Assembly (NCBI GenBank): GCA_014905635.1
Contig: JABVCE010000012.1
Coordinates: forward strand, 496,001-560,000
DNA length: 64,000 bases
Source: Scenedesmus sp. PABB004
Taxonomy: Eukaryota
Direction of reading: 5' to 3'
In this document: positions 1 through 64,000 of the stretch, piece by piece
Position numbering within the stretch: position 1 is the first letter of the stretch
How the letters are laid out: each line of letters begins with the position of its first letter
Made by a program: the position numbers and the translations under genes
The notes under the pieces: model-generated
Told to the model about the DNA's origin: nothing
What the model saw: the letters and a program-made list of their open reading frames with translations, nothing else
Database searches by the model: none

Positions 1-78
1 CGCCGTCCGCCGCGCCAGCAGCTGACCGCCGCCTCCACGCCGCGCTGCGCCGCGCCGCGCCCACCCCGCCCCGCGCAG

Positions 79-3000
79 GCGGCTGGGTGCAGCTGGACCA
101 GCTCCTCGGCCTCATAACCGGCCGCCACGCGCTGCTGGCGGCGAACAAGCCGTCCCTGAGCACGCTTCACCTCGTGCTGCGCCTGCTGCAGGCGGTCGCG
201 GCGTCCGCGGGCGCCGCCGGCATGCGGCTGGACCAGCCGCCCGACGCGTTCGTCGCGGCCGCGTCGCAGGGCTCCGCGCCGCCCTCGGGCGGGCCGGCGG
301 ACGCGGCCGGCGGCAGCGGCGGCCCCGGCGGCGCGCCGATGCTGGCCACCATGCTGTCGGTGCGCGTCGGCGGCTCTGCGCGGCTCAGCGCGCCGCCGCG
401 GCCGGCGGTCCCGCGCGGCCACGGGCGCCCGCTAGCCGGGCTGCCTGCGCGGCGCCGCAGGGGCGCCAGCTCACTTAATCGCCGCCCACGCGGCGCGCCA
501 CCGCGCGCAGATCTTCGGGGACGTGCGCGCCCGCCTGGGCCGGCTGCGCGCGGGCGGGCAGCAGGCGCCCGAGCACAATCCGCTGCCGCAGGCCACGCAG
601 CTGCAGCTGGGCCTCACGCTGCGCGCGCTGCTCGCGCACGAGCCGCAGCACGCGGCGGGGGCCGGCGCCGCCACACGCGGCGAGCCCGCCGCCGGCGGCG
701 ACGACGGCGCCGCGGAGCTCGAGGCGGCGCGCGCCGAGCTGCTGGAGCTGCTGAGCGGGTCAAGCCACGCCCTGCGCCTGCGCGGCGCCGCGCTCGCGGC
801 GGAGCTGCTCGCCGAGGCCGCGGCCGCGGCGGGCGCGCGCGCGGCCGCCGCGGCGGCCGTGACCGGCGCGCTCGCGCCCGGCGCGGGCGGCGCGGGCGCG
901 GTGTCGGGCGCGGTGCTCGCGTCGCTGCGCGGCGTGCAGCGGCACATCGCGCTGCAGCTCTCGCCCGCGCCGGACGCGCAGCAGGCCGCGATCGTGTCCG
1001 CCATCCGCGGCGCCGCGGGCGCGCGCGCGCCGTCGGCGGACGCCGCGGCGGCCGCGCGCGCGGCGCTGACCGACGCCAAGCTCGGCCTCCTGTCGTGCGA
1101 GACGGGCGTGCTCATGCTGGTGGAGCTCGCGGGCGCGACGCGCGGCGCCACGGGCGCGGCGCTCGCGGCGCAGGAGCCGCCCGACCTGCTCGACGCGGCG
1201 CTGCTCGCCGCGCTGCTTGGCCAGGCGGCGTGCCTCGCGCAGCTGCCGCCCGAGCTGCTGCCGGCGGTGTCGTGCACCGAGGCCGACGCGCGGCCGGCGG
1301 TCATGCGGCTCACCGTCGCCGCGCTCGAGGTGCTCGCGGCGGGTCAGCAGTACGCGGGGCGGGGGCCGTACCTCGCCTACCACGCGCCCGCGCTGCTCTG
1401 GACGTGGTTTGCCGACGGCCGCGGCGTCGCCGACCTCGCGCTGCTGCGCCCCGCGCTCTGCCCGCCCGAGCCCGGCAGCGGCGCGTCAGGCCGCGGCGGC
1501 GGCGGCGGCGCGTCAGGCGGCGGCGGCGGCGGCGGCGGCGGCGACTCGGCGGCGGTGCAGGCGCTGCTGGCGCGCTACGGCACGTCGATGGTGGTCGCGC
1601 TGCTGCACGGCGGCCGCGACGACGCGCTCGCGGGCCTCGCGTCGTCGGCGGGCGTGCCGCTGCCGGAGCTGCTGGAGCGATTCAAGTGGCAGGCGCGCGC
1701 GCGCGTGCACTGGCGGGCGGGCGCGCCGCGCCGCGCCTGCGCGCCGCTCCCCGTGCGGCCCTTGCTCGCAGCCGCGCCGCGCGCCCGCCCTGACGCCCCG
1801 CCTTGCCCGCCACGCGTGCCCTGCGTGCCCCGCCTCCGCGCCCAGGCGTACAGCACGCTTTATCCCCTGCTCAAAGCCGCGCCGGAGCGCGCGACCGCGC
1901 TCTCGCAGCAGCTCACCGGCGCCGGCAGCACGGTGCGCCGCGCCGCCGGCCGCGCGCCTCGCTCGCCGCGCGCGCGCGCGCGCGCCCGCCCGCCCACGCC
2001 CGCCCGCCGCCCACGCCCGCCCGCCCGCCCGCCCGCCGCCGACAGTCGGCGGACAAGCTGGCGATGTTTGACCTGCTCGCGCGCGGCGCGCTGCCGGCGC
2101 TGCTCGGCGCCGGCACGGGGCCGGACCCGCGCCATCTCGCGCGCTTTGAGGCCGCGCAGCTCGCGCGCTGGGCGGAGGCCGCCGAGGCGGGCAGCCCCGC
2201 GTGCCTCTTCTACCCTAAGCCGGTGGCCAAGGAGGCGCTGCGCGCGTTCTGCCAGGCGCGGCGTGCCGCGTGCTGCGCGCGCTGGGCGGCGCGGCTCGCA
2301 CGCCGGCCGGCGCAGCGCGCGCGCGCGCAGGGCGGCGGCGCGCGCCCGGCGCCCACGCGGCGCGCCGCGCGTCGCCGCAGAACTTTGCGGCCGCCGACAA
2401 GGCCGCTGATAAGGCCGCCAGCGGGCGCAGCCTGCTCGCCAGGGCCAAGCTGCTCGGCAGCAGCGTGCAGCGCCTGCTGCTCAACATACACAGGCGCGCG
2501 CGCCGGCTGCGCCCGCGGCCTCCGCGCCGCCCGCCGCCGCCGCGGCCGCCGCACGGCGCGCCGCGACTGCTTCACCCCTGCCGCCCCGGCCGCCGCCGCC
2601 GCCGCCGCGCAGGAACGTCGTCGCTGCGGCCTGCCCGCTGCAACGCCTGCAGCGCCTGGGCCAGTTCGAGGCGATGCTGCCGCTCGCGTCGGCGGCCGAG
2701 CTCGCGGCGCCGCCGGTCGCGCGGTACGTGGTGTCGATGCTGCTGCAGCAGCTTTGCCACCCCACGCTGCAGCCGGCCGTGTGCGAGCTGCTGGCGCTGG
2801 TGTACGGCCAGCTGTACGCCGCCGCGGGCGTGGGCCCGGCCGGCGCGCCGGACGGCGGCACCGGCGGCGGCGGCAAGGCCGCCGCGCGCGCGGCCGAGGA
2901 GGCGCGCGCGCTCGCGCTGGCGCTGCTCGGCGAGCTGCTGCCGCCGACGGTCGCGGCGCTCGTGCAGTGCGTCGAGGCGGGCGTCGCGGCGCGCCAGGCG

Positions 3001-4299
3001 GCGCTGCAGGCGCTGCTGTGGGCGGCGCCCACGCGCGCCGTGCCGCCCGCGCTCGCGGCTGCTGCGGGCGGCCGGCCCGTGCTCGGCGGCGGCTGCGCCG
3101 ACCTGCCCGCCAGCTTCCCGCCTGTCGCCCTGCTCGCCCAGCTGCTGGACGCGCCGGCGCCGGCGCTGCTGCCGGTGGTGCGGAGCCTCGACCTGCTGCC
3201 GCCGCTGCCCGCGCTGCGCGGCGCGGTCGCGGCGCAGGCGGCGCTGCAGCAGGGCCTGCGCCTGGGCGCGCGCGTCGTGCTGTTTGCGCAGCGCGCCGCA
3301 GGCATGGCGGCCAGCAGCCGGCAGCGAGCGATACAGGCCATCCTCGCGCAGCTGGGCGCCGGCGCGGCGGCGGAGCTCGCGGACGCGCCGGGCGCGGCGC
3401 CGCCGCCCGGGGGCGAGCAGCAGGCCACCGCTGCGGCGCGGCGCGTCGACCCGGCGGTCGTGTCGGCCGCGTTCAAGCTCGCGCACCTGGGCGCCGCACT
3501 CGGCGACGGCGCCATCGCGGAGCTCGCGGGGCGCCTGCTCGCCATTGCCGGCCCGCTGGATCCCCACCTGCTCGCGTTTGACGCGGACGGCGGCGGCGGC
3601 GGCGCCGGCGGTGACGGCGGCGCCGCCGACGACGCCGCCGCGGACACCAGCGGGGGCACGGCCTTCCCCATGCTGGCGGTGCTGCAGCACCTCGCCGAGT
3701 GCGTGGTCCACCGCGACCCGCGCGTCGTGGCGGCGGGCCAGGCCACGCTCAGCCGGCTGCTCGCGACGCGCGAGGGCGCCGCGGCGCTGGCGGCGCTCGC
3801 GCCGGCGAGCGGCGGCCGTGGGGCCAGCGCCAGCGCCGCCGGCGCCGGCGGCGCGGGCGTGCCCGGCCAGCAGCTGCTGGCCAGCTGCCTCGCCGTGTTT
3901 GTTGACAGCGCCGGCGCCTTGGTCGACGCCGACGCCGACGCGGCCGGCGCCGCGGGCGCCGCCACAGACGCGCTCGCCGCGGCGAGGACGCCCGCGCTGT
4001 GGGCGCCGTCGGGGCGCGGCTTCGAGGCCTGGCTCTGCACCCTGGCCAGCACGCTGCTGGCCGCCTGCGGCGCGACGCGCGCGAGCGGCGGCGCACTGCT
4101 GCAGCTGCTCGCGGGCGTGGCGGCGCTGCGGCCGGCGCTCGCGGAGCTGCTGCTCCCGCACGCGCTGCTGCACCTCGCCGCCTCGGACGGCAGCGGCGCG
4201 CTGCTGCCGGGCTCAGGCGAACCCGACGCGCTCGGCCTCTCCGCGCAGCTGGGCGCGTGCATCGCGCAGGGTCTGCAGCTCGGCATCGGCGGCGGGAGC

Positions 4300-4330
<31 letters not shown>

Positions 4331-7300
4331 CGGCCGACGCCGACGCGGTGACGGCGGCGGGCACGCAGCCTGACGGCGCCGAGCCGATTGGCGCCGACGT
4401 GGCGGCCCCCGCCGGCGGCGCCGCCGTGGACGTGCGCTGCCTGGGCGCGCTGCTCGCGTGCCTGGAGCACGCGCGGCGCGTGCACCGCGGCGCGCTGCTC
4501 GCGCTGCCCGACGGCACCAGCGCCAGCGCCGGCACCAGCGCCGGCGGCGGCGGCGGCGGCGCGGCGCCGGCGGCCGCGGCGTGGCGGCGCTGCTACTGCG
4601 TGCACCTGGACTACCTCGCAGTCGCGGCGGCGGCGATGGCCTGCCGGGCCTACTTCACCGCGCTGGTCTACATCGAGCACTGGTGCGAGGAGGCGTACGG
4701 CCGCCTCACGCTCAACCCCGCCGCCGGCGGCGGCGAGGCCGGCGGCGGCTTCCGCCTGCTCGCGCTGCAGTCGCTCGCGGCGGCGGCCGCCGCCGGCGGC
4801 GCCGCGGGCGGCGCGGGCGGCGCGGGCGGCGCGGCCGCCGCGGGCGCGGCCGCGGCGCAGCGCCAGGCGGACGCGCTGGAGGCGCTGCTGCTGGAGCTGT
4901 ACGCCAACGTGAACGAGCCGGACGGCGTCTACGCCGTCGCCGCCGCGTTCAGCAGCGCCGCGAGCCAGCTGCACCTGCTGCGCCACGAGCGCCAGTGGGC
5001 GGCGGTGCTCGGCAGCGAGGACGCGCTGCTGCAGGCGGCGGCGGTCGTGCCGGCGCCAAACTACCCGCAGTACCTCGGCGACCAGCTCAGCACCGCAGGT
5101 GCGCGGGCGCACGTGTGGGCGCCGGGGCGCGGGACGGAAGAGGGGGCCGGGGGCAGGCAGCGCCGCGGGCACACGGCCGCACCAAGCGCGACTGACCGCG
5201 CCGCGCGCCCGCCTCCGCCCGCCCGCGCCAGGCATCATCACGGCGCTGCAGAACCTGGGCTGCCAGGCCACCGCGCAGCAGTGCCTCGCGGCGGCCGCGG
5301 CCGCGGAGTTTGGCGGCCTGCACACGCCCGCGCCCGGCGGCGGCGCCGGCGCGGCGCGGCGGCGCGCGCAGGCGGCTGCGCTGACCGAGGCGCAGTGCGA
5401 GCTCGCGTGGCGGCTGTCCGGCTGGGGCATCGCCGACGCGCTCGCCGCCGACGCGGCGGGCGGCGGCTGGGGCAGCGCGTCCGCCGCGGCGGCGGGCGCG
5501 GCGCCGCCCGGCGCTGCGGCGGCCGGCGCGGCCGCGGCCGCCGCGGTGGGGCGCGGCAGCTTCCACGGCGCGGTGCTCGCGTCGCTGCAGGCGCTGCAGA
5601 GCCGCGACCTGGAGACGTTCACCGCGAGCGTGTCGTCGGCGCGGCGCGACTGCGTGCTGCGCCTCGCGCGCACGAGCATGCAGAGCGCGGCGGCGGTCAA
5701 CCCCATCCTGGTGCAGCTGCGCATGCTGCACCTCCTGCAGCAGGGCCTCGGCGCGGCGCGCGACGCGGCGGCGGCCGCAGCCGCCGTGGCCGGCGGCCGC
5801 GCGCTGCCGCGCGCGAGCGCCGACAGCGACGACGACGGCGGCGGCGGCGACGCAGAGGCGCTGCTGGCGCGGCTGCTGGGGCCCGACTACGAGCCGGGCG
5901 GCCGCTCCGCGGCGGCAGAGCTGCTGCGCGGTGCGCGCTTCGACCTGTCGGACCAGCTCCTCGCGCTGCAGGCGGCGCTCACCAAGGTGCTGGGCCGGCC
6001 CGACGCGCTCGCAATCACGCTGCAGGCGCACGCGCGCACCGCGCGCAAGGCGGGGCACGTCAACGCGGCGAGCACCGCGCTCAACCAGCTGCAGCAGCTG
6101 CTGCAGGCGGCGTGCTCGCGCGGCGGCGCCGGCGGCGCCGGCGGCGGCAGCGGCGGCGGCGGCGTCCCGGGCTGGGTGTCGCGGCTCGTCGCGCCCGACG
6201 CCGAGTGGCTGCTGGAGTCGGTCAAGCTCAAGTGGCTGCAGGGCCAGCAGCTGCCGGCGTTCCGCGAGCTGCAGGCGCTCGTCGCCGCGCTGCAGGCGCA
6301 GGCGGCGGCGGCGCAGCCGGACGCGGGCGCGAGCCAGGGCGCGAGCCAGGGCGCCGGCGCCGGCGGGCCGCTGCCCGCGCTCATGCGTGCGCAGGCGCTC
6401 GCGGGCGCGTGGATGGCCGCGGGGCAGTTCAGCAGCGCCTCGGCCGACGCGCTCAGCCTGCTCAAGGCCGCGGCGGGCGCGGCGCTTGGCCAGCAGGAGG
6501 CCGGCGCGGCGGCGCCGGGCGGCGCGGCGCCGCCGCCGGCGCTGTCGGCGCTGCACTGCCGCGTGTTTTACCGCCTCGCCGCGTACGCGGACGCGCGCTT
6601 CACGGAGCTGGAGCTGCAGATGGCGTCGCCGGAGTGGGTGAAGCAGGTGCAGGTCGTCGCGAGCAAGCGCGCAATGCTCAGTCAGCTGACTGAGTGGATA
6701 CGGAAGATCAAGGAGCAGCCGCCCGCGAAGCAGGCGACGACGCAGATGCAGCAGCAGGTGCGGGGCCGCGTGCCCGCGCCGGGGCTGCGCGGCGCCGAGG
6801 CTGGGGCCGCCCGCACGCGCGGCCGCGGCGCGTGCGCTGCGCCGACCCGCCGCCGCCCGCGCGCCGCGCGCCGCGCGCTGCGTGTGCTATGTGTGCGTGC
6901 CGCCCCGCAGCTGCGCCACCTCATGGCCCGCGCCGCGCCGCTCGAGCGCAACGTCGCGACCGACGAGGCCATCGTCGCCGACCTCGCGTCCGCGCGCGAC
7001 GCGTGCCTGGCCACCGCTCTCACCAACTACCGGCACTGCCTCGCCACCGGCAGCACGCACGACCTGCAGGCGCGCGCCACCGCCGGCGCCGCGCCGCAGG
7101 GCGCCCGTGGCCCACGTCATGATCCGCCGCCGTGTCCCACTGCCCGTGCGCCGCGCGCCGCGCGTCGTCTTGCCCCCCCCCCCCGCCCCGCGGCGTGCAG
7201 GTGGTGTACCGCCTGTGCGCGCTGTGGTTCAAGCTCTGGGACGACCACGGCGTGTGCGACGCGCTGTCGGTGGTTTTTGACGCCGTGCCGTCCGCCAAGT

Positions 7301-10300
7301 TTGTCCCGCTCGTCTACCAGATCGCGAGCCGCCTCGACGCCTCCGACACCGTGCCGCAGGCGCGCCGCCCCGCCGCCGCCACCACCACACGCCGCCGCCA
7401 CTACCACACGCCGGCCGCCCTCACGCCCGCGCGCCGCCCGTTGCTTGCACAGGACGTGCTGCGCAGCGCGCTCGGCCGCCTCGTGCGGGAGCACCCCTAC
7501 CACGTGCTGTACAGCCTCGTCGCGCTCAAGAACGGCGGCCTCGGCAAGGACGGCAAGAGCCTCAACCGCTCCGGCACCGCGCTCGTGCAGGCGCGGCGGC
7601 GCCGCGCCGCGCCGCGTCTGCGCGCGCCTCGCCCCGCTGTGCCGTCCGCGCGCTGCGAGCCCGCGCGCCTGCCGTCCTGCCTGCCCCTGCCCCATATCGC
7701 CTTGCCCCGCCCCGCCCCGCCCTCTCCCCTGCCTCCTTTGCAGTACCAAGTGGACCAGGTCGCGGGCGGCAAGGTGCAGGCGGCGGCCGACCTGCTCGCC
7801 GCCCTGCACGCCCGCGCCAGCGACCGGCTGCGGCAGGCCATGGCGGACATGGAGGCCCAGGCGCGTGGGGCGCGGACGGCGCCCCGCGCACGCGGCAGCC
7901 GCGCTGCCGGCCGTCCCACGGGCTGCCGTTTGGGCGCTCTCTCTCACACCTCACACACGCCTCTCACACCCGCCCACACATCACACCAACACACAAAACA
8001 CACATACTCTCATCCTCCCACAAAACACACACACTCCGCCCCTCCCACAGGTCCAGGTGTACCTCGAGGTGACCGCCATGTCGGTGCCCAAGAGCCCGCA
8101 GGGCAAGATCACGGTCGCCCAGGTCCCCCTCCCCGGCGCGCTGCGCCGCCGCCTGCTCGGCCTGCCCGCCGCGCCGCCCATCACGCTCGCGCTCGACGTG
8201 GACCCCACCTGCGCCTACGACGTGCGCGCCGCGCCGCGCCGTGCCGCGCCCCGCGGGGGCGGGGTGGGGCACGGCTGCGCCCGCCCGCCCGCCCGCCCTG
8301 CGCCCGCACCGCCGCCCGCCCGTACGCCGGGCGCCGCTGCCGCACCGCCAGCGACGCGCTCTCCCCGCCCGCCGCGCGTGCCGCGCGTGCCGCGCAGGAC
8401 GTGCCGCACGTGGTTGACGTGGACAGCGTGGTCAAGTTTGCGGGCGGCATCAACGCGCCCATGGTGCTCACGGTCACGGGTGCGCGTGCGTCGCGCACGC
8501 TGTGCGCGCTGCGTGGCTCGGCGGCGCGCCCGCCCCGCCCCGCGCCCCTCCCACACCCACCTCCCGTCCATCCCCACCCTCCCCACCCTCCCCGCCCGCC
8601 GCGCCGCAGACTCTGTCGGACGGCGGGGGCGGCAGCTCGTGAAGAGCGGCAACGACGACCTGCGCCAGGACGCGGTCATGCAGCAGTTCTTCGGCCTCGT
8701 CAACGCCCTGCTGTCCACGAGCCGCCCCACCGCCGACCGCCAGCTCAGCCTGCGCACCTACCGGTGCGGCAGTTGCGCCGCGCCGCGCTGCTTGGCGCGC
8801 GCGAGGCGTGGGCCATAGTTGCCGGCTGACGCGCGTTCACGCACGCGCTGCGCGCGCGCAGCGTCGTGCCGTGCGCGCCGATGGTGGGCGTGGTGCAGTG
8901 GGTCGAGGGCACGACGCCGCTGGGGACTACCTGGCCGACGGGCCGCTCAAGGAGGGCGGCGCCTGCGCGCGGTGAGCCGCCCACCGGCGCCGCGCGCGCT
9001 CTCGCCCCTGTGGCACGGTGCCGCGGCCGCGCCCTCGCTGCACGCGCCGACATCGCCGCCTCGCACTCGTCGCACGCGCGCGCACACGCACACTCCCACG
9101 CGGCCGCGTCGCCGTCGCAGGTACCGCGCGCCCGGCAGCCTCACCTGGTACGAGTGCTATAAGGCCATGGACCGCGCGCCGCCAGAGGCCAAGAAGGAGG
9201 CCTTCCTGCGGGTGCGCGCCGCGCGCCGCCGCCCGCCGCCCGCCGCCACTGCTGCGCTTGGCAGGGCCGAGGCGCGCGCGGGGGGGGGGGGGGGCGGCCC
9301 TGCCGTGCCGCGCCTGTCACACGCAAACGCCCACACCCGCCACCCACGCCCACGCCCACACCCCACCGCCAGGTCACGTCTCACTTCCCGCCCGTGTTCC
9401 ACAACTTTTTCCTGGAGCGCTTTGCCGCCCCCGCCGCATGGTTTGCCGGCCGCACCGCCTACACGCGCGCGACGGCGGTCAACAGCATGGCCGGCGCGGT
9501 CATCGGCCTCGGCGACCGCCACACCGGCAACATCCTGATCGACACCACCACGGCAGAGGCGCGCGCTGCTGCTGCTGCGGCGCGCGCTCGCCGACTCCGC
9601 CGCGCGCTCGCTGGCTCGCGCGCCCGCTGGCTCACGCCGCCGCCTGCGCCCGCGCCCGCCCGCGCCCGCCCGCGCCCGCCCGCCGTCTGCTGTGTGTGTA
9701 TTTGACTGCAATCAAATTAAATCACATCAAATCACATCAAATCAACTCACATCAAACCGCCAGGTGCTGCACATCGACCTGGGCATCGCGTTTGAGCAGG
9801 GCCTCTTCCTGCAGACCCCCGAGCGCGTGCCGTTCCGGCTGACGGCCAACGTCGTCGACGGCATGGGCGCCGCGGGCGTGGAGGGGACGTTCCGGCGCTG
9901 CTGCGAGATGACGCTGCAGGTGGGACCGCGCGGTGCGCGCGCGCGCGGGCGCCGCTGCGTTTCTCGACCCCGCGCGCGCCGCGCCCGCCCACGCGTGCCG
10001 TCGCGCGCCACGACCCCCGCGCCGCGCCGCGCCGCGCCAGGCGCTGCGCGCGCACAAGGAGGCGCTGCTGACGGTGGTGGAGGTTGTGCTGCACGACCCA
10101 TTGTACAAGTGGCAGATGACGCCCGTGCGCGCGCAGCGCAAGCAGCAGGACCCCCTCGCGCCAGACGGCGCGCCCGGCGGCGGCGGCGCCGCGGGCGCCG
10201 CCGACGCGGGCGGCGGCGGCGGCGGCACCGCGGCCGCCGGCACGGCCGGCGCAGGCGGCGGCGCCGGCTCGGCGGCGGGCGGCAGCAGCGCGGCGGCCGC

Positions 10301-10535
10301 GGCGGCGGCGGCGGCCGGCGGCGGCGGCGGCGCCGGCAGCGACGGCGGCGGCGCGGGCATCCGCAACGCGGACGCGGAGCGCGCGGTGCTGCGGGTGAAG
10401 CAGAAGCTGGAGGGGCAGGACGTGTCGGGCGGCGTCGCGCTGAGCGTGGCGGCGCAGGTCGGCAAGTGGCTGGCGGAGGCGCAGGACCCCGACCGCCTGT
10501 GCCGCATGTTTGTCGGCTGGGCGGCGTGGCTGTGA
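79..10535 (+). CDS. ATM: Serine/threonine kinase ATM (PIKK family), multi-exon, 5' end outside the window
   Basis: Spliced exons give FAT-region [27 protein letters not shown] and [12 protein letters not shown]; kinase motifs [61 protein letters not shown]; and C-terminal [22 protein letters not shown] ending at 10535. Confidence 0.95.
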
Positions 10536-10634
10536 GCCGCGGCGCGCGGCGGGCTGGGCGGCGGGCGCGTGTCGCCAGCCGGTCGCTGGAACGCAAGCGC
10601 TCGGCCTCCGCAGTGCTCCGTTGCCACCGGCGAC

Positions 10635-11656
10635 TCAGTTGGGCTGCGCACGGATCCACGCGACCACGGCGTCGTGGCCTTTGTCTGCCGCCGCGCGCTC
10701 GCACCTGGCGCGCCACCACGGGCAGCCGTTGGTGCGCAGCCAGCGCAGCGCCTCCAGGTGCCCGTGCTCAGCTGCCGCCGCGCACGCCTGCGCGTCCCAT
10801 GGCGCGGGCTTGGCCTGGGCGCGCGCCCAGCGCAGCATCTCCACGTCGCCGCACCGCGCAGCGAGGAAGCACACACCACACCATGAGTCACCCCACGGCA
10901 GCGGCGGCGTCTGCGCGCGCGCCCAGCGCAGCACGCCCAGCTGCCCGCCGTAGGCTGCTGCTTTGCACACGAGCCGCAGGTCAAGCCTAACGTCGCGCGC
11001 CCACTCCAGCACGGCGAAGTGGCCGTGCTTCGCTGCTTCCCAGCACACGCTCTCATTCTCATACTCGCCGCCCATGTCGCAGCCGGCGCGGTAGAGCCAC
11101 GCCAGCCCCGCCACGTCGCCGCACACCGCGCGCGCCCTGGCCAGCCGCCGCTGCTGCCGCCGCTGCCGCTGCTGCTGCCAATCATCATCCTGCGCCGCCC
11201 GCCAGGCCTCCTGCACCGCCGCCAGCGGCAGCTCGGGGCAGCGCACTGAGATGGCACCGCGGAAGCGCTCGCGCGCGGCCTTGCATACCAGCCTGGCGGT
11301 CCACGCCTGCAGCGCCGGCGGCAGGAGGCTCAGGACGTGGAGCACGAGAGGCTCGGGCAGGTCCCGCCACAGGCTGCTGGCGCGCCGGGGCGGGCGGGCG
11401 TGCCGTGGCGGACAGCGGGCGTGTGGGCGGCGGTGAGGCGGCGCACGGCGCCTGTTGTGGCTGCTGGCTGTGGCACGCGCATGGCTAGACAGCGCCAGCC
11501 AAGGCGTCGGCGGAGCGCCCACCTCGGCGCCGCCTCTGCCCCAGCCGGTGCCTCGCCCGCCGCCGCTACGGCCGCCGTTGCGGCTGCCGCTGCGGCCGCC
11601 GCGCGCGCGCGCGTGGTCGACCCGGCGCAACGCTCGCCCTCCAGCGCAGCAGACAT
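10635..11656 (-). CDS. F-box-like/ankyrin-repeat protein, cassette copy A (2 exons)
   Basis: Exon 1 [10 protein letters not shown]...AEAAPR, then a conserved intron, then [19 protein letters not shown]...[10 protein letters not shown] (F-box-like) and repeats such as [20 protein letters not shown]. Confidence 0.8.
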
Positions 11657-12515
11657 GGCGCCACCTGACGGCCTGCGGGTCAGCAGCAGGCGGGGCACCG
11701 GCAGCGGCGGGCGCGTGCGCGGGCGGCGCGAGCGCAGCAGCAGCGCGTGCCCCCGCCCCGGCGCGGCGGCGCGGGGACGGGCCTGCCAGCGACGCCCGAG
11801 GCGTGCGAAACCAGCGGCCCACGCCACACGCCCGCCCGCCGCGCACCGCCGCAGCCCCCGCCGCCCGCAGCGGGCGCCGCGCAGCGCGGCCCGCCGCCGC
11901 CCTCCCCGCCTGCCTGCCCGCGCGGTTCGCCTGGCGCTGCTCGCGGCGGCACGGCCTGGTCACCAGGCGTCCGCAGGTCCGCGCCCCGCCTGGCAGGGGC
12001 GCGCGCCGCGGGCGGGGGCGGCCCTGCGCGGCGGCGGCGCGGTGCGTGCGGGGGCTGTGGGCGGCGCGGCCGGCGCTTGTGCGTGTGCGTGAGCGGCAGG
12101 GGCGCTGAGGGGGGCGGCTGTGGGCGTCGGCGGGCCGGCGCGCGCGCAGGGGGTCTCCTCGGCGGCGGCGCGGGCAGCCGGCCGGGCGCGGCGCCCGCGC
12201 CCTGGGCCCTGTACCACCGCCCGCATGCCGCGGCTGCCGGGACGGCGCGGCGCGACGGCGTGCGGCCGCCGCCACAGCACAGCGACGGCGCGGGAGCGCG
12301 ACCCCCGCCCAGGTGCTCTGCGTGCGCGGTCGGCCGGTTGCCAGCGCGCGCCGCCCCGCCGCCGCCAACTTCCCTCTCCCTCTCCCTCGGCACGCACGCG
12401 CGCGTCACTCGCCGCAGGCAGCGCCCCGCGCACGAACGCGCGCCCAGCCACGGCCTGCCGCGCCTAGCCCTGATCTCAGCCCGCGCCCGAGCTGAGATGA
12501 TCAGACTCGTCAGTG

Positions 12516-13492
12516 TCAATCGTCCGGCGACGCAGGCTGCGCCCGGACCCACGCGACCACGGCCTCGTGGCCGTTTTCCGCCGCCCAATACTCGCACTTG
12601 GCGCGCCCCCACGGGCAGCCGTTGGCCCGCAGCCAGCGCAGCGCCTCCAGGTGCCCCTCCCGAGCCGCCGCACAGCACGCCCACTCCGTCCACGGCGCGG
12701 GCTCAGCCTGGGGGCGCGCCCAGCGCAGCATCTCCAGGTCGCCGCGCCGCGCAGCGCTGTAGCACACCCCTACATCCGAGCGACCCCAGGGCACCGGCGG
12801 CGTCTGCGCGCGCGCCCAGCGCAGCACATGCAGCTGCCCCCCCCCCCCTCGGCTGCTCCATAGCACACGGCCAGCAGGTCCAGCCCCTCGCCGCGCGCCC
12901 ACTCCAGCACGGCGAGCTGGCCTGCTTGCGCTGCTGGGTAGCACACGTCGTCCATGTCGCAGCCAGCGGCGCGCAGCCAGGCCAGCCCTGCCACGTCGCC
13001 GCACGCCGCGCGCGCCTGAGCGATGGGTGGGAGCCGCCACTGCTGCTCCCACCCATCATCCTGCACCGCCCGCCAGGCCTCCTGCACCGCCGCCAGTGGC
13101 AGCTCGGGGCAGCGCAGCGAGACGGCCGTCGCGCCGCGGAAGCGCTCGCGCGCCGCCTTGCACACCAGCTTGGCGGCCCACGCCTGCAGGGCCGGCGACA
13201 GGAAGCCCAGGACGTGGAGCACGAGCGGCTCGGGCAGCTCTGGCAGCAGGGCGCTGGTGCGGCGGGGCGAGCGGGCGAGCGGTGAGGCGGCGCCTGCTGC
13301 CGGCGGTGGTGGCTTGTGGGCAGCGCGTGCAGCGCCAGGCAGCAGCAGCCAGGGGGCACCAGCACCAGCAGCAGCAGCGGACCCACCTTGGCGCCGCCTC
13401 TGCCCCAGCCGGCGCCTCGCCTGCCGCAGCTGCGGCCGCAGCGCGCGTGTGGTCGGCCCGGCGCGCCGCTTGCCCGCCGGCGCAGCAGACAT
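12516..13492 (-). pseudogene. F-box-like/ankyrin protein, copy B; frameshifted at a poly-C run (~12837-12849), so pseudogene or assembly error
   Basis: The N-half (ORF 12770..13672) and C-half (ORF 12516..13052) of the family protein are in different frames, switching at the homopolymer. Confidence 0.7.
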
Positions 13493-14519
13493 GGTGCCAC
13501 CTGACAGCCTGCGGGCCACCAGGGAGCAGCAGGCGGGGCACCGGCAGCGGCGGGCGAGCGCGCGCGGGCGGCGTGAGCGCGGCAGCAGCGCGTGCCCCCG
13601 CCCCGGCGCGGCGGCGCGGGGACGGGCCTGCCAGCGACGCCCGAGGCGCGCGAAACCAGCGGCCCACGCCACACGCCCGCCCGCCGCGCACCGCCGCAGC
13701 CCCCGCCGCCCGCAGCGGGCGCCGCGCAGCGCTGGCCGCCCGCCAGTGCCCTCCCCGCCTGCCCGCGCGCGCCCGGCTCGCCTGGCGCTGCGCTGGGCGG
13801 CACGGCCCGACCGTCAGGCGCCCGCAGGGGCGCGCCGCGGGCGAGGGGGCGGGCGCTGGGCGGCGGCGACGCGGTGCGTGCGGGCGCCGTGTGGGCGGCG
13901 CGGCCGGCGCTTGTGCGTGTGCGTGCGTGTGCGGCAGGGGCTGAGGGCGGCGGCTGTGGGCGGCGGGGCGGCGCGCGCGGGGGCCTCCTCGGCGGCGCGC
14001 GGCGGGCCGCCGGCCGGGCGGCGCCTGCGCCCTGGGCCCTGCACCGCCACCGCCCGCTCGCGTGTGTCGTGTGCTACCTTTACACGGGCTCTCGTTGTAC
14101 ACTGGAACCAGGGTCAACATTGGGAGGGAAAGGCGGCGCGCGCGCGCGGCGGCGCCGACGAGGGCCGACACGCGCCGGCGAGGGCCGCGCGGTGGTGCAA
14201 CAGTGCGCGCGCGAGCCGACATGACGATGGAAGAAGGGCCGCAGCGGCGGCGGCGCACACGGCGCCGTGCCGGCGGACAGACGGATGCCTAGTGTCAACG
14301 CTGCGTGCGCAGGCGGCACGCGGCCGCGCGCCCCTGCCCGCCCGCCGCCGCCGTCGCGCGGCGGGCGGGCCACGGCCCGTCGCCAAATACAAGCTGCTTA
14401 TTGCCGCTGCCAAAACCGGTTCAACTTGGGGTTTTTTCTTTCTTTCTCGACTGCGCCGCCACACACCACTGGCATTGGACGAGCCGCCACACTCCAGAGC
14501 CCGCCCCGCCCCGCCCGCC

Positions 14520-16980
14520 TCACATCGCGGGCGCGAGCGCGGGCGCGTGCGCCTGCTGCGGCAGGCCGCGCGGCGCGCCCGCCGCGCCGTCGGCGAGCGC
14601 GCTGAGCAGGCTGCTGCGCATGACGTCGAGGCGGAGGAAGACGGTGGACCGCCCGATCGCGCCGCGCGTGTCCTCGTTCGCAAAGCTCGCCGTCGCGACG
14701 ACGTCGGCCCCAAACTTGCGCTGCAGGCGGCACCGCGCGCGCAGCAGCGCGCGCATCGCGACGCCGCACGCCGCCGCGCCCGCGAGCTGCAGCGCGACGT
14801 GCCCGCCGCCGAGCACGTTGTGGATGATGGCGTTGCTCAGCTTGTTCACGTCCGTGTGCGCGCCCGCCTTGAGCAGCGGCGCGGCGGCGGCGGCGCCGGC
14901 GCTGGCTGCGCCAGCGCCCGCGCACGCGCCGCCGTCCGCCGCGGGCGCGCCGTCGCGGCCGGCCATGCACGCGGGCACGCCCACGGGCGGCGGCAGCGCG
15001 ACCGCGAGCTGCGCGGCGCTGGCCTTGGCGACGACAAAGCCCAGCGGCGGGTCGGCCGCGTCGCCGAGCTGCGCCGCGGCGCCAGGGCGCGCAAAGGGCA
15101 CAAACACGAGCTCCTCGTCGCTGCGCGGCGGGGGCGCCGCGTGCGTGGGCTCGCCGCCGGCGAGGCCCGTCAGCGCGGCCGCCGCGCCGACGCCGGCCGC
15201 GCCCGCGGCGGCCATGTGGGCGTTCACGTAGAAGCGCGCCACGGCGAGCGACTTGGCCGCGACGTGCGTCGCGGCGGCCGCCTGGTCGCCCGCGCGCGAG
15301 AGCGAGAGCAGCAGGCAGCTCCCGTGCCGGCTCACGACCTTGGCGAGCGCGCCCGCGGCGTCCTTGACGCACGAGAGCGACGAGACTGTCACCGTGCCCG
15401 CGTCGCGCGCCGCGTGCGCGCCGCCGTGCCCGCGCGGGCGGCTCGCGGCGCTGAAGCCGCTCGCCACGCTGCCGGCGCTGCTGCCCGGCCGGCTCGCGCC
15501 GGCGTACGGCCCGTGCGGCGGCGGCGGCGCCCAGCCCGACGCCATCGGCGTCGACGCGCCGCTGCCCGCGTCGCCGGCGTGCTCGCCGCCGCCGGGCGGC
15601 GCCGCAAAGGACGGCGGCGGCGCCGCGCCGGGGTGGTGGTGGTGGCCGGGGAAGGCCCAGGTCGCCGGCACGGCGGCAAAGGGCGGCAGGCCCACCGGGA
15701 CTGGGACAGGGTAGTAGACCGGCACAGGCACCTGCAGCGCCGCCGCCTGGTGCGCGTGCCACGCAGCCATGTGGTGCTGCTGCTGCTGCCACGCCGCCGC
15801 CGCCGCGGCCTGCTGGTGCTGCCAGGCGGCGAGCGCCGCCGGGTCGGGCGGCGGCGCGTGCTGCTCCTGCTGCTGCGGGTGCCAGTACGGCGGGGGCGGC
15901 TGCTGTCCGCCGGGGTACGGCTGCGCCTGCGCGGCATACTCGGGCTGCTGCTCCTCGCACACAAACTCCTGCTGCTGCTGCTGCTCCTCGGCCGCATACT
16001 GCTGCTGCTGCTGCTGCTGCTGCTGCCCCTCAACCTCAAACTGCTGCGCCTGCAGCCGCTCCTCCAGCGCCTCCTCGGCCGCCGGCGACTCAGGCGACTC
16101 GCACGCGCCCGCGCAGCTGCCGCTGCCGCTGCCGCTGCTGCGCGCGCCGAGGCTGCGCGCGGCGAGCGCCGTGGCGGCCGCCGCGGCGAGGTAGGCCTGG
16201 GGGTAGAACTCCGCCGACGCGGCGCTCAGCTGCGACGCCCGGCCGCTGCTGCCCTCGGACTGCGCGCACTCCTCGCTGCGCGCCGCGCGCGACTCGCCGG
16301 CGGCCGCCGCCTGCGCCGCGCCGCCGTCGCGCGGCGCGGCGTCCGCCTCCACCGCCGCCGCCGCCGCCGCCGCGTCGCCGCCGCTGACGGCCACGACCGC
16401 GAGGGGGACCTGGATGGGGACGGAGCCGATGTGGATAGTCGTGCTGCCCGGCCGCGCCAGGTCAGCGGCGCCGCCGCCGAGCAGCAGCGCGAGGTCGGAC
16501 GCGCTGCTGGAGGCGCTGAGCTCGGGGCTGGCCGTGCCCGCCACGCTGGCGGCGAGGCCCGGCGGCGCGCCCTCGCCGCTGCCGAGCGGCAGCGGCGGCG
16601 ACTGCGCGCCGAAAGGCACCTGGTCGAGGCTGCGCCGCGAGCTGGGGGCCAGGGCCGGCCTGCGTGCACAGGCGGGCGGCGCATGGGCGCGTCAGGCGCG
16701 CGCGGGCGGGGCGGCGGGCGCCGGAGGGGCCCGGGCGCGCGCGGGTGCCCGCCCGCCACAGACAGCGTGGCCGCAGGCCACGCTGTCCCGCCCGGCCCCG
16801 TCCCCGCGCGGCGCGGCGGGGCACGCGACCGCACGCGCACCTCGCGGCCGCGGCCTGGGGGGCGCGGCATGGCCGGCCCTTGCTCCTGTGGGCGTCGGCG
16901 GGCCCGTGCGCCGGAGTGCTCTTGGAAAGCTTGCTGCCGAGCCGCCCGAGGTCGGGCTGGATGCTAATGCGCGGCAGCAT
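14520..16980 (-). CDS. PAM2-motif, Q/P-rich protein with two C-terminal SpoVS-like (Alba-type fold) domains; 2 exons
   Basis: Exon 1 MLPRISIQ... joins in phase (intron ~16660-16842) to ORF 14520..16619. Domain 1 VTVSSLSCVKDAAGALAKVV...AAKSLAVARFYV and domain 2 LKAGAHTDVNKLSNAI...ALLRARCRL...ADVVATASF resemble bacterial SpoVS. SQLSAASAEFYP is PAM2-like. TGTAA at 14080-14084 (-). Confidence 0.7.
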
Positions 16981-17466
16981 CGTGGCGCGCCGCTCTGGAG
17001 CGGGCTGGCGCGGCCGCCTCCAGCAGGTTCGGCCCGCTGCTGCGGCGGGCGCTGCTCCGATGCCGCGGGCGAGCGGCTCGAGCTGTGAGAGATGGCTCGA
17101 AACGAAACTGGAGCGGGCGCGGGGAGCGGCCTCGGCCAAACCGCAGACCTGCGGCGTGTGGCATTTTTGCGGGCGACCGCTGGACTCCCCGTGTTCGCGC
17201 TGTCGCGGGCAGCGGCGCCGGCGGCGCGCATCGCGGCCGGATCCGCAGACAATCCGATCGTCGCTCAGCCCGGCGCACGCCGCACGCCGGGACGTGCCGT
17301 CCCCGCGCGCCATCACCGCCCGCTCCCGACCTGCTCCTGCGGTCCCTGGTCCCCGTCGCACGCCCGTCACGCGCCTCTCGACTGCCGCCCGCCGCGGCGC
17401 AAGCTCGGGCGCACCGGGCGCCCCGCCAGCGCCAGCGGCGCGACGGCAGCAGCGGCGTCGGCGGCG

Positions 17467-18911
17467 ATGGCAGCCGCGCCAGACGTCCTGGACCTCACCA
17501 ACGCCCACCTGCGCGACCTGGAGGGCGTGGAACTCGCACCCGGCCTCACGGTCCGCGGCGCGGCCGGGGCTCCGCGGCGAGCCGCTGCCGGTGCGGCGCG
17601 GCGCCGCCCACCCGCCCACCCGCCCGCCCGCCCGCCCGCAGGCGCTCGACCTGACCGCCAACCGGCTGCAGGCGCTGGACCCGCGCGTCCTTGCGCTCAC
17701 GGGTGCGCACCGCACGGGAGCGCGCAGCACGCGGCGGGGGCGCCGCCGCCGCGCCCCGCGCTGCCCGCCGCCCCACGCCGCACGCCGCGCGCCGCGCCCG
17801 CGCCCGCGCCCAGGCCTGCGCGCGCTCAACCTGCGCCAGAACATCCTGCCCGACGCGGCGCCGCTCGCCGGCGCGGCCTGCAAGGGCGCGCTGCAGGACC
17901 TGGAGCTGCGGGACAACCATCTCACCGAGGCGCGCCGGCGGCGGCGGCGGCGGCGGAGGCGGCGCGCGGCGTCGCAGCCGATTGCACCGCGCGCAACGCG
18001 CCCGCACCCGCCGCCGCCTCGGTCCGCAGATCCCGCCGCTCGAGGGCTTCAGCGCGCTCACGCGGCTCGAGCTCTCCTACAACCAGGCGCGCGCCGGCTG
18101 CAGCGGGGGCGCGCGGGGCGCCGGGCGCGGGGCGCGGGGCGCCGCCGCGCCGCCCCGCTGGTGCCGCGGCCCGAGGAGCCCCGCGCGGCCGCCCGCGCCG
18201 CGCCGCGCCGCAGATCCGCTCGCTCGAGCCGCTGAGCGGCCTCGCGCGCGGCCCCGGCGGCGCGCCGCCGCTGTCTGAGCTGTACGTCGCGGCGAACAAG
18301 GTCCCCGTGATCGAGGCGCTGTCGGGGCTGAGCACCCTGACCGCGCTCGAGCTCGGCAGCAACCGCATCCGCACGATTGAGGGCCTCGAGGTGCGGCGGC
18401 GGCGCACGCGGCGGCGGCGGCGGTGGTGCGCACGCGCTCGCCAGGGGGCCTGGTCCGCGACGGGCGCGCGTTGCCCGCGCCCGCGCGCGTGCAGAGCCAG
18501 GCGTCGCTCGCGGAGCTGTGGCTCGGCCGCAACCGCGTGTCGCGCATCGAGGGCCTGTCCCACATGACCGCGCTGCGCCGCCTGTCGCTGCAGAGCAACC
18601 GGTGCGCCGCGCACGCGCCCCGCCGCGCGCGCGCCGCCGCCGCCGCCGCCGCCGATTCACCCCTTGCCGCGCCGCACCGCGCCGCGCCGCGCCGCGCCGC
18701 GGCAGGCTGGAGAGCATGGCGGGCGTGTCGCCGCTGACCGCGCTCGCCGAGCTCTACCTGTCGCACAACGGCATCACGGACCTCGACCCAGGGCTCACCG
18801 CGCTGCGCGGGCTCAAGGCGCGCCGCCGCCGCCGCCGCCGCGCCGGCGGCGCCGCCGCGGGGCCAGGCGCCCGGCGGAGCCCGCGCGCCCGCGCGCACGC
18901 CGCCGCCGACT

Positions 18912-18950
<39 letters not shown>

Positions 18951-19296
18951 ACGCTGCCGCCGCCGCCGCCGCCGCCGCCGCGCGCGCCAGGTGCTGGACG
19001 TGTCGAACAACCGCCTGTCGCGCGTGGAGCACCTCGCCGGCCTGACCGCGCTGGAGGACCTGTGGCTGAACGACAACCTCATCCCCTCACTGGCCGGCCT
19101 CGACGCCGCGCTGGCCGACCAGCGGGCGAGCCTGACCACGATCTACCTCCAGCGCAACCCCGCCGCCGACGCGCCCGACTACGCGGCCACGCTGCTCGCG
19201 CTGCTGCCGCGGCTCGCGCAGCTCGACGCCGACGTGCTGCCGGCGCGGCAGCAGGCGCAGCGGGCCGGCGGTGGCGGCGGCGGCGGCGGCGCGTGA
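17467..19296 (+). CDS. SDS22: SDS22-like leucine-rich-repeat protein phosphatase 1 regulatory subunit (8 exons)
   Basis: Consecutive SDS22-type LRRs (LDLTANRL, LELRDNHL, LELSYNQI, LELGSNRIRTIEGL, LWLGRNRV, LSLQSNRL, LYLSHNGI, LWLNDNLI) followed by an LRR cap TIYLQRNP...LPRLAQLDA. Confidence 0.88.
18901..18980. repeat. Imperfect (GCC)n microsatellite in SDS22 intron 7
   Basis: Directly visible. Confidence 0.85.
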
Positions 19297-19453
19297 GCAG
19301 CGCGGTGGGGCGGGGCGGGGGTCGCGCGCTGGGCGGCGGGTGCACTGAAATCGCGGGCGGGCGCTGCGACGCGCCGGGCTGGCACCCGAGTGGGAGAGCT
19401 GGGGTCTGTGCGAGTCGCAGGAAAACTCGTGGCTGGGCGCTCGGCACGCGGGT

Positions 19454-20026
19454 GGCGGTGCAGGGCCCAGGGCGCAGGCGCCGCCCGGCCGGCTGCCCGC
19501 GCCACCGCCGAGGAGCCCTCCCCGCGCGCGCCGCCCCGCTGACCACAGCCGCTGACCTCGACCCCCCTGCCACACACGCACACGCACAAGCGCCGGCCGC
19601 GCCGCCCACACAGCTCGCGCGCGCACCGCGCCGCCGGCGCCACACGCCCGCCCGCGGCGCGGCCCTGGCCAGGCGGGGCGCGGGCCTGCGGGCTCCTGAC
19701 GGCCGGTCCGTGCCGCCCAGCGCAGCGCCAGGCGAGCCGCGCGCGCGGGCAGGCGAGGAGGGCAGCGGCGGGCGGGCCGCGCTGCGCGGCGCCCGCTGCG
19801 GGCGGCGGGGGCAGCGGCGGTGCGCGACGGGCGGGCTTAATGGGTGATCACGCAGGCTTGCGCGCCCCGGGCGCCGCTGGCAGGCCCGCCGCCGCGCGGA
19901 CACGCTGGGCCGGGAGCGGGCGCCGCGCGCTGCTGCTGCTGCGCTCACGCCGCCCGCGCTCTCGCCCGCTGCTGCCGGCGCCCCGCCTGCTGCTCCCTGG
20001 TGGCCCGCAGGCTGTCAGGTGGCACC
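19454..20026 (+). promoter_or_regulatory. Conserved ~570-bp upstream block of the F-box/ankyrin cassette; also at ~11657-12216, 13493-14050, 37520-38095, 43816-44408, 53222-53790, 55727-56303, 60044-60628 and 61855-62425 (all -)
   Basis: All copies begin near GGCGGTGCAGGGCCCAGGGCGC, contain a CACACGCACACGCACAAGCGCCGG-like segment, and end with a GGCCCGCAGGCTGTCAGGTGGCACCATG-like segment. Confidence 0.8.
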
Positions 20027-21049
20027 ATGTCTGCTGCGCCGGCGGGCAAGCGGCGCGCCGGGCCGACCACACGCGCGCTGCGGCCGCAGCTGCGGCATGC
20101 GAGGCACCGGCTGGGGCGGAGGCGGCGCCGAGGTGGGCCCGCTGCTGCTGCCGCTGGTGCCCCCTGGCTGACGCTGCTGCCTGGCGCTTCACGTGCTGCG
20201 TTCAAGCCCTCCCACTGCCGGCAGCAGGCGCGGCCTGACCGCCCGCCGCCCGCCCCACCCGCCCGCGCCGCTAGCAGCCTGTGGCGGGACCTGCCCGAGC
20301 CGCTCGTGCTCCACGTCCTGGGCTTCCTGCCGCCCGCCCTGCAGGCGTGGGCTGCCAGGCTGGTCTGCAAGGCGGCGCGCGAGCGCTTCCGCGGCGCCAC
20401 CGTCATCTCAGCGGGCTGCCCCGAGCTGCCGCTGGCGGCGGTGCAGGAGGCCTGGCGGGCGGAGGGGGGTGACGTGGCGCAGCAGCGGTGGCTGGTGCAG
20501 GCGCGTGCCGCGTGCGGCGACGTGGCGGGGCTGGCCTGGCTGCACGGCGCCGGCTGCGACATGGGCGGCGCGTGCTGGCAAGCAGCGGAGCACGGCCAGC
20601 TCGCCGTGCTGGAGTGGGTGCGCGACGAGGAGCTGGACCTGGCGGGCGTGTGCGGCGCAGCAGCTCGCACTGGCCACATCGCCGTGCTGGAGCGGGCGCG
20701 CGGTGAGGGGCTCAACCTGGGGCGCGTGTGCGAAGAAGCAGCCTCTGGGGGGCAGCTGGCGGTGCTGCGCTGGGCGCGCGCGCAGACGCCGCCGCTGCCG
20801 TGGGGCAGTGTGTGCTACAACGCCGCAGAGCGCGGCGACCTGGAGATGCTGCGCTGGGCGCGCGCCCAGGCCGCGCCAGCGCCGTGGGACGTGTGGGCGT
20901 GCTGGGTGGCGACTCTATGCGGGCACCTGGAGGCGCTGCGCTGGCTGCGCGCACACGACTGCCCGTGGTGGCGCAGCAACTGCGAGGACGTGGCGGCAGA
21001 CAGCAGCGACGAGGCCATGTTGGCGTGGATCCGGGCGCAGGACGACTGA
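20027..21049 (+). CDS. F-box-like/ankyrin-repeat protein, copy C (the only + strand copy)
   Basis: MSAAPAGKRR... start; [20 protein letters not shown]-box-like motif; repeats ending [16 protein letters not shown]...WIRAQDD*. Confidence 0.8.
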   Translation: MSAAPAGKRRAGPTTRALRPQLRHARHRLGRRRRRGGPAAAAAGAPWLTLLPGASRAAFKPSHCRQQARPDRPPPAPPARAASSLWRDLPEPLVLHVLGFLPPALQAWAARLVCKAARERFRGATVISAGCPELPLAAVQEAWRAEGGDVAQQRWLVQARAACGDVAGLAWLHGAGCDMGGACWQAAEHGQLAVLEWVRDEELDLAGVCGAAARTGHIAVLERARGEGLNLGRVCEEAASGGQLAVLRWARAQTPPLPWGSVCYNAAERGDLEMLRWARAQAAPAPWDVWACWVATLCGHLEALRWLRAHDCPWWRSNCEDVAADSSDEAMLAWIRAQDD

Positions 21050-21699
21050 GAGTGCCTGAGCGAGCTGCCCAGCGCGGCGGGATGAGCGAGCTGCGGCTGC
21101 ACTGCTGCGTGCTGCGTGCCGCGCGCTGCCGCCGGCGTGGCGCGCGCTCAGTTGGCGCGCGGCGGGCTGTGCGCGCGTGTCGGCAAGAGAGTGCAAGCTC
21201 GTTGCAGATCGCAATGCGCCCCCGGCCCGCGCTTGAGCCAAACCCTTGCACCGCCGCCGCACGCCGCTGCCCCGCCCCGCCGCCGCCGCCTCCTGCGCGC
21301 TCAGTGCCGCGGCGCGAGCTGCTCCGTCGCACCGCCGCATCGCCCCGCCCCTCAGCGCCACGCCCCGCGCTCTGCTCGGCGCGCCTCGCCAGCGACCGCT
21401 CGCGCTCTCAGCCGGCCGCGCGCGCGTCGTCCCAGGCCTTCTCCCAGCGATTCACGTCGCTCCTGCGCGACCGTCGCGAAGGTGCGCGCGCCCTCCGCGC
21501 GAGCAGGGTTTCGGGGGCTCGCAGGGGCCCGGCCGCTCGCTCCGGGCCCGCGCGGCTGCGCGGCGCAGCGCGACGTGCCCGTCAGGTCGTGGCCAGCCCC
21601 CTCGCCGCGCGGCGAGCTGCTGCGCGGGCAGCGGCGCCGCCGGCGCCGGCGGCGCGCGCGGCGCCGCACCGACCGCTCCGTGCCGCCGCGCGACGGCAG

Positions 21700-24600
21700 A
21701 TGGGGACCAAGAAGGCGCCCGGCCCCAAGGCCAAGCTGCACTACTTCAAAAACCTCGACCTCACCGACCTGCTCACGCCCGCCGACGACCGGGAGGGCGC
21801 GTTCACGGGTGCGCCGCGGTGGCGGCACTGCGCTGACCGGCCAATGCGCGCGCCCTCTCTCGCTGTGCCCGACACGCCGCGCCGCCACCGCCGCGCAGCG
21901 ACCAAGCTGGTGTGCTCGCTGGGGCCGAGCAGCCACAGCGTGGGCGTGCTCGAGGAGATGCTGCGCGCGGGCATGGTCGCGGCGCGCATCGACCTCACCT
22001 GGGGCGGCCTCGACTTCCACCGCGCGACGCTGCAGGCCCTCAACGTGCGCGGCGCGCCGCCAAGGGCGGGTCGCGCGCGCACGCGCGCGCATTGCGGCCG
22101 CCGACGCCGCCCGCTCGCACCCGCTGCCGCGCCGGCCCGCAGACGGCGATGGCCAGCACCAAGAAGCTGTGCGCGGTGGTGCTGAGCACGCTCGGCCGCG
22201 AGGTCATGGTCCGCCGGCCCTGCGTCGTCGGCGACGACGGCTGGCCGCTGCACCCGGCCCCCTTCAACGTCGACGCGGGGCAGACGGTCACGCTCACGAC
22301 GCGCGCCGACGCCGAGGCGAGCTCCGAGCTGCTGCCCGTGACCTACGCGCACCTGCACAACATGTGCGAGGCGGGCGACACCATCTACATCGGCCGGTGA
22401 GCTGCACTTGGAGTGCTGGGCGCGCCGCCGCGGCCGGCGGCTGCGGAGCGTCGGTCTGATGCGTCGCTGGCCCGCCGCGCAGGTACCTCGTGTGCGGCGC
22501 CGACAGCGCGTCGCTGTACCTCAAGGTGCTGTCGGTGGAGGGCCAGGACATCGTGTGCGAGGCCCAGAACAGCGCGGTCATGGACGGCCTCATGACGGTG
22601 CGGCGCCCGCTCGCAGGACGGCGCGCGCAGGACGGCGCGCGCAGGACGGCGCGCACAGGGCCGCAGGGCAACAGCTCACATGCACGCCGCGCCGCAGGTC
22701 TTCCACATGGAGCGCTCCAGCGACAGCCTGTCCAACCTGCAGAACAACCTGCCCCTCTTCAGCGACTACGACATGGAGGCGGTCGAGGCGCTGGGGCGGG
22801 AGTTTGAAATCGACTTCATCATCCCCGCCTACACGCGCACGCGGTGAGCCGCGGCGGCGCTCGGCGCGGCGCCCCCGCGCGCGCGGCGGCGCCGCTGCGC
22901 CGCGCCCTGACCCCGGCCTGCACCCGGCTCGGCGGCGGCGGCGCCACTGCACCACGCCCTGACCCCGGCCTGCACGCGGCTGCGGCGCGCCCGCGGCGCA
23001 GGGAGGACGTGCGCGAGGCGCGCGCGTTCCTGGACTCTGTGGGCATGGCGTCGACGCGCGTGCTGGCCAAGGTCGAGACGCGCCAGGCGCTGCTCAACTT
23101 CAGGGGCATCCTCGCCAGCGCCGACGGCGTGGTCATCAGCAGGCGCGCGCGCGGCGCGCGGCGCGTCCTGCAAGCGTCCTGCAAGCGCGCGCGCGCGCGG
23201 GTGGGCCGCCGCCCTGCGCGCGCGCGCCGAGCGCCGCCCGACGAGCCGGGCGGGCGTGCGCGGCCCGCGCGCAGGGGCAACATCGGCCTGGACGTCGCGC
23301 CGGAGAAGATGGCGCTGGTGCAGAAGCAGCTGATCAGCAACTGCAACCTCATGGGCAAGCCGGTGCTCATCACGCGCGTGGTGGACAGCATGGTCACCAA
23401 CCCCCGCCCCACGCGCGCAGAGGCGACGGGTGCGGGAGCCGCACCACCGCCGCCGCATGCTCCGCGCGCTGCGCCCCGTCGCGGGCTCCACATCGCCGCT
23501 GGCTGACGCGCGCGCGCCCGCGCCGGCGTGCAGACATCGCCAACGCGGTGCTCGACGGCGTGGACGGCATCCTGCTGGGCGCGGAGACGCTGCGCGGCGA
23601 GTACCCGGTCGAGACGGTGGCCACGATCGGCCAGATCTGCAGGTGCGGTGGCGCATGCGCCGCGGCGGCGCGCGCCGCGGCGGCGCACACCGCGGCGGCG
23701 CGGCCGCCTGCCTGCCGCGCGCCGGCTGCCTGCGCGCCGCCGCCGGCCGCCGCCCGTCCCCTCAGCTTCCGGGCGCGTGTCCGCCCGACTTCCGCAGGGT
23801 CGCGGAGGGCGTGTTTGACTACAACACCCACTATGACTCCCTCATGGACGCGGCGACCGAGATGGACGCCGTCATGCGCGCCGCCGCACAGGCCGCCGCG
23901 CTCGCCGGCGGCCCGCACCTCGCGCACGCGCCGAGCGGCGGCGCCGGCGGCCGCAGCGTCGCGTTTGCGGCCGGCACGAGCGCCGGCGACGACGGCGTCG
24001 AGGGCACGTGCGTGCAGCGGCGGCCGGGCACTGCGCGGGGGCGCGCCGCCGGGCTGCGAGCGCGCCGGGCTGCCGCCCACGCCGCTCCGCGCGCGCAGGC
24101 CCAGCGAGCGCGCCTCGTCGGCCGGCTCGTTCGGCGACCTGCAGGCCCTGGGCGCGGCGACGGCGGCGATGGGCGCGATGGGGTCCAGCGGCAGCCTCAG
24201 CAACATGCAGGCACGCGCCGCGGCCGCCGCCGCCGCCGCTGCCGCCGCCGCCGCCGCCAGCTGGCTGGAGCGCGCGCGCGCCGCCCCTGCGCCGTCTGAG
24301 GAGAGCTCATGCGCGCGCCTCCGCCCGCTCGCCTCGGCCCTGCAAACCCCGCCAAACCGTTCGAACGCAAACCGCCAGTCGGCATACGAAAACTACCAGG
24401 AGCTGCACGCCTTTGCGCGCTTCGGCGGCGCGGGCGCCAACAGTGTGGCGTCCATGCAGATCAAGGGCAGCACCGGTGCGCCGCCGCTGCCGCCGGGCAA
24501 GCTAGCGCCCGGACCGGCCCCGCCCCGCGCCGCGGCGCGCCGCGCGGTGCGCGCGGCTGCTTGCCCGCCGACTGTCGCCGCCGCCGCCGCCGGCGCAGGC

Positions 24601-26111
24601 AGCATGGCGTACGCGGCGGCCGCGGGCGCGGGCGAGCACCTGCCGTTCCTCAGCAAGCTGGAGAGCCTCGCCAGCAGCGCGGTGCGCTCCGCCGGCAACA
24701 CGGGCGCCGACCTAATCGTAGTGTACACCGCCACGGGTGAGCGCCGCGCCGCCGCCGCGCCGTCCCGGGCTGCGCGCCAGGGCGGCTTGCAGGACCGCGC
24801 GGCAGCGGCGCGCAGGACAGCGGCGCGACTCGCAGGACCGCGCGCGGGCGGCCGGCTGCCAGGCCTGCGCCGTGCGCCAGCAGGGCCGCGCTCGGCCGAC
24901 GCGCCGCGCCCGCCACACCGCGCCCGGCGCGCCGCGCGCCGTCAGGGCGCACCGCGCAGCTGGTGGCCAAGTACCGCCCGCCCATGCCCATCCTCACGCT
25001 CGTGGTGCCGCGGCTCATCAACGATGGAATCAAGTGGCGCCTCGAGGGCAGGTGCGCCGTGGCGCCGGGCGCTGGGTGCTGGCGGCACTGCGTCGCCCCC
25101 ACTGGCGCCGGCGCCGGCGCCGGCACCTCGCCCGCTGCCGTGCCCGCGCCCTGCTCACTCCGCCCGCGCGGCGCCGCCGCCAGGTCCACCGCGCGCGCGT
25201 GCCAGCTCACGCGCGGCCTGCTGCCCATGCTGGCCACGCCGGGGCCCAACGGCGACGCCGTGCTCGAGGCCGCGGTCATCCAGGCGGCGCTGGCGGGCCT
25301 CGTGGCGCCGCGGCACCACGTGGTCGTGCTGCAGCAGGTGCACGAGGATTTCTGCGTGAAGGTGCGCCGAGGCGCCGCCGGCCGGGGCCCTGCCGCGACC
25401 CGTGCACGGGCACCTGCGGCTTGCCTGTTCTGCGCCCGCGCGCCCGCCGCCCCACCACACACCGCTGCCCTCGCCCCCCTCGCTTCGGCAGGTGCTCAGC
25501 CTCGACGCGACCGGGCGGCGCGTGCTCGGCTCCAACCTGCGCCTGCCGACCGCGGCGCCGCGCAGCACGCTGCGCCGGACCGCCTCGCGCAGCAGCAGCA
25601 CGGGTGCGCGCCGCGTCGCAGCGCCGCGTCGCCGCGCACGCCGGCACCGCCGCGCCGCCGCTCCCTGTGCCGACGCGGTGCCTGGCGGCCGCTGCCCCCG
25701 GCGCTGCGCAGGCGCGCTCATCGACAGTGACGGCGAGGTGGACGAGGAGGACGCGGAGGAGGCGGAGGCGGACTACCTCTCGGCCAGCGACGGCAGCTTC
25801 CAGCAGTCGGCGTCGATGCTCTACGACCAAAACGTGAGCCAGCCGCCCGTCCGCGGCGGCACCGCCGACCGCCGACGCGCGCGCGAGCACGGGCCGGCCG
25901 CCGACGCGCGCGTGCGCCCGCGCGCCGCCCCCGCGCGCAGGCAGGCAAGGCCGCGCGCAGCGCGCTGAGCGCGCGCGGCGTGGCGGTGCCGGCGCTCAAG
26001 GCGGCCGGCCTGGGCGGCGCGCACAAGCCGGCGAGCCCCGACACGCCGATTCGGGGCAACTCGATTGACCAGAACTCCAAGCGCGTCACCATCAGCCTCG
26101 CCGACGCGTGA
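21700..26111 (+). CDS. PYK: Pyruvate kinase (plant cytosolic-type subfamily), tandem copy 1, multi-exon
   Basis: [88 protein letters not shown]; last exon ends ...VTISLADA* at 26111. Confidence 0.9.
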
Positions 26112-26981
26112 GAGGCTGCAACGGCGGCGCGCTGGCTGCACGCTCTGGTCCGAGCCCTGGGTTCACTCTACCGGCTTTTGACAGCGGGGCGCGGGATGCG
26201 GAGCGGGGGCGCGGCGGCGCTCCGAGCTCGCGAGGAGGCCGGGGAGCGCGCATGCGTGGCGGGGGCGGGCGCGTGCGTGTGGTGGTGTTTTTTTGTTGTG
26301 TGTTGCGTGGAGGCGGCCCCCGCCGACGGTTTTTGCTTGCCTGCACGCGCGCGCGTAGGGCGCACATCGATCGGTCTTCTTTTGAGGTCTGCACACACAA
26401 CGGCGCGCCGCGCCCCTCACGATCTGTCCAGCGTGCACGCGCCCAGCGCGCTACCCACGCCCTGCACTCACTCTGCACACGCACAGCCACCACGCACGCA
26501 CAACGCACGCAACGCACGGACCGGGCTGCGCGGTGAAGCGCGGGTTGATGAAGCGCGGCGGCACGACGCGCCGGCGGCGGACTGACGTGCAACACGCCTC
26601 ACGCGTGCGTGCCCCCGGCTCCCACGCACCCGCCCCTGGGCGCCTCCGTGACCGCGCAGCCGCCCTCGACAGCAACCTCGACAGCAGCAGGGCGGCCCCG
26701 CGCACTCGGGCGGCGTCTGGCCCCCTGCGCGCTCTCCGGCACCAAGCAAAGGAGTCTAAGTCGCCACCGCCAGCGCGCGACGCGCGTGGAGCAGCAGGTT
26801 AGCGGGGCGGGGCGCGCGCGACCGCGCATCGCGCCAGCGCCACTGCCGCCGATCCGGGCGCTGCGCCGCGCCGCTGCGCCCTCACGCGGTGCCAAAACTC
26901 TCGCTGGCATCGCCGGCTGCCAGCGTCAGGCCTGACGCCGCCCTTCGCCGCCGCCGCTGCTGCGCAGCAGCACACGCCGCG

Positions 26982-29900
26982 ATGGCTCGCCGCGCCGCGC
27001 ACTCGCTCAGCGGCGCCAAGGCGAAGCAGCACTTCTTTGCGTGCCAGGACATGACCAGCGTGATCACGCCCGCCGACGACCGGCAGGGCGCGTTCACGGG
27101 TGCGCTGACCGGCCGCTGCGCACGCCGCGCGCGCCGCTGCCCCGCCGCGGCCCCCCTCCCTCTCGGCTGTGCTGTGATGCGCCGCCACACCGCCACGCCG
27201 CCGCGCCGCGCAGCGACCAAGCTGGTGTGCTCGCTGGGGCCGAGCAGCCACAGCGTGGGCGTGCTCGAGGAGATGCTGCGCGCGGGCATGGTCGCGGCGC
27301 GCATCGACCTCACCTGGGGCGGCCTCGACTTCCACCGCGCGACGCTGCAGGCCCTCAACGTGCGGCGCGGCGCGAGCGACCGCAGGCAGCGGGCCGCGCG
27401 TGCGCGTGCGCATTGCGGCCGCCGACGCAGCCCGCTCGGCACCCGCTGCCGCGCCGGCCCGCAGGCGGCGATGGCGAGCACCAAGCGCCTCTGCGCCATC
27501 ATGCTCGACACGCTCGGCCGCGAGATGATGGTCCGCCGCCCCTGCGTGCTGGGCGACGACGGCTGGCCGCTGCACCCCGCGCCGCTCGACATCGCCGCCG
27601 GCGCGCGCGTCACGCTCACGACGCGCGCCGACGCCGAGGCGAGCTCCGAGCTGCTGCCCATGACCTACGCGCACCTGCACAACATGTGCGAGGCGGGCGA
27701 CACCATCTACATCGGCCGGTGAGCCGCCGCCGCCGCCGCCGGGGTGCTGGCGGGCGCGCCGCCGCGGCTGCGGAGCTGCGGTCTGACGCGTCGCTGGCCC
27801 GCCGCGCAGGTACCTCGTGTGCGGCGCCGACAGCGCGTCGCTGTACCTCAAGGTGCTGTCGGTGGAGGGCCAGGACATCGTGTGCGAGGCCCAGAACAGC
27901 GCGGTCATGGACGGCCTCATGACGGTGCGGCGCCCGCTCGCAGGACGGCGCTTGCAGGACGGCGCTTGCAGGACGGCGCACGAAGGGCCGCAGGGCAACA
28001 GCTCACATGCACGCCGCGGCGCAGGTCTTCCACATGGAGCGCTCCAGCGACAGCCTGTGCAACCTGCAGAGCAACCTCCCGCTGCTGAGTGACTACGACC
28101 GCGAGGCGATTGAGGCGCTGGGGCGGGAGTTTGAGGTGGACTTTGTCAACCTGGCCTTCACCCGCACGCGGTAAGCCGCGCCGCGGGGCGCGCCGGCGCG
28201 CGCGCACCCGGGCGGTCGGGGGCTCGCAAGCAGCCAGCCAGCGGCAGCGCCGCGCGGCACGGGCGGCTCGCCGGCGAGCAGTCGCGCTCGCCCGAGCGCT
28301 GCGCGCTCGTCGCCGCGCCCGCCGCCGGCGGCGCAGGGAGGACGTGCGTGAGGCGCGCGCGTTCCTGGACTCTGTGGGCATGGCGTCGACGCGCGTGCTG
28401 GCCAAGGTCGAGACGCGCCAGGCGCTGCTCAACTTCAGGGGCATCCTCGCCAGCGCCGACGGCGTGGTCATCAGCAGGCGCGCGCGCGGCGCGCGGCGCG
28501 TCCTGCAAGCGTCCTGCAAGCGCGCGCGCGCGCGGGTGGGCCGCCGCCCTGCGCGCGCGCGCGCCGAGCGCCGCCCGACGAGCCGGGCGGGCGTGCGCGG
28601 CCCGCGCGCAGGGGCAACATCGGCCTGGACGTCGCGCCGGAGAAGATGGCGCTGGTGCAGAAGCAGCTGATCAGCAACTGCAACCTCATGGGCAAGCCGG
28701 TGCTCATCACGCGCGTGGTGGACAGCATGGTCACCAACCCCCGCCCCACGCGCGCAGAGGCGACGGGTGCGGGAGCCGCACCACCGCCACCGCATGCTCC
28801 GCGCGCTGCGCGCCGCCGCGGGCTCCACACCGCCGCTGGCTGACGCACGCGCGCCCGCGCCGGCGTGCAGACATCGCCAACGCGGTGCTCGACGGCGTGG
28901 ACGGCATCCTGCTGGGCGCGGAGACGCTGCGCGGGGCCAACCCCGTCGCCGCGGTGCGCACGATCGCGACGATCTGCAGGTGCGCGCGACCGCCGCCTGC
29001 CGGCCGCCGGCCGCCGCCGCCCGCCGCGCGTCCGCCCCCTCACCTTCCGCCCCGTGTCCGCCCGGCTTCCTCGCGTACGCAGGGTCGCGGAGGGCGTGTT
29101 TGACCACGCCAGCCACTACGACCACCTCATGGACGCGGCGCAGGAGATGGACGCCGTCATGCGCGCCGCCGCGCAGGCCACCGCCGCGCCGCCGGCGCTG
29201 CAGCAGGCGCACTCGCCGCGCCGCCGCGCGGGGAGCAGCGGCGGCGGCGCGGCGGCGCCCGGCGCGCGCGGCGTCGCGTTTGCGGCGCCCGACGGCGGCG
29301 GCAACGGCGGCGGGAGCGGCGTCGGCAGCGACGACGACATGATGTGAGGCGGGCTGTGCCTGCCGCTCCGCGCGCACCGCCTGGCCCGGCCTGCCCGCGC
29401 GCGCAGGCCCGCCGCCACCGCGGGCCACACCGCGGCCGCCCGCCCGCCCGCCCGCCCGCCCGCGCCGCGCGCCCGCAGCGCCAGCAGCGGCGCCTCGCCG
29501 GCGGGCTCCCACGCCGACGTGCGCGCCCTCAACGGCAGCGGCGGCGGCGGCGGTGGCAGGGGCTCGTCCGGCGACATCGCGGGGAGCTACTCCAACCTGC
29601 GGGTGCGCGCCGCGCCGCCGCGGCCCCCGCCCGAGCGCCGAGCGCCGCGCACGTCCTCTCACGCGCCGCGCGCCGCGCACGTCCCCTCACACGCCCGCGC
29701 GGCGCTGCAGGGTCTCATCCACAGCAGCAGCTACGCCAGCCTGGCGGCGGCGTACCAGGAGGTCCACGCGTTCGCCGCCTTTGGCGGCGCCGGCTCGCGC
29801 AGCGTCGCGGCCTCGCTCAGCGCGCTCAAGGACGGCACCGCGCCGGGTGCGCCCGCTGCGCGCCGCTGCGCCGACGCGCCCGCACGCCGCCGCACCCGTG

Positions 29901-31374
29901 CGCCTGCCCACCGCCCCGCGCGCCCGCCCGCCGGCGCGTCCCGCGCAGGCGCCAAGCCCGGCGCCGGGCCGCAGTCCGAGCAGCTGCCCTTCCTGAGCAT
30001 GCTGGAGAGCCTCGCCAGCAGCGCGGTGCGCGTCGCGGGCAAGGTGGAGGCCGACCTGATCATCGTTTACACCGCCACGGGTGAGCCGACGCAGCACCGT
30101 TGATTGATTGGCCGCGCCCGCCGCGCCCTGTGCAGGGCCTGGCGGCGCGGCAGCGCGGCTGCGTGCGGCCGACGCGTCGCGGCCGCGCTCGGCCGACGCG
30201 CCGCGCCCGCCGCGCCGCGCCCGTCGCCGCGCGCCGTCAGGGCGCACCGCGCAGCTGGTGGCCAAGTACCGCCCGCCCATGCCCATCCTCACGCTCGTGG
30301 TGCCGCGCCTCATCAACGACGGCATCAAGTGGCGCCTCGAGGGCAGGTGCGCCGCGGTGCCGCGGCACCGGGCGCTTGGCAGTGAGTGCTGCGCTCCCGT
30401 GCCCAGCCGCGCCCACCTCACTCCGCCGCCGCGCCCCCGCCGCCAGGTCCACCGCGCGCGCGTGCCAGCTCACGCGCGGCCTGCTGCCCATGCTGGCCAC
30501 GCCGGGGCCCAACGGCGACGCCGTGCTCGAGGCCGCGGTCATCCAGGCGGCGCTGGCGGGCCTCGTGGCGCCGCGGCACCACGTGGTCGTGCTGCAGCAG
30601 ATTCACAACGACCTGTGTGTCAAGGTGGGGCCGGCGCACCGCCCCGCGCTGAGCGCTGCGCCGAGCGCGCCGGCGGCCGCCGCGGCGGTCCCCGTCGGGG
30701 CCGTTCACGCCCCGCCCCGCCTCTCACCCCTGCCTGCCCCCCCCCCTCCTCCACGCAAACACACGCACACGCACGCGCACGCGCACGCGCACGCGGCAGA
30801 TTCTCACGCTCGACGGCACGGGGCGTCGCGTGGCGGGGCCGCGCCGCGCGCGCGCGCCCGCGCCCGGCGGCCTCGTGCTCGGTGCCCTCTACCCCAAGTC
30901 GCCCGCGCCGCGCCTGCTCGCGCGCGCGGGGCGCGCCAGCACGGGTGCGCGAGTGCGCAAGCGCAGCCCCGCGGGGCGCCGCCCCGCCGCCGCCGGCGGC
31001 GCGCCTGAGCGCGGCGCGCCGCCGTGCCGCGCCGGCGCGCCCGCGCAGGCGCGCTGGTGGACAGCGAGGGCGACGAGGACGACGAGGACGAGGAGGGCGG
31101 GCTGTGGGGCGAGGCGCCGCTGCTGGCGGCGCTGGGCGACCTGCAGGCCTCCTGCAGCATCAGCTACGACGACGACGTGCGCGCGGCGCGGCGCGGCGCG
31201 GACGGCTGCGTGACGCGGGGGCGCCGCCGACGCGCGCATGCCGGCGGCCCGCCGCCGCCGCCGCCGCCGCCGCGCCCGCAGATGGGCCACGCCATCGCCG
31301 CCGTGCTGCGGCAGTCCCCCGGCCCGGCCAAGCCCGGCGGCGCCGGCGCCCAGGCGGCCGGCGCGCCCGCGTAG
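26982..31374 (+). CDS. PYK: Pyruvate kinase, tandem copy 2, multi-exon
   Basis: Same motifs and intron positions as copy 1; [10 protein letters not shown] motif; acidic C-terminal extension; stop at 31372-31374. Confidence 0.9.
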
Positions 31375-32753
31375 GGTCGCGGGGCCGGAGGCCTCGGCGC
31401 CGCCGACGGTCACGGACCAAGACCAGCATCGCTTGTGTGCATGCCTCTTGCACGGCGGGGCGCCATGAGTGCCCCACGTGCCTAGCCAGGCGGGACTTGG
31501 CGACCACGCTCCGCGCGGCGCGGCGCAGCAGGCGCGCTTGGCAGTCGAGCGCGCGCTTGGCAGTCGAGCGCGTGAGGTCGCAGCGGTGTGCCATCCTCCT
31601 CTTCACCACCCTGCCCTTGCGTTCGTGTGTCGCACTGCATTGCAAGCCTCCTAGGCAGGCGGCCGCCGGCGCCGCGCGGCAATGAAACGGGGGGACGATC
31701 GTGGTCAGCGCGGGATGCCTTGTTTGTGTGACGCGTGCAGTCGCCATATGGTGGTGTGTGGTGTGTGGCGGGCGCGGCGGGCTGCGTGCGCAGCGCGTCG
31801 CCTGCGCGATTGTTTCGGGGAGCACTGCGGATGGGGCGGCGGCAGCGGCGGTGGCGCAGGCGTGCGTCTCGCGCTCAGGCGGCGGTCGCTCCGGGGCAGC
31901 AGCAAGAGCAGCAGGTAGGTTGGTGCGCCGATGGGATGCGTGTGAGGCGCTTGCGTTAGTCTTTACACCAAGTGCGTGCGGCCACCAGGCCGGCCGCGTT
32001 GCAACCCCAGAGGCCCACGACGCACCTCCGCCCCGCCGTCGTTGAGTAGTGCTGGGCAGTGTGGGGAAGTGCTGCCGAGTCCGCCGCGAGGTTGTCGCAC
32101 GCTGCACAGCGCGCATGCGGCGGCATGCAATGGAATGCAGTCATTCGGTCAACAGGCTGTACACGCTGGGGCCACCGGGGTGGGTGGCGTCAGCGGTTTA
32201 GGGCGTCAGCGGTTCTGCACATACTCCAGCCCGCCGGGCACGCGGCGGCGCGGGTCAAGCGCCGGCACACCCACCCCGCGAGCCCAGCCCGCCCCTCCGC
32301 GGCTGCAGCGGTGGCCTGCATTCGTGACAAAGTGATGACGAGTCAATCCAGACAGTGGAGGGCGCCGCCGCCCTCAGTGGCGGGAGCGGCAGCCGCCGTG
32401 CGCCCCTGCCAGACGAGGTTCAGCCCGCCGACGGCCAGCGCCCCGCGCCTGCCGAGCTCTGCGCCTCGGCCGGTTGAGGGTTGGGGCGCCGCTGCTCAGA
32501 GCGGCGCCCCGCCGGCCAGCGCCCCGTGCCTGCCGAGTTTGGCGGCGCCGCCGCGGTCAATGCAGCTAGCAGCCCCGCCGCGCGCGGCGCACGCCCGCGC
32601 CGCCCAGGCCGAGAGCTCAGCACAACGAATGACGAAGAGAGGCAAGCGCTGCCGCCGCGGGCGGGCGTGATTGATAGATAGAGCCACCGTGCGGGGCACA
32701 ATTGCGCCACCGCCGCGTGGGGCGGCCGGCATGCCGGCCGGCAGTTGCACCGC

Positions 32754-35533
32754 TCACGGGTCAGCGGCGGTGGTGCACACCGTCTGGCCGGTCGCGCCGC
32801 GCGTGGTGTTGTAGATCGCCAGCACGCTGCCGCACGGCCGGCAGGCCGCGTCGGGCGTGCCGCCGGGGCTGAACGTGTCTGGCGGGCACGGCCCGGGCAC
32901 GGCCCGCGTCGTCGCCGCCGCGCCGCCGCCGCCGGGCGCGAGCGTGACGTTGGCCCAGCCCCAGCCCGGCTGCAGCACGCACGCCGCGTCGCCGGCGTAC
33001 GCCTTGAGCGCGCCGCCGGCGTCGCGCACGGCGACGGCGCCGAGCGCCGCGGCGCAGTCGGCGCCCGCGGTCGGCCCCCACCACGGCACGTCGGCGACGC
33101 CGTCGCAGCGCGTGACGAGGTTGGGCGGGCACGTCTGGCAGGGGCGCACGGCCGCGCCGTAGCGGTCGGCGGGCAGGCCGTAGAAGGCGTCGCCGGTGGG
33201 GCAGAACATCGCGACCAGGCGCGGCGCCGCCTGCTGCGCGTCGCTCGAGTCCCCCGGGCGCAGCTGGCTGCCCATGCCGCGGCGCAGGTCTGCGGCGGCA
33301 GGGCGCGGCCGGCGCGGGCGGCGTGGGCGGCGGGCGGGGCCGCCTGGCCAGGCCCGCCCCCTCCCCTCCCACCCCTGGCGGCGGCGCGGCGCGCGGCGCC
33401 ACTCACAGCACGAGTCCGAGCTCCCCCGCACGAGCAGCGTGCGCGCAACGCGGCCGGTGTGTGGGTCAAGCAGCGCCACGCCGACCGTGCGGTTGCTCCT
33501 CCACCCGTCGCCGTCGCCGGGCAGCGGCACGCCGCCGAGCGCGGCGCCCGGGCTGGGCTGCTCCACGGGGTTGGCGCCGCAGGGCGTGCAGGCGCTCGGC
33601 CGGCCCCAGGCGTCGCTGAACCAGCCGTCTGGGCACTCCACCACGCGCGGCGCGGCGCTCACGCCGTCGCCGGCGACGTAAAAGCCCGGCGGCGCGACTG
33701 CGGACGCGGCGGAGGTGGCGTGTGAGCCTCTGCGCGCGGCCGCCGCGCGCGCCGTGCGTGCGCTGCCGCCGCCGCTGCAGCGGCCCCCGCCGGGGGCGAG
33801 GGGTGACGGCGCGCACCGCACTGCTCCGCCGACGTGGCGCCCTCGGCCGCGGTGACGAGCCCGGGGCCATCGCCGAGCGTCGGGCAGCGCTGCGGCACGC
33901 CCGCGCCGCCGGCAAAGGGACTGCCGCCCGCGCAGACGTAGCCCTGCGGGCAGGGCCGCGCTGCGGCGACGGCGTCGCCCGGGCCGCCGCCCTCGAGCAT
34001 CACCACGCCCCTGTCACTGACGGCGGCAAAGCCGGGCTCCACGTCTGATGACGGGCGTGGGCGCGCGGGCGGGTGCGGGCGGGCGTGGGCGGGCGTGGGC
34101 GGGCGTGGGCGGGCGTGGGCGGGCGTGGGCGGGCGTGGGCGGGCGTGGGCGGGCGTGGGCGGGCGTGGGCGGGCGGCCGGCGTGCACGGCGGCCTGCCCT
34201 CTGCCTGGCAGCAGCCCCCGCCCGACCGGACACCCGCCCCCTGCCTCCAGAGCCCGCCCGCGCACGTGTGCAGTCGGCGGCGGAGGTCGCGCCCACGCTC
34301 GCCGTGGTGAGGCCGGGGCTGGTCGCCGCGCAGCGCGCGCACTCGGCGCCGCTGCCGGTCCAGCCGCTGCTCCAGCTGCCGCGCGGGCAGGGCACCACGC
34401 CGCCGTCCTGCAGCACAAACCCGGGCGGCGCAACTGCGGGGCGCAGCGGCGCGGCCCGCGTGAGCGAGCGTCGGCGCCGAGGCCGGGCCGGGCCGGGCCG
34501 CGCGCGCCGCGCGGCGGCAGGCGCGCAGCGGCGCGGGCGCTCACGGCAGACGCTGCTGTTGGTGTGCGTGCCGGCGACGTTGGCGGGGTCGGTTTCCATG
34601 CCAGAGGGGCAGGGCGTGCACTGCGTCTGCCAGCCGAAGCCGGCCGAGTAGGTGTTGGGCCCGCACGGCTCCACGCCCGGGTCTGTGGTGCTGGGCACGT
34701 AGCGGTAGCCCGGCGGATTCGCTGCGCGGCGACGGCGACGACGCGGCGGCAGCGTGTGAGCGTGCTGGGGTGGTCGGCGCCGGGGCAGCGCGCCGCGGGC
34801 GGCCGCCGCACCGCAGAGCCGCCGGCTCGCCGCGCCCTCGCGCGCCGTGACGAGCGCGCCGCCGCACGGCACAGGGCGCGAGTTGATCGGGCACCAGCTG
34901 TTGCGGGGGCAGGGCATGCAGCCGCCGGTGGCGCGGTAGCGCCCCGGCGCGCACACTGCGGGCGGCGCGCGCGTGCGGGGGCGCGTCAGCGTGCGCGCCG
35001 CCGCCGCTGCTTCCTCCACCTCCAGGGCTCCCCGCCGGCCGCTCGCCACGCACCGCAGGCGCGGCCGTCCCGGAAGCGGGCGAAGCCCGCGGCGCAGTTC
35101 AGGCACCGCCAGCCACGGCTGCGGGAGAACAGACAGGCGCTGGCCTCCGGCGCGCAGTTGTCGACGGGGCACCAGCTGCTCTGCGCCAGCGCCCGCGCGG
35201 GGCGCGCCGCGCCTGCGACGCGCCGCAGCGGCGGCGGGACGGGCGGGTGAGCACTCTCCCGCGGCACCTTGCGCGAGCGCGGGCGATCAGGCGGGCTGCC
35301 AGAAGCATGACCGACGAGGCGCCGTGACAGACGGGGCCGCGCAGCGGCCGTGGCAAGCACGGCCGCTGCGGCGCCTGCCGCGCCGCGTCCGGCCGCAGGC
35401 GCACGCCCGCTCGCCGCCCACAGACTCCCACGCGCCGCCGCTCACCAACGGCAGCGGCCTGCTGCTGCGCGGCGGCGAGGACGAGCAGCCAGAGCGCCCA
35501 GAGCGCCCTGACCTGCCCCCGCCGCGCCCTCAT
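32754..35533 (-). CDS. Secreted cysteine-rich repeat protein (GCC2/GCC3, ephrin-receptor-like CxxCP repeats), multi-exon
   Basis: Signal peptide MRARRGQVRALWALWLLVLAAA; repeated CPxG/CxxC modules (CMPCPRNSWCP, CGPNTYSAG...CTPCPSG, CPRGSWSSG, CPDGWFSD, CPPDTFSPG); TGTAA at 31963-31967 (-). Confidence 0.7.
34073..34175. repeat. Intronic 10-bp tandem repeat (GGGCGTGGGC)n, about 9 units
   Basis: Directly visible at 34081-34170. Confidence 0.9.
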
Positions 35534-36437
35534 GCCGCGCGGCGCCGTCGGGAGCGCTGTTTCGACATATAGAGGTGGTGATCGATGCCTCCGGCCGCTG
35601 CGCGCCAACACCCCGCGCTGTTGGCTGGCGGTCTGCGCTCTCACGCGCAGGGGTCGAATGGCACCCGGTGTGGCGCGGCTGCGGCGTCGCGGGGGCGGTG
35701 CGGCGCGGTCGTGAGGCTGGCCGATCGTCCTACGCGTCCGAGAGCGTGCGGGCTGGCCGGCCGCTGGCCTGCAGAGGAGCGGGCACCCGAAAGGTGGACG
35801 GGCGCATCCGCCAGGCGGTCCTGCCGCACGCGCCCCGCCCAGCGCGCCTGCGATAGCTCCAAATTTGGTCTGCCTGCGCCGTGGCCGCCCGGGCGCGCCG
35901 AACAGAGCGGCTGCGGCGGGGCGCGGGAGCCAAGTTCAGCGCGAGTTCCCAGTCAGGACGCCTGAGAGTTCAGGCCGAGCTCGGCCCGCGCCTCCGCGCG
36001 CGCCAGGCTGGTGGGCGCGCCGGCCGGCCTGACCGTCCAGGCCGCGCGGGCAGCGCGCGCGGGCGGCGGCACCCGGCGCCGCCGCCGCGGCGACGCACGT
36101 GCGGTCAGGCGATGCCGCGGTGGTGTGATGACCCAGGCGCCGCCGCCGCCGCCGCCAGCCGGCCCTGTCCCGGCCCTGCGCTAGCAGGGCTGACGGGCGC
36201 GGCGCGGCGCGGCGACGTGCCGCCGCCGCCAGCGACGGCGCGGGAGCGCGACCCGCCCAGGAGCGGTGCGTGCGCGGTGTGCCGGTTGCCAGCACGCGCC
36301 GCCGCGCCGCCGCCAACTTCGAAGTTGGGAATTCCCTCTCCCTCTCCCTCGAAGCACACACGCGCACGCACCACCGCGCCGCAGGCAGCGCCCCGCGCAC
36401 GCGCGCGCGCCCAGCCACGGCCTGCCTCGCCCTTATC

Positions 36438-37519
36438 TCAGTCCGCGTCCGAGCTGAGCTGATCGAAATCCCAGTCCGGCTCGTCGTCCGGCGAGTCAGG
36501 CTGCGCCCGGATCCACGCGGCCAGGGCCTCGTGGCCGTTGCGCGCCGCCGCGCGCTCGCAATCGCCACGCTCCCACGCGCAGCCGTGTGCGCGCAGCCAG
36601 CGCAGCGCCTCCAGGTGCCCGTGCGCAGCCGCCACCCCACACGTCTGCTTGTCCCACGGCGCTGGCTCGGCCTGGGCACGCGCCCAGCGCAGCATCTGCA
36701 GGTCGCCGCGTGCCGTGGCGTAGAAGCACACCGCCTGGTCCCAGCGCAGCGGCGGCGTCCGCGCGCGCCCAGCGCAGCACCGCCAGCTGCCCCCCAGAGG
36801 CTGCTTCTTCGCACACGCCCTCCAGGTCCAGCCCCTGGTCGCGCGCCCACTGCAACACAGCGATGTGGCCAGTGCGCGCTGCTGCGTCGCACACGCCCCA
36901 CAGGTCCAGCCCCTCGCCGCGCGCCCACTCCAGCACAACAACCTGGCCGTGCTCCGCTGCTTGCCAGCACACACCGCGCAGGTCGCAACCCGCGCGGCGC
37001 AGCCAGGCCAGCCCCGCCACGTCGCCGCACGCTGTGCGCGCCCCTTTCAGACGCCACTGCCGCCGCTCGTCATCCTGCACCGCCGGCCAGGCCTCCTGCA
37101 CCGCCGCCAGCGGCAGGTCGGGGCAGCGCAGCGAGATGACCTCGGCGCCGCGGAAGCGCTCGCGCGCGGCCTTGCAGACCAGCTTGGCGGCCCACGCCCG
37201 CAGGGCCGGCGGCAGGAAGCTCAGGACGTGGAGCACGAGCGGCTCGGGCAGCTCTGGCAGCAGGCTGGCAGCGGGGCGGGCAGGCAGTGGGTGGGGCAGG
37301 CGGCAGTGCGGTGAGGACGCGCCTGATGCCGGCGGTGGTGGCTTGCGGGCAGCGCGTGCCGCGCCAGGCAGCACCAGCCAGCGGGCACCAGCAGCAGCGG
37401 ACGCACCTCGGCGCCGCCTCCGCCCCAGCCGGTGCCTCGCCTCCCACCGCCGCTGCGGCTGCCGCGTGCGCGCCCGCAGTCGGCCCGGCGCGCCGCTTGC
37501 CCGCCGGCGCAGCTGACAT
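36438..37519 (-). pseudogene. F-box-like/ankyrin protein, copy D; frameshift near 36760
   Basis: [19 protein letters not shown] in ORF 36496..38316 and the C-terminal repeats in ORF 36438..36974. The frame changes within a GC-dinucleotide run that is shorter than in the paralogs. Confidence 0.7.
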
Positions 37520-38233
37520 GGTGCCACCTGACAGCCGCGGGCCACTAGGGAGCAGCAGGCGGGGCGCCGGCAGCAGCGGGCGAGCGCGCGGGCGGCGTGA
37601 GCGCGGCAGCAGCGGCAGCAGCGCGTGGCGCCCGCCCCCGCCCCAGCGCGGCGGCGCGGCGGCGGGCCCGCCAGCGGCGCCCGGGGCGCACAGGCCCAGC
37701 GGCCCACGCGCGACACGCCCGCCCGCCGCGCAGCGCCGCTGCCCCGCCGCCCGCAGCGGGCGCCGCGCAGCGCGGCTCGCCCGCCCGATGCTCCCCTCAC
37801 CGCCTGCCTGCGCGCCTGGCTCGCCTGGCGCTGCGCTGGGCGGGACGATCCAGTCACCAGGCGTCCGCAGGTCCGCGCCTCGTCTCGCCAGAGGCGCGCC
37901 GCGGGCGGGCGCGGGCGCTGGGCTGCAGCGGCACGGCGCGTGCGGGAGCTGTGCGGGCTGCGGCCGGCGCTTGTGCGTGTGCGTGTGTGGCAGGGGCGCT
38001 GTGGGCGGCGGCTGTGTGGGCGGCGGGGAGCCTCCTCGGCGGCGGCGCGGGCAGCCGGCCGGGCGGCGCCTGCGCCCTGGCCCTGCACCGCCGCCGCTCG
38101 CGGCTGCCGGGCGGGTGCTGGTCGGCGAGCCCGGAAAGCAACCCCTCTTCTTACACACGCATGCAGGCGGCTGCCAACACAACGGCCACGACCTGGTGCC
38201 ACGCACCCCCCGACGCCCGCCTCGGCGCCCGAC

Positions 38234-41020
38234 TCACGCGCTGCCGCGCGCCGGCACGCTCGCGTTGCCGGCGGCCGCGGCACCCGCGTTGCCAGCCGCG
38301 GCGGTCGCGTTGCCAAGGTCGGCGGCGCCGACGTTGGCGGCGTTGGCGGCTGCGCCGCCCGCGTTCGCCGCCGCGGCGGTCGCGTTGCCCGCGGCCGCGG
38401 CGGCGCCGCCGGGCGCGGCGGCCGCGAGCATCGCCAGTGCGCTGGCGTCGGCGCTGCACACCGTGTGCACGACCGCGACGCCCGCGGCGGCGCCGCCGGG
38501 CCCCGCGGTGCGGATGCTCACGCTCACCGGCGCCGGGCTGGGCGCGGGCGAGGGGCTGGGGCTCGGGCCGGCCGACCCGCCCGCGGGCGCCGGGCTGGGC
38601 GAGGGGCTGGGCAGTGGGCTGGCCGAGGGGCCGGGCGCCGGGCTGGGCGAGGGGCCGGGGCTCGGGCTCGGGCTGGGCGAGGGGCCGCCGGCGTCGGCCG
38701 CAAAGTCTTGCGCGGGCGTGGACGGCACAAACACGGGGTTGAAGATGGAGCTGCGGCGCGCGCAGCGGGCAGGTGAGCGGCGCGCCGTGGTCCGTGCGCG
38801 CGCGGGCGTGGTCCGCGCCGCTCTGCCCAGCGCCGCGCCGCCCCGCGCGCCGCTTGCGCACGCGCCTGCCGACGCCGCCGGTGAAGAGCGAGGTCTGCGG
38901 CGCGCCGCCGCCCTGGCTCGTGGTCGTCTGCGTCGTCCCACCGACGGTGCCGCTGCCGCTCGCAAAGCTTCCAGGGCCCGAGGTGGAGGAGCCGGTCGTG
39001 ATGCTGCCCGGCGGCGACGCGACGGGCGTCGTCACGGGGCTCTGCAGCAGGCGGCGCCCGCCCGCCGGCGCCGGCGCCGGCACCGGCGTCGCCGCGCCGG
39101 GCGGGGCCCCCGCCGGCGCGGCGCCCGTCGGCGTCGCGCCGGCCGCGCTCGTGCCGAGCGCCGGCTCGCCGGCGGCGATGCCCGCGGCGCCTCCGGGCGG
39201 CGCGCTGCTGGCGCCGGGCAGCTGCTCGACGGCGGGCCCGGGCGGCTGCTCCGTGGCATTGGGCGCGGCGGCAGCGCCGGCGGCGGTCGTGTTGGGCGCG
39301 AGAGCCTTGGTCGCGTTTGAGGCCTCCCAGCTGATCTCCTGCCGGCTGCTGGGGCTGCTGCCTGCATGGCGAGGCGCGGCGGCGAGCGCGGGCGGTGGGC
39401 GCGGGGCACGGGGCGGCCGGCGCGCCGGGAGCGCCGGTGGCGCCGTGGCGCGGCGCGGCGCGCTTGCCGGGCGCACCCTGGCAGGAGAGCGCGCCGTCGA
39501 CGATGACGCCGCACGTCCAGCGCGGCGCGCCCGCCGCCTCGAGCAGCGCTGCCGGCGCGCGCGCGCCGACGGCCTCGCACTTGCCGCCGAGCAGTGACCC
39601 GGGGAGCGGCGCGAAGCCAAAGCCGGCGGCGCCAAAGATGGAGGGCGCGGGGAACAGCAGCGGCGTCTGCGGCGGGCGGGCGGGAGTGGGCGGCCCCTCC
39701 CGGTCAGCGCACGCGCGCGCGCGCGCCCGCTGCCAGCTAGCAGTGGCCGAGGCAGCCGACAGGCCCCGCGAGCTGCGCCGCGCCGCGCCTGGCCGGTGAC
39801 GTCGCAGGTGCCGCCGGTGTGCTGCACCTTGGAGAGCCCGCCGGCGGTGCCGGTGATGGTGCTGCCTGCGGCGGCGGCGCACAAGCGCGCTCGCCGCCCG
39901 CGCGGCGCGCCGCGAGCCGCACCGCACGGCGGGGGCGCGGCGGCGCGCGCGCGGCGCGCACAGAGCCGCACCCGCGGGGACGTCGGCGACGAGGGTGGTG
40001 ATGCCGGACAGGCCGACGCTGAGCGCCACGGGCGTGGCGCTGGAGAAGGCGATGCTGCCGGTTGCGACGCTGGTGGTGATGTCGGCGCGCTGGAACGCGC
40101 CCGTGAGCACGCTGCCCAGCACGCTGCGGGGCCGCGGGGCGGCGCGCCGCGTCGACGCCGCGCGCGCCGACCGCGCGCGCCGGGCGGGGGCGGTGATCGC
40201 GAGCGGCGGCGCGGCGGCGGCGGCGCCGGCGGCGGCGGCGCACCCGTTAGCGGTGAACGCGAGCGTCGCCGCGGTGAGGTTCAGGGCCTGGATCTGGCCC
40301 ACAGTCGGCGCGACGAGGCGCACGAAGGAGGTGTTGTGCCCTGCGCTGCGGCGCGGGGCGGCGTGAGGGCTCCGCGCGCGCCGTGCGCACAGCAGCGCGG
40401 GCGCGGCCGCGCGCCGAACCCGGGCCGATCACGAGCAGGCCGGAGCCGTAGTTGGCCGCGTAGCGCAGCTGCGCGCCTGCGGCCCGCCGCGCGGGCGGCG
40501 CGGGTCGCGCGGTCGGCGGGCGCAGCGCGGCGCGCGGGCGCGGCGCGCAGCAGCGGCGGCGCGCAGCAGCGGCACGCGCGCCTGCGGGCATGACTGCGAT
40601 GATCTTGATGGGCGCGCGCGACTCAAAGCCGCCGGCGAGGGAGAGCGTGAGCGTGCCGTCCTCGACCGCCGCGCGCGTCGAGTTGAGCGCCGCGGCGTCC
40701 CCCTCAAAGATGAGGCGCCCGCCGCCGCCGCCCGGCTGCTGCTGCGCGTCGGCGGCGCCGGCCCCGCCCTCGGCGGCGGCGGCGAGGAGCACGTTGAACG
40801 GCAGGCAGCTGCGCAGGCCGGTGAAGGCGGGGATGGCCTGGTCCGCGCGCACGAGCGGCGCGGGCGGCGCCGGCGGCGCGCCCGGCGCCGGCGCCGCGCC
40901 GGCGCCGGGCGGCCCGCCGGGCGCCGGCGCCTGCGCGTCGGCGGCGCGCGGCAGCGCGAGCGCGAGCGCGGCGAGCGCCGCCGCCAGCGCGAGCGCGCGC
41001 GGCGCGGCGCGGCGCGGCAT
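38234..41020 (-). CDS. Secreted protein with GIN/DUF2807-like (autotransporter adhesin head) domain and Ser-Pro/Ala-rich tail
   Basis: Signal peptide [40 protein letters not shown]...LIFEGD...AVEDGTLTLSL...NYGSGLLVI...GTAGGLSKVQHTGG; SPSPSPSPGPSPSP repeats; TGTAA at 38151-38155 (-). Confidence 0.62.
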
Positions 41021-41261
41021 CGCGGCGCGGGGGCTGGTGGTGTCGGGCGGTTCAGGAGGCCTGGAGGGGCCCGGGGGGGGGTTGTGGTGCGCGTGCGCGC
41101 GCGGCGGCGCGCGAGTGCGGGCGCCGGTCGTCGCTCGCGTCACAAGCCCGCGGCTCAGCGCTGCGGCGGCCGCGCGCAGCACCCGCGATCATCGCCGCGG
41201 CGCACAGCCTCGCACCCCACACACGCCCGGCGCACACCGCGGCCGAGCGCGCCGGCCGCCG

Positions 41262-42249
41262 ATGCGCCGCGCCGCGCCGCCGGCGGCCCTGGCGGCCGCG
41301 CTGGCCGGCGCGCTGCGTGGACCCTGGCCACACCAACTGCTGGCGGGCGCGGAGCGGACGGCGCCGCCCGCGGCGGCGCGGGCAGCAGCGGGCGTGCGCG
41401 GCGCTGGCGGCGCGGCGGCGCACGCGCCGCCCGCTGGACTCGGCCACCTGGACGACGACGGCGCGCTGACCTTCTTCGACGAGCCGCTGGAGAAGGACCG
41501 GCCCGCGCCGGGCCTGGGCGCAGCGCCAGCAGCGCCGGCGGCGCCGCCGCCGTTGCCGGCGCCGCCGCGCGCGGCCGGCGCGGCGGACGAGCTCTGGGGC
41601 CTCTCCGCGGGTGTGGCCATCAAGCGCGAGATCGAGCGCGGCAAGAGCAAGGTGCGCGGCGGCCGGCGCGCGGCAGCCCGCCGCAGCGGCGCCTGGCCGG
41701 CGAGCGGCCGCTGCGACACTCTCTCCTCGTGCGCACGACGACCCCCCCCCCCTGCCCCTCCCCGCCGCCACTGCAGGAGCGCCAGGCGCGGCGGCTGCGG
41801 TCGGCGCTGGGCGAGCTGCACGACGCCAACGCGGCCGCGGCGCAGCAGGCGCGGGCGGCGGCCCGCGCCGCGCGGCAGCAGCGGGCGGCCGGCGGTGGCG
41901 GCGGGCACCTGGAGGCAGCGCAGGAGCAGCGGCAGCAGCAGGGGCAGCAGCACGATGAGCAGCAGCTGGGGGGCCCGCCGGACAGCGAGCACGAGCAGCG
42001 CTGGCGCATCGTCGGTGACTTGAGCAGCGCCGTGCTGTCGGACTTCAACGCCGCGCAGGCGGCGCAGCGGCGCCGACTGGCGCGCGTGGCGCGCCGCGTC
42101 GCGTCGCTGCAGCGGGCGTGGCAGGCGGCGCGGCCGCCCGCGGGCGTCGAGCCGGCCGCGCTCCTGGCAGCCTGCGCGGCGGCGCAGGAGTACGCCGCGG
42201 CCTGCCGAGCCTTTGTCGACGAGCAGCGCGACGCGGACGCGGGGCAGCA

Positions 42250-42323
<74 letters not shown>

Positions 42324-42941
42324 CCGCGGCGGCAAGTGAACTGGCGCCGCCGCCGCGGCCGCCGCCGCGCGGCGGCAGGGGCAAGGCCAGGCCGGCGCCC
42401 GCGCCGGCGCCCGCGCCGGCGCAGCGCGCGGCGCAGCGCGCCGCGGAGCTGTCGGCGTGGCGGCACAACCGCGCGGCGGTGCTGCTGAGCATGAAGGTTG
42501 CCGAGCTCACCGCGGTGCTGGAGGCGAGCGGCCGCGCCCTGCCGCCGCCGCCGCCGCCGCCGAGCGCCAAGGCTGGCGCCAAGGGCCGCAAGGTCGCCGC
42601 GGCGGGCAGGGGCGTGGCGGCGGCGGACGCGGCGCCCGGGCGGGCGGGCGAGCGCAAGACGCGGAAGCAGCAGCTGGTCGAGGTGTGGGGCGCTGCCGCC
42701 GGCCGGGGCGCGCAGCTGGCCGGGACCTGCGCGCGCGCGGCTGCTGCTGCCAGGGCCGCCGCCCGCGGCGCGCGCCCAGCGTTGGGGCCTGCTGACGCGC
42801 GGCGGCCCGCCCCCCGCGCAGGCGATCCTGGCGCACGAGGGCGCCGCGATGCGCAGCCTCATGTCCGTCGCAGCAGCAGAGGCGGACGCGGCGGCGGCGG
42901 ACGCAGCGCAGGCGGACGCGGCTGAGGCGGACGCGGCATAG
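41262..42941 (+). CDS. Hypothetical poly-Q protein with a C-terminal Rho_N/HeH-like motif (3 exons)
   Basis: ATG 41262, introns ~41652-41777 and ~42683-42821; LLSMKVAELTAVLEASG...KTRKQQLVE|AILAHE; stop TAG at 42939-42941. Confidence 0.55.
42245..42322 (+). repeat. (CAG)n microsatellite encoding about 26 Gln
   Basis: Directly visible. Confidence 0.95.
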
Positions 42942-43069
42942 CTGAGCTGGGCGCAGCCGGCGGCCGGGCCGGCGCGCGAGGATGCAACATTGACTGCGTT
43001 AACGCTGTCGCGTGCCACGAGGTCGCATCAACGCCGCTGGTTGCCCCGCGCGCGGGGCAACCTGCGTCG

Positions 43070-43815
43070 CGCGACGCAGGCTGCGCCCGGATCCACGCGA
43101 CCACCGCCGCGTGGCCGTTTTCCGCCGCCCAATACTCGCACTGACCGCGCCGCCACGGGCAGCCGTGTGCGCGCAGCCAGCGCAGCGCCTCCAGCTGCCC
43201 CACATTAGCGGCTATTCTCCAGCGCGGCGAGTGCTCCCCAGATCACACCATAGCAACAATACAAGCTGGGCCATGATGCAGCCGGCGCCGTGCAGCCAGG
43301 CCAGCCCCGCCACGTCGCGGCACGCCGCGCGCGCCCTGGCCAGCTGGTCCTGCCGCTCCCCATCACCCTGCACCGCCCGCCGCGCCTCCTGCACCGCCGC
43401 CAGCGGCAGCTCGGGGCAGCACAGCGAGACGACCGTGGCGCCCCGGAAGCGCTCGCGTGCTGCCTTGCAGACCAGCTTGGCGGCCCACGCCTGCAGGGCC
43501 GGCGGCAGCAAGCTCAGGGCGTGGAGCACGAGCGGCTCGGGCAGGTCCCGCCAGACGCTACTGGCGCGGCAGAGCGCAGCGGGCGGGGCGGGCAGGCGAG
43601 CGCGGTGAGGCGGCGCCTGCTGCGGGCGGTGGTGGCTTGTGGCAGCGCGTGCCGCGCCAGGCAGCACCAGCCAGGGGACACCGGCAGCAGCAGCAGCGGA
43701 CGCACCTCGGCGCCACCTCCGCCCCAGCCGGCGCATCGCCTCCCACCGCCGCTGCTGCCGCAAGCGCGCTCGTGGTCGGCCCGGCGCGCCGCTTGCCCGC
43801 CGGCGCAGCAGACAT
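43070..43815 (-). pseudogene. F-box-like/ankyrin protein, copy E; internally deleted, premature stop
   Basis: F-box-like motif and first repeat present; the middle repeats are replaced by ~70 bp of unrelated sequence (43203-43275) with a stop at 43212; C-terminal [16 protein letters not shown] remnant follows. Confidence 0.75.
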
Positions 43816-44834
43816 GGTGGCGCCTGACAGCCTGCGGGCCAGCAGGGAGCAGGGGGCGGGGCACCGGCAGCAGCGGGCAAGCGCGCGGGCGGCGTGAGCG
43901 CGGCAGCAGCAGCGCGCGGCGCCCCTGCAGGGGCAGCTGCCCCACGGCGCGGCGGCGCGGCGGTGGGCCTGCCAGCGTCACCCGGGACGCGCAGGCCCGG
44001 CGGAACACGCGACACGCCCGCCCGCGCACCGCCGGAGCCCCCGCCGCCCGCAGCGGGCGCCGCGCAGCGCGGCCCGCCCGCCCGCTGCTGCCCTCCCCGC
44101 CTGCCCGCGCGCGCGGCTCGCCTGGCGCTGCGCTGGGAGGCACGATCCAGTCACCGGGCGCCCGCAGGTCCGCGCCCAGCCTGGCCAGGGCCGCGCCGCG
44201 GGCGGCGGCGGGCGCTGCAATTTGAACGGCGGCGGCGCGGCGCGGTGCGTGCGGGAGCTGTGTGGGGAGCGGCCGGCGCTTGCACGTGTGTGGCAGGGAC
44301 GGCTGAGGGCGGCGGCTGTGGGCGGCGGGGCGGCGCGCGGGAGGCCTCCTCGGCGGCGGCGCGGGCAGCCGGCCGGGCGGCGCCCGCGCCCTGGGCCCTG
44401 CACCGCCGCCCGCGTGGCGCGGCTGCCCGGCGCGGGCCGGCGCCGCCGCCAGGTTGGCCAGTTGCCGAGCGCACCCCTCGCTACCGCCACCAACTCGCCG
44501 TCAGCTCGCCGCCGACTGCTACTCGCCGGCCGCCGCCACAGCAGCTCACACGCGCGCGCAGCCCCTGCTACTCTTCAAGCCCACACGCCTGCACAGGCAG
44601 CCTCAGTTTGATGCTGATCTAGTCAAATCCGGCCCCGGCGGGCCGCGCAATTGGGTTGGGACACTATCCACCTCCACGCCCAGATGGTGACACACACGCA
44701 CACGATGGCCAGTGCCGCGGTCTGACTCCTGCTGCTCGCACCCAGCTCCTGCCTGCCTGCCGGCCTGCCGACCTGCTTGCCCGTCGCTGCCCTGCCGCTG
44801 CCGCGGCGCACGCCGCACAGCCCGCCACGGCCGG

Positions 44835-46113
44835 TCAGCACTTGAAGTCGCGCGGGAGTGTCTGTGGCGTGAAGAACTCGGCCGCCAGCTCGTCGCGGGT
44901 CACGAAGCGCACGAGCGCCGCGTACTTGCGGAGCAGCGGCTTGAACGCCTCCCACGGCCCCTTGAAGATCCACGGCGCGTCCACAAACAGCACCGCGCCC
45001 ACCCTGCGCGGCGGCGGGCCGGCGCGCGGACGCGGGCCGGCGGCGGGGCGGGGGCCGGGTCGGCGCGCGCCGGCGCGCACGCGCCGAGGCGGCGGCGGAC
45101 ACGCGGCGGCGCCGGCGGCGGCCGCGGCGTCAGCAAAGACGCACCGGCGGGGGAAGTAGAGCGGCACGGTGTCGAGCACAAAGGCCACAAACGCGAGGTC
45201 CAGGTTGGCCAGGCTGATGCCCGAGAGGTCGACGACCCACAGCAGCTGCTCCGCGCCGCCGCCGCCGCCGGGCGGCAGCCGCGCCAGCGCGCTGTCGAGC
45301 ATGTACGTGCACAGCCGCTTGCTGTCGTCGAGCGGGAACGCGCCTGCCGGGCGCGTGGGGCGGGGAGGGCGCGCGGTCGGCGGCGGCGGCGGCGGCAGCG
45401 GTGGCAGCACGCGGCTGCTGCGCGGCTGCTGCGCGGCTGCTGCGCGGCTGCTGCGCGGCTGCTGCGCAGCGTGCGCGCTGCAGCGCGGCGCCGCGGGCGG
45501 GCGCGGCGCGGTCGCGCGCGCACCGATGGTGTGCCGCGCCGCCCGCACGACCACGACTGGCCGGCCGGCCGCGTCGGGCGCGTCGTGCAGGTAGGCCTTG
45601 CCGCTGGCCGCCTCGGCCGCCACGTCGCCGTGCGACAGGTCGGCCAGGCCATGCGCCGCGCGCCAGGCCAGCATCGCGCGCACCGCGCGCGCCGCCGGCG
45701 CGGGCTGCAGCGCGCTGTCGCGCAGCCACCACTTCAGGCTCTCCTCGTCGGGGCAGCCGTGCGGGTCGCCCGCCAGCTCGTCCTGCAGCGCGCGCAGCGC
45801 CTGGCGGGGCGGCGCGGGGGCCGGCGTCGGCGCGCGTGCGCGCCGGGCCCAAGCCCGCCGCCCGCGCCGCCGCCGCCGCCCGCGCCGCCGCCGCCGCCGG
45901 CGCCGCCGCGGCGCGCACCTCCTGCTCGGACGGCTGCTCAAAGGCGCAGGGCGGCGGCGGCGCAAAGTCCGAGTGCAGCGGCGGCGCCGCGGCCGCGGCC
46001 GGCGCGGCGGCGCGCGGGCTGCCGGCGCTGCCGCTGCGGCTCAGGCGCGCGCGCAGTCCCGCCCACGGCCCGGCAGCCGGCTCGCGCGGCGGGGGCGGCG
46101 CGAGCGCGGCCAT
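44835..46113 (-). CDS. CRAL-TRIO (Sec14-like) lipid-binding protein, paralog 1
   Basis: CPDEESLKWWLRD, GKAYLHDAPDAAGRPVVVVRAARH, VVDLSGISLANLD, YFPRR, VLFVDAPWIFKGPW...KYAALVRFV. Confidence 0.88.
45410..45465. repeat. Intronic 11-bp tandem repeat (GCGGCTGCTGC) x5
   Basis: Directly visible in the CRAL-TRIO paralog 1 intron. Confidence 0.85.
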
Positions 46114-46492
46114 CTCGCCAGGACGGTTGGCGAGCGCGCCTGCCGAGAGTGGTTGCTTCGCGAAAAGGAGGCCTCTCGACCGGCCGGCGAGCTTTTGTGT
46201 GCGCGGAGATTGCGAGGAGACTGAAGCGGCGGGCGGGGCGGTGCGGAGGAGGCGCAGCGCGCACATCGGCGCGAGCATGCCGCGCGACTGCTCGGTGCCC
46301 GCCGCGTTTCCTGTGCTCAAGACGCCGCGGCGCCGTGGCTGTGCGCGTCAGATGTAATGATCAAGATCACGAGGCCGAGCGCCGGCGGGCGCCTGCACTC
46401 ACGCGAGATGCTGGCCGCCGCCGCCGCCGCGCGACCGACGGCACTGCGCCCGTGCGTGTCCCAGCACGGCTCGGCGCCCGCGCGCGGCCGCT

Positions 46493-47921
46493 TCAGGCGG
46501 CAAAGTCGCGCGGCAGGGTCTCGGGCGTGAAGAACTCGGCCGCCAGCTCGTCGCGGGTCACGAAGCGCACGAGCGCCGCGTACTTGCGCAGCAGCGGCTT
46601 GATGAGCTCCCACGGCCCCTTGAAGATCCACGGCGCGTCGACCAGCAGCACCTGGCCCATCCTGCGCGCCGCGGCGGCGCGCGCCGCACGGGACGGCCGG
46701 CGGCCGTCGGCGCCCGCCCCGCCCGCCGCGCGCCCCTCGTGCGACCCCCGCGCCGCGCTCGCCGCCCGGCGCCGCGCCTCTCTCCCTGTCCCTCTCTGCC
46801 TCCCTGCCTCGCCCCTCTCCCTGTCCCTCCCTGCCCTCCCCGGCTGCCGTGCCGGCTCACCGGCGGGGGTAGTACACGAAGAAGGCATCGACCATGAACG
46901 CGACAAAGGGGAGGTCGATGTTGGACAGGCTGATGCCGCGCAGGTCGATCACGCCCAGCAGCTGCTCCCCGCCCGGCGGCAGCCGCGCCAGCGCGGCGTC
47001 GAGCGTGTACGTGCACAGGCGCTTGCTGTCGTCGAGCGGGAACGCGCCTGCCACAGGGCGCGCGGGGCGGGGAGGGCGCGCACAGGGCTCGGGGGCGGGC
47101 GCCGCGGTTGGCGGCGGCGGCGGCGGCGGCGGGGTTGAAGGGTTCAGGGGCGCACCGATGGTGTGCTGCTTCGCGCGGATGAGCAGCACGGGGCGGCCAT
47201 AGACGTCCAGCGAGTCGTGCACGACCGACTTGCCCGTCGCCGCCTCAGCCGCGACGTCCTCCGCAGAGATGTGCCCCGCCCTGCGGCGGCGCGGCGCGGT
47301 GGCGGGCGCGGCGTCGGCGGCGGCGCTGGCGCAACGGCGCGGACGCGGCGGGCTCCGCGTCGGCGGTGCGCCCGGCCCGGCCGCACGGGGGGCGCGCGCC
47401 TGAACGCGGTGCGCCAGGCCAGCGTGGCGCGGAGCTTCTGCTCCGCCTCTGCCACGTCAAAGTAGCTGCGGGCGAGGCGGCGGCAGCGGGCTGTGCGCAG
47501 CCGCCCGCAGCGGCGCGGCACGTCCTGCCGGCCAGCCGGCGCGGGGCGCACCGGTCGCGCAGGTACCAGCGCAGCGTGTCGGCGTCGGGGCACTCCGCGC
47601 CGCCCGCCGACATGCGCGCCGTGAGCTGCTCCAGCGCCTGCGCGGGCGGCGGCGGGCGGCGTGGCAGCCCAGCCGGCCCGGCCAGCGGCCCGCGCGGCAG
47701 CAGCACCGGCCGCTGCACGCACGGTGCCGCCGCGGCGCGCCGCGCACCTGCTGCTGCTCTGGCGTGCCGCTCCAGGGCATAGGGGCCAGGCCCGGTGCCT
47801 CCGCGGCCACCGCCCCCGCGCGGCGGGCCCACATGCGGGCGCTGGCGGGCTGGGCGCTGGCTGCTGCTCGGGGCGCGCGGCAGGCGCGCAGCACGGGGCC
47901 CGACGCCGTCCGGGCCAACAT
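46493..47921 (-). CDS. CRAL-TRIO (Sec14-like) protein, paralog 2, possible plastid transit peptide
   Basis: MLARTASGPVLRACRAPR..., CPDADTLRWYLRDR, DVYGRPVLLIRAKQH, VIDLRGISLSNID, YYPRRMGQVLLVDAPWIF. Confidence 0.88.
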
Positions 47922-48743
47922 GCTCTCCTCCAAGGACCACACCGGAGAGCTGCGGCGCCTGAATTGTCCGCAATGCGTGGGCTGGCGGAGCGCTGGGCGA
48001 TCGGGTGACCTCCTGGCGCGCACCGCTTCCGCAGGGCCCTCCGCGACCGAGCAGCAGTTGCAGCGCGGCTCTAGGGACGTGTCTGTGCCGGCAGCGAAGG
48101 CCGCGCGCAGGCCGCCGCGCCGCGCTGGACCGCCGCCGCGCACGCGCTGGACCGCCGCCGCTGACGCTCCGCGCGCTCCGCTCGCTGTAGTTACAGGCCG
48201 CACGCAGGCGGCAGTGAGGGAAGCGTGCAGGGCGCCGCCCCGACTGAGAGCCCCCAGGCCTCGACCCCCGCCCCCGCCCCGAGAGTCCGCCGCCCCCGCT
48301 CCCGCCGTCGACACCGAGTGCACACCCTGCGGTCAGCCCACGCAGCAGCGCCACTAACGCACACCTCCCCGCCGTCCACGCGCGGCGCGTGCCGACGTTT
48401 CATTGCAGACCTGTGGGCGCGCCGCCGGCTCAGCAGAGCCCGCTGCGTGCGCGCGTGCAGGCGCAGCAATGGCGCGGCCAAAGCCAAGGAAAAAGGGCGC
48501 TGCGGGGGGGCCAGTGGCGCACACACTCGCTCACACACACACAAACTCGCACAGTGACCGGCGGCGGCGCGGTGTGCGGCGCCGCGCGCCGCCCACGGCG
48601 ACGCCATGCGTTTCAGCGGCCGCCGCGCCGCGCAGGAATGTCAAGCTGTGCCCGGCCGGCGGCGCGGCGTGGCGCGCCGCCGCCACCGGGGCGCGCAGCC
48701 CGCGCGGGCCGCGCGCTTCCGAGCCTCAGGGCCGCGCCAGCTC

Positions 48744-49052
48744 TCAGGCGGTCGCCTGCACCGTCACGCCCTTCTGCGCGGCGGCGGCGCGGCGCGGCGC
48801 GGGCGGGTGCGCGGAGCAGACGGTGGGCGCGCGCGCGCCGGGCCCCGCGCGCGCGCCGGCGCTGGCCGGCCGCGCAGGGCGAGCAGCGCGCCCAGGCGCC
48901 ACGCCGGGCCGCACCACGGCGCCCTTGGCCTTCTTGCCGGCCTTCTTAGCTGCCTTGACGGTCTGGTCCACTGCGGCCGCGACGTCCTCCTCGTCAGGCA
49001 CAATGGGGAAGCTCTTCACGCGCTTCAGGCCGCGCCCGCTCACTCTGCGGGC

Positions 49053-49088
<36 letters not shown>

Positions 49089-49756
49089 GCGCTCAGCGTG
49101 CCGGCCAGCGACCCGCGGCGCGCGCGGTGTGCACAGCGCGGCGCGCCCGGCCGCGCACCCGAGCTTCTTGGCCAGCGACTCCCACGTCGCGCTCGCGCTC
49201 GTCACGAGGGTGCTGTAGCCCGCCGCGGCCTTGGCCTGCACCGTCTTGAGCCCCTCGCTCGTCGCGCTCGCGGCGGCCGACGCCTGCGGTGCCCCGGGCG
49301 CGGCGGCGGCGGCGTGGGCGCGCAGCACGGGCGCGGTGCGGGCTGGCCGCTGGCCTCGCGCTGGGCCGCAGCGCGCCGCCGCGGCGCCGCGGCGCGCGGG
49401 CGTCCGGAGGCCGCCGTGAGCTGCCGCCCGGCCTGGCCAGGCCGCGGGCGAGCGCCCCCGGGCTGCGGCGCCGCGCCCGCGCGCGTGGTAGCACTCGCCT
49501 GCGCGGAGAGGGAGGAGTAGCCCGCGCTGGCGAGCTCCGCCGCCTTCTCGCGGTTGTAGACCCTGTAACGAAGCAGAGGCGGCCGTGGGCGGGCGCGGCG
49601 GCGGTGCCGGCGCCCCTGCCGGCCGGGGCGGGCGCCTGAAGGCGACGCAAATCGCGGGCCCCCCGCCCGCGGCCCTCACGTGAACGCGGCGGCCGCGGCC
49701 AGCCCGGACACGACGCCCACGGTGATGGCCGTCTCCTTGGAGACAGCGGGCGCCAT
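48744..49756 (-). CDS. Small hypothetical protein with N-terminal hydrophobic anchor and Ala/Lys-rich amphipathic repeats (multi-exon)
   Basis: MAPAVSKETAITVGVVSGLAAAAAF, YNREKAELASAGYSSLSAQASAT, AAAGYSTLVTSASATWESLAKKLG, VKAAKKAGKKAKG; TGTAA at 48191-48195 (-). Confidence 0.55.
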
Positions 49757-50193
49757 TGCGGTGCGGCGCGGGCGCGGCAGCAACGGGCGCGGTGAGGCGA
49801 CGACGTGCGTTCGGCGGGCGGTCGAGGACTGCGGCGGCAGCGGCGCGGCGGCGAGAGCGTGTGGCGCCGGGGGCTGTGCGTGCGGCGGTGCGGGCACGGC
49901 GGGGAGGCTGAACTAAGGAGTCTCCTCGCAACACCCTAGTGTGCGCGGAGGCGCGTGATCGCGGCTGGGCGCGGCCCGTCGCTCGCCTTGGTCAGCCATG
50001 CGCGCGCGTTGAGAGCGGCGCGCGTGTGGGACACGCTGCGGTGGAACTGGCTGCGCGATGCCCCAACCTGGCGCGCCGGCCTGGAGGAGGCCGCGTCGCC
50101 GGCGCCGCGCGGCGCGTTGCTCGCGGGGCGAGCGCGGTGAGGCTCCGGAACAGCCGCGACGCTCGCTCGCCGCCGGCTTCCACACCGCCGCCG

Positions 50194-51513
50194 CTAGCGC
50201 CCGCTGCCGCCGCCGCCGCCCGCCAGCGCGCACCCGCCGCCGGGCCGGGCCTTGGCGCCCGCGCGCGGCACCGTGCCCGACGTCGTCGCAGCGGCGCCCG
50301 CCGCCATCGCCGCCGGCCCGGCCGGCGGCGCCGCTGGGTGCACGTTCTCGACCATCGACTGCGCGCGGGCGAGCCCCGCCTGCACGGCGAGCCAGAGCAG
50401 GGAGTAGAGCATGTAGGCCGACAGCAGAACGCCGCCCGCGATGGCCAGCACCGCGAGCAGCGCGCCGAGCGCGACGCAGCACTCGCCGCCCGCGCCCGCG
50501 CTCGCGAGGCACTCTCCGAGCAGCGGCGCGCCGCCGCCGCCGCCGCCGTCGAGGCAGAGCAGGCAGCAGGGGCAGCAGCTCGCGTCGGGCAGCAGCGCGG
50601 CGCCGGGCAGCCCGCACGCGCGGCCCGCGAGCAGCGCCGCGCTGGTGGCGAGCCCGAGCAGGCCCAGCGTCACCACGCCGTTGAGCACGTGCACCACGCC
50701 GTACGGGACCAGCAGCTCGCCGCCGCCGCGGCCGCCGCGGCCGCCGCCGCCCGGCGCGGGGCTGCCGGGCGGCGGGCCCGGCGCGGGCGACGCGCCCGGG
50801 CCACCGCTGCCGCCGCCGTCGCTGCTGGTGGTGAAGAGCGCGTCTGTGATGGGCACAAAGCCGGCCAGAAAGACCGCGCCAGACATCAGCACGGCGAAGA
50901 GCACAGCCAGCGTCGCGGGGCTGCCCAGCAGGCTCGCCCACCAGAGGCGGCGATACTGATACCTGCGCGCGCGCGCCGGCGGCGGCACGAGCGGCGGCGG
51001 CGTCTGCGCGACCGCGGCCACGGCTGCGCCCGGTGGCGGGGGCGCCGCCGCCTGGCCCCCGGTGGGCGCGCCGTGTGCCGCGCTGCGCAGGCGCCGCCTG
51101 CGACGCGCCTGAACTTGCACACTTCGCACTCAAAGCAGGCGTCCGCGCGGTGCGCGCTGTCGCGCCAGTGCTGCAGACACTGCCGGTGCACGTGCCTGCG
51201 CGCGGCGGCCGAGGCGGCGGCGCCATGGGCGGCGGCCGTGGCCCCGGGGCGCGGAAGCGCGGCCGAGCGCGCGCCTGCAAGCGCGGTCCGCGCTTGCACA
51301 CCGCGAGCTGCCCGAGCAGAGGCAGGGGCAGATGAGGGGGTTGCCTGGGTCGGCCGGGCTGCGCAGGTCATCCTGCTCAAGGCAGATGCGGCACGTGCCC
51401 AGCGCCTCCGGCGGCGGCGCGTCTGGCTCGACCTGCAGCACCAGCTCCTCTGCGCCCGCGGCGCCGCCGCGCTGGAAGCGCTTGGCGAGCAGCGGCGCCG
51501 CCTCTCCCTCCAT
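50194..51513 (-). CDS. RING-CH (RINGv/MARCH-type) membrane E3 ubiquitin ligase, 3 exons
   Basis: CRICLEQDD...LICPCLCSGSSR|HVHRQCLQHW...CEVCKF (C4HC3), followed by hydrophobic TM segments. Confidence 0.88.
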
Positions 51514-52143
51514 GGCCGCGCGCGCCGCTGCCGCGGGCGCCGGGCGGGCCTGCGTGGCAGCGGCAGCAGCGGCGGTGAGCGCCGAAGGCAGCGCCGCGCC
51601 CAGCCCGCGCCGCGGCACACGCAGCAGCACACGGGCACCGCATGCGCGTCGTCCAGCGGCCAGGCGGGGCGCGCCCGCGGCCCCTGGCGCCCGCACGCCG
51701 CCGCCGCGTGCGCTGCTGCCCCGCACCGCGCACGCCTCGCTGCGCACCGGCTGCGGGACGGGCGCGCGGTGAGGGCGTGAGGACGTGCAAGGCGGGCCCG
51801 ACAGGCCGTGCCGCGGCCCCTGCTGCCGGCGGGCTGCGCGCGTGGCGGGCGTGCGGCGGGCCGCCGCCGGCGGCGCTCGCCTCGCGCGGCGTCGGCGCGT
51901 GTGGGGCAGCGCGCGAGCTGCTGAGGCGGTTGTGTGTGTGTGTGTGTGTGATGCTGTGGCACTAGCGACTGGTTGTGGGGTGCGCCGCCTGAACCGCGCT
52001 GCGCCTGACGACGCAGCGGCCTCGCCGCGCGATGCAACACACGCGCCCAGCGTCGCTTACACCAGCAGCCGCTGAGCCGCGCGAGTGACCGGCACGCGCC
52101 CGATCGCCGCCACTTCAACTGTCAACGCGCCCGCACGGCCAGG

Positions 52144-53221
52144 TCAGCGGCCGTCGTCGGGCGCGGCCGGCTGCGCCTGGATCCACGCGACCACCGCGTC
52201 GTGGCCGTTGTCCGCTGCGCCTCGCTCACACCATGCGCGACGCCACGGGCAGCCGTTGGCGCGCAGCCAGCGCAGCGCCTCCAGGTGCCCGTGCGCAGCC
52301 GCCGCCCGGCCCGCCCGCCCGTCCCACGGCGCGGGCTCGTCCTGGGCGCGCGCCCAGCGCAGCATCTCCAGGTCGCCGCGCTGCGCAGCAAAGTAGCACA
52401 CACCGATGTCCCAGTGCACCGGCGGCGTCTGCGCGCGCGCCCAGCGCAGCACCGCCAGCTGCCCCCAAGAGGCTGCTCCTCCGCACACGTCCCGCAGGGG
52501 GAGTCCCGCGCCGCGCGCCCACTCCAGCACGGCGAGCTGGCCATGCTGTGCTGCTGCCGGGCACACGTCCCACAGGTCGAGCCCCTCGCCGCGCGCCCAC
52601 TCCAGCACTGCGAGCTGGCCATGCTTTGCTGCTTCTGCCCAGCAAACAAAGCCCATGCTGCAGCCGGCGCCGTGCAGCCAGGCCAGCCCCGCCACGTCGC
52701 CGCACGCCGCGCGCGCCGTGACCAGCTGCCGCTGCAGCTGCTGCTGCTGCCACCCGGCACCCTGCACCGCCCGCCGCGCCTCCTGCACCGCCGCCAGCGG
52801 CAGCTCGGGGCAGCGCAGCGAGACGACCTTGGCGCCGCCGAAGCGCTCGCGCGCCGCCTTGCAGACCAGCTTGGCGGCCCACGCCCGCAGGGCCGTTGGC
52901 CAGAGGCTCAGGACGTCGAGCACGAGCGGCTCGGGCAGCTCCGGCAGCAGGGCGCTGGCAGCAGGGCGGGCAGGCAGTGAGCGGGGCGGGCGGCGAGCGG
53001 TGAGGCGGCGCCTGCTGCCAGCGGTGGTGGCTTGCGGGCAGCGCGTGCGGCCGCGTGCGGCGCCGGGCACCAGCCAGGGGACACCGGAAGCAGCAGCAGC
53101 GGACACACCTCGGCGCCGCCTCCGCCCCAGCCGGCGCCTCGCCTGCCGGCGCTGCTGCTGCCGCCGCACGCGCGCGCATGGTCGGCCCGGCGCGCCGCTT
53201 GCCCGCCGGCGCAGCAGACAT
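52144..53221 (-). CDS. F-box-like/ankyrin-repeat protein, copy F
   Basis: MSAAPAGKRR exon; LLPELPEPLVLDVLSLWP; ankyrin-like repeats; TGTAA at 52057-52061 (-). Confidence 0.8.
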
Positions 53222-53892
53222 GGTGCAGCCTGACAGCCTGCGGGCCATCAGGGAGCAGCAGGCGGGGCGCCGGCAGCAGCGGGCGAGCGCGCGCGGGCGG
53301 CGTGAGCGGGGCAGCAGCAGCGCGCGGCGCCCGCCCCCCCGGCGCGGCGCGGCGGCGGGCCTGCCAGCGGCGTCCCGGGCGTGCATGCCCAGCGATCCAT
53401 GCGACACGCCCGCCCGACGCGCCGCACCGCTGCCCCCGCCGCCCCAGCGGGCGCCGCGCAGCGCGGCCCGCCCGCCGCTGCCCTCCGCCTGCCCCCGCGC
53501 CCGGCTCGCCTGGCGCCGCGCTGGGCGGCACGGCCTAGTCTCCAGGCGCCCGCAGGTCCGCGCCCCGCCTGGCCAGGGGCGCGCCGCGGGCGGGGGCGGG
53601 CGCGGGCAGCGGCGGCGGCGGTGTGCGCGGGAGCTGTGGGCGGCGCAGCCGGCGCTTGTGTGCGTGTGTGGCAGGGGCGCTGAGGGCGGCGGCTGTGGGT
53701 GGCGGCGGGGCGGCGCGCGCGCGGGGGTCCTCGGCGGCGGCGCGGGCAGCTGGCCGGGCGGCGCCTGCGCCCTGCGCCCTGCACCGCCGCCCGCGTGCCG
53801 CGGCTGCCGGGACGGCGCGGGCCGGCGCCGCCGCCAGTTGCCGAGCGCGCCCCTCACTACCGCCACCAACTCGCCGTCAGCTCGCCCGCTGA

Positions 53893-54652
53893 CGGGCGCG
53901 GGCGGCGAGTGCTGCGTCGCGCTCGGCGCGCTGCTCGCGGTGCTGGCCATCGCGGGCGGCGTGCTGCTGTCGGCCTACATGCTCTACTCCCTGCTCTGGC
54001 TCGCCGTGCAGGCGGGGCTCGCCCGCGCGCAGTCGATGGTCGAGAACGTGCACCCACCCGCCGCCGCCGGCCGGGCCGGCGGCAACGGCGGCGAGCGCCG
54101 CTGCGACGGCGGCGGGCGCCGCTGCAACGACGTCGGGACCGGCGCCGCGCGCGGGCGCCAAGCCCCGGCCCGGCGGGGGCGCGCGCCGGCGGGCGGCGGC
54201 GGCGGCGGCAGCGGGCGCTAGCGGCGGTGTGCAAGCCGGCGTCGAGCGAGCGTCGCGGCTGTTCCGGCGCCTCACCGCGCTCGCCCCTCAAGCAACGCGC
54301 CGCGCGGCGCCGGCGACGCGGCCTCCTCCAGGCCGGCGCGCCAGGTTGGGGCATCGCGCAGCCAGTTCCACCGCAGCGTGTCCCACACGCGCGCCGCTCT
54401 CAACGCGCGCGCATGGCTGACCGGGGGGAGCGACGGGCCACGCCCAGCCGCGATCACGCGCCTCCGCGCACACTAGGGTGTTGCGAGGAGACTCCTTAGT
54501 TCAGCCTCCCCGCCGTGCCCGCACCGCCGCGCGCACAGCCCCCGGCGCCACACGCTCTCGCCGCCGCGCCGCTGCCGCCGCAGTCCTCGACCGCCCGCCG
54601 AACGCACGTCGTCGCCTCACCGCGCCCGCTGCTGCCGCGCGCCGCGCCGCAC
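53893..54652 (+). pseudogene. Inverted duplicate of 49761-50498 (3' end of the RING-CH gene plus downstream intergenic DNA)
   Basis: Encodes GAGGECCVALGALLAVLAIAGGVLLSAYMLYSLLWLAVQAGLARAQSMVENVHP, as in the RING gene; the reverse-complement match continues through the noncoding CTAGGGTGTTGCGAGGAGACTCCTTAGTTCAG. Confidence 0.9.
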
Positions 54653-54723
54653 GCCCCACGCCCGCGCCGCACGCGCGCTCCCTCGTTAGGCTGCTCTCAG
54701 AACCACGCGGCTCAAACCTCAGG

Positions 54724-55726
54724 TCAGGGGTCCCCGTCGTCGTGCGCGGCCGGCTGCGCCTGGATCCACGCGACCACCGCGTCGTGGCCGTTGTCCGCCG
54801 CGCCTCGCTCACACCATGCGCGACGCCACGGGCAGCCGTTGGCGCGCAGCCAGCGCAGCGCCTCCAGCTGCCCGTGCGCAGCCGCCGCCCGGCCCGCCCG
54901 CCCGTCCCACGGCGCGGGCTCGTCCTGGGCGCGCGCCCAGCGCAGCATCTCCAGGTCGCCGCGCTGCGCAGCAAAGTAGCACACACCGATGTCCCAGTGC
55001 ACCGGCGGCGTCTGCGCGCGCGCCCAGCGCAGCACCGCCAGCTGCCCCCAAGAGGCTGCTCCTCCGCACACGCCCCACAGTTCCAGCCCCTCACCGCGCG
55101 CCCACTCCAGCACAGCAACCTGGCCGGCACGCCCTGCTTCCAACCCAACCCAGTCCATGTTGCAGCCGGCGCCGCGCAGCCAGGCCAGCCCGGCCACGTC
55201 GCCGCACGCCGCGCACGCATTGGCCAGCAGCCCCTGCCGCCACCAAGCATCACCCTGCACTGCCCGCCACGCCTCCTGCACCGCCGCGAGCGGCAGCTCG
55301 GGGCAGCGCAGCGAGACGACCTTGGCGCTGTGGAAGCGCTCGCGCGCGGCCTTGCAGACCAGCTTGGCGGCCCACGCCCGCAGGGCCGGCGGCAGAAAGC
55401 TCAGGATGTGCAGCACGAGCGGCTCGGGCAGCTCTGGCAGCAGGGAGCTGGCGGCGCGGCGGGGCGCGGCGGGCGGGCGGCGACGGTGAGGCAGCGCGCG
55501 GCACGTGCTGGACCTGGCTGTGGCTCGCTGCTCAGCGCGCGCCTGGCCAGCAGCAGCCGGGGCGCTCCCAGCAGCAGCAGCGAGCGCCCTACCTCGCCGC
55601 CTCCTTGCCAGCGCCAGCCACCGCCGCCTTGCGCTGCGCTGCCGCTGGCGCCGCCGCGCTCGCTGCGGCGGCCCTGGCGCGCGTGGTCGGCCCGGCGTGC
55701 CGCTTGCCGTCTGGCGCAGCTGACAT
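54724..55726 (-). CDS. F-box-like/ankyrin-repeat protein, copy G
   Basis: MSAAPDGKRH exon; [20 protein letters not shown]-terminal half almost identical to copy F. Confidence 0.8.
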
Positions 55727-56406
55727 GGTGCCACCTGACAGCCTGCGGGCCAGCAGGGAGCAGGGGGAGGCGCCGGCGGCGCGGCGAGCGGCGCGGCGTG
55801 AGCGCGGGCGGCAGCAGCAGCGCCAGGCGCCCCCGCCCCGGCGCGGCGGTGCGGCGGTGGGCCTGCCAGCGGCACCCGGGGCGCGCAGGCCCCGCGGCCC
55901 AGGCCACACGCCCGCCCGCCGCGCACCGCCGGTGCCCCCCGCCGCCCGCAGCGGGCGCTGCGCACGCGGCGTGCCCGCCCGCTGCTGCCCTCCCCGCCTG
56001 CCCGCGCGCGCGGCTCGCCTGGCGCTGCGCTGGAAGGCACGATCCAGTCACCAGGCGCCCGCAGGTCCGCGCCCCGCCTGGCCAGGGCGCGCCGCGGGCG
56101 AGGGGGCGGGCGCTGGGCGGCGGCGGCGCGGTGCGTGCGGGAGCTGTGCGGGCTGCGGCCGGCGCTTGTGCGTGTGCGTGTGTGGCAGGGGGGCGAGGGC
56201 GGCGGCTGTGTGGGCGGCGGGACGGCGCGCGCGGGGGGCCTCCTCGGCGGCGGCGCGGGCAGCCGGCCGGGCGGCGCCTGCGCCCTGGGCCCTGCACCGC
56301 CGCCCGCTGCGGCACGCGCGGGCCGGCTGTGCGCGTTCAGCCTGTCAACAGGTTGCCAGCGCGCGCCGCGTCCGTCGCGCCCCGCACGACCCCCGCGCGG
56401 CACGCG

Positions 56407-58388
56407 TCACACGCTCAGCCCCGCGTCGCGCTGGCGCCGCAGCACGTCACCGAGGCTGCCCTGCCGCGCGCGGCTGTCGGCGAGCAGCGCGTCGCGCGAG
56501 GCGGCGCTGCGCACGTAGACCGTCTCGGACGCGGCGCTGCGCGACCCCACGCGCGTCTCCGCCGCCACGCGCAGCGCGCCGTCAGGCAGCAGCGCGTAGC
56601 TCTCCACCAGGCTGCCCGCGAGCGGCGCGCCCCACGACATCTCCACGCGCACGCCGCCGCCCGGCCGCCGCCGCCGCCGCGGCGGCCTGCCGCCCGGGGC
56701 GGAGGTCGCGCCGCGCGAGCTGCGCCGCGCCGCCGCCGAGGGGGACCTCCTCGGTGACCCTGAAGAAGGGCACCACCGTCACGAAGCTCACGCGGAACGA
56801 CGTCGCGCTCTGCGACGCACGGGCGCGCGGCGGCGCGGCGGTCGGCGGCGCGCGGGCGCGTGAGCGGCGCGCGGGCGCGCGGCGGGCGGGCGCGACCGCA
56901 GCAGCGGGTGGGCGGCAGGCGCCGCACGGCGGCGCCGCGCGGCGAGTGCGGGCGCAGCGCGCCTGCGAGATCTCCAGCCCCTCGATGAGCCGCGCCGTGA
57001 CCTTTTGCAGCCCCGACAGCCCCAGCATGTCGAGCTGCCGCTCGTAGCCCTCTGCGCGGCGGCGGCGGCGGCAACGGCGGCGCGCGGCGGCACACATGGG
57101 GCCACGTGGCGCGGCGGCCGGGTGCCGGCGCCGGCGCGGTGTGCGCAGACGGCTGACCCGCGGGCCCGCGCGCGCGCGCGAGCGTGGGGGCGCGCCCACC
57201 CTGGTCGGAGCGCGCTGGGTCTTTGACCCACAGGCCTGACAGGTCGACCGGCCTGCCCTGCTGCTGCTGAGCGCCGGGCGGCGGCGGCCCCGGCTGCGCG
57301 GCCGCCGCCGCGACGACCGCCGGCGCCGCGCCCGACCGGCCGGCCGCGGCGGCGGGCTGCGGGCGCTGCGGCGGCAGCTGCGGCTGCGGGACCAAGCTCG
57401 CGAGCGGCTGCAGCAGCGAGTCCACGCCCTCCTGCAGCGCCCTGCGGCGCGCGGGGCGGCGGGTCGCGTCGCGCGAGGGGGCCGGCGCGCGCGGCGCCTG
57501 AGGCTGGGGCGCCAGCTGCAGGCCGGGCTGGGGTGTCGCAGCATGCTGCGACAACAGCACTTCGGCCGCCCCACCTGCTCGCGCCCTGCACCGCGGGCAG
57601 CACCGGCCCCAGGCCGCGTACGAGCGGCCGCACGAGCGCCAGCTGGCTCGCCGAGGCCTTGACCGCGGGCTCGGCACACTCCACCACGCCGCGGATGAGC
57701 CCGCGGCCGTCCAGCGTGAAAAAGGCGAGCCCCCGGCTCACCACCGCGCCGCTGCTCGGCAGCACGAGGCGCCTGCGAGCGCGGCGGCGCGGCGCCGGCG
57801 CGCGCGGCGCGTGCGCCGCTCAGCGCCGCAGGCCGAGGTCGGCACGCGCGCGGGCGCGGGCCGGCGCAGCGCGGCGGGGCGCGCAGCGAGGGCGCCCACG
57901 CACCACACGACCGCTGCGCCGCCGCCGCCGCCGCCGCCCGTGGCGGCGTCCAGCTCGAACGTGGCCTCGTCCGGCACGGCGGCGAGCGAGGCGGCGTAGA
58001 ACGCGCACACCGCGTCGGCGCCGGCAAACGCCTGCGCGACGGCCAGGTTCTCGTACGCCACGCCCACGCCCTCGGCGGACAGACACGCCGCCAGCGCGGC
58101 GGCGTCGCGCGCGTTGAGCGCGGCGTAGAGGGCAGCCACGGCGGCGGGCGGCGCCGCGGCGCCCGCGCCCGAGGCCGCGGACGCGGCAGCGCCCGCCGCG
58201 CCGGGGCTGGCGCCCCCCGTGGACACGGCGGCCACCGCCGTGACGCGGCGGCCGCCGCCGCCGCGCGCGTGCGCTGCAGCGCGGAGGCCCCCGCTGTGCG
58301 CGGCGCACGCGCGCCCCCGCGCCGCCGCCGACCGCGCCGCGACAGCGACCACGCGCCGCGCAGCGGCCGCGCTCGGGGCGCGCGCCAT
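56407..58388 (-). CDS. SnoaL/NTF2-like domain fused to a lipocalin/FABP-like beta-barrel; multi-exon, possible transit peptide
   Basis: VAALYAALNARDAAALAACLS...YENLA...FAGADAVCAFY...RGLAFFTLDGRGLIRGVVECAEP (SnoaL-like); VDLSGLWVKDPARSD...YERQLDMLGLSGLQK...SETVYVR (GxW barrel). Confidence 0.7.
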
Positions 58389-58440
58389 GGCCGTGCTGAG
58401 ACAATGGTCACCTCCCAGCAGCCTAGAAGACCCCAGCGGC

Positions 58441-59075
58441 TCCATGGCCGCGCGCGCCGCTGCCGCGGGCGCCGGGCGGGCCTGCGTGGCAGCGGCAGCA
58501 GCGGCGGTGAGCGCCGAAGGCAGCGCCGCGCCCAGCCCGCGCCCCGGCACACGCAGCAGCACACGGCACCGCATGCGCGTCGTCCAGCGGCCAGGCGGGG
58601 CGCGCCCGCGGCCCCTGGCGGCGCCCGCACGCCGCCGCTGCTGCCCTGCACCGCGCACGCCTCGCTGCGCACCGGCTGCGGACGGGCGCGCGGTGAGGGC
58701 GTGAGGACGTGCAAGGCGGGCCCGACAGGCCGTGCCGCGGGCGCTGCTGCTGCCGGCGGGCTGCGCGCGTGGCGGGCGTGCGGCGGCGCTCGCCTCGCGC
58801 GGCGTCGGCGCGCGTGTGCGGCAGCGCGCGCGTGCTGCTGAGGCGGGTGTGTGTGTGATGCTGTGGCATTAAACGAGCGACTGGTTGTGGGGTGCGCCGC
58901 CTGAACCGCGCTGCGCCTGACGACGCAGCGGCCTCGCCGCGCGATGCAACACACGCGCCCAGCGTCGCTTACACCAGCAGCCGCTGGGCCGCGCGAGTGA
59001 CCGGCACGCGCGCAATGGCCGCCACTTCAACTGTCCACGCGCCCGCACGGCCAGGTCAGGGGTCCCCGTCGTCGT
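58441..59075. repeat. Direct duplicate of ~51509-52160 (RING-CH start codon/5' region plus ankyrin-gene 3' UTR)
   Basis: Near-identical from TCCATGGCCGCGCGCGCCGCTGCCGCGGGCGCC through GCCGCCACTTCAACTGTC...GGCCAGGTCAG. Confidence 0.9.
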
Positions 59076-60043
59076 GCGCGGCCGGCTGCGCCCGGATCCA
59101 CGCGACCACCGCCTCGTGGCGTCTGCGCGCCGCGCCTCGCTCACAGTCGACGCGACGCCACGGGCAGCCGCCGGCGCGCAGCCAGCGCAGCGTCTCCAGG
59201 TGCCCGCCCTCAGCCGCCTGCCTGCACGGGCCCTTGCCCCACGGCGCGGGCTCGGCCTGGGCGCGCGCCCAGCGCAGCATCTCCAGGTCGCCGCGCCCTG
59301 CGGCAATGAAGCACACGCCAAGCACCTTGTCGCCCCACGGCAGCGGTGGCGTCTGCGCGCGCGCCCAGCGCAGCACGCCCAGCTGCCCGCCCACGGCTGC
59401 TGCAAAGCACACGCAGCTCAGGTCCAGCCCATCGCCGCGCGCCCACTCCAGCACGGCGATGTGGCCGGCTAGCGCTGCTGCCCAGACCACGCCGTGCGCC
59501 ATGGTGCCCACATAGTGGTGATAAAAATCGCCCAAGTCGCAGCCGGCGCCGCGCAGCCAGGCCAGCCCCGCCACGTCGCCGCACGCCGCGCGCGCCTTGG
59601 CCAGCCACTGCTGCTGCCAACTGCCACCCTGCACCGCCCGCCAGGCCTCCTGCACCGTCGCGAGCGGCAGCTCGGGGCAGCGCAGCGAGACGACGGTGGC
59701 GCCTCGGAAGCGCTCGCGCGCCGCCTTGCAGACCAGCTTGGCGGCCCACGCCTGCAGGGCCGGCGACAGGAAGCTCAGGACGTGGAGCACGAGCGGCTCG
59801 GGCAGCTCCGGCAGCGGGCTGCGGGCGACGCGGGCGGCGCGGGCGGGCGGGCGGGCGGGCGGGTGCGGCGGTGAGGCAGCGCGCGGCGCGTGCTGGAGCT
59901 GGCCGTGGCTCGCTGCTCAGTGCCCGCGCGACCAGGAGCGGCAGCCGGGGCGCCCCCAGCAGCAGCAGAGCGCCCCACCTCGGCTCGTCCCCAGTGCCGC
60001 GCGCCGCCGCCTCGCGCTGTGCTGCCGACGGCGCAGCAGACAT
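59056..60043 (-). CDS. F-box-like/ankyrin-repeat protein, copy H
   Basis: MSAAPSAAQREAAARGTGDEPR exon; [18 protein letters not shown]; repeats ending ...AHDDGDP*; TGTAA at 58969-58973 (-). Confidence 0.8.
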
Positions 60044-60903
60044 GGCGCCACCTGACAGCCTGCGGGCCACCAGGGAGCAGCAGGCGGGGCACCGGCAGCA
60101 GCGGGCGAGCGCGGCGTGAGCGGAGCAGCAGGGGTTCAGGAGCGCGGCGCCCGCCCTTGCCCCGGCGTGGCACGCGGCGGCGGGCCTGCCTGCCAGCGGC
60201 GCCCCGGGCGTGCATGCCCAGCGGTCCATGCGACACGCCCGCCCGCCGCGCACCGCCGCTGCCCCCGCCGCACGCAGCGGGCGCCGCGCTGCGCGGCCCG
60301 CCCGCCGCTGCCCTCCGCCTGCCCCCGCGCGCCCGGCTCGCCTGGCGCTGACCTGGGCGGCACGGCCTAGTCTCCAGGCGCCCGCAGGTCCGCGCCCCGC
60401 CTGGCCAGGGGCGCGCCGCGGGCGGGGGCGGGCGCGGCGCGGCGGCGGCGTGGTGCGCGCGGGAGCTGTGGGCGGCGAGGCCGGCGCTTGCGTGCGTGTG
60501 CGTGTGTGGCAGGGGTGCTGAGGGCGGCGGCTGTGGGTGGCGGCGGGGCGGCACGCGCGGGGGCCTCCTCGGCGGCGGCGCGGGCAGCCGGCCGGGCCGC
60601 GCCTGCGCCCTGGGCCCTGCACCGCCGCCCGCGTGCCGCGCGGGTGCCGGGCGCGGCGCGGAGGAGGCGGCGTGCCGCCGCCGCCAGCGCCCGGTGACGG
60701 CGCGGGTGCGCGACCCGCCCAGGAGCGCTGCGTGCGCGGTGTGCCGGTTGCCAGCGCGCCGCCTCCCCGCCGCCAACTTCCGCTCCCTCGCCACGCGCGC
60801 ACGCACGCATCACGCCGCAGGCAGCGCCCCAGGCACACGCGCGCGCCCAGCCACGGGCGGCCTGCCTGGCCTCACCTAAATCTCAGTCGGCGTCTGAGCT
60901 GAG

Positions 60904-61854
60904 CTAATAGAATCCCCAGTCCGGCTCGTCGTCGGGCGCGGTCGGCTGCGCCCGGATCCACGCGACCATGGCCTCGTGGCCGTTGCGCGCCGCGCGCTCG
61001 CAATCGCCACGCTCCCACGGGCAGCCGTTGGCGCGCAGCCAGCGCAGCGCCTCCAGCTGCCCGTTCACAGCCGCCGCCCAGCACACAAGCTTGCCCCAAG
61101 GCGCGGGCTCGGCCTGGGCGCGCGCCCAGCGCAGCATCTCCACGTCGCCGCGCCCTGCGGCGTTGTGGCACACGCTGCCCCACGGCAGCGGCGGCGTCTG
61201 CGCGCGCGCCCAGCGCAGCACCGCCAGCTGCCCGCCCACGGCTGCTGCCTCGCACACGCGCCTCAGGTCCAGCCCCTCGCCGCGCGCCCACTCCAGCACG
61301 GCGATCTGGCCTGCCCGCGCCGCTTCCCAGACCACGCTGTCATGCACTGCATACACGACGCCCATGCTGCAGCCGGTGACGCGCAGCCAGGCCAGGCCCG
61401 CCACGTCCCCGCACACAGCGCGCGCCTTGGCCAGCCGCGACTGCCGCCCTGGCTCATCCTGCATCGCCTGCCAAGCCTCCTGCACCGCCGCGAGCGGCAG
61501 CTCGGGGCAGGCTGCTGAGACCACTGTGGCGCCGCGGAAGCGCTCGCGCGCCGCCTTGCAGACCAGCTTGGCAGCCCACGCCTGCAGGGCCGGCGGCAGG
61601 AAGCTCAGGACGTGGAGCACGAGCGGCTCGGGCAGGTCCCGCCACAGGGAGCTGGCGTCGCAGGCGGGGCGCGCCGGGCGGGCGGGTGCGGCAGTGAGGC
61701 AGCGCGCGGCGCGTGCTGGAGCTGGCTGCCGCTCCCTGCTCAGCGCCCTGGCCGGCAGCAGCAGCTGCAGGCATCGCCAGCGCGCCCACCTCGGCTCGTC
61801 CCCAGCGCCGCACGCCGCCACCTCGCGTTGCGCTGCCGCCGGCGCAGCAGACAT
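60904..61854 (-). CDS. F-box-like/ankyrin-repeat protein, copy I
   Basis: [41 protein letters not shown]; ends ...PDDEPDWGFY*. Confidence 0.8.
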   Translation of the reverse strand: MSAAPAAAQREVAACGAGDEPRWARWRCLQLLLPARALSRERQPAPARAARCLTAAPARPARPACDASSLWRDLPEPLVLHVLSFLPPALQAWAAKLVCKAARERFRGATVVSAACPELPLAAVQEAWQAMQDEPGRQSRLAKARAVCGDVAGLAWLRVTGCSMGVVYAVHDSVVWEAARAGQIAVLEWARGEGLDLRRVCEAAAVGGQLAVLRWARAQTPPLPWGSVCHNAAGRGDVEMLRWARAQAEPAPWGKLVCWAAAVNGQLEALRWLRANGCPWERGDCERAARNGHEAMVAWIRAQPTAPDDEPDWGFY

Positions 61855-62486
61855 GGTGGCCCCCGACAGCCTGCGGGCCAGCAGGGAGCAGGGGGCGGGG
61901 CGCCTACAGCAGCGGGCGAGCGCGCGGGCGGCGTGAGCGCAGCAGCAGCAGCGCGCGGCGCCCGCCCCCGCCCCGGCGCGGCGGCGCGGCGGCGGGCCTT
62001 CCAGCGGCGCCCGGGCCGCGCAGGCCCAGCGGCCCACGCGACGCGCCCGCCCGCCGCGCACCGCCGGAGCCCCCGCCGCCCGCAGCGGGCGCCGCGCAGC
62101 GCTGCCCGCCCGCTGCTGCCCTCCCCGCCTGCCCGCGCGCGGCTCGCCTGGTGCTGCGCTGGGCGGCACGGCCTGGTCTCCAGGCGTCCGCAGGCCCGCG
62201 CCCCGCCTGGCCAGGGGCGCGCGGCGGGCGGGGGCGGCCGCTGGGCGGCGCAGCGCGTGCGGGAGCTGTGTCGGCCGCGGCTGGTGCTTGTGCGTGTGCG
62301 CGTGTGGCAGGGGGGCTGAAGGCTGCGGCTGTGGGTGGCGGCGGGGCGGCGCGCGCGGGGGCCTCCTCGGCGGCGGCGCAGGCAGGCGGTCGGGCGGCGC
62401 CTGCGCCCTGGGCCCTGCACCGCCGCTCGCCGCGGCCGGGGCACGGCTCGGGCGGTCGCGGTCGCGGGCTGTTGCAGTCGCGCGCG

Positions 62487-64000
62487 TCAGAACTGCTCGA
62501 CGTCGACGTACGTCGCGGGCACGAGGCCGCGCGCGCCGTCGCCGTCGCGCACGACCGTGTACCAGCCGTCCACCTCCGCCTCCACCCACAGCCCGTCCCC
62601 GACCGCGACGCTGAGCTCGCCCTCCGCCTCGGCGTCAAACGCGTACAGCACGCGCACCTGGCGGGCGCGGCGGCAGGGGCGGGGGGGGGGGGGGGGGCGT
62701 CGGTCGGCAGGGGCGGGGGCGGACCGGCGGCCCGCGCGGCGCGGCGCGCGCGGCGCGCGGGCGGGCGGGCGGGGCGGGGGCGGGGCGCTGCGCAAGCGAG
62801 CGGGCTGCGCGCGGGCGCCGCCGCCGCCGCCGCGCCTTGGTCGGCTGGTACCGGTACCCCTCCTCGCCGCCGCCGCCGCCCGCGAGCGACGCTGCGTCGG
62901 GTGAGCCCGGCCCGCCGCCGCCGAGGCCGCCGCCGCCCGGGCCGCGCGGCGTCGGCGCCGCCGCCGCGGCGCCGGGCGACGCCGGCACCGCGAGCGGCGT
63001 CGCGGCGGCGGCGGGCGCGCTGCTGGCGCCGCCGCCGCCCACGGCGTGCCGGCGCAGCGCCTCGAGCTTGTCCAGCCCCGCCAGCACGCGGTCAGCCATT
63101 TGCCGCCGCATTGCGCGCGCGTCGCCGGCGAGCTGCGGCGCGGCGCGGCGCGGCGCGGTGTGTGCTGTGTGGGCGCGGGCGGCGCGCGGGCGGCGTGCGC
63201 GCGGGTGCCCGGCCCGCTGCGCGTGGGCGCGCGCACGTGCAGCGCGTCGAGCTGCGTGAGCGCGGCGCCGAGGCTCTCGCGCAGGTGGAGGTACTGCGGC
63301 TGGTTGAAGGCGCCGCCGCCCCGCGACGCCGCGTCCAGCGCGTCCACCTGTGGCGCACGTGCGCGCGCGCCGCGGGCCGGCGGCGTGAGCGGCGAGCGCA
63401 CTTTGTCCGAGCACGGGCGTCAGCGCGGGCGCGCACGCGCGGGCGCGCGCAGGGCGCCGCAGGCACCTGCGCCAGCGCGGTGTCAACCTCGCCGCCCTGC
63501 TGCGCGACGAGCGCGACCATGCGCGCCGCGGTCGCGGCGTCGACGTCGCCCCCGACGCCGCCGTCGTCGGCGGACGAGCGCCTGTCGGCGGCGGGGCAGC
63601 AGGGCGACGTCGGCTCAGCGGCGAGCGCGGGCCGAGGGCGGCGGCGGCGGCGGCGGCCAGGTGCAACCCCCAACGCCCCACGCCCACGCCCACGCACGAG
63701 CCCGCGCGCACCTCGCGCCGCGCGCGCCGCGCTGGCGCGGCGCGCCGAAGGTCGACGACGACGCCTCGCTGTCGGCCGTGCTCACGCGCGTGCGGAGCCG
63801 CATCGATGACCTGCCGGGGGGGGGGGGGGCAGCGGCGCGGGGCGGCGTGGGCGGCGCCAGGCGCGGCGCGCGCTGCGCACGCCCTCTCTCGGGCTCCGCC
63901 CTGCCCCCGATCCAACGCACCCCCCCCCCCCACACACACTACACACACAACACAAGACGCCCAACACGCCCCAGCACGCCCCCCTCACCGCGCGAGGAAT
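62487..64000 (-). CDS. 3' end of a protein with a BAG-like domain and C-terminal SH3 domain (5' end outside the window)
   Basis: VRVLYAFDAEAEGELSVAVGD...VDGWY...GLVPATYV (SH3); YLHLRESLGAALTQLDALH|LAGDARAMRRQMADRVLAGLDKLEAL (BAG-like). Confidence 0.75.

Follow-up and report, generated by a model that had tools for sequence, protein, structure and literature searches.

The F-box gene superfamily of nematodes is made up of clustered, fast-evolving genes with a history of birth and death. The F-box superfamilies of plants are described in comparable terms, as clustered, birth-and-death assemblages of fast-evolving substrate receptors (PMC3719486, PMC7829749). Here we describe, from a 64,000-nucleotide stretch of the genome of Scenedesmus sp. 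PABB004 (hereafter the window), a family which resembles both of these in its probable N-terminal F-box and variable C-terminal binding domain, as well as in its local clustering, its pseudogenes and the weak or positive selection on its binding part. It departs from them in having a binding domain of short ankyrin repeats, in its green-algal host, and in that the whole upstream region has been copied and kept alike.

Short-repeat ankyrin binding domains are rare among plant F-box families. Legionella AnkB and the ankyrin-PRANC proteins of poxviruses or Orientia likewise join target-selecting ankyrin repeats to a Skp1-docking motif of the F-box type. Unlike the algal proteins, these are pathogen effectors, and the F-box-like part of the poxvirus type is C-terminal; the likeness is one of architecture, without sequence evidence of kinship.

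Ankyrins of the same type as those in the window, together with an F-box, also occur in Pandoravirus and Balamuthia. A preceding reading of the window from its letters (the sequence-only reading) had placed this ankyrin type in giant viruses, and database matches confirm this for Pandoravirus. The Pandoravirus proteins P0120, P0011 and P0090 share with the algal ones both the repeat flavour and an N-terminal F-box-like domain (PF12937), and the unstable half of Pandoravirus chromosomes is described as enriched in tandem duplications of ankyrin, MORN and F-box genes (bioRxiv 10.1101/230904). However, identity of the Pandoravirus and Balamuthia proteins to the algal ones is just 34–44%, mostly in the repeats, and the algal genes have introns and a host-like composition. 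A giant-virus insert was considered and rejected, as genes located between the copies (PIKK, pyruvate kinase) bear introns and have host composition.

Results and discussion

Inventory and structure of the units

Repeat finding, self-BLAST and a profile scan agree on exactly nine units of 1.34–1.65 kb, all within 10.6–62.4 kb of the window (Table 1), and recover no extra family fragments in it; the nine recurring gene units with upstream DNA recognized in the sequence-only reading are thereby confirmed. Each comprises ~560–590 nt of non-coding upstream DNA, a short exon 1, an intron of 138–162 nt and an exon encoding an F-box-like motif and 5–6 ankyrin repeats. The motif GGCGGTGCAGGGCCCAGGGCGC occurs 8 times in the window at <=3 mismatches, as against 0.07 expected, and none of 100 shuffles gave 8; the ninth copy, unit D, has a version lacking 1 nt. 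Not two pairs, as first counted, but three are arranged head to tail: B->A, with a spacer of 297 nt; I->H, with one of 277 nt; and G->F, with one of 935 nt. Five copies are fully intact and four damaged; in unit E, profile positions ~1195–1413 are absent.

Table 1. Positions of the nine units and of duplicated segments around them in the window
Feature	Position	Strand	Remarks
Unit A	10635-12218	-	Fully intact; upstream 11657-12218, exon 1 11523-11656, intron 11374-11522, exon 2 10635-11373
B->A spacer	12219-12515	-	297 nt; homologous to I->H spacer and to first 244 nt downstream of D; 81-87% identity
Unit B	12516-14048	-	Damaged: frameshift in ankyrin region; exon-1 frame off relative to family splice model
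Unit C	19454-21049	+	Sole plus-strand copy; exon 2 intact, 6 repeats
Downstream flank of D	36194-36437	-	Homologous to tandem-pair spacers; no second unit after it
Unit D	36438-38089	-	Damaged: frameshift in ankyrin region; acceptor-like CAG ahead of ATG lost
Unit E	43065-44407	-	Damaged: internal deletion removes most ankyrin repeats; original stop gone
Downstream flank of F	51508-52143	-	636 nt; 91% identical to downstream flank of H (58440-59055)
Unit F	52144-53788	-	Fully intact, 6 repeats; upstream 53222-53788, exon 1 53109-53221, intron 52955-53108, exon 2 52144-52954
Inverted duplicate of 49761-50498	53893-54652	.	760 nt, 93% identity; fills most of G->F spacer
Unit G	54724-56301	-	Fully intact; upstream member of G->F pair
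Unit H	59056-60626	-	Fully intact; exon 1 short (65 nt); downstream member of I->H pair
Unit I	60904-62424	-	Fully intact; exon 1 short (65 nt)

A common donor (CCGAG/GT) and acceptor (CAG/C; slashes mark the junction) put the ATG and the F-box in one frame in seven of the nine copies, all in phase 2, and NCBI gene models use the identical splice junction. Exon 1 of unit C is out of frame with the shared splice sites, but its reading frame stays open if unspliced. The intron is found in all nine copies and there is no poly-A; these features, together with the common 5' end and ragged 3' end, do not fit a retrocopy. The claim of a conserved, retained intron is right as to retention but not as to conservation, the intron being the least conserved part of the unit. 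All indels among the six intact copies of exon 2 are in frame, and a 78-nt repeat has been gained or lost among copies. The upstream block carries 1–2-nt indels between copies and has no frame with consistently low dN/dS. A phase bias in alignment columns 900–1107 did not hold up on a block-by-block check, and a coding upstream block was rejected. There are no Rfam matches in the window, and a run search listed no RNA sequencing runs carrying window sequence, only three freshwater metagenome runs at 5–7% of sampled words each; metagenome contigs gave no match by a scan for the family protein or by the DNA pattern around the ATG.

Domain architecture of the encoded proteins

In each protein an F-box-like motif at the N-terminus is followed by a conserved linker and 5–6 short ankyrin repeats. 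Pfam Ank_4 scores 23.7–39.7 bits in copies A, C, F, G, H and I, above its cutoff of 22.7. An AlphaFold2 model of exon 2 of F has a mean pLDDT of 86.8 (87–98 over the repeats), and all 27 of its Foldseek matches in the PDB at E<=1e-3 are ankyrin or DARPin chains; as modelled, the C-terminal part is an ankyrin repeat fold of stacked helix-turn-helix units.

For the N-terminus, the Pfam F-box-like profile is matched in five of the six proteins scanned (not copy F) at 17–18.5 bits (E 0.0017–0.005), over profile positions 1–30 or 2–34 of 47. These scores fall under the gathering cutoff of 24.3, which speaks against the overall explanation preferred below. A profile built from the nine N-termini and compared with PDB sequences finds F-box proteins, aligned at their F-box, as the top six of its eight matches, among them FBXO2 (E 6e-4), MAX2 (7e-3) and FBXO42 (0.095). 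Among 50 relatives of the N-terminal module, 15 match F-box-like (best 2.3e-5) and 12 match F-box (best 2.4e-6). The N-terminus is modelled with low confidence (pLDDT 57–74 in the full model; pLDDT 73.4 and pTM 0.38 for the isolated 100 residues), and this weak isolated model has no Foldseek match in the PDB at E<=0.001; in a wide VIA search it matches unrelated helical chains best (Z 5.2), and the 50 rows listed include no F-box chain.

Judged from profile and transitive homology, the N-terminal motif is probably an F-box, and the encoding of an F-box-like plus ankyrin protein, as first read, is in that sense upheld. The family is predicted to comprise probable substrate receptors of SCF ubiquitin ligases, which would dock on Skp1 via the F-box and present targets held on the variable ankyrin surface. 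Among 1.84 billion proteins, the conserved linker behind the F-box is confined to 63 representatives. The N-terminal module is shared by Tetradesmus obliquus OEZ85_008323 (UniRef name 'F-box domain-containing protein'; E 3.5e-23 to the nine-copy profile), which differs from the local family in being a single 146-aa model; it lies on an 11,077,961-bp contig, not that of the T. obliquus orthologues of the pyruvate kinase and CRAL_TRIO genes.

Gene conversion and selection

Pairwise nucleotide identity among the nine units is 75–84%; by region it is 84–92% upstream, 80–91% in exon 2 (without E) and 58–89% in exon 1 plus intron, where there are two deep types with ~60% identity between them. The nearest neighbour of a copy switches along the unit, with tracts of 99% between A and B, 97–98% between B and C and 98–100% between F and G, and a run test for conversion returns 5 of 28 pairs at p<1/2000. 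This mosaic identity shows gene conversion between copies; the last ~300 nt of unit G, 98–100% identical to F, are a conversion tract. A protein tree of six window copies and seven other rows is star-like, with 8 of 10 inner branches unresolved.

Overall pairwise dN/dS is ~0.7–1.3 (0.67–1.28), a range near 1 that also fits neutral decay and to that extent counts against our preferred explanation. Broken down by class, the F-box has a dN/dS of 0.47 and the ankyrin framework one of 0.69, and the predicted ankyrin surface codons, a class picked after viewing the alignment, reach 1.48. In the N-terminal 100-residue region, 49 positions are invariant across all nine copies.

These values bear on the possibility that the units are largely functionless duplicated DNA, that is, neutrally drifting relics whose likeness and open frames are owed solely to GC-biased gene conversion and to how seldom stop codons arise at 80% GC. 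The overall dN/dS and the four damaged copies would be expected of such relics, and since F and H are about as similar upstream (92%) as in their non-unit flank (91%), upstream conservation is explicable without constraint. Nevertheless, we consider this account improbable: it is at odds with the in-frame indels throughout the six intact exon-2 copies, with the invariant N-terminal positions, with the differing dN/dS of the three codon classes, with the splice sites and phase kept in seven copies, and with the retention of the N-terminal module in other algae, for instance in OEZ85_008323. If the copies are instead substrate receptors, as we prefer, the variable ankyrin surface would be subject to diversifying pressure, like that of other rapidly evolving adaptor families. 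The fast turnover suggested by the sequence-only reading is borne out by the damaged copies, the changes in repeat number, dN/dS near 1 with its higher value at the predicted surface codons, and gene conversion.

Unit edges and flanking homology

Alignment of all nine units with 300-nt flanks, as proposed with the sequence-only reading, shows the mean column identity jumping from 0.13–0.43 to 0.71–0.88 at the motif and falling after the stop codon. Each of the nine copies begins no more than ~30 nt from one motif, which is unexpected for random duplication breakpoints and stands as a point against the explanation favoured here. The 5' homology edge is nested over ~10–100 nt and has no single exact base; the common 5' boundary first described is thus valid for the shared motif (eight copies, and D with its deletion) but not for an exact start. 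At the 3' side homology is ragged, ending 0, ~244–300 or ~636–640 nt past the stop. The statement that similarity ends near the stop codon accordingly holds for those copies that end at 0 nt, but fails for units B, D and I, with ~244–297 nt of common homology beyond the stop, and for F and H, with 636 nt.

Flank homology follows relatedness, linking the A–B pair with the H–I pair, F with H, and E with F, the last two having ~100 nt upstream in common. The block 10642–14048 is colinear with 59084–62424, which indicates that the tandem pair was copied as a pair. A vestige of a lost unit behind the D spacer was sought, but the local alignment score is no better than that of shuffles. TGTAA lies 32 nt upstream of the 5' edge of B, 53 nt upstream of that of D, and 83 nt past the stop in both F and H; the 5' edge of unit I is ~60 nt past the stop of a same-strand SH3-domain ORF. 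The copies retain both the intron and the upstream DNA and are therefore duplicates made at the DNA level, as the sequence-only reading held; some arose as larger blocks with flanking DNA or as a whole tandem pair.

Genomic surroundings

Domain matches of the intervening ORFs agree with the earlier description of copies interspersed among unrelated genes: these encode a PIKK kinase, a SpoVS-like protein, an LRR protein, two pyruvate kinases, an Ephrin_rec_like protein, two CRAL_TRIO proteins, SnoaL_2 and SH3. The placement of copies between unrelated single genes is a further observation that does not favour our explanation. Some neighbours are themselves tandemly duplicated in the same stretch, namely the two pyruvate kinases (84%) and the two CRAL_TRIO genes. 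In T. obliquus the best matches of the CRAL_TRIO and pyruvate kinase genes, between which D and E lie here, are 3 locus tags apart; this proximity is a hint of unit insertion into a conserved backbone.

Two NCBI models of Scenedesmus sp. PABB004 are represented in part in the window, at 99.6–100% identity; exon 2 of unit A matches the C-terminal portion of HT031_004026 at 100%, and unit D is part of HT031_004028. Twelve of the 14 named PABB004 family gene models are on one contig of 1,235,393 bp, and one copy, HT031_003976, ~50 gene models away, keeps part of the upstream block.

Mobile element or duplication

Helitron-like elements are recognized by 5' TC and 3' CTRR termini, a subterminal hairpin and a Rep/helicase partner in the genome. 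The units begin GGCGG..., and neither a Rep nor a helicase was found in the window, nor a transposase among the 226 ORFs scanned in it. Six of the nine copies are without a direct or inverted 8–12-nt repeat across both junctions; F, G and H have one 9-nt GC-rich junction match each, at differing positions. The reported lack of TIR, TSD and transposase is corroborated by the junction check and the ORF scan, and that of poly-A is upheld. The sharp identical termini with unrelated flanks of a DNA transposon or MITE are not seen; the copies have instead the marks of a duplicated family, with related pairs that stay homologous past the gene itself and with mosaic identity.

A nonautonomous mobile DNA cassette could nonetheless be envisaged, with a defined 5' terminus and a leaky 3' one, copied in a rolling-circle-like or circle-mediated manner and inserted locally, often just 3' of a co-oriented gene. 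Such a cassette would account for the 5' start common to all nine copies and their differing 3' ends; for unit D, which has a full spacer without a partner unit, like a lone period of a tandem array; for the starts of B and D shortly after the TGTAA of an upstream gene and of I after the SH3 stop codon; for the T. obliquus locus tags, which suggest that the backbone genes adjoin there; and for the upstream block part kept in the distant HT031_003976. We hold it unlikely, because no TSD, TIR or transposase was found, the 5' homology fades in a manner nested by relatedness rather than at a sharp terminus, long non-unit flanks are common to pairs, nearby non-unit genes are duplicated likewise, and repeats are only 1.31% of the 39.8-Mb, 78.5%-GC PABB004 genome (PMC12571836). 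There is a similarly small chance that a unit of ~1.6–1.9 kb, counted as upstream block and gene and in some cases the ~280-nt spacer, is a discrete self-propagating duplicon. Copying would then begin at a fixed 5' point, and the product would be placed nearby, either in tandem or just behind co-oriented genes at their 3' ends; a cluster of more than 20 copies over ~85 gene models would have been built in this way in a nearly transposon-free genome. If true, the duplicon would be a cassette of gene size that spreads by a circle-mediated or rolling-circle-like DNA mechanism not known to have been described for host adaptor genes in green algae. The nonautonomous element of the sequence-only reading thus finds no backing in terminal structures, edges or neighbours. 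Of its local mobilisation, the local spread stands, as seen in the concentration of named models on one contig, but the mobilisation does not, proximal or segmental duplication explaining the pattern equally well. No new kind of genetic element is revealed.

Old dispersed paralogs at long-fixed positions, owing their likeness and sharp edges to promoter and coding selection alone without recent duplication, would agree with the star-like protein tree and the two deep exon 1–intron types, but are very unlikely in view of the 81–91% identity of non-functional flanks, the near-identical tracts of 98–100% and the 93% inverted duplicate within the G->F spacer, all of which bespeak recent events.

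Conclusions

The explanation that we favour, and think probable though by no means assured, is a lineage-specific family of probable SCF substrate receptors evolving by birth and death, in which local segmental duplication spreads the copies and gene conversion keeps them alike. Spread would have occurred by local tandem or segmental (proximal) duplication with small rearrangements in a duplication-prone stretch, and not by an element-encoded mechanism. The shared 5' edge would be where the segment first duplicated (promoter and 5' UTR) ended on its upstream side, visible through conversion and possibly selection.

As public gene models join units to their neighbours, gene counts and family analyses for the PABB004 genome are distorted. 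The locus documents a large, regionally confined expansion of F-box–ankyrin adaptors in a green alga whose genome is very compact. Gene conversion combined with rapid change of a likely binding surface is usually tied to conflict with pathogens or viruses. We infer at most a possible role in defence, and the family may be viewed as a set of candidate antiviral or regulatory E3 adaptors.

A repeated gene cassette in nine copies

The sequence-only reading had counted nine dispersed copies of an F-box-like/ankyrin gene unit (A–I), and exactly nine came out of three methods, namely repeat finding, self-BLAST and a profile HMM trained on these copies, none of which returned further unit fragments in the window. 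The motif it had placed at their common 5' boundary also recurs as claimed: 8 occurrences with at most 3 mismatches were found in the window against 0.07 expected, and the ninth copy, D, carries it minus one base. GC content is 75–83% across the entire window. The units measure 1,343–1,652 nt, with pairwise identities of 75–84%. When all nine are aligned together with 300 nt of flank, the mean identity per column climbs from 0.13–0.43 outside to 0.71–0.88 from the motif onward, and falls again past the stop codon. The units are a real, well-defined repeated gene cassette.

Repeated units and neighbouring features (window coordinates)
Feature	Position	Strand	Remarks
A	10635-12218	-	fully intact
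B	12516-14048	-	frameshifts in ankyrin part
C	19454-21049	+	open when unspliced
D	36438-38089	-	frameshifts in ankyrin part
E	43065-44407	-	most repeats and stop codon lost
F	52144-53788	-	fully intact
G	54724-56301	-	fully intact
H	59056-60626	-	fully intact
I	60904-62424	-	fully intact
PIKK-type kinase gene	4913-10600	+	large; FAT and PI3_PI4_kinase domains; convergent end adjoining A
ORF	14523-16691	-	SpoVS (PF04232), E 9.6e-9
Tandem pyruvate kinase genes	21720-25379; 27011-30643	+	~84% identical in DNA; best T. obliquus match OEZ85_005187
Tandem CRAL_TRIO genes	44841-45803; 46502-47282	-	best named match T. obliquus OEZ85_005184
Inverted duplicate (760 nt)	49761-50498; 53893-54652		93% identity, parts 97-98%; second copy in spacer between G and F
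Pyrimidine-rich tract of C	20000-20026		example
HT031_004026	10635-16682		fusion of SpoVS-like gene, B and A
HT031_004028	33818-41020		fusion of upstream gene, D and Ephrin-receptor-like gene

Gene anatomy and the upstream block

Each unit opens with 556–592 nt of upstream DNA, followed by an ATG in conserved context, an exon 1 of 65 nt (H, I) or 110–134 nt (A, D, E, F, G), an intron of 138–162 nt and an exon 2 of ~740–830 nt. The splice model is inferred from a common donor (CCGAG/GT..G) and acceptor (CAG/C), which in seven of the nine bring the ATG frame together with the F-box frame, with phase 2 in every case; this junction also appears in public gene models of relatives. B and C have a frame-shifted exon 1 in common, and one additional repeat of 26 residues (78 nt) is present in C, D and F.

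The upstream block is non-coding: it differs between copies by 1–2-nt indels, and in none of its frames is dN/dS consistently low. An Rfam search of the window gave no match. Between F and H it is 92% identical, against 91% for their shared non-unit flanks, and its conservation therefore does not require a special function, possible though one is. A pyrimidine-rich tract ending CCCGCAG/G lies ~19 nt before the ATG in 8/9 copies, with a donor-like GGCG/GTGCGC ~210 nt upstream in 7/9; together these suggest a possible candidate intron in the 5' UTR.

The encoded protein and its selection

The ankyrin repeats are secure: Ank_4 scores exceed the Pfam cutoff, AlphaFold pLDDT is 87–98 over the repeats, and all 27 PDB matches of the model at E<=1e-3 are ankyrin chains. 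At the N-terminus, the Pfam F-box-like score is 17–18.5 bits, under the 24.3 cutoff, and predicted structure models are weak. A profile of the nine N-termini against PDB sequences has F-box proteins as the top six of its eight hits, aligned at their F-boxes (FBXO2, E 6e-4), and among 50 relatives of the module formed by this motif and its linker, 15 have their own match to F-box-like and 12 to F-box. The module is narrowly spread: among 1.84 billion proteins, 63 representative ones match it at E<=1e-3, one of them a T. obliquus protein that is F-box-containing by its UniRef name. Ankyrin repeats of this flavour, frequently combined with an F-box, are widespread among giant viruses and protists, with Pandoravirus and Balamuthia as examples.

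Across the six copies whose exon 2 is intact, pairwise dN/dS over that exon is 0.67–1.28 at pS 0.12–0.22. By class it is 0.47 for the F-box (55 codons), 0.69 for the ankyrin framework (98) and 1.48 for the predicted surface (35), a class chosen after the alignment had been seen. Every indel among intact copies is in frame, and at the N-terminus 49 positions do not vary between any of the nine.

Probable local duplication, gene conversion and the mobile-element question

The units are best read, from their sequences, as a birth-and-death family of putative F-box-like/ankyrin adaptors, which would have grown through local DNA duplication while gene conversion homogenised the copies. The head-to-tail pair I and H is colinear with B and A for 3.4 kb, and the pair was therefore copied as a block; the pyruvate kinase and CRAL_TRIO genes are likewise duplicated in this stretch. 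Identity along the units is mosaic, with tracts of up to 99% (A–B), 97–98% (B–C) and 98–100% (F–G) in pairs that are each ~80% identical overall, and a run test placed 5 of the 28 pairs above all 2,000 permutations. Exon 1 plus intron falls into two deep types, A–F versus G–I, at ~60% identity; across all copies, upstream DNA is 84–92% and exon 2 80–91% identical (E left out). Gene conversion in a duplicated family yields such a pattern.

Several results speak against a mobile element: neither TSD nor TIR was found at the units, no transposase occurs among 226 ORFs scanned, and the edges are nested at 5' and ragged at 3'. The copying of a pair as a block, the duplicated pyruvate kinase and CRAL_TRIO genes and the inverted duplicate that has landed between G and F count against it too. 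Sequence common to all nine begins at about GCGGGCGGCGGTGCAGGG rather than at a single base; sharing continues 5' for ~20–25 nt in A, D, E, F and H, ~100 nt between E and F and ~700 nt between A and H. At the 3' end, homology of A, C, E and G stops at the stop codon, B, D and I have a tail of 244–297 nt in common, and F and H one of 636 nt (91% identity).

An insertion-like spread of the cassette is improbable and has several leads, not proof, in its favour. All nine 5' edges lie within ~30 nt of one another; D resembles exactly one tandem-array period standing alone; the starts of B and D lie 32 and 53 nt beyond a TGTAA, scarce in this window, that belongs to the gene upstream, and I starts ~60 nt past an SH3 stop. 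The best T. obliquus CRAL_TRIO and pyruvate kinase matches are on the same contig, three locus tags apart, and in the window these genes are separated by D, E and other DNA. We give a more special mechanism of spread a modest chance. TGTAA is the usual poly-A signal of green algae; the window has just 9 occurrences of it, both strands counted together, far below the gene number, and 4 of these adjoin units.

Distribution in the genome and public gene models

Searching with the N-terminal profile recovered long gene models, of which HT031_004026 and HT031_004028 of Scenedesmus sp. PABB004 match the window at 99.6–100%. Twelve of 14 named PABB004 models with the module are on the single 1,235,393-bp contig that carries these two (locus tags 003954 to 004038, some inferred from accession order), and the other two on one further contig each. 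HT031_004038 is an additional copy immediately outside the window. HT031_003976, ~50 models distant, retains a portion of the upstream block with a comparable degree of likeness; what is repeated throughout this cluster, which exceeds 20 copies, is therefore the upstream DNA together with the gene.

SpoVS, matched by the ORF next to B, is a mainly bacterial domain, unusual for a green alga. A comparative study gives the genome as 39.8 Mb, 78.5% GC, 7,092 genes and 1.31% repeats (PMC12571836). The fusing of units to unrelated neighbours in public models may be a partial reason for that low gene count. The family itself is of a kind already known, of which this is a new member.

Follow-up and report, generated by a model that had tools for sequence, protein, structure and literature searches.

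Families of fast-evolving F-box genes have been described in nematodes and plants. In the FTH and FBA families of C. elegans and in the plant families the expansion is clustered, the F-box is under purifying selection and the substrate-binding domain is positively selected (Thomas 2006, as cited in PMC8120010). A function in defence has been proposed for them and is largely unproven. The family described here, from the GC-rich green alga Scenedesmus, shares the clustered expansion, the purifying selection on the F-box and the positively selected binding domain, but its binding domain consists of a short stack of ankyrin repeats, the organism is unicellular, the copies are interleaved with ordinary genes on one chromosome arm, and a single Skp1 locus was found.

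The layout of the array recalls the NCL family of Chlamydomonas, a species-specific family of repeat proteins with 43 of 49 genes in ∼460 kb of one arm and with diversification reported as ongoing (PMC9940879, PMC8226300). Placement on one arm, species specificity and diversification are common to both, although the NCLs are RNA-binding and the present genes are intron-containing and encode F-box-ankyrin proteins. The wtf genes of S. pombe are likewise described as intron-bearing genes that are over-represented on one chromosome, have spread through duplication of DNA and undergo non-allelic conversion (PMC6526906), and the algal family resembles them in each of these respects; it differs in belonging to another protein class and in showing neither LTR association nor a poison product.

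At the protein level, the fungal HNWD/NLR and brown-algal NB-ARC-TPR/ROCO proteins are reported to combine a few hypervariable positions per repeat with diversifying selection, repeat gain and loss, and exchange (PMC13449251). A few hypervariable positions in each repeat, with diversifying selection acting on them, repeat gain and loss and intergenic exchange are also seen here; in contrast to these receptors, the present proteins have no NTPase or cell-death domain, one exon holds all of the repeats, and repeats within a gene are not near-identical, the diversity lying between paralogs. Giant viruses are reported to carry expansions of variable ankyrin genes (PMC5871332), and proteins of Pandoravirus, Cedratvirus and Bodo saltans virus are the best structural matches to the family (E 6e-9, 21–34% identity). 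Unlike the viral genes, the array has spliceosomal-type introns, host GC content and host neighbors, and its nearest N-terminal relatives are algal (older copies in the host and a Tetradesmus protein) or unnamed. The closest engineered parallel is the designed ankyrin library ANK-N5C, for which randomization of positions 10 and 13 is reported (PMC4308713). The algal repeats share with such DARPins a fixed scaffold and variability at positions 10 and 13 and in the preceding loop, but lack about six beta-finger residues and vary also at positions 9 and 14. Chlorophytes are thought to be poor in intracellular immune receptors (PMC13315243), and a search of main texts found no description of the present family.

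Anatomy of copy H and organization of the window

The window, the whole 64,000-nt stretch analyzed here, corresponds to C5:496001-560000, where C5 is the contig. It contains nine copies of an intron-bearing gene encoding an F-box and ankyrin repeats, A to I, the ninth being the broken copy E. All features of copy H lie on the minus strand, where the reading frame at 59056-59916 codes for an F-box-like motif and, after it, for short ankyrin repeats. The predicted first exon (59979–60043) has an ATG and 21 codons, and is followed by a predicted phase-2 GT-AG intron that is retained family-wide (59819–59978) and by exon 2 (59056–59818), which encodes the F-box, a linker, an N-cap, four short ankyrin repeats and a C-cap, and ends with the stop codon. 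The F-box-like motif itself (59707–59814) is under purifying selection and would form the interface with Skp1. Upstream lie the 5′ head of the duplicated unit, a conserved non-coding stretch and putative promoter and 5′ UTR (60044–60623), and the spacer between the tandem copies I and H (60624–60903), which is homologous to the spacers at other tandem junctions.

Variability in copy H is found at residues 70, 73, 74 and 77 on a face of the N-cap helix (59596–59619), in the loop and helix 1 of repeat 1 (59460–59545), and in blocks of repeat 2 (59392–59418; the strongest single-repeat signal, omega 4–5), repeat 3 (59296–59331), repeat 4 (59206–59238) and the C-cap (59122–59157). The repeat 1 loop carries a 12-codon insertion that is predicted to form a beta-hairpin. 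Two read sets, X1 and X2, contribute small shares and cover short pieces only; because a 156-nt contig from X2, an independent metagenome run, matches 59390–59545 with zero differences, the loop of copy H is not an assembly artefact. An X2 contig also aligns to 60943–61221 with 40 differences clustered at variable codons, and comes from another paralog or allele.

A preliminary description of this DNA had quoted eight strings, all of which are present in the window, and had remarked that some variable codons are AT-rich for this genome. This is borne out: the quoted 18-mer has 28% GC in a window of 75–83% GC, and helix-1 variable codons have a lower GC content than the scaffold both at third positions (0.78 versus 0.94) and at positions 1 and 2 (0.60 versus 0.70). 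To that account the present analysis adds the F-box and the intron, the size that the family has in the genome as a whole, and the exchange of blocks between paralogs.

The remaining copies are on the minus strand with the exception of C. Copy A (10635–12215) is open, lies just beyond the end of a FATC-domain kinase gene, and is in tandem with B (12519–14045), in which exon 2 is frameshifted at a G12 run and exon 1 is out of phase. Copy C (19457–21049, plus strand) has an open exon 2 with an extra repeat and an out-of-phase exon 1. Exon 2 is frameshifted in D (36483–38089) and broken by an internal deletion in E (43029–44404). Copies F (52144–53785; open, with an extra repeat), G (54724–56298; open) and I (60904–62421; open and in tandem with H) complete the set. 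The preliminary description held that the variable segment differs in every copy, which is not so for every repeat: F and G have three blocks in common and are 99% identical over 339 nt. Copy F is a mosaic, with one block as in the copy at C5:590 kb, 3′ blocks as in G and a 3′ flank as in H, and the repeat 1 block of copy I is almost identical to that of the copy at C5:579 kb.

The neighbors in the window are ordinary genes (52 frames scanned), encoding a FAT/PI3K/FATC kinase, two pyruvate kinases, and proteins with CRAL-TRIO, LRR, SH3 and SnoaL domains. The pyruvate kinase genes are a tandem pair (21720–30643, 77–84% identical), CRAL-TRIO exons are duplicated at 44845–47456, and the DNA between copies G and F is present as an inverted duplication (49761–50498 and 53893–54652, 93% identical). 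The 3′ flanks of F (51508–52087) and H (58440–58999) are 90% identical over ∼600 nt, and the match stops right after an ATG with which two different downstream frames begin, one of them SnoaL-like; possibly a promoter was carried along with a copy and set before another gene.

Domains, predicted fold and Skp1 docking

Ank_4 was detected in all 41 aligned family members, and the domain search of these members returned only ankyrin and F-box families, with no NACHT or NB-ARC. A receptor of the NLR/HNWD type was rejected in the absence of either domain. The AlphaFold model of copy H has a mean pLDDT of 86, falling to 50–70 over the F-box, and superimposes on a DARPin with a Z score of 18.4 and an rmsd of 3.2 over 171 aligned residues; in a structure search, ankyrin proteins of Pandoravirus and Cedratvirus gave better E-values than the ankyrin and DARPin structures. 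The VCxxAAxxG motif aligns to the PLHxAAxxG of DARPins, although the family repeats are shorter by the ∼six beta-finger residues and do not have the full 33-residue period.

In copy H the F-box scores 18.6 bits, below the Pfam cut-off of 24.3; a match at E≤0.01 was obtained in 15 of 31 family rows, and the usual Trp at the end of the domain is missing. A profile of the N-terminal region has the F-box of FBXO2 as its best match among solved structures (2e31, E 0.008), and the F-box of MAX2 was also aligned. When residues 1–96 were modeled together with host Skp1 (P0113), the predicted complex scored 0.87 and the best of three controls 0.01, with contacts agreeing at ≥96% between runs and a partner pLDDT of ≥81. 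Among microbial pairs, 51 of 78 solved ones and 2 of 108 mismatched ones attain the mark used for such scores; for eukaryotes the figures are 39 of 65 and 2 of 126. Skp1 and the F-box are a textbook pair whose complexes have been solved, so that this result speaks for likeness to known complexes and not for binding. A single Skp1 locus was found (C77:1179.5 kb, L101) despite the F-box expansion. The copies are very probably SCF adaptors and would have a ligase function.

Variability and selection on the binding face

The selection analysis used the 36 standard-length copies among 52 initially scored as open (the other 16 differ in repeat number), over 227 of 260 codon columns and with long insertions removed. 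Our MG94 code matches the IQ-TREE likelihood, the site models used M0 branch proportions with a fitted scale, and the site classes were drawn after the alignment was seen. In these 36 copies the amino-acid entropy is 2.3–3.9 bits at most loop and helix-1 positions and close to 0 at many positions of the scaffold, a profile that recurs when the copies are split at random into halves (rho 0.77–0.82, 8 splits). The variability is thus concentrated, as the preliminary description had it, and not spread uniformly.

Comparison of M8 with M8a gives a 2ΔlnL of 476 with F3x4 frequencies (omega 3.6, 15% of sites), 651 with genome-level frequencies and 229 with multi-hit changes. When neutral evolution was simulated with local mutation doubled and genealogies shuffled, the grid LRT took false values of 80–173 in 12 of 12 runs (observed, 531), so the M8-type test is unsafe on its own. 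Its omega of 3–4 also overstates the effect, because the synonymous rate is itself raised at variable codons: dS is 27 in helix-1 codons and 12 in helix 2, or 18 and 12.5 with multi-hit. Measured against their own dS, the 20 helix-1 codons nevertheless have an omega of 2.1–2.4 (p<1e-7, 36 copies); the scaffold classes are at 0.18–0.58 and the F-box at 0.34–0.57, both purifying. Neutral simulations of this class test, with and without shuffled genealogies, reached a maximum omega of 1.53 in 100 runs. On the same tree the intron has accumulated 6.2–7.9 substitutions per site and four-fold sites 6.1, and codon positions 1, 2 and 3 of helix 1 have accumulated 18, 22 and 14; helix-1 codons therefore change ∼3 times faster than the intron. 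Among 718 helix-1 codons, Pro occurs once (36 expected from base composition), Trp 40 times (17 expected) and Phe 30 times (11 expected); the zero stops, with 25 expected, are so by construction, only open copies having been used.

With site-specific dS, a posterior of P≥0.9 is reached at 8 (single-hit) or 10 (multi-hit) of 227 sites, and 84–94 sites are purifying. Most of the best-supported sites fall at ankyrin positions 10 and 13; across five repeats the signal keeps one ankyrin register. Sites chosen in one half of the copies and tested in the other gave omega values of 1.13–2.97, with an LRT above 3.84 in 5 of 8 splits, and repeat-by-repeat analysis with local trees was significant in repeat 2 and the C-cap only. 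For repeat 1 alone, omega is 2.0 with the global tree and 1.5, not significant, with a local tree, and the loop within 59460–59545, insertions excluded, is at 1.3–1.9 and significant in one of three models. Positive selection on the binding face, as the preliminary description proposed, is consequently upheld for helix 1, where the site-wise dN/dS check that it suggested gives values above 1, and is weak for the loop. We hold with high confidence that the binding face is under diversifying selection; for the family this is well supported, the effect is of moderate size, and it is weakest in the quoted loop.

Size, layout and integrity of the family

A motif search of the whole genome found 77 matches, of which 71 lie on C5. 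Searching C5:30,001-728,000 and six stretches around outlying matches with tblastn gave 83 loci, which comprise 81 family loci (77 on C5 and 4 elsewhere), counting the two halves of one split copy separately, and two divergent genes on C7; a divergent query recovered three further older relatives with 37–51% identity. The 77 loci on C5 lie within 680 kb of one chromosome arm, and occur as 44 singles, 15 pairs and one triple, the pairs being head-to-tail. Seventy-four units occupy 23% of C5:100-640 kb. Non-tandem neighboring copies are in the same and in opposite orientation equally often (27:27), the DNA between units is mostly unique, and the copies are interleaved with ordinary genes. The GC content is host-like throughout (0.76–0.82). 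A giant endogenous viral element or proviral block was rejected on this GC content, on the host-type neighbors and on the presence of introns. We found no telomere repeats at either end of C5 when a subtelomeric position was checked; three interstitial telomere-type repeats are present at C5:673818 (L088), ∼45 kb past the dense part of the array. On C5 the observed/expected ratio of CpG is 1.02 in units and 1.20 in flanks, and that of TpG 1.72 and 1.27, which coding content may explain.

All units have the same plan. A short exon 1 follows the conserved 5′ non-coding head, and a phase-2 intron of ∼110–170 nt separates it from a single exon for the rest; database gene models P0002 and P0003 join the two exons likewise in other copies. 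A KRRAG-type exon 1, unlike that of copy H, was seen in 58 of the 83 loci checked and an LSLxGL type in 7. The C-terminal tails are variable and acidic (37% D/E). Of the 81 family loci, 53 have an open exon 2; in the others it is frameshifted (19), partial (8) or interrupted by a stop (1), so that 28 of 81 are broken or partial. A check of ATG, donor and acceptor was passed by 43 of the 53 loci with an open exon 2, the other 10 failing in exon 1; at least 43 family loci thus look intact, and some frameshifts in G runs or GC dinucleotide runs may be assembly errors.

How copies and blocks arise

Close pairs of copies are mosaics, in which hundreds of identical bases give way to whole differing blocks. 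Tracts of ≥200 nt at ≥96% identity are shared by 5 of 3240 pairs, four of these lying within 30 kb, and a near-identical 36-nt variable block is shared by 17 of 3240 pairs, in 12 cases only one block, with none in permutations; block typing mislabeled some repeats, and the counts of sharing alone were used. There are 68 distinct blocks among 72 from repeat 1. The farther apart two copies lie on C5, the less similar is their non-coding sequence (Mantel r 0.42 and 0.32, p 0.001), whereas helix-1 sites show no similarity-distance trend along this contig. Repeat number varies among copies. Ten long repeat 1 loops were listed, all of them multiples of three and resembling, by eye, local duplications of loop codons; for the insertion of copy H, no donor was found elsewhere in the genome with ≤3 mismatches allowed.

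At 24 places a 5′ head lies directly behind a copy, and at least 21 of these share a spacer motif (by eye). Eleven sites on C5, in the interval from 58 to 405 kb, have a head but no gene, and at 8 of these the head comes directly after a copy. Since heads and spacers trail copies in this way, we conclude that head-to-tail arrangements served as templates for copying, with ragged ends. Upstream and downstream spacer lengths, which would add up to one unit under a circular intermediate, show no negative correlation among the 13 usable copies, whose alignments are noisy. Poly(A) tails were found in 0 of 58 cases, and there was no signal of terminal inverted repeats or target duplications; the two flanks of a given copy have no more direct or inverted sequence in common than mismatched pairs of flanks do. 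We therefore rejected a transposable element or retrocopy, the introns also being kept. None of 33 reverse transcriptase matches, itself a lower bound, is inside the array, and a diversity-generating retroelement was set aside on this ground and for want of a template for the one insertion tested. Copying by recombination or repair would account for these patterns. At C5:108-121 kb (L031-L033) we note a very recent inverted duplication of part of a copy (685 nt, 99.85% identical), adjoining the copy that is split into opposite-strand halves.

Kinship of the family

The N-terminal domain has 64 matches at E≤0.001 among 1.84 billion representatives, and the ten that were looked up are two long fused Scenedesmus models, one Tetradesmus F-box protein and seven unnamed proteins from assemblies. 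The tree of this domain is star-like, for which reason we claim no order of events; the family falls on one side of a weakly supported branch (74/88, with the bootstrap unsettled). The N-terminal matches, together with the older copies in the host genome, point to descent from an algal gene.

Interpretation

We propose that the copies encode SCF substrate receptors diversified for binding with a foreign protein as the driver, and would put the probability of this reading as a whole at roughly 55%. The N-terminal F-box would dock on host Skp1, and the short ankyrin stack would grip its target via the helix-1/loop face. An older algal F-box-ankyrin gene may have been amplified at the DNA level as a head-to-tail unit of ∼1.85 kb that spread locally through one arm of C5, with new binding surfaces arising by selected amino-acid change in helix 1, by in-frame loop insertions and by repeat gain or loss. 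Repeat-sized blocks would be exchanged between nearby paralogs, and many copies would die; intact copies are presumably expressed. The best reading of the repertoire is as a parallel to the fast F-box families of nematodes and plants, with the ankyrin stack as binding domain. Defence against pathogens is the most likely driver, and the selecting protein would on balance be that of a virus or parasite. Tentatively, the array might even be a natural DARPin-like library of ∼45–50 adaptors, an intracellular immune repertoire that delivers the proteins of invaders to the proteasome and mirrors the F-box-ankyrin proteins of giant viruses.

The main rival to pathogen defence is genetic conflict or self/non-self recognition. 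In the manner of S-locus F-box sets or wtf antidotes, every copy would degrade a target of its own, whether a selfish toxin, the product of a driver or a gamete protein recognized as non-self. At plant S-loci, linked F-box genes reportedly act by the dozen in non-self recognition. The confinement to one arm, the kept introns, the arrangement in singles and pairs, the non-allelic conversion and the dead copies also parallel wtf as reported (PMC6526906). However, there is no candidate toxin partner among the 52 frames scanned in the window, none of four RWP-RK matches is on C5 (a MID gene could be missed), the GC content is host-like throughout, and no second, poison-like product is evident; we consider genetic conflict unlikely. 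It is less probable still that selection is real and serves new host or environmental substrates, that is, regulatory diversification with no antagonist. The basic KRRAG motif of most first exons could direct copies to the nucleus, and genomic-drift models of plant F-box families are said to exist; yet nearly every copy has a distinct block (68 of 72 in repeat 1), a turnover above what stable targets would need.

That there has been no adaptation, the surface of redundant copies being unconstrained and local mutation with GC-constrained synonymous sites imitating an omega above 1, is improbable, albeit with several points in its favor. dS is raised at and beside the variable codons, doubled local mutation deceives M8-type tests, the half-sample and per-repeat results are weak, and about half of the loci are broken or doubtful. 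What speaks against it is that dN is higher than dS in the very same codons, to a degree seen in none of the 100 neutral simulations (saturated ones included), that helix 1 outpaces the intron about threefold, that Pro is purged and aromatics are enriched, and that the signal holds one ankyrin register over five repeats. An active programmed diversifier, rewriting the variable codons by template- or reverse transcriptase-driven hypermutation, would suit the improved fit with multi-nucleotide changes, the low transition bias at variable codons and the clustering of changes in close pairs. We give it very little credence, given a dS far below dN, a loop that is unchanged in an independent sample, insertions that resemble local duplications of loop codons (by eye), the missing donor for the insertion of copy H (≤3 mismatches) and an array with none of the 33 reverse transcriptase matches inside it.

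If the family consists of substrate receptors as we propose, compact genes with a single coding intron and a mapped, selected binding face offer a direct handle on the targets recognized, and a microbe becomes available in which to test the long-standing and mostly unexamined proposal that fast-evolving F-box families serve to destroy foreign proteins. Were genetic conflict true, the array would be a wtf-like system in an alga. The short ankyrin scaffold also provides natural data on how much variation a paratope tolerates. Families of this kind can be overlooked in databases, where the two long models checked, P0228 and P0230 (1372 and 1486 residues), hold family domains and apparently fuse copies with neighboring genes.
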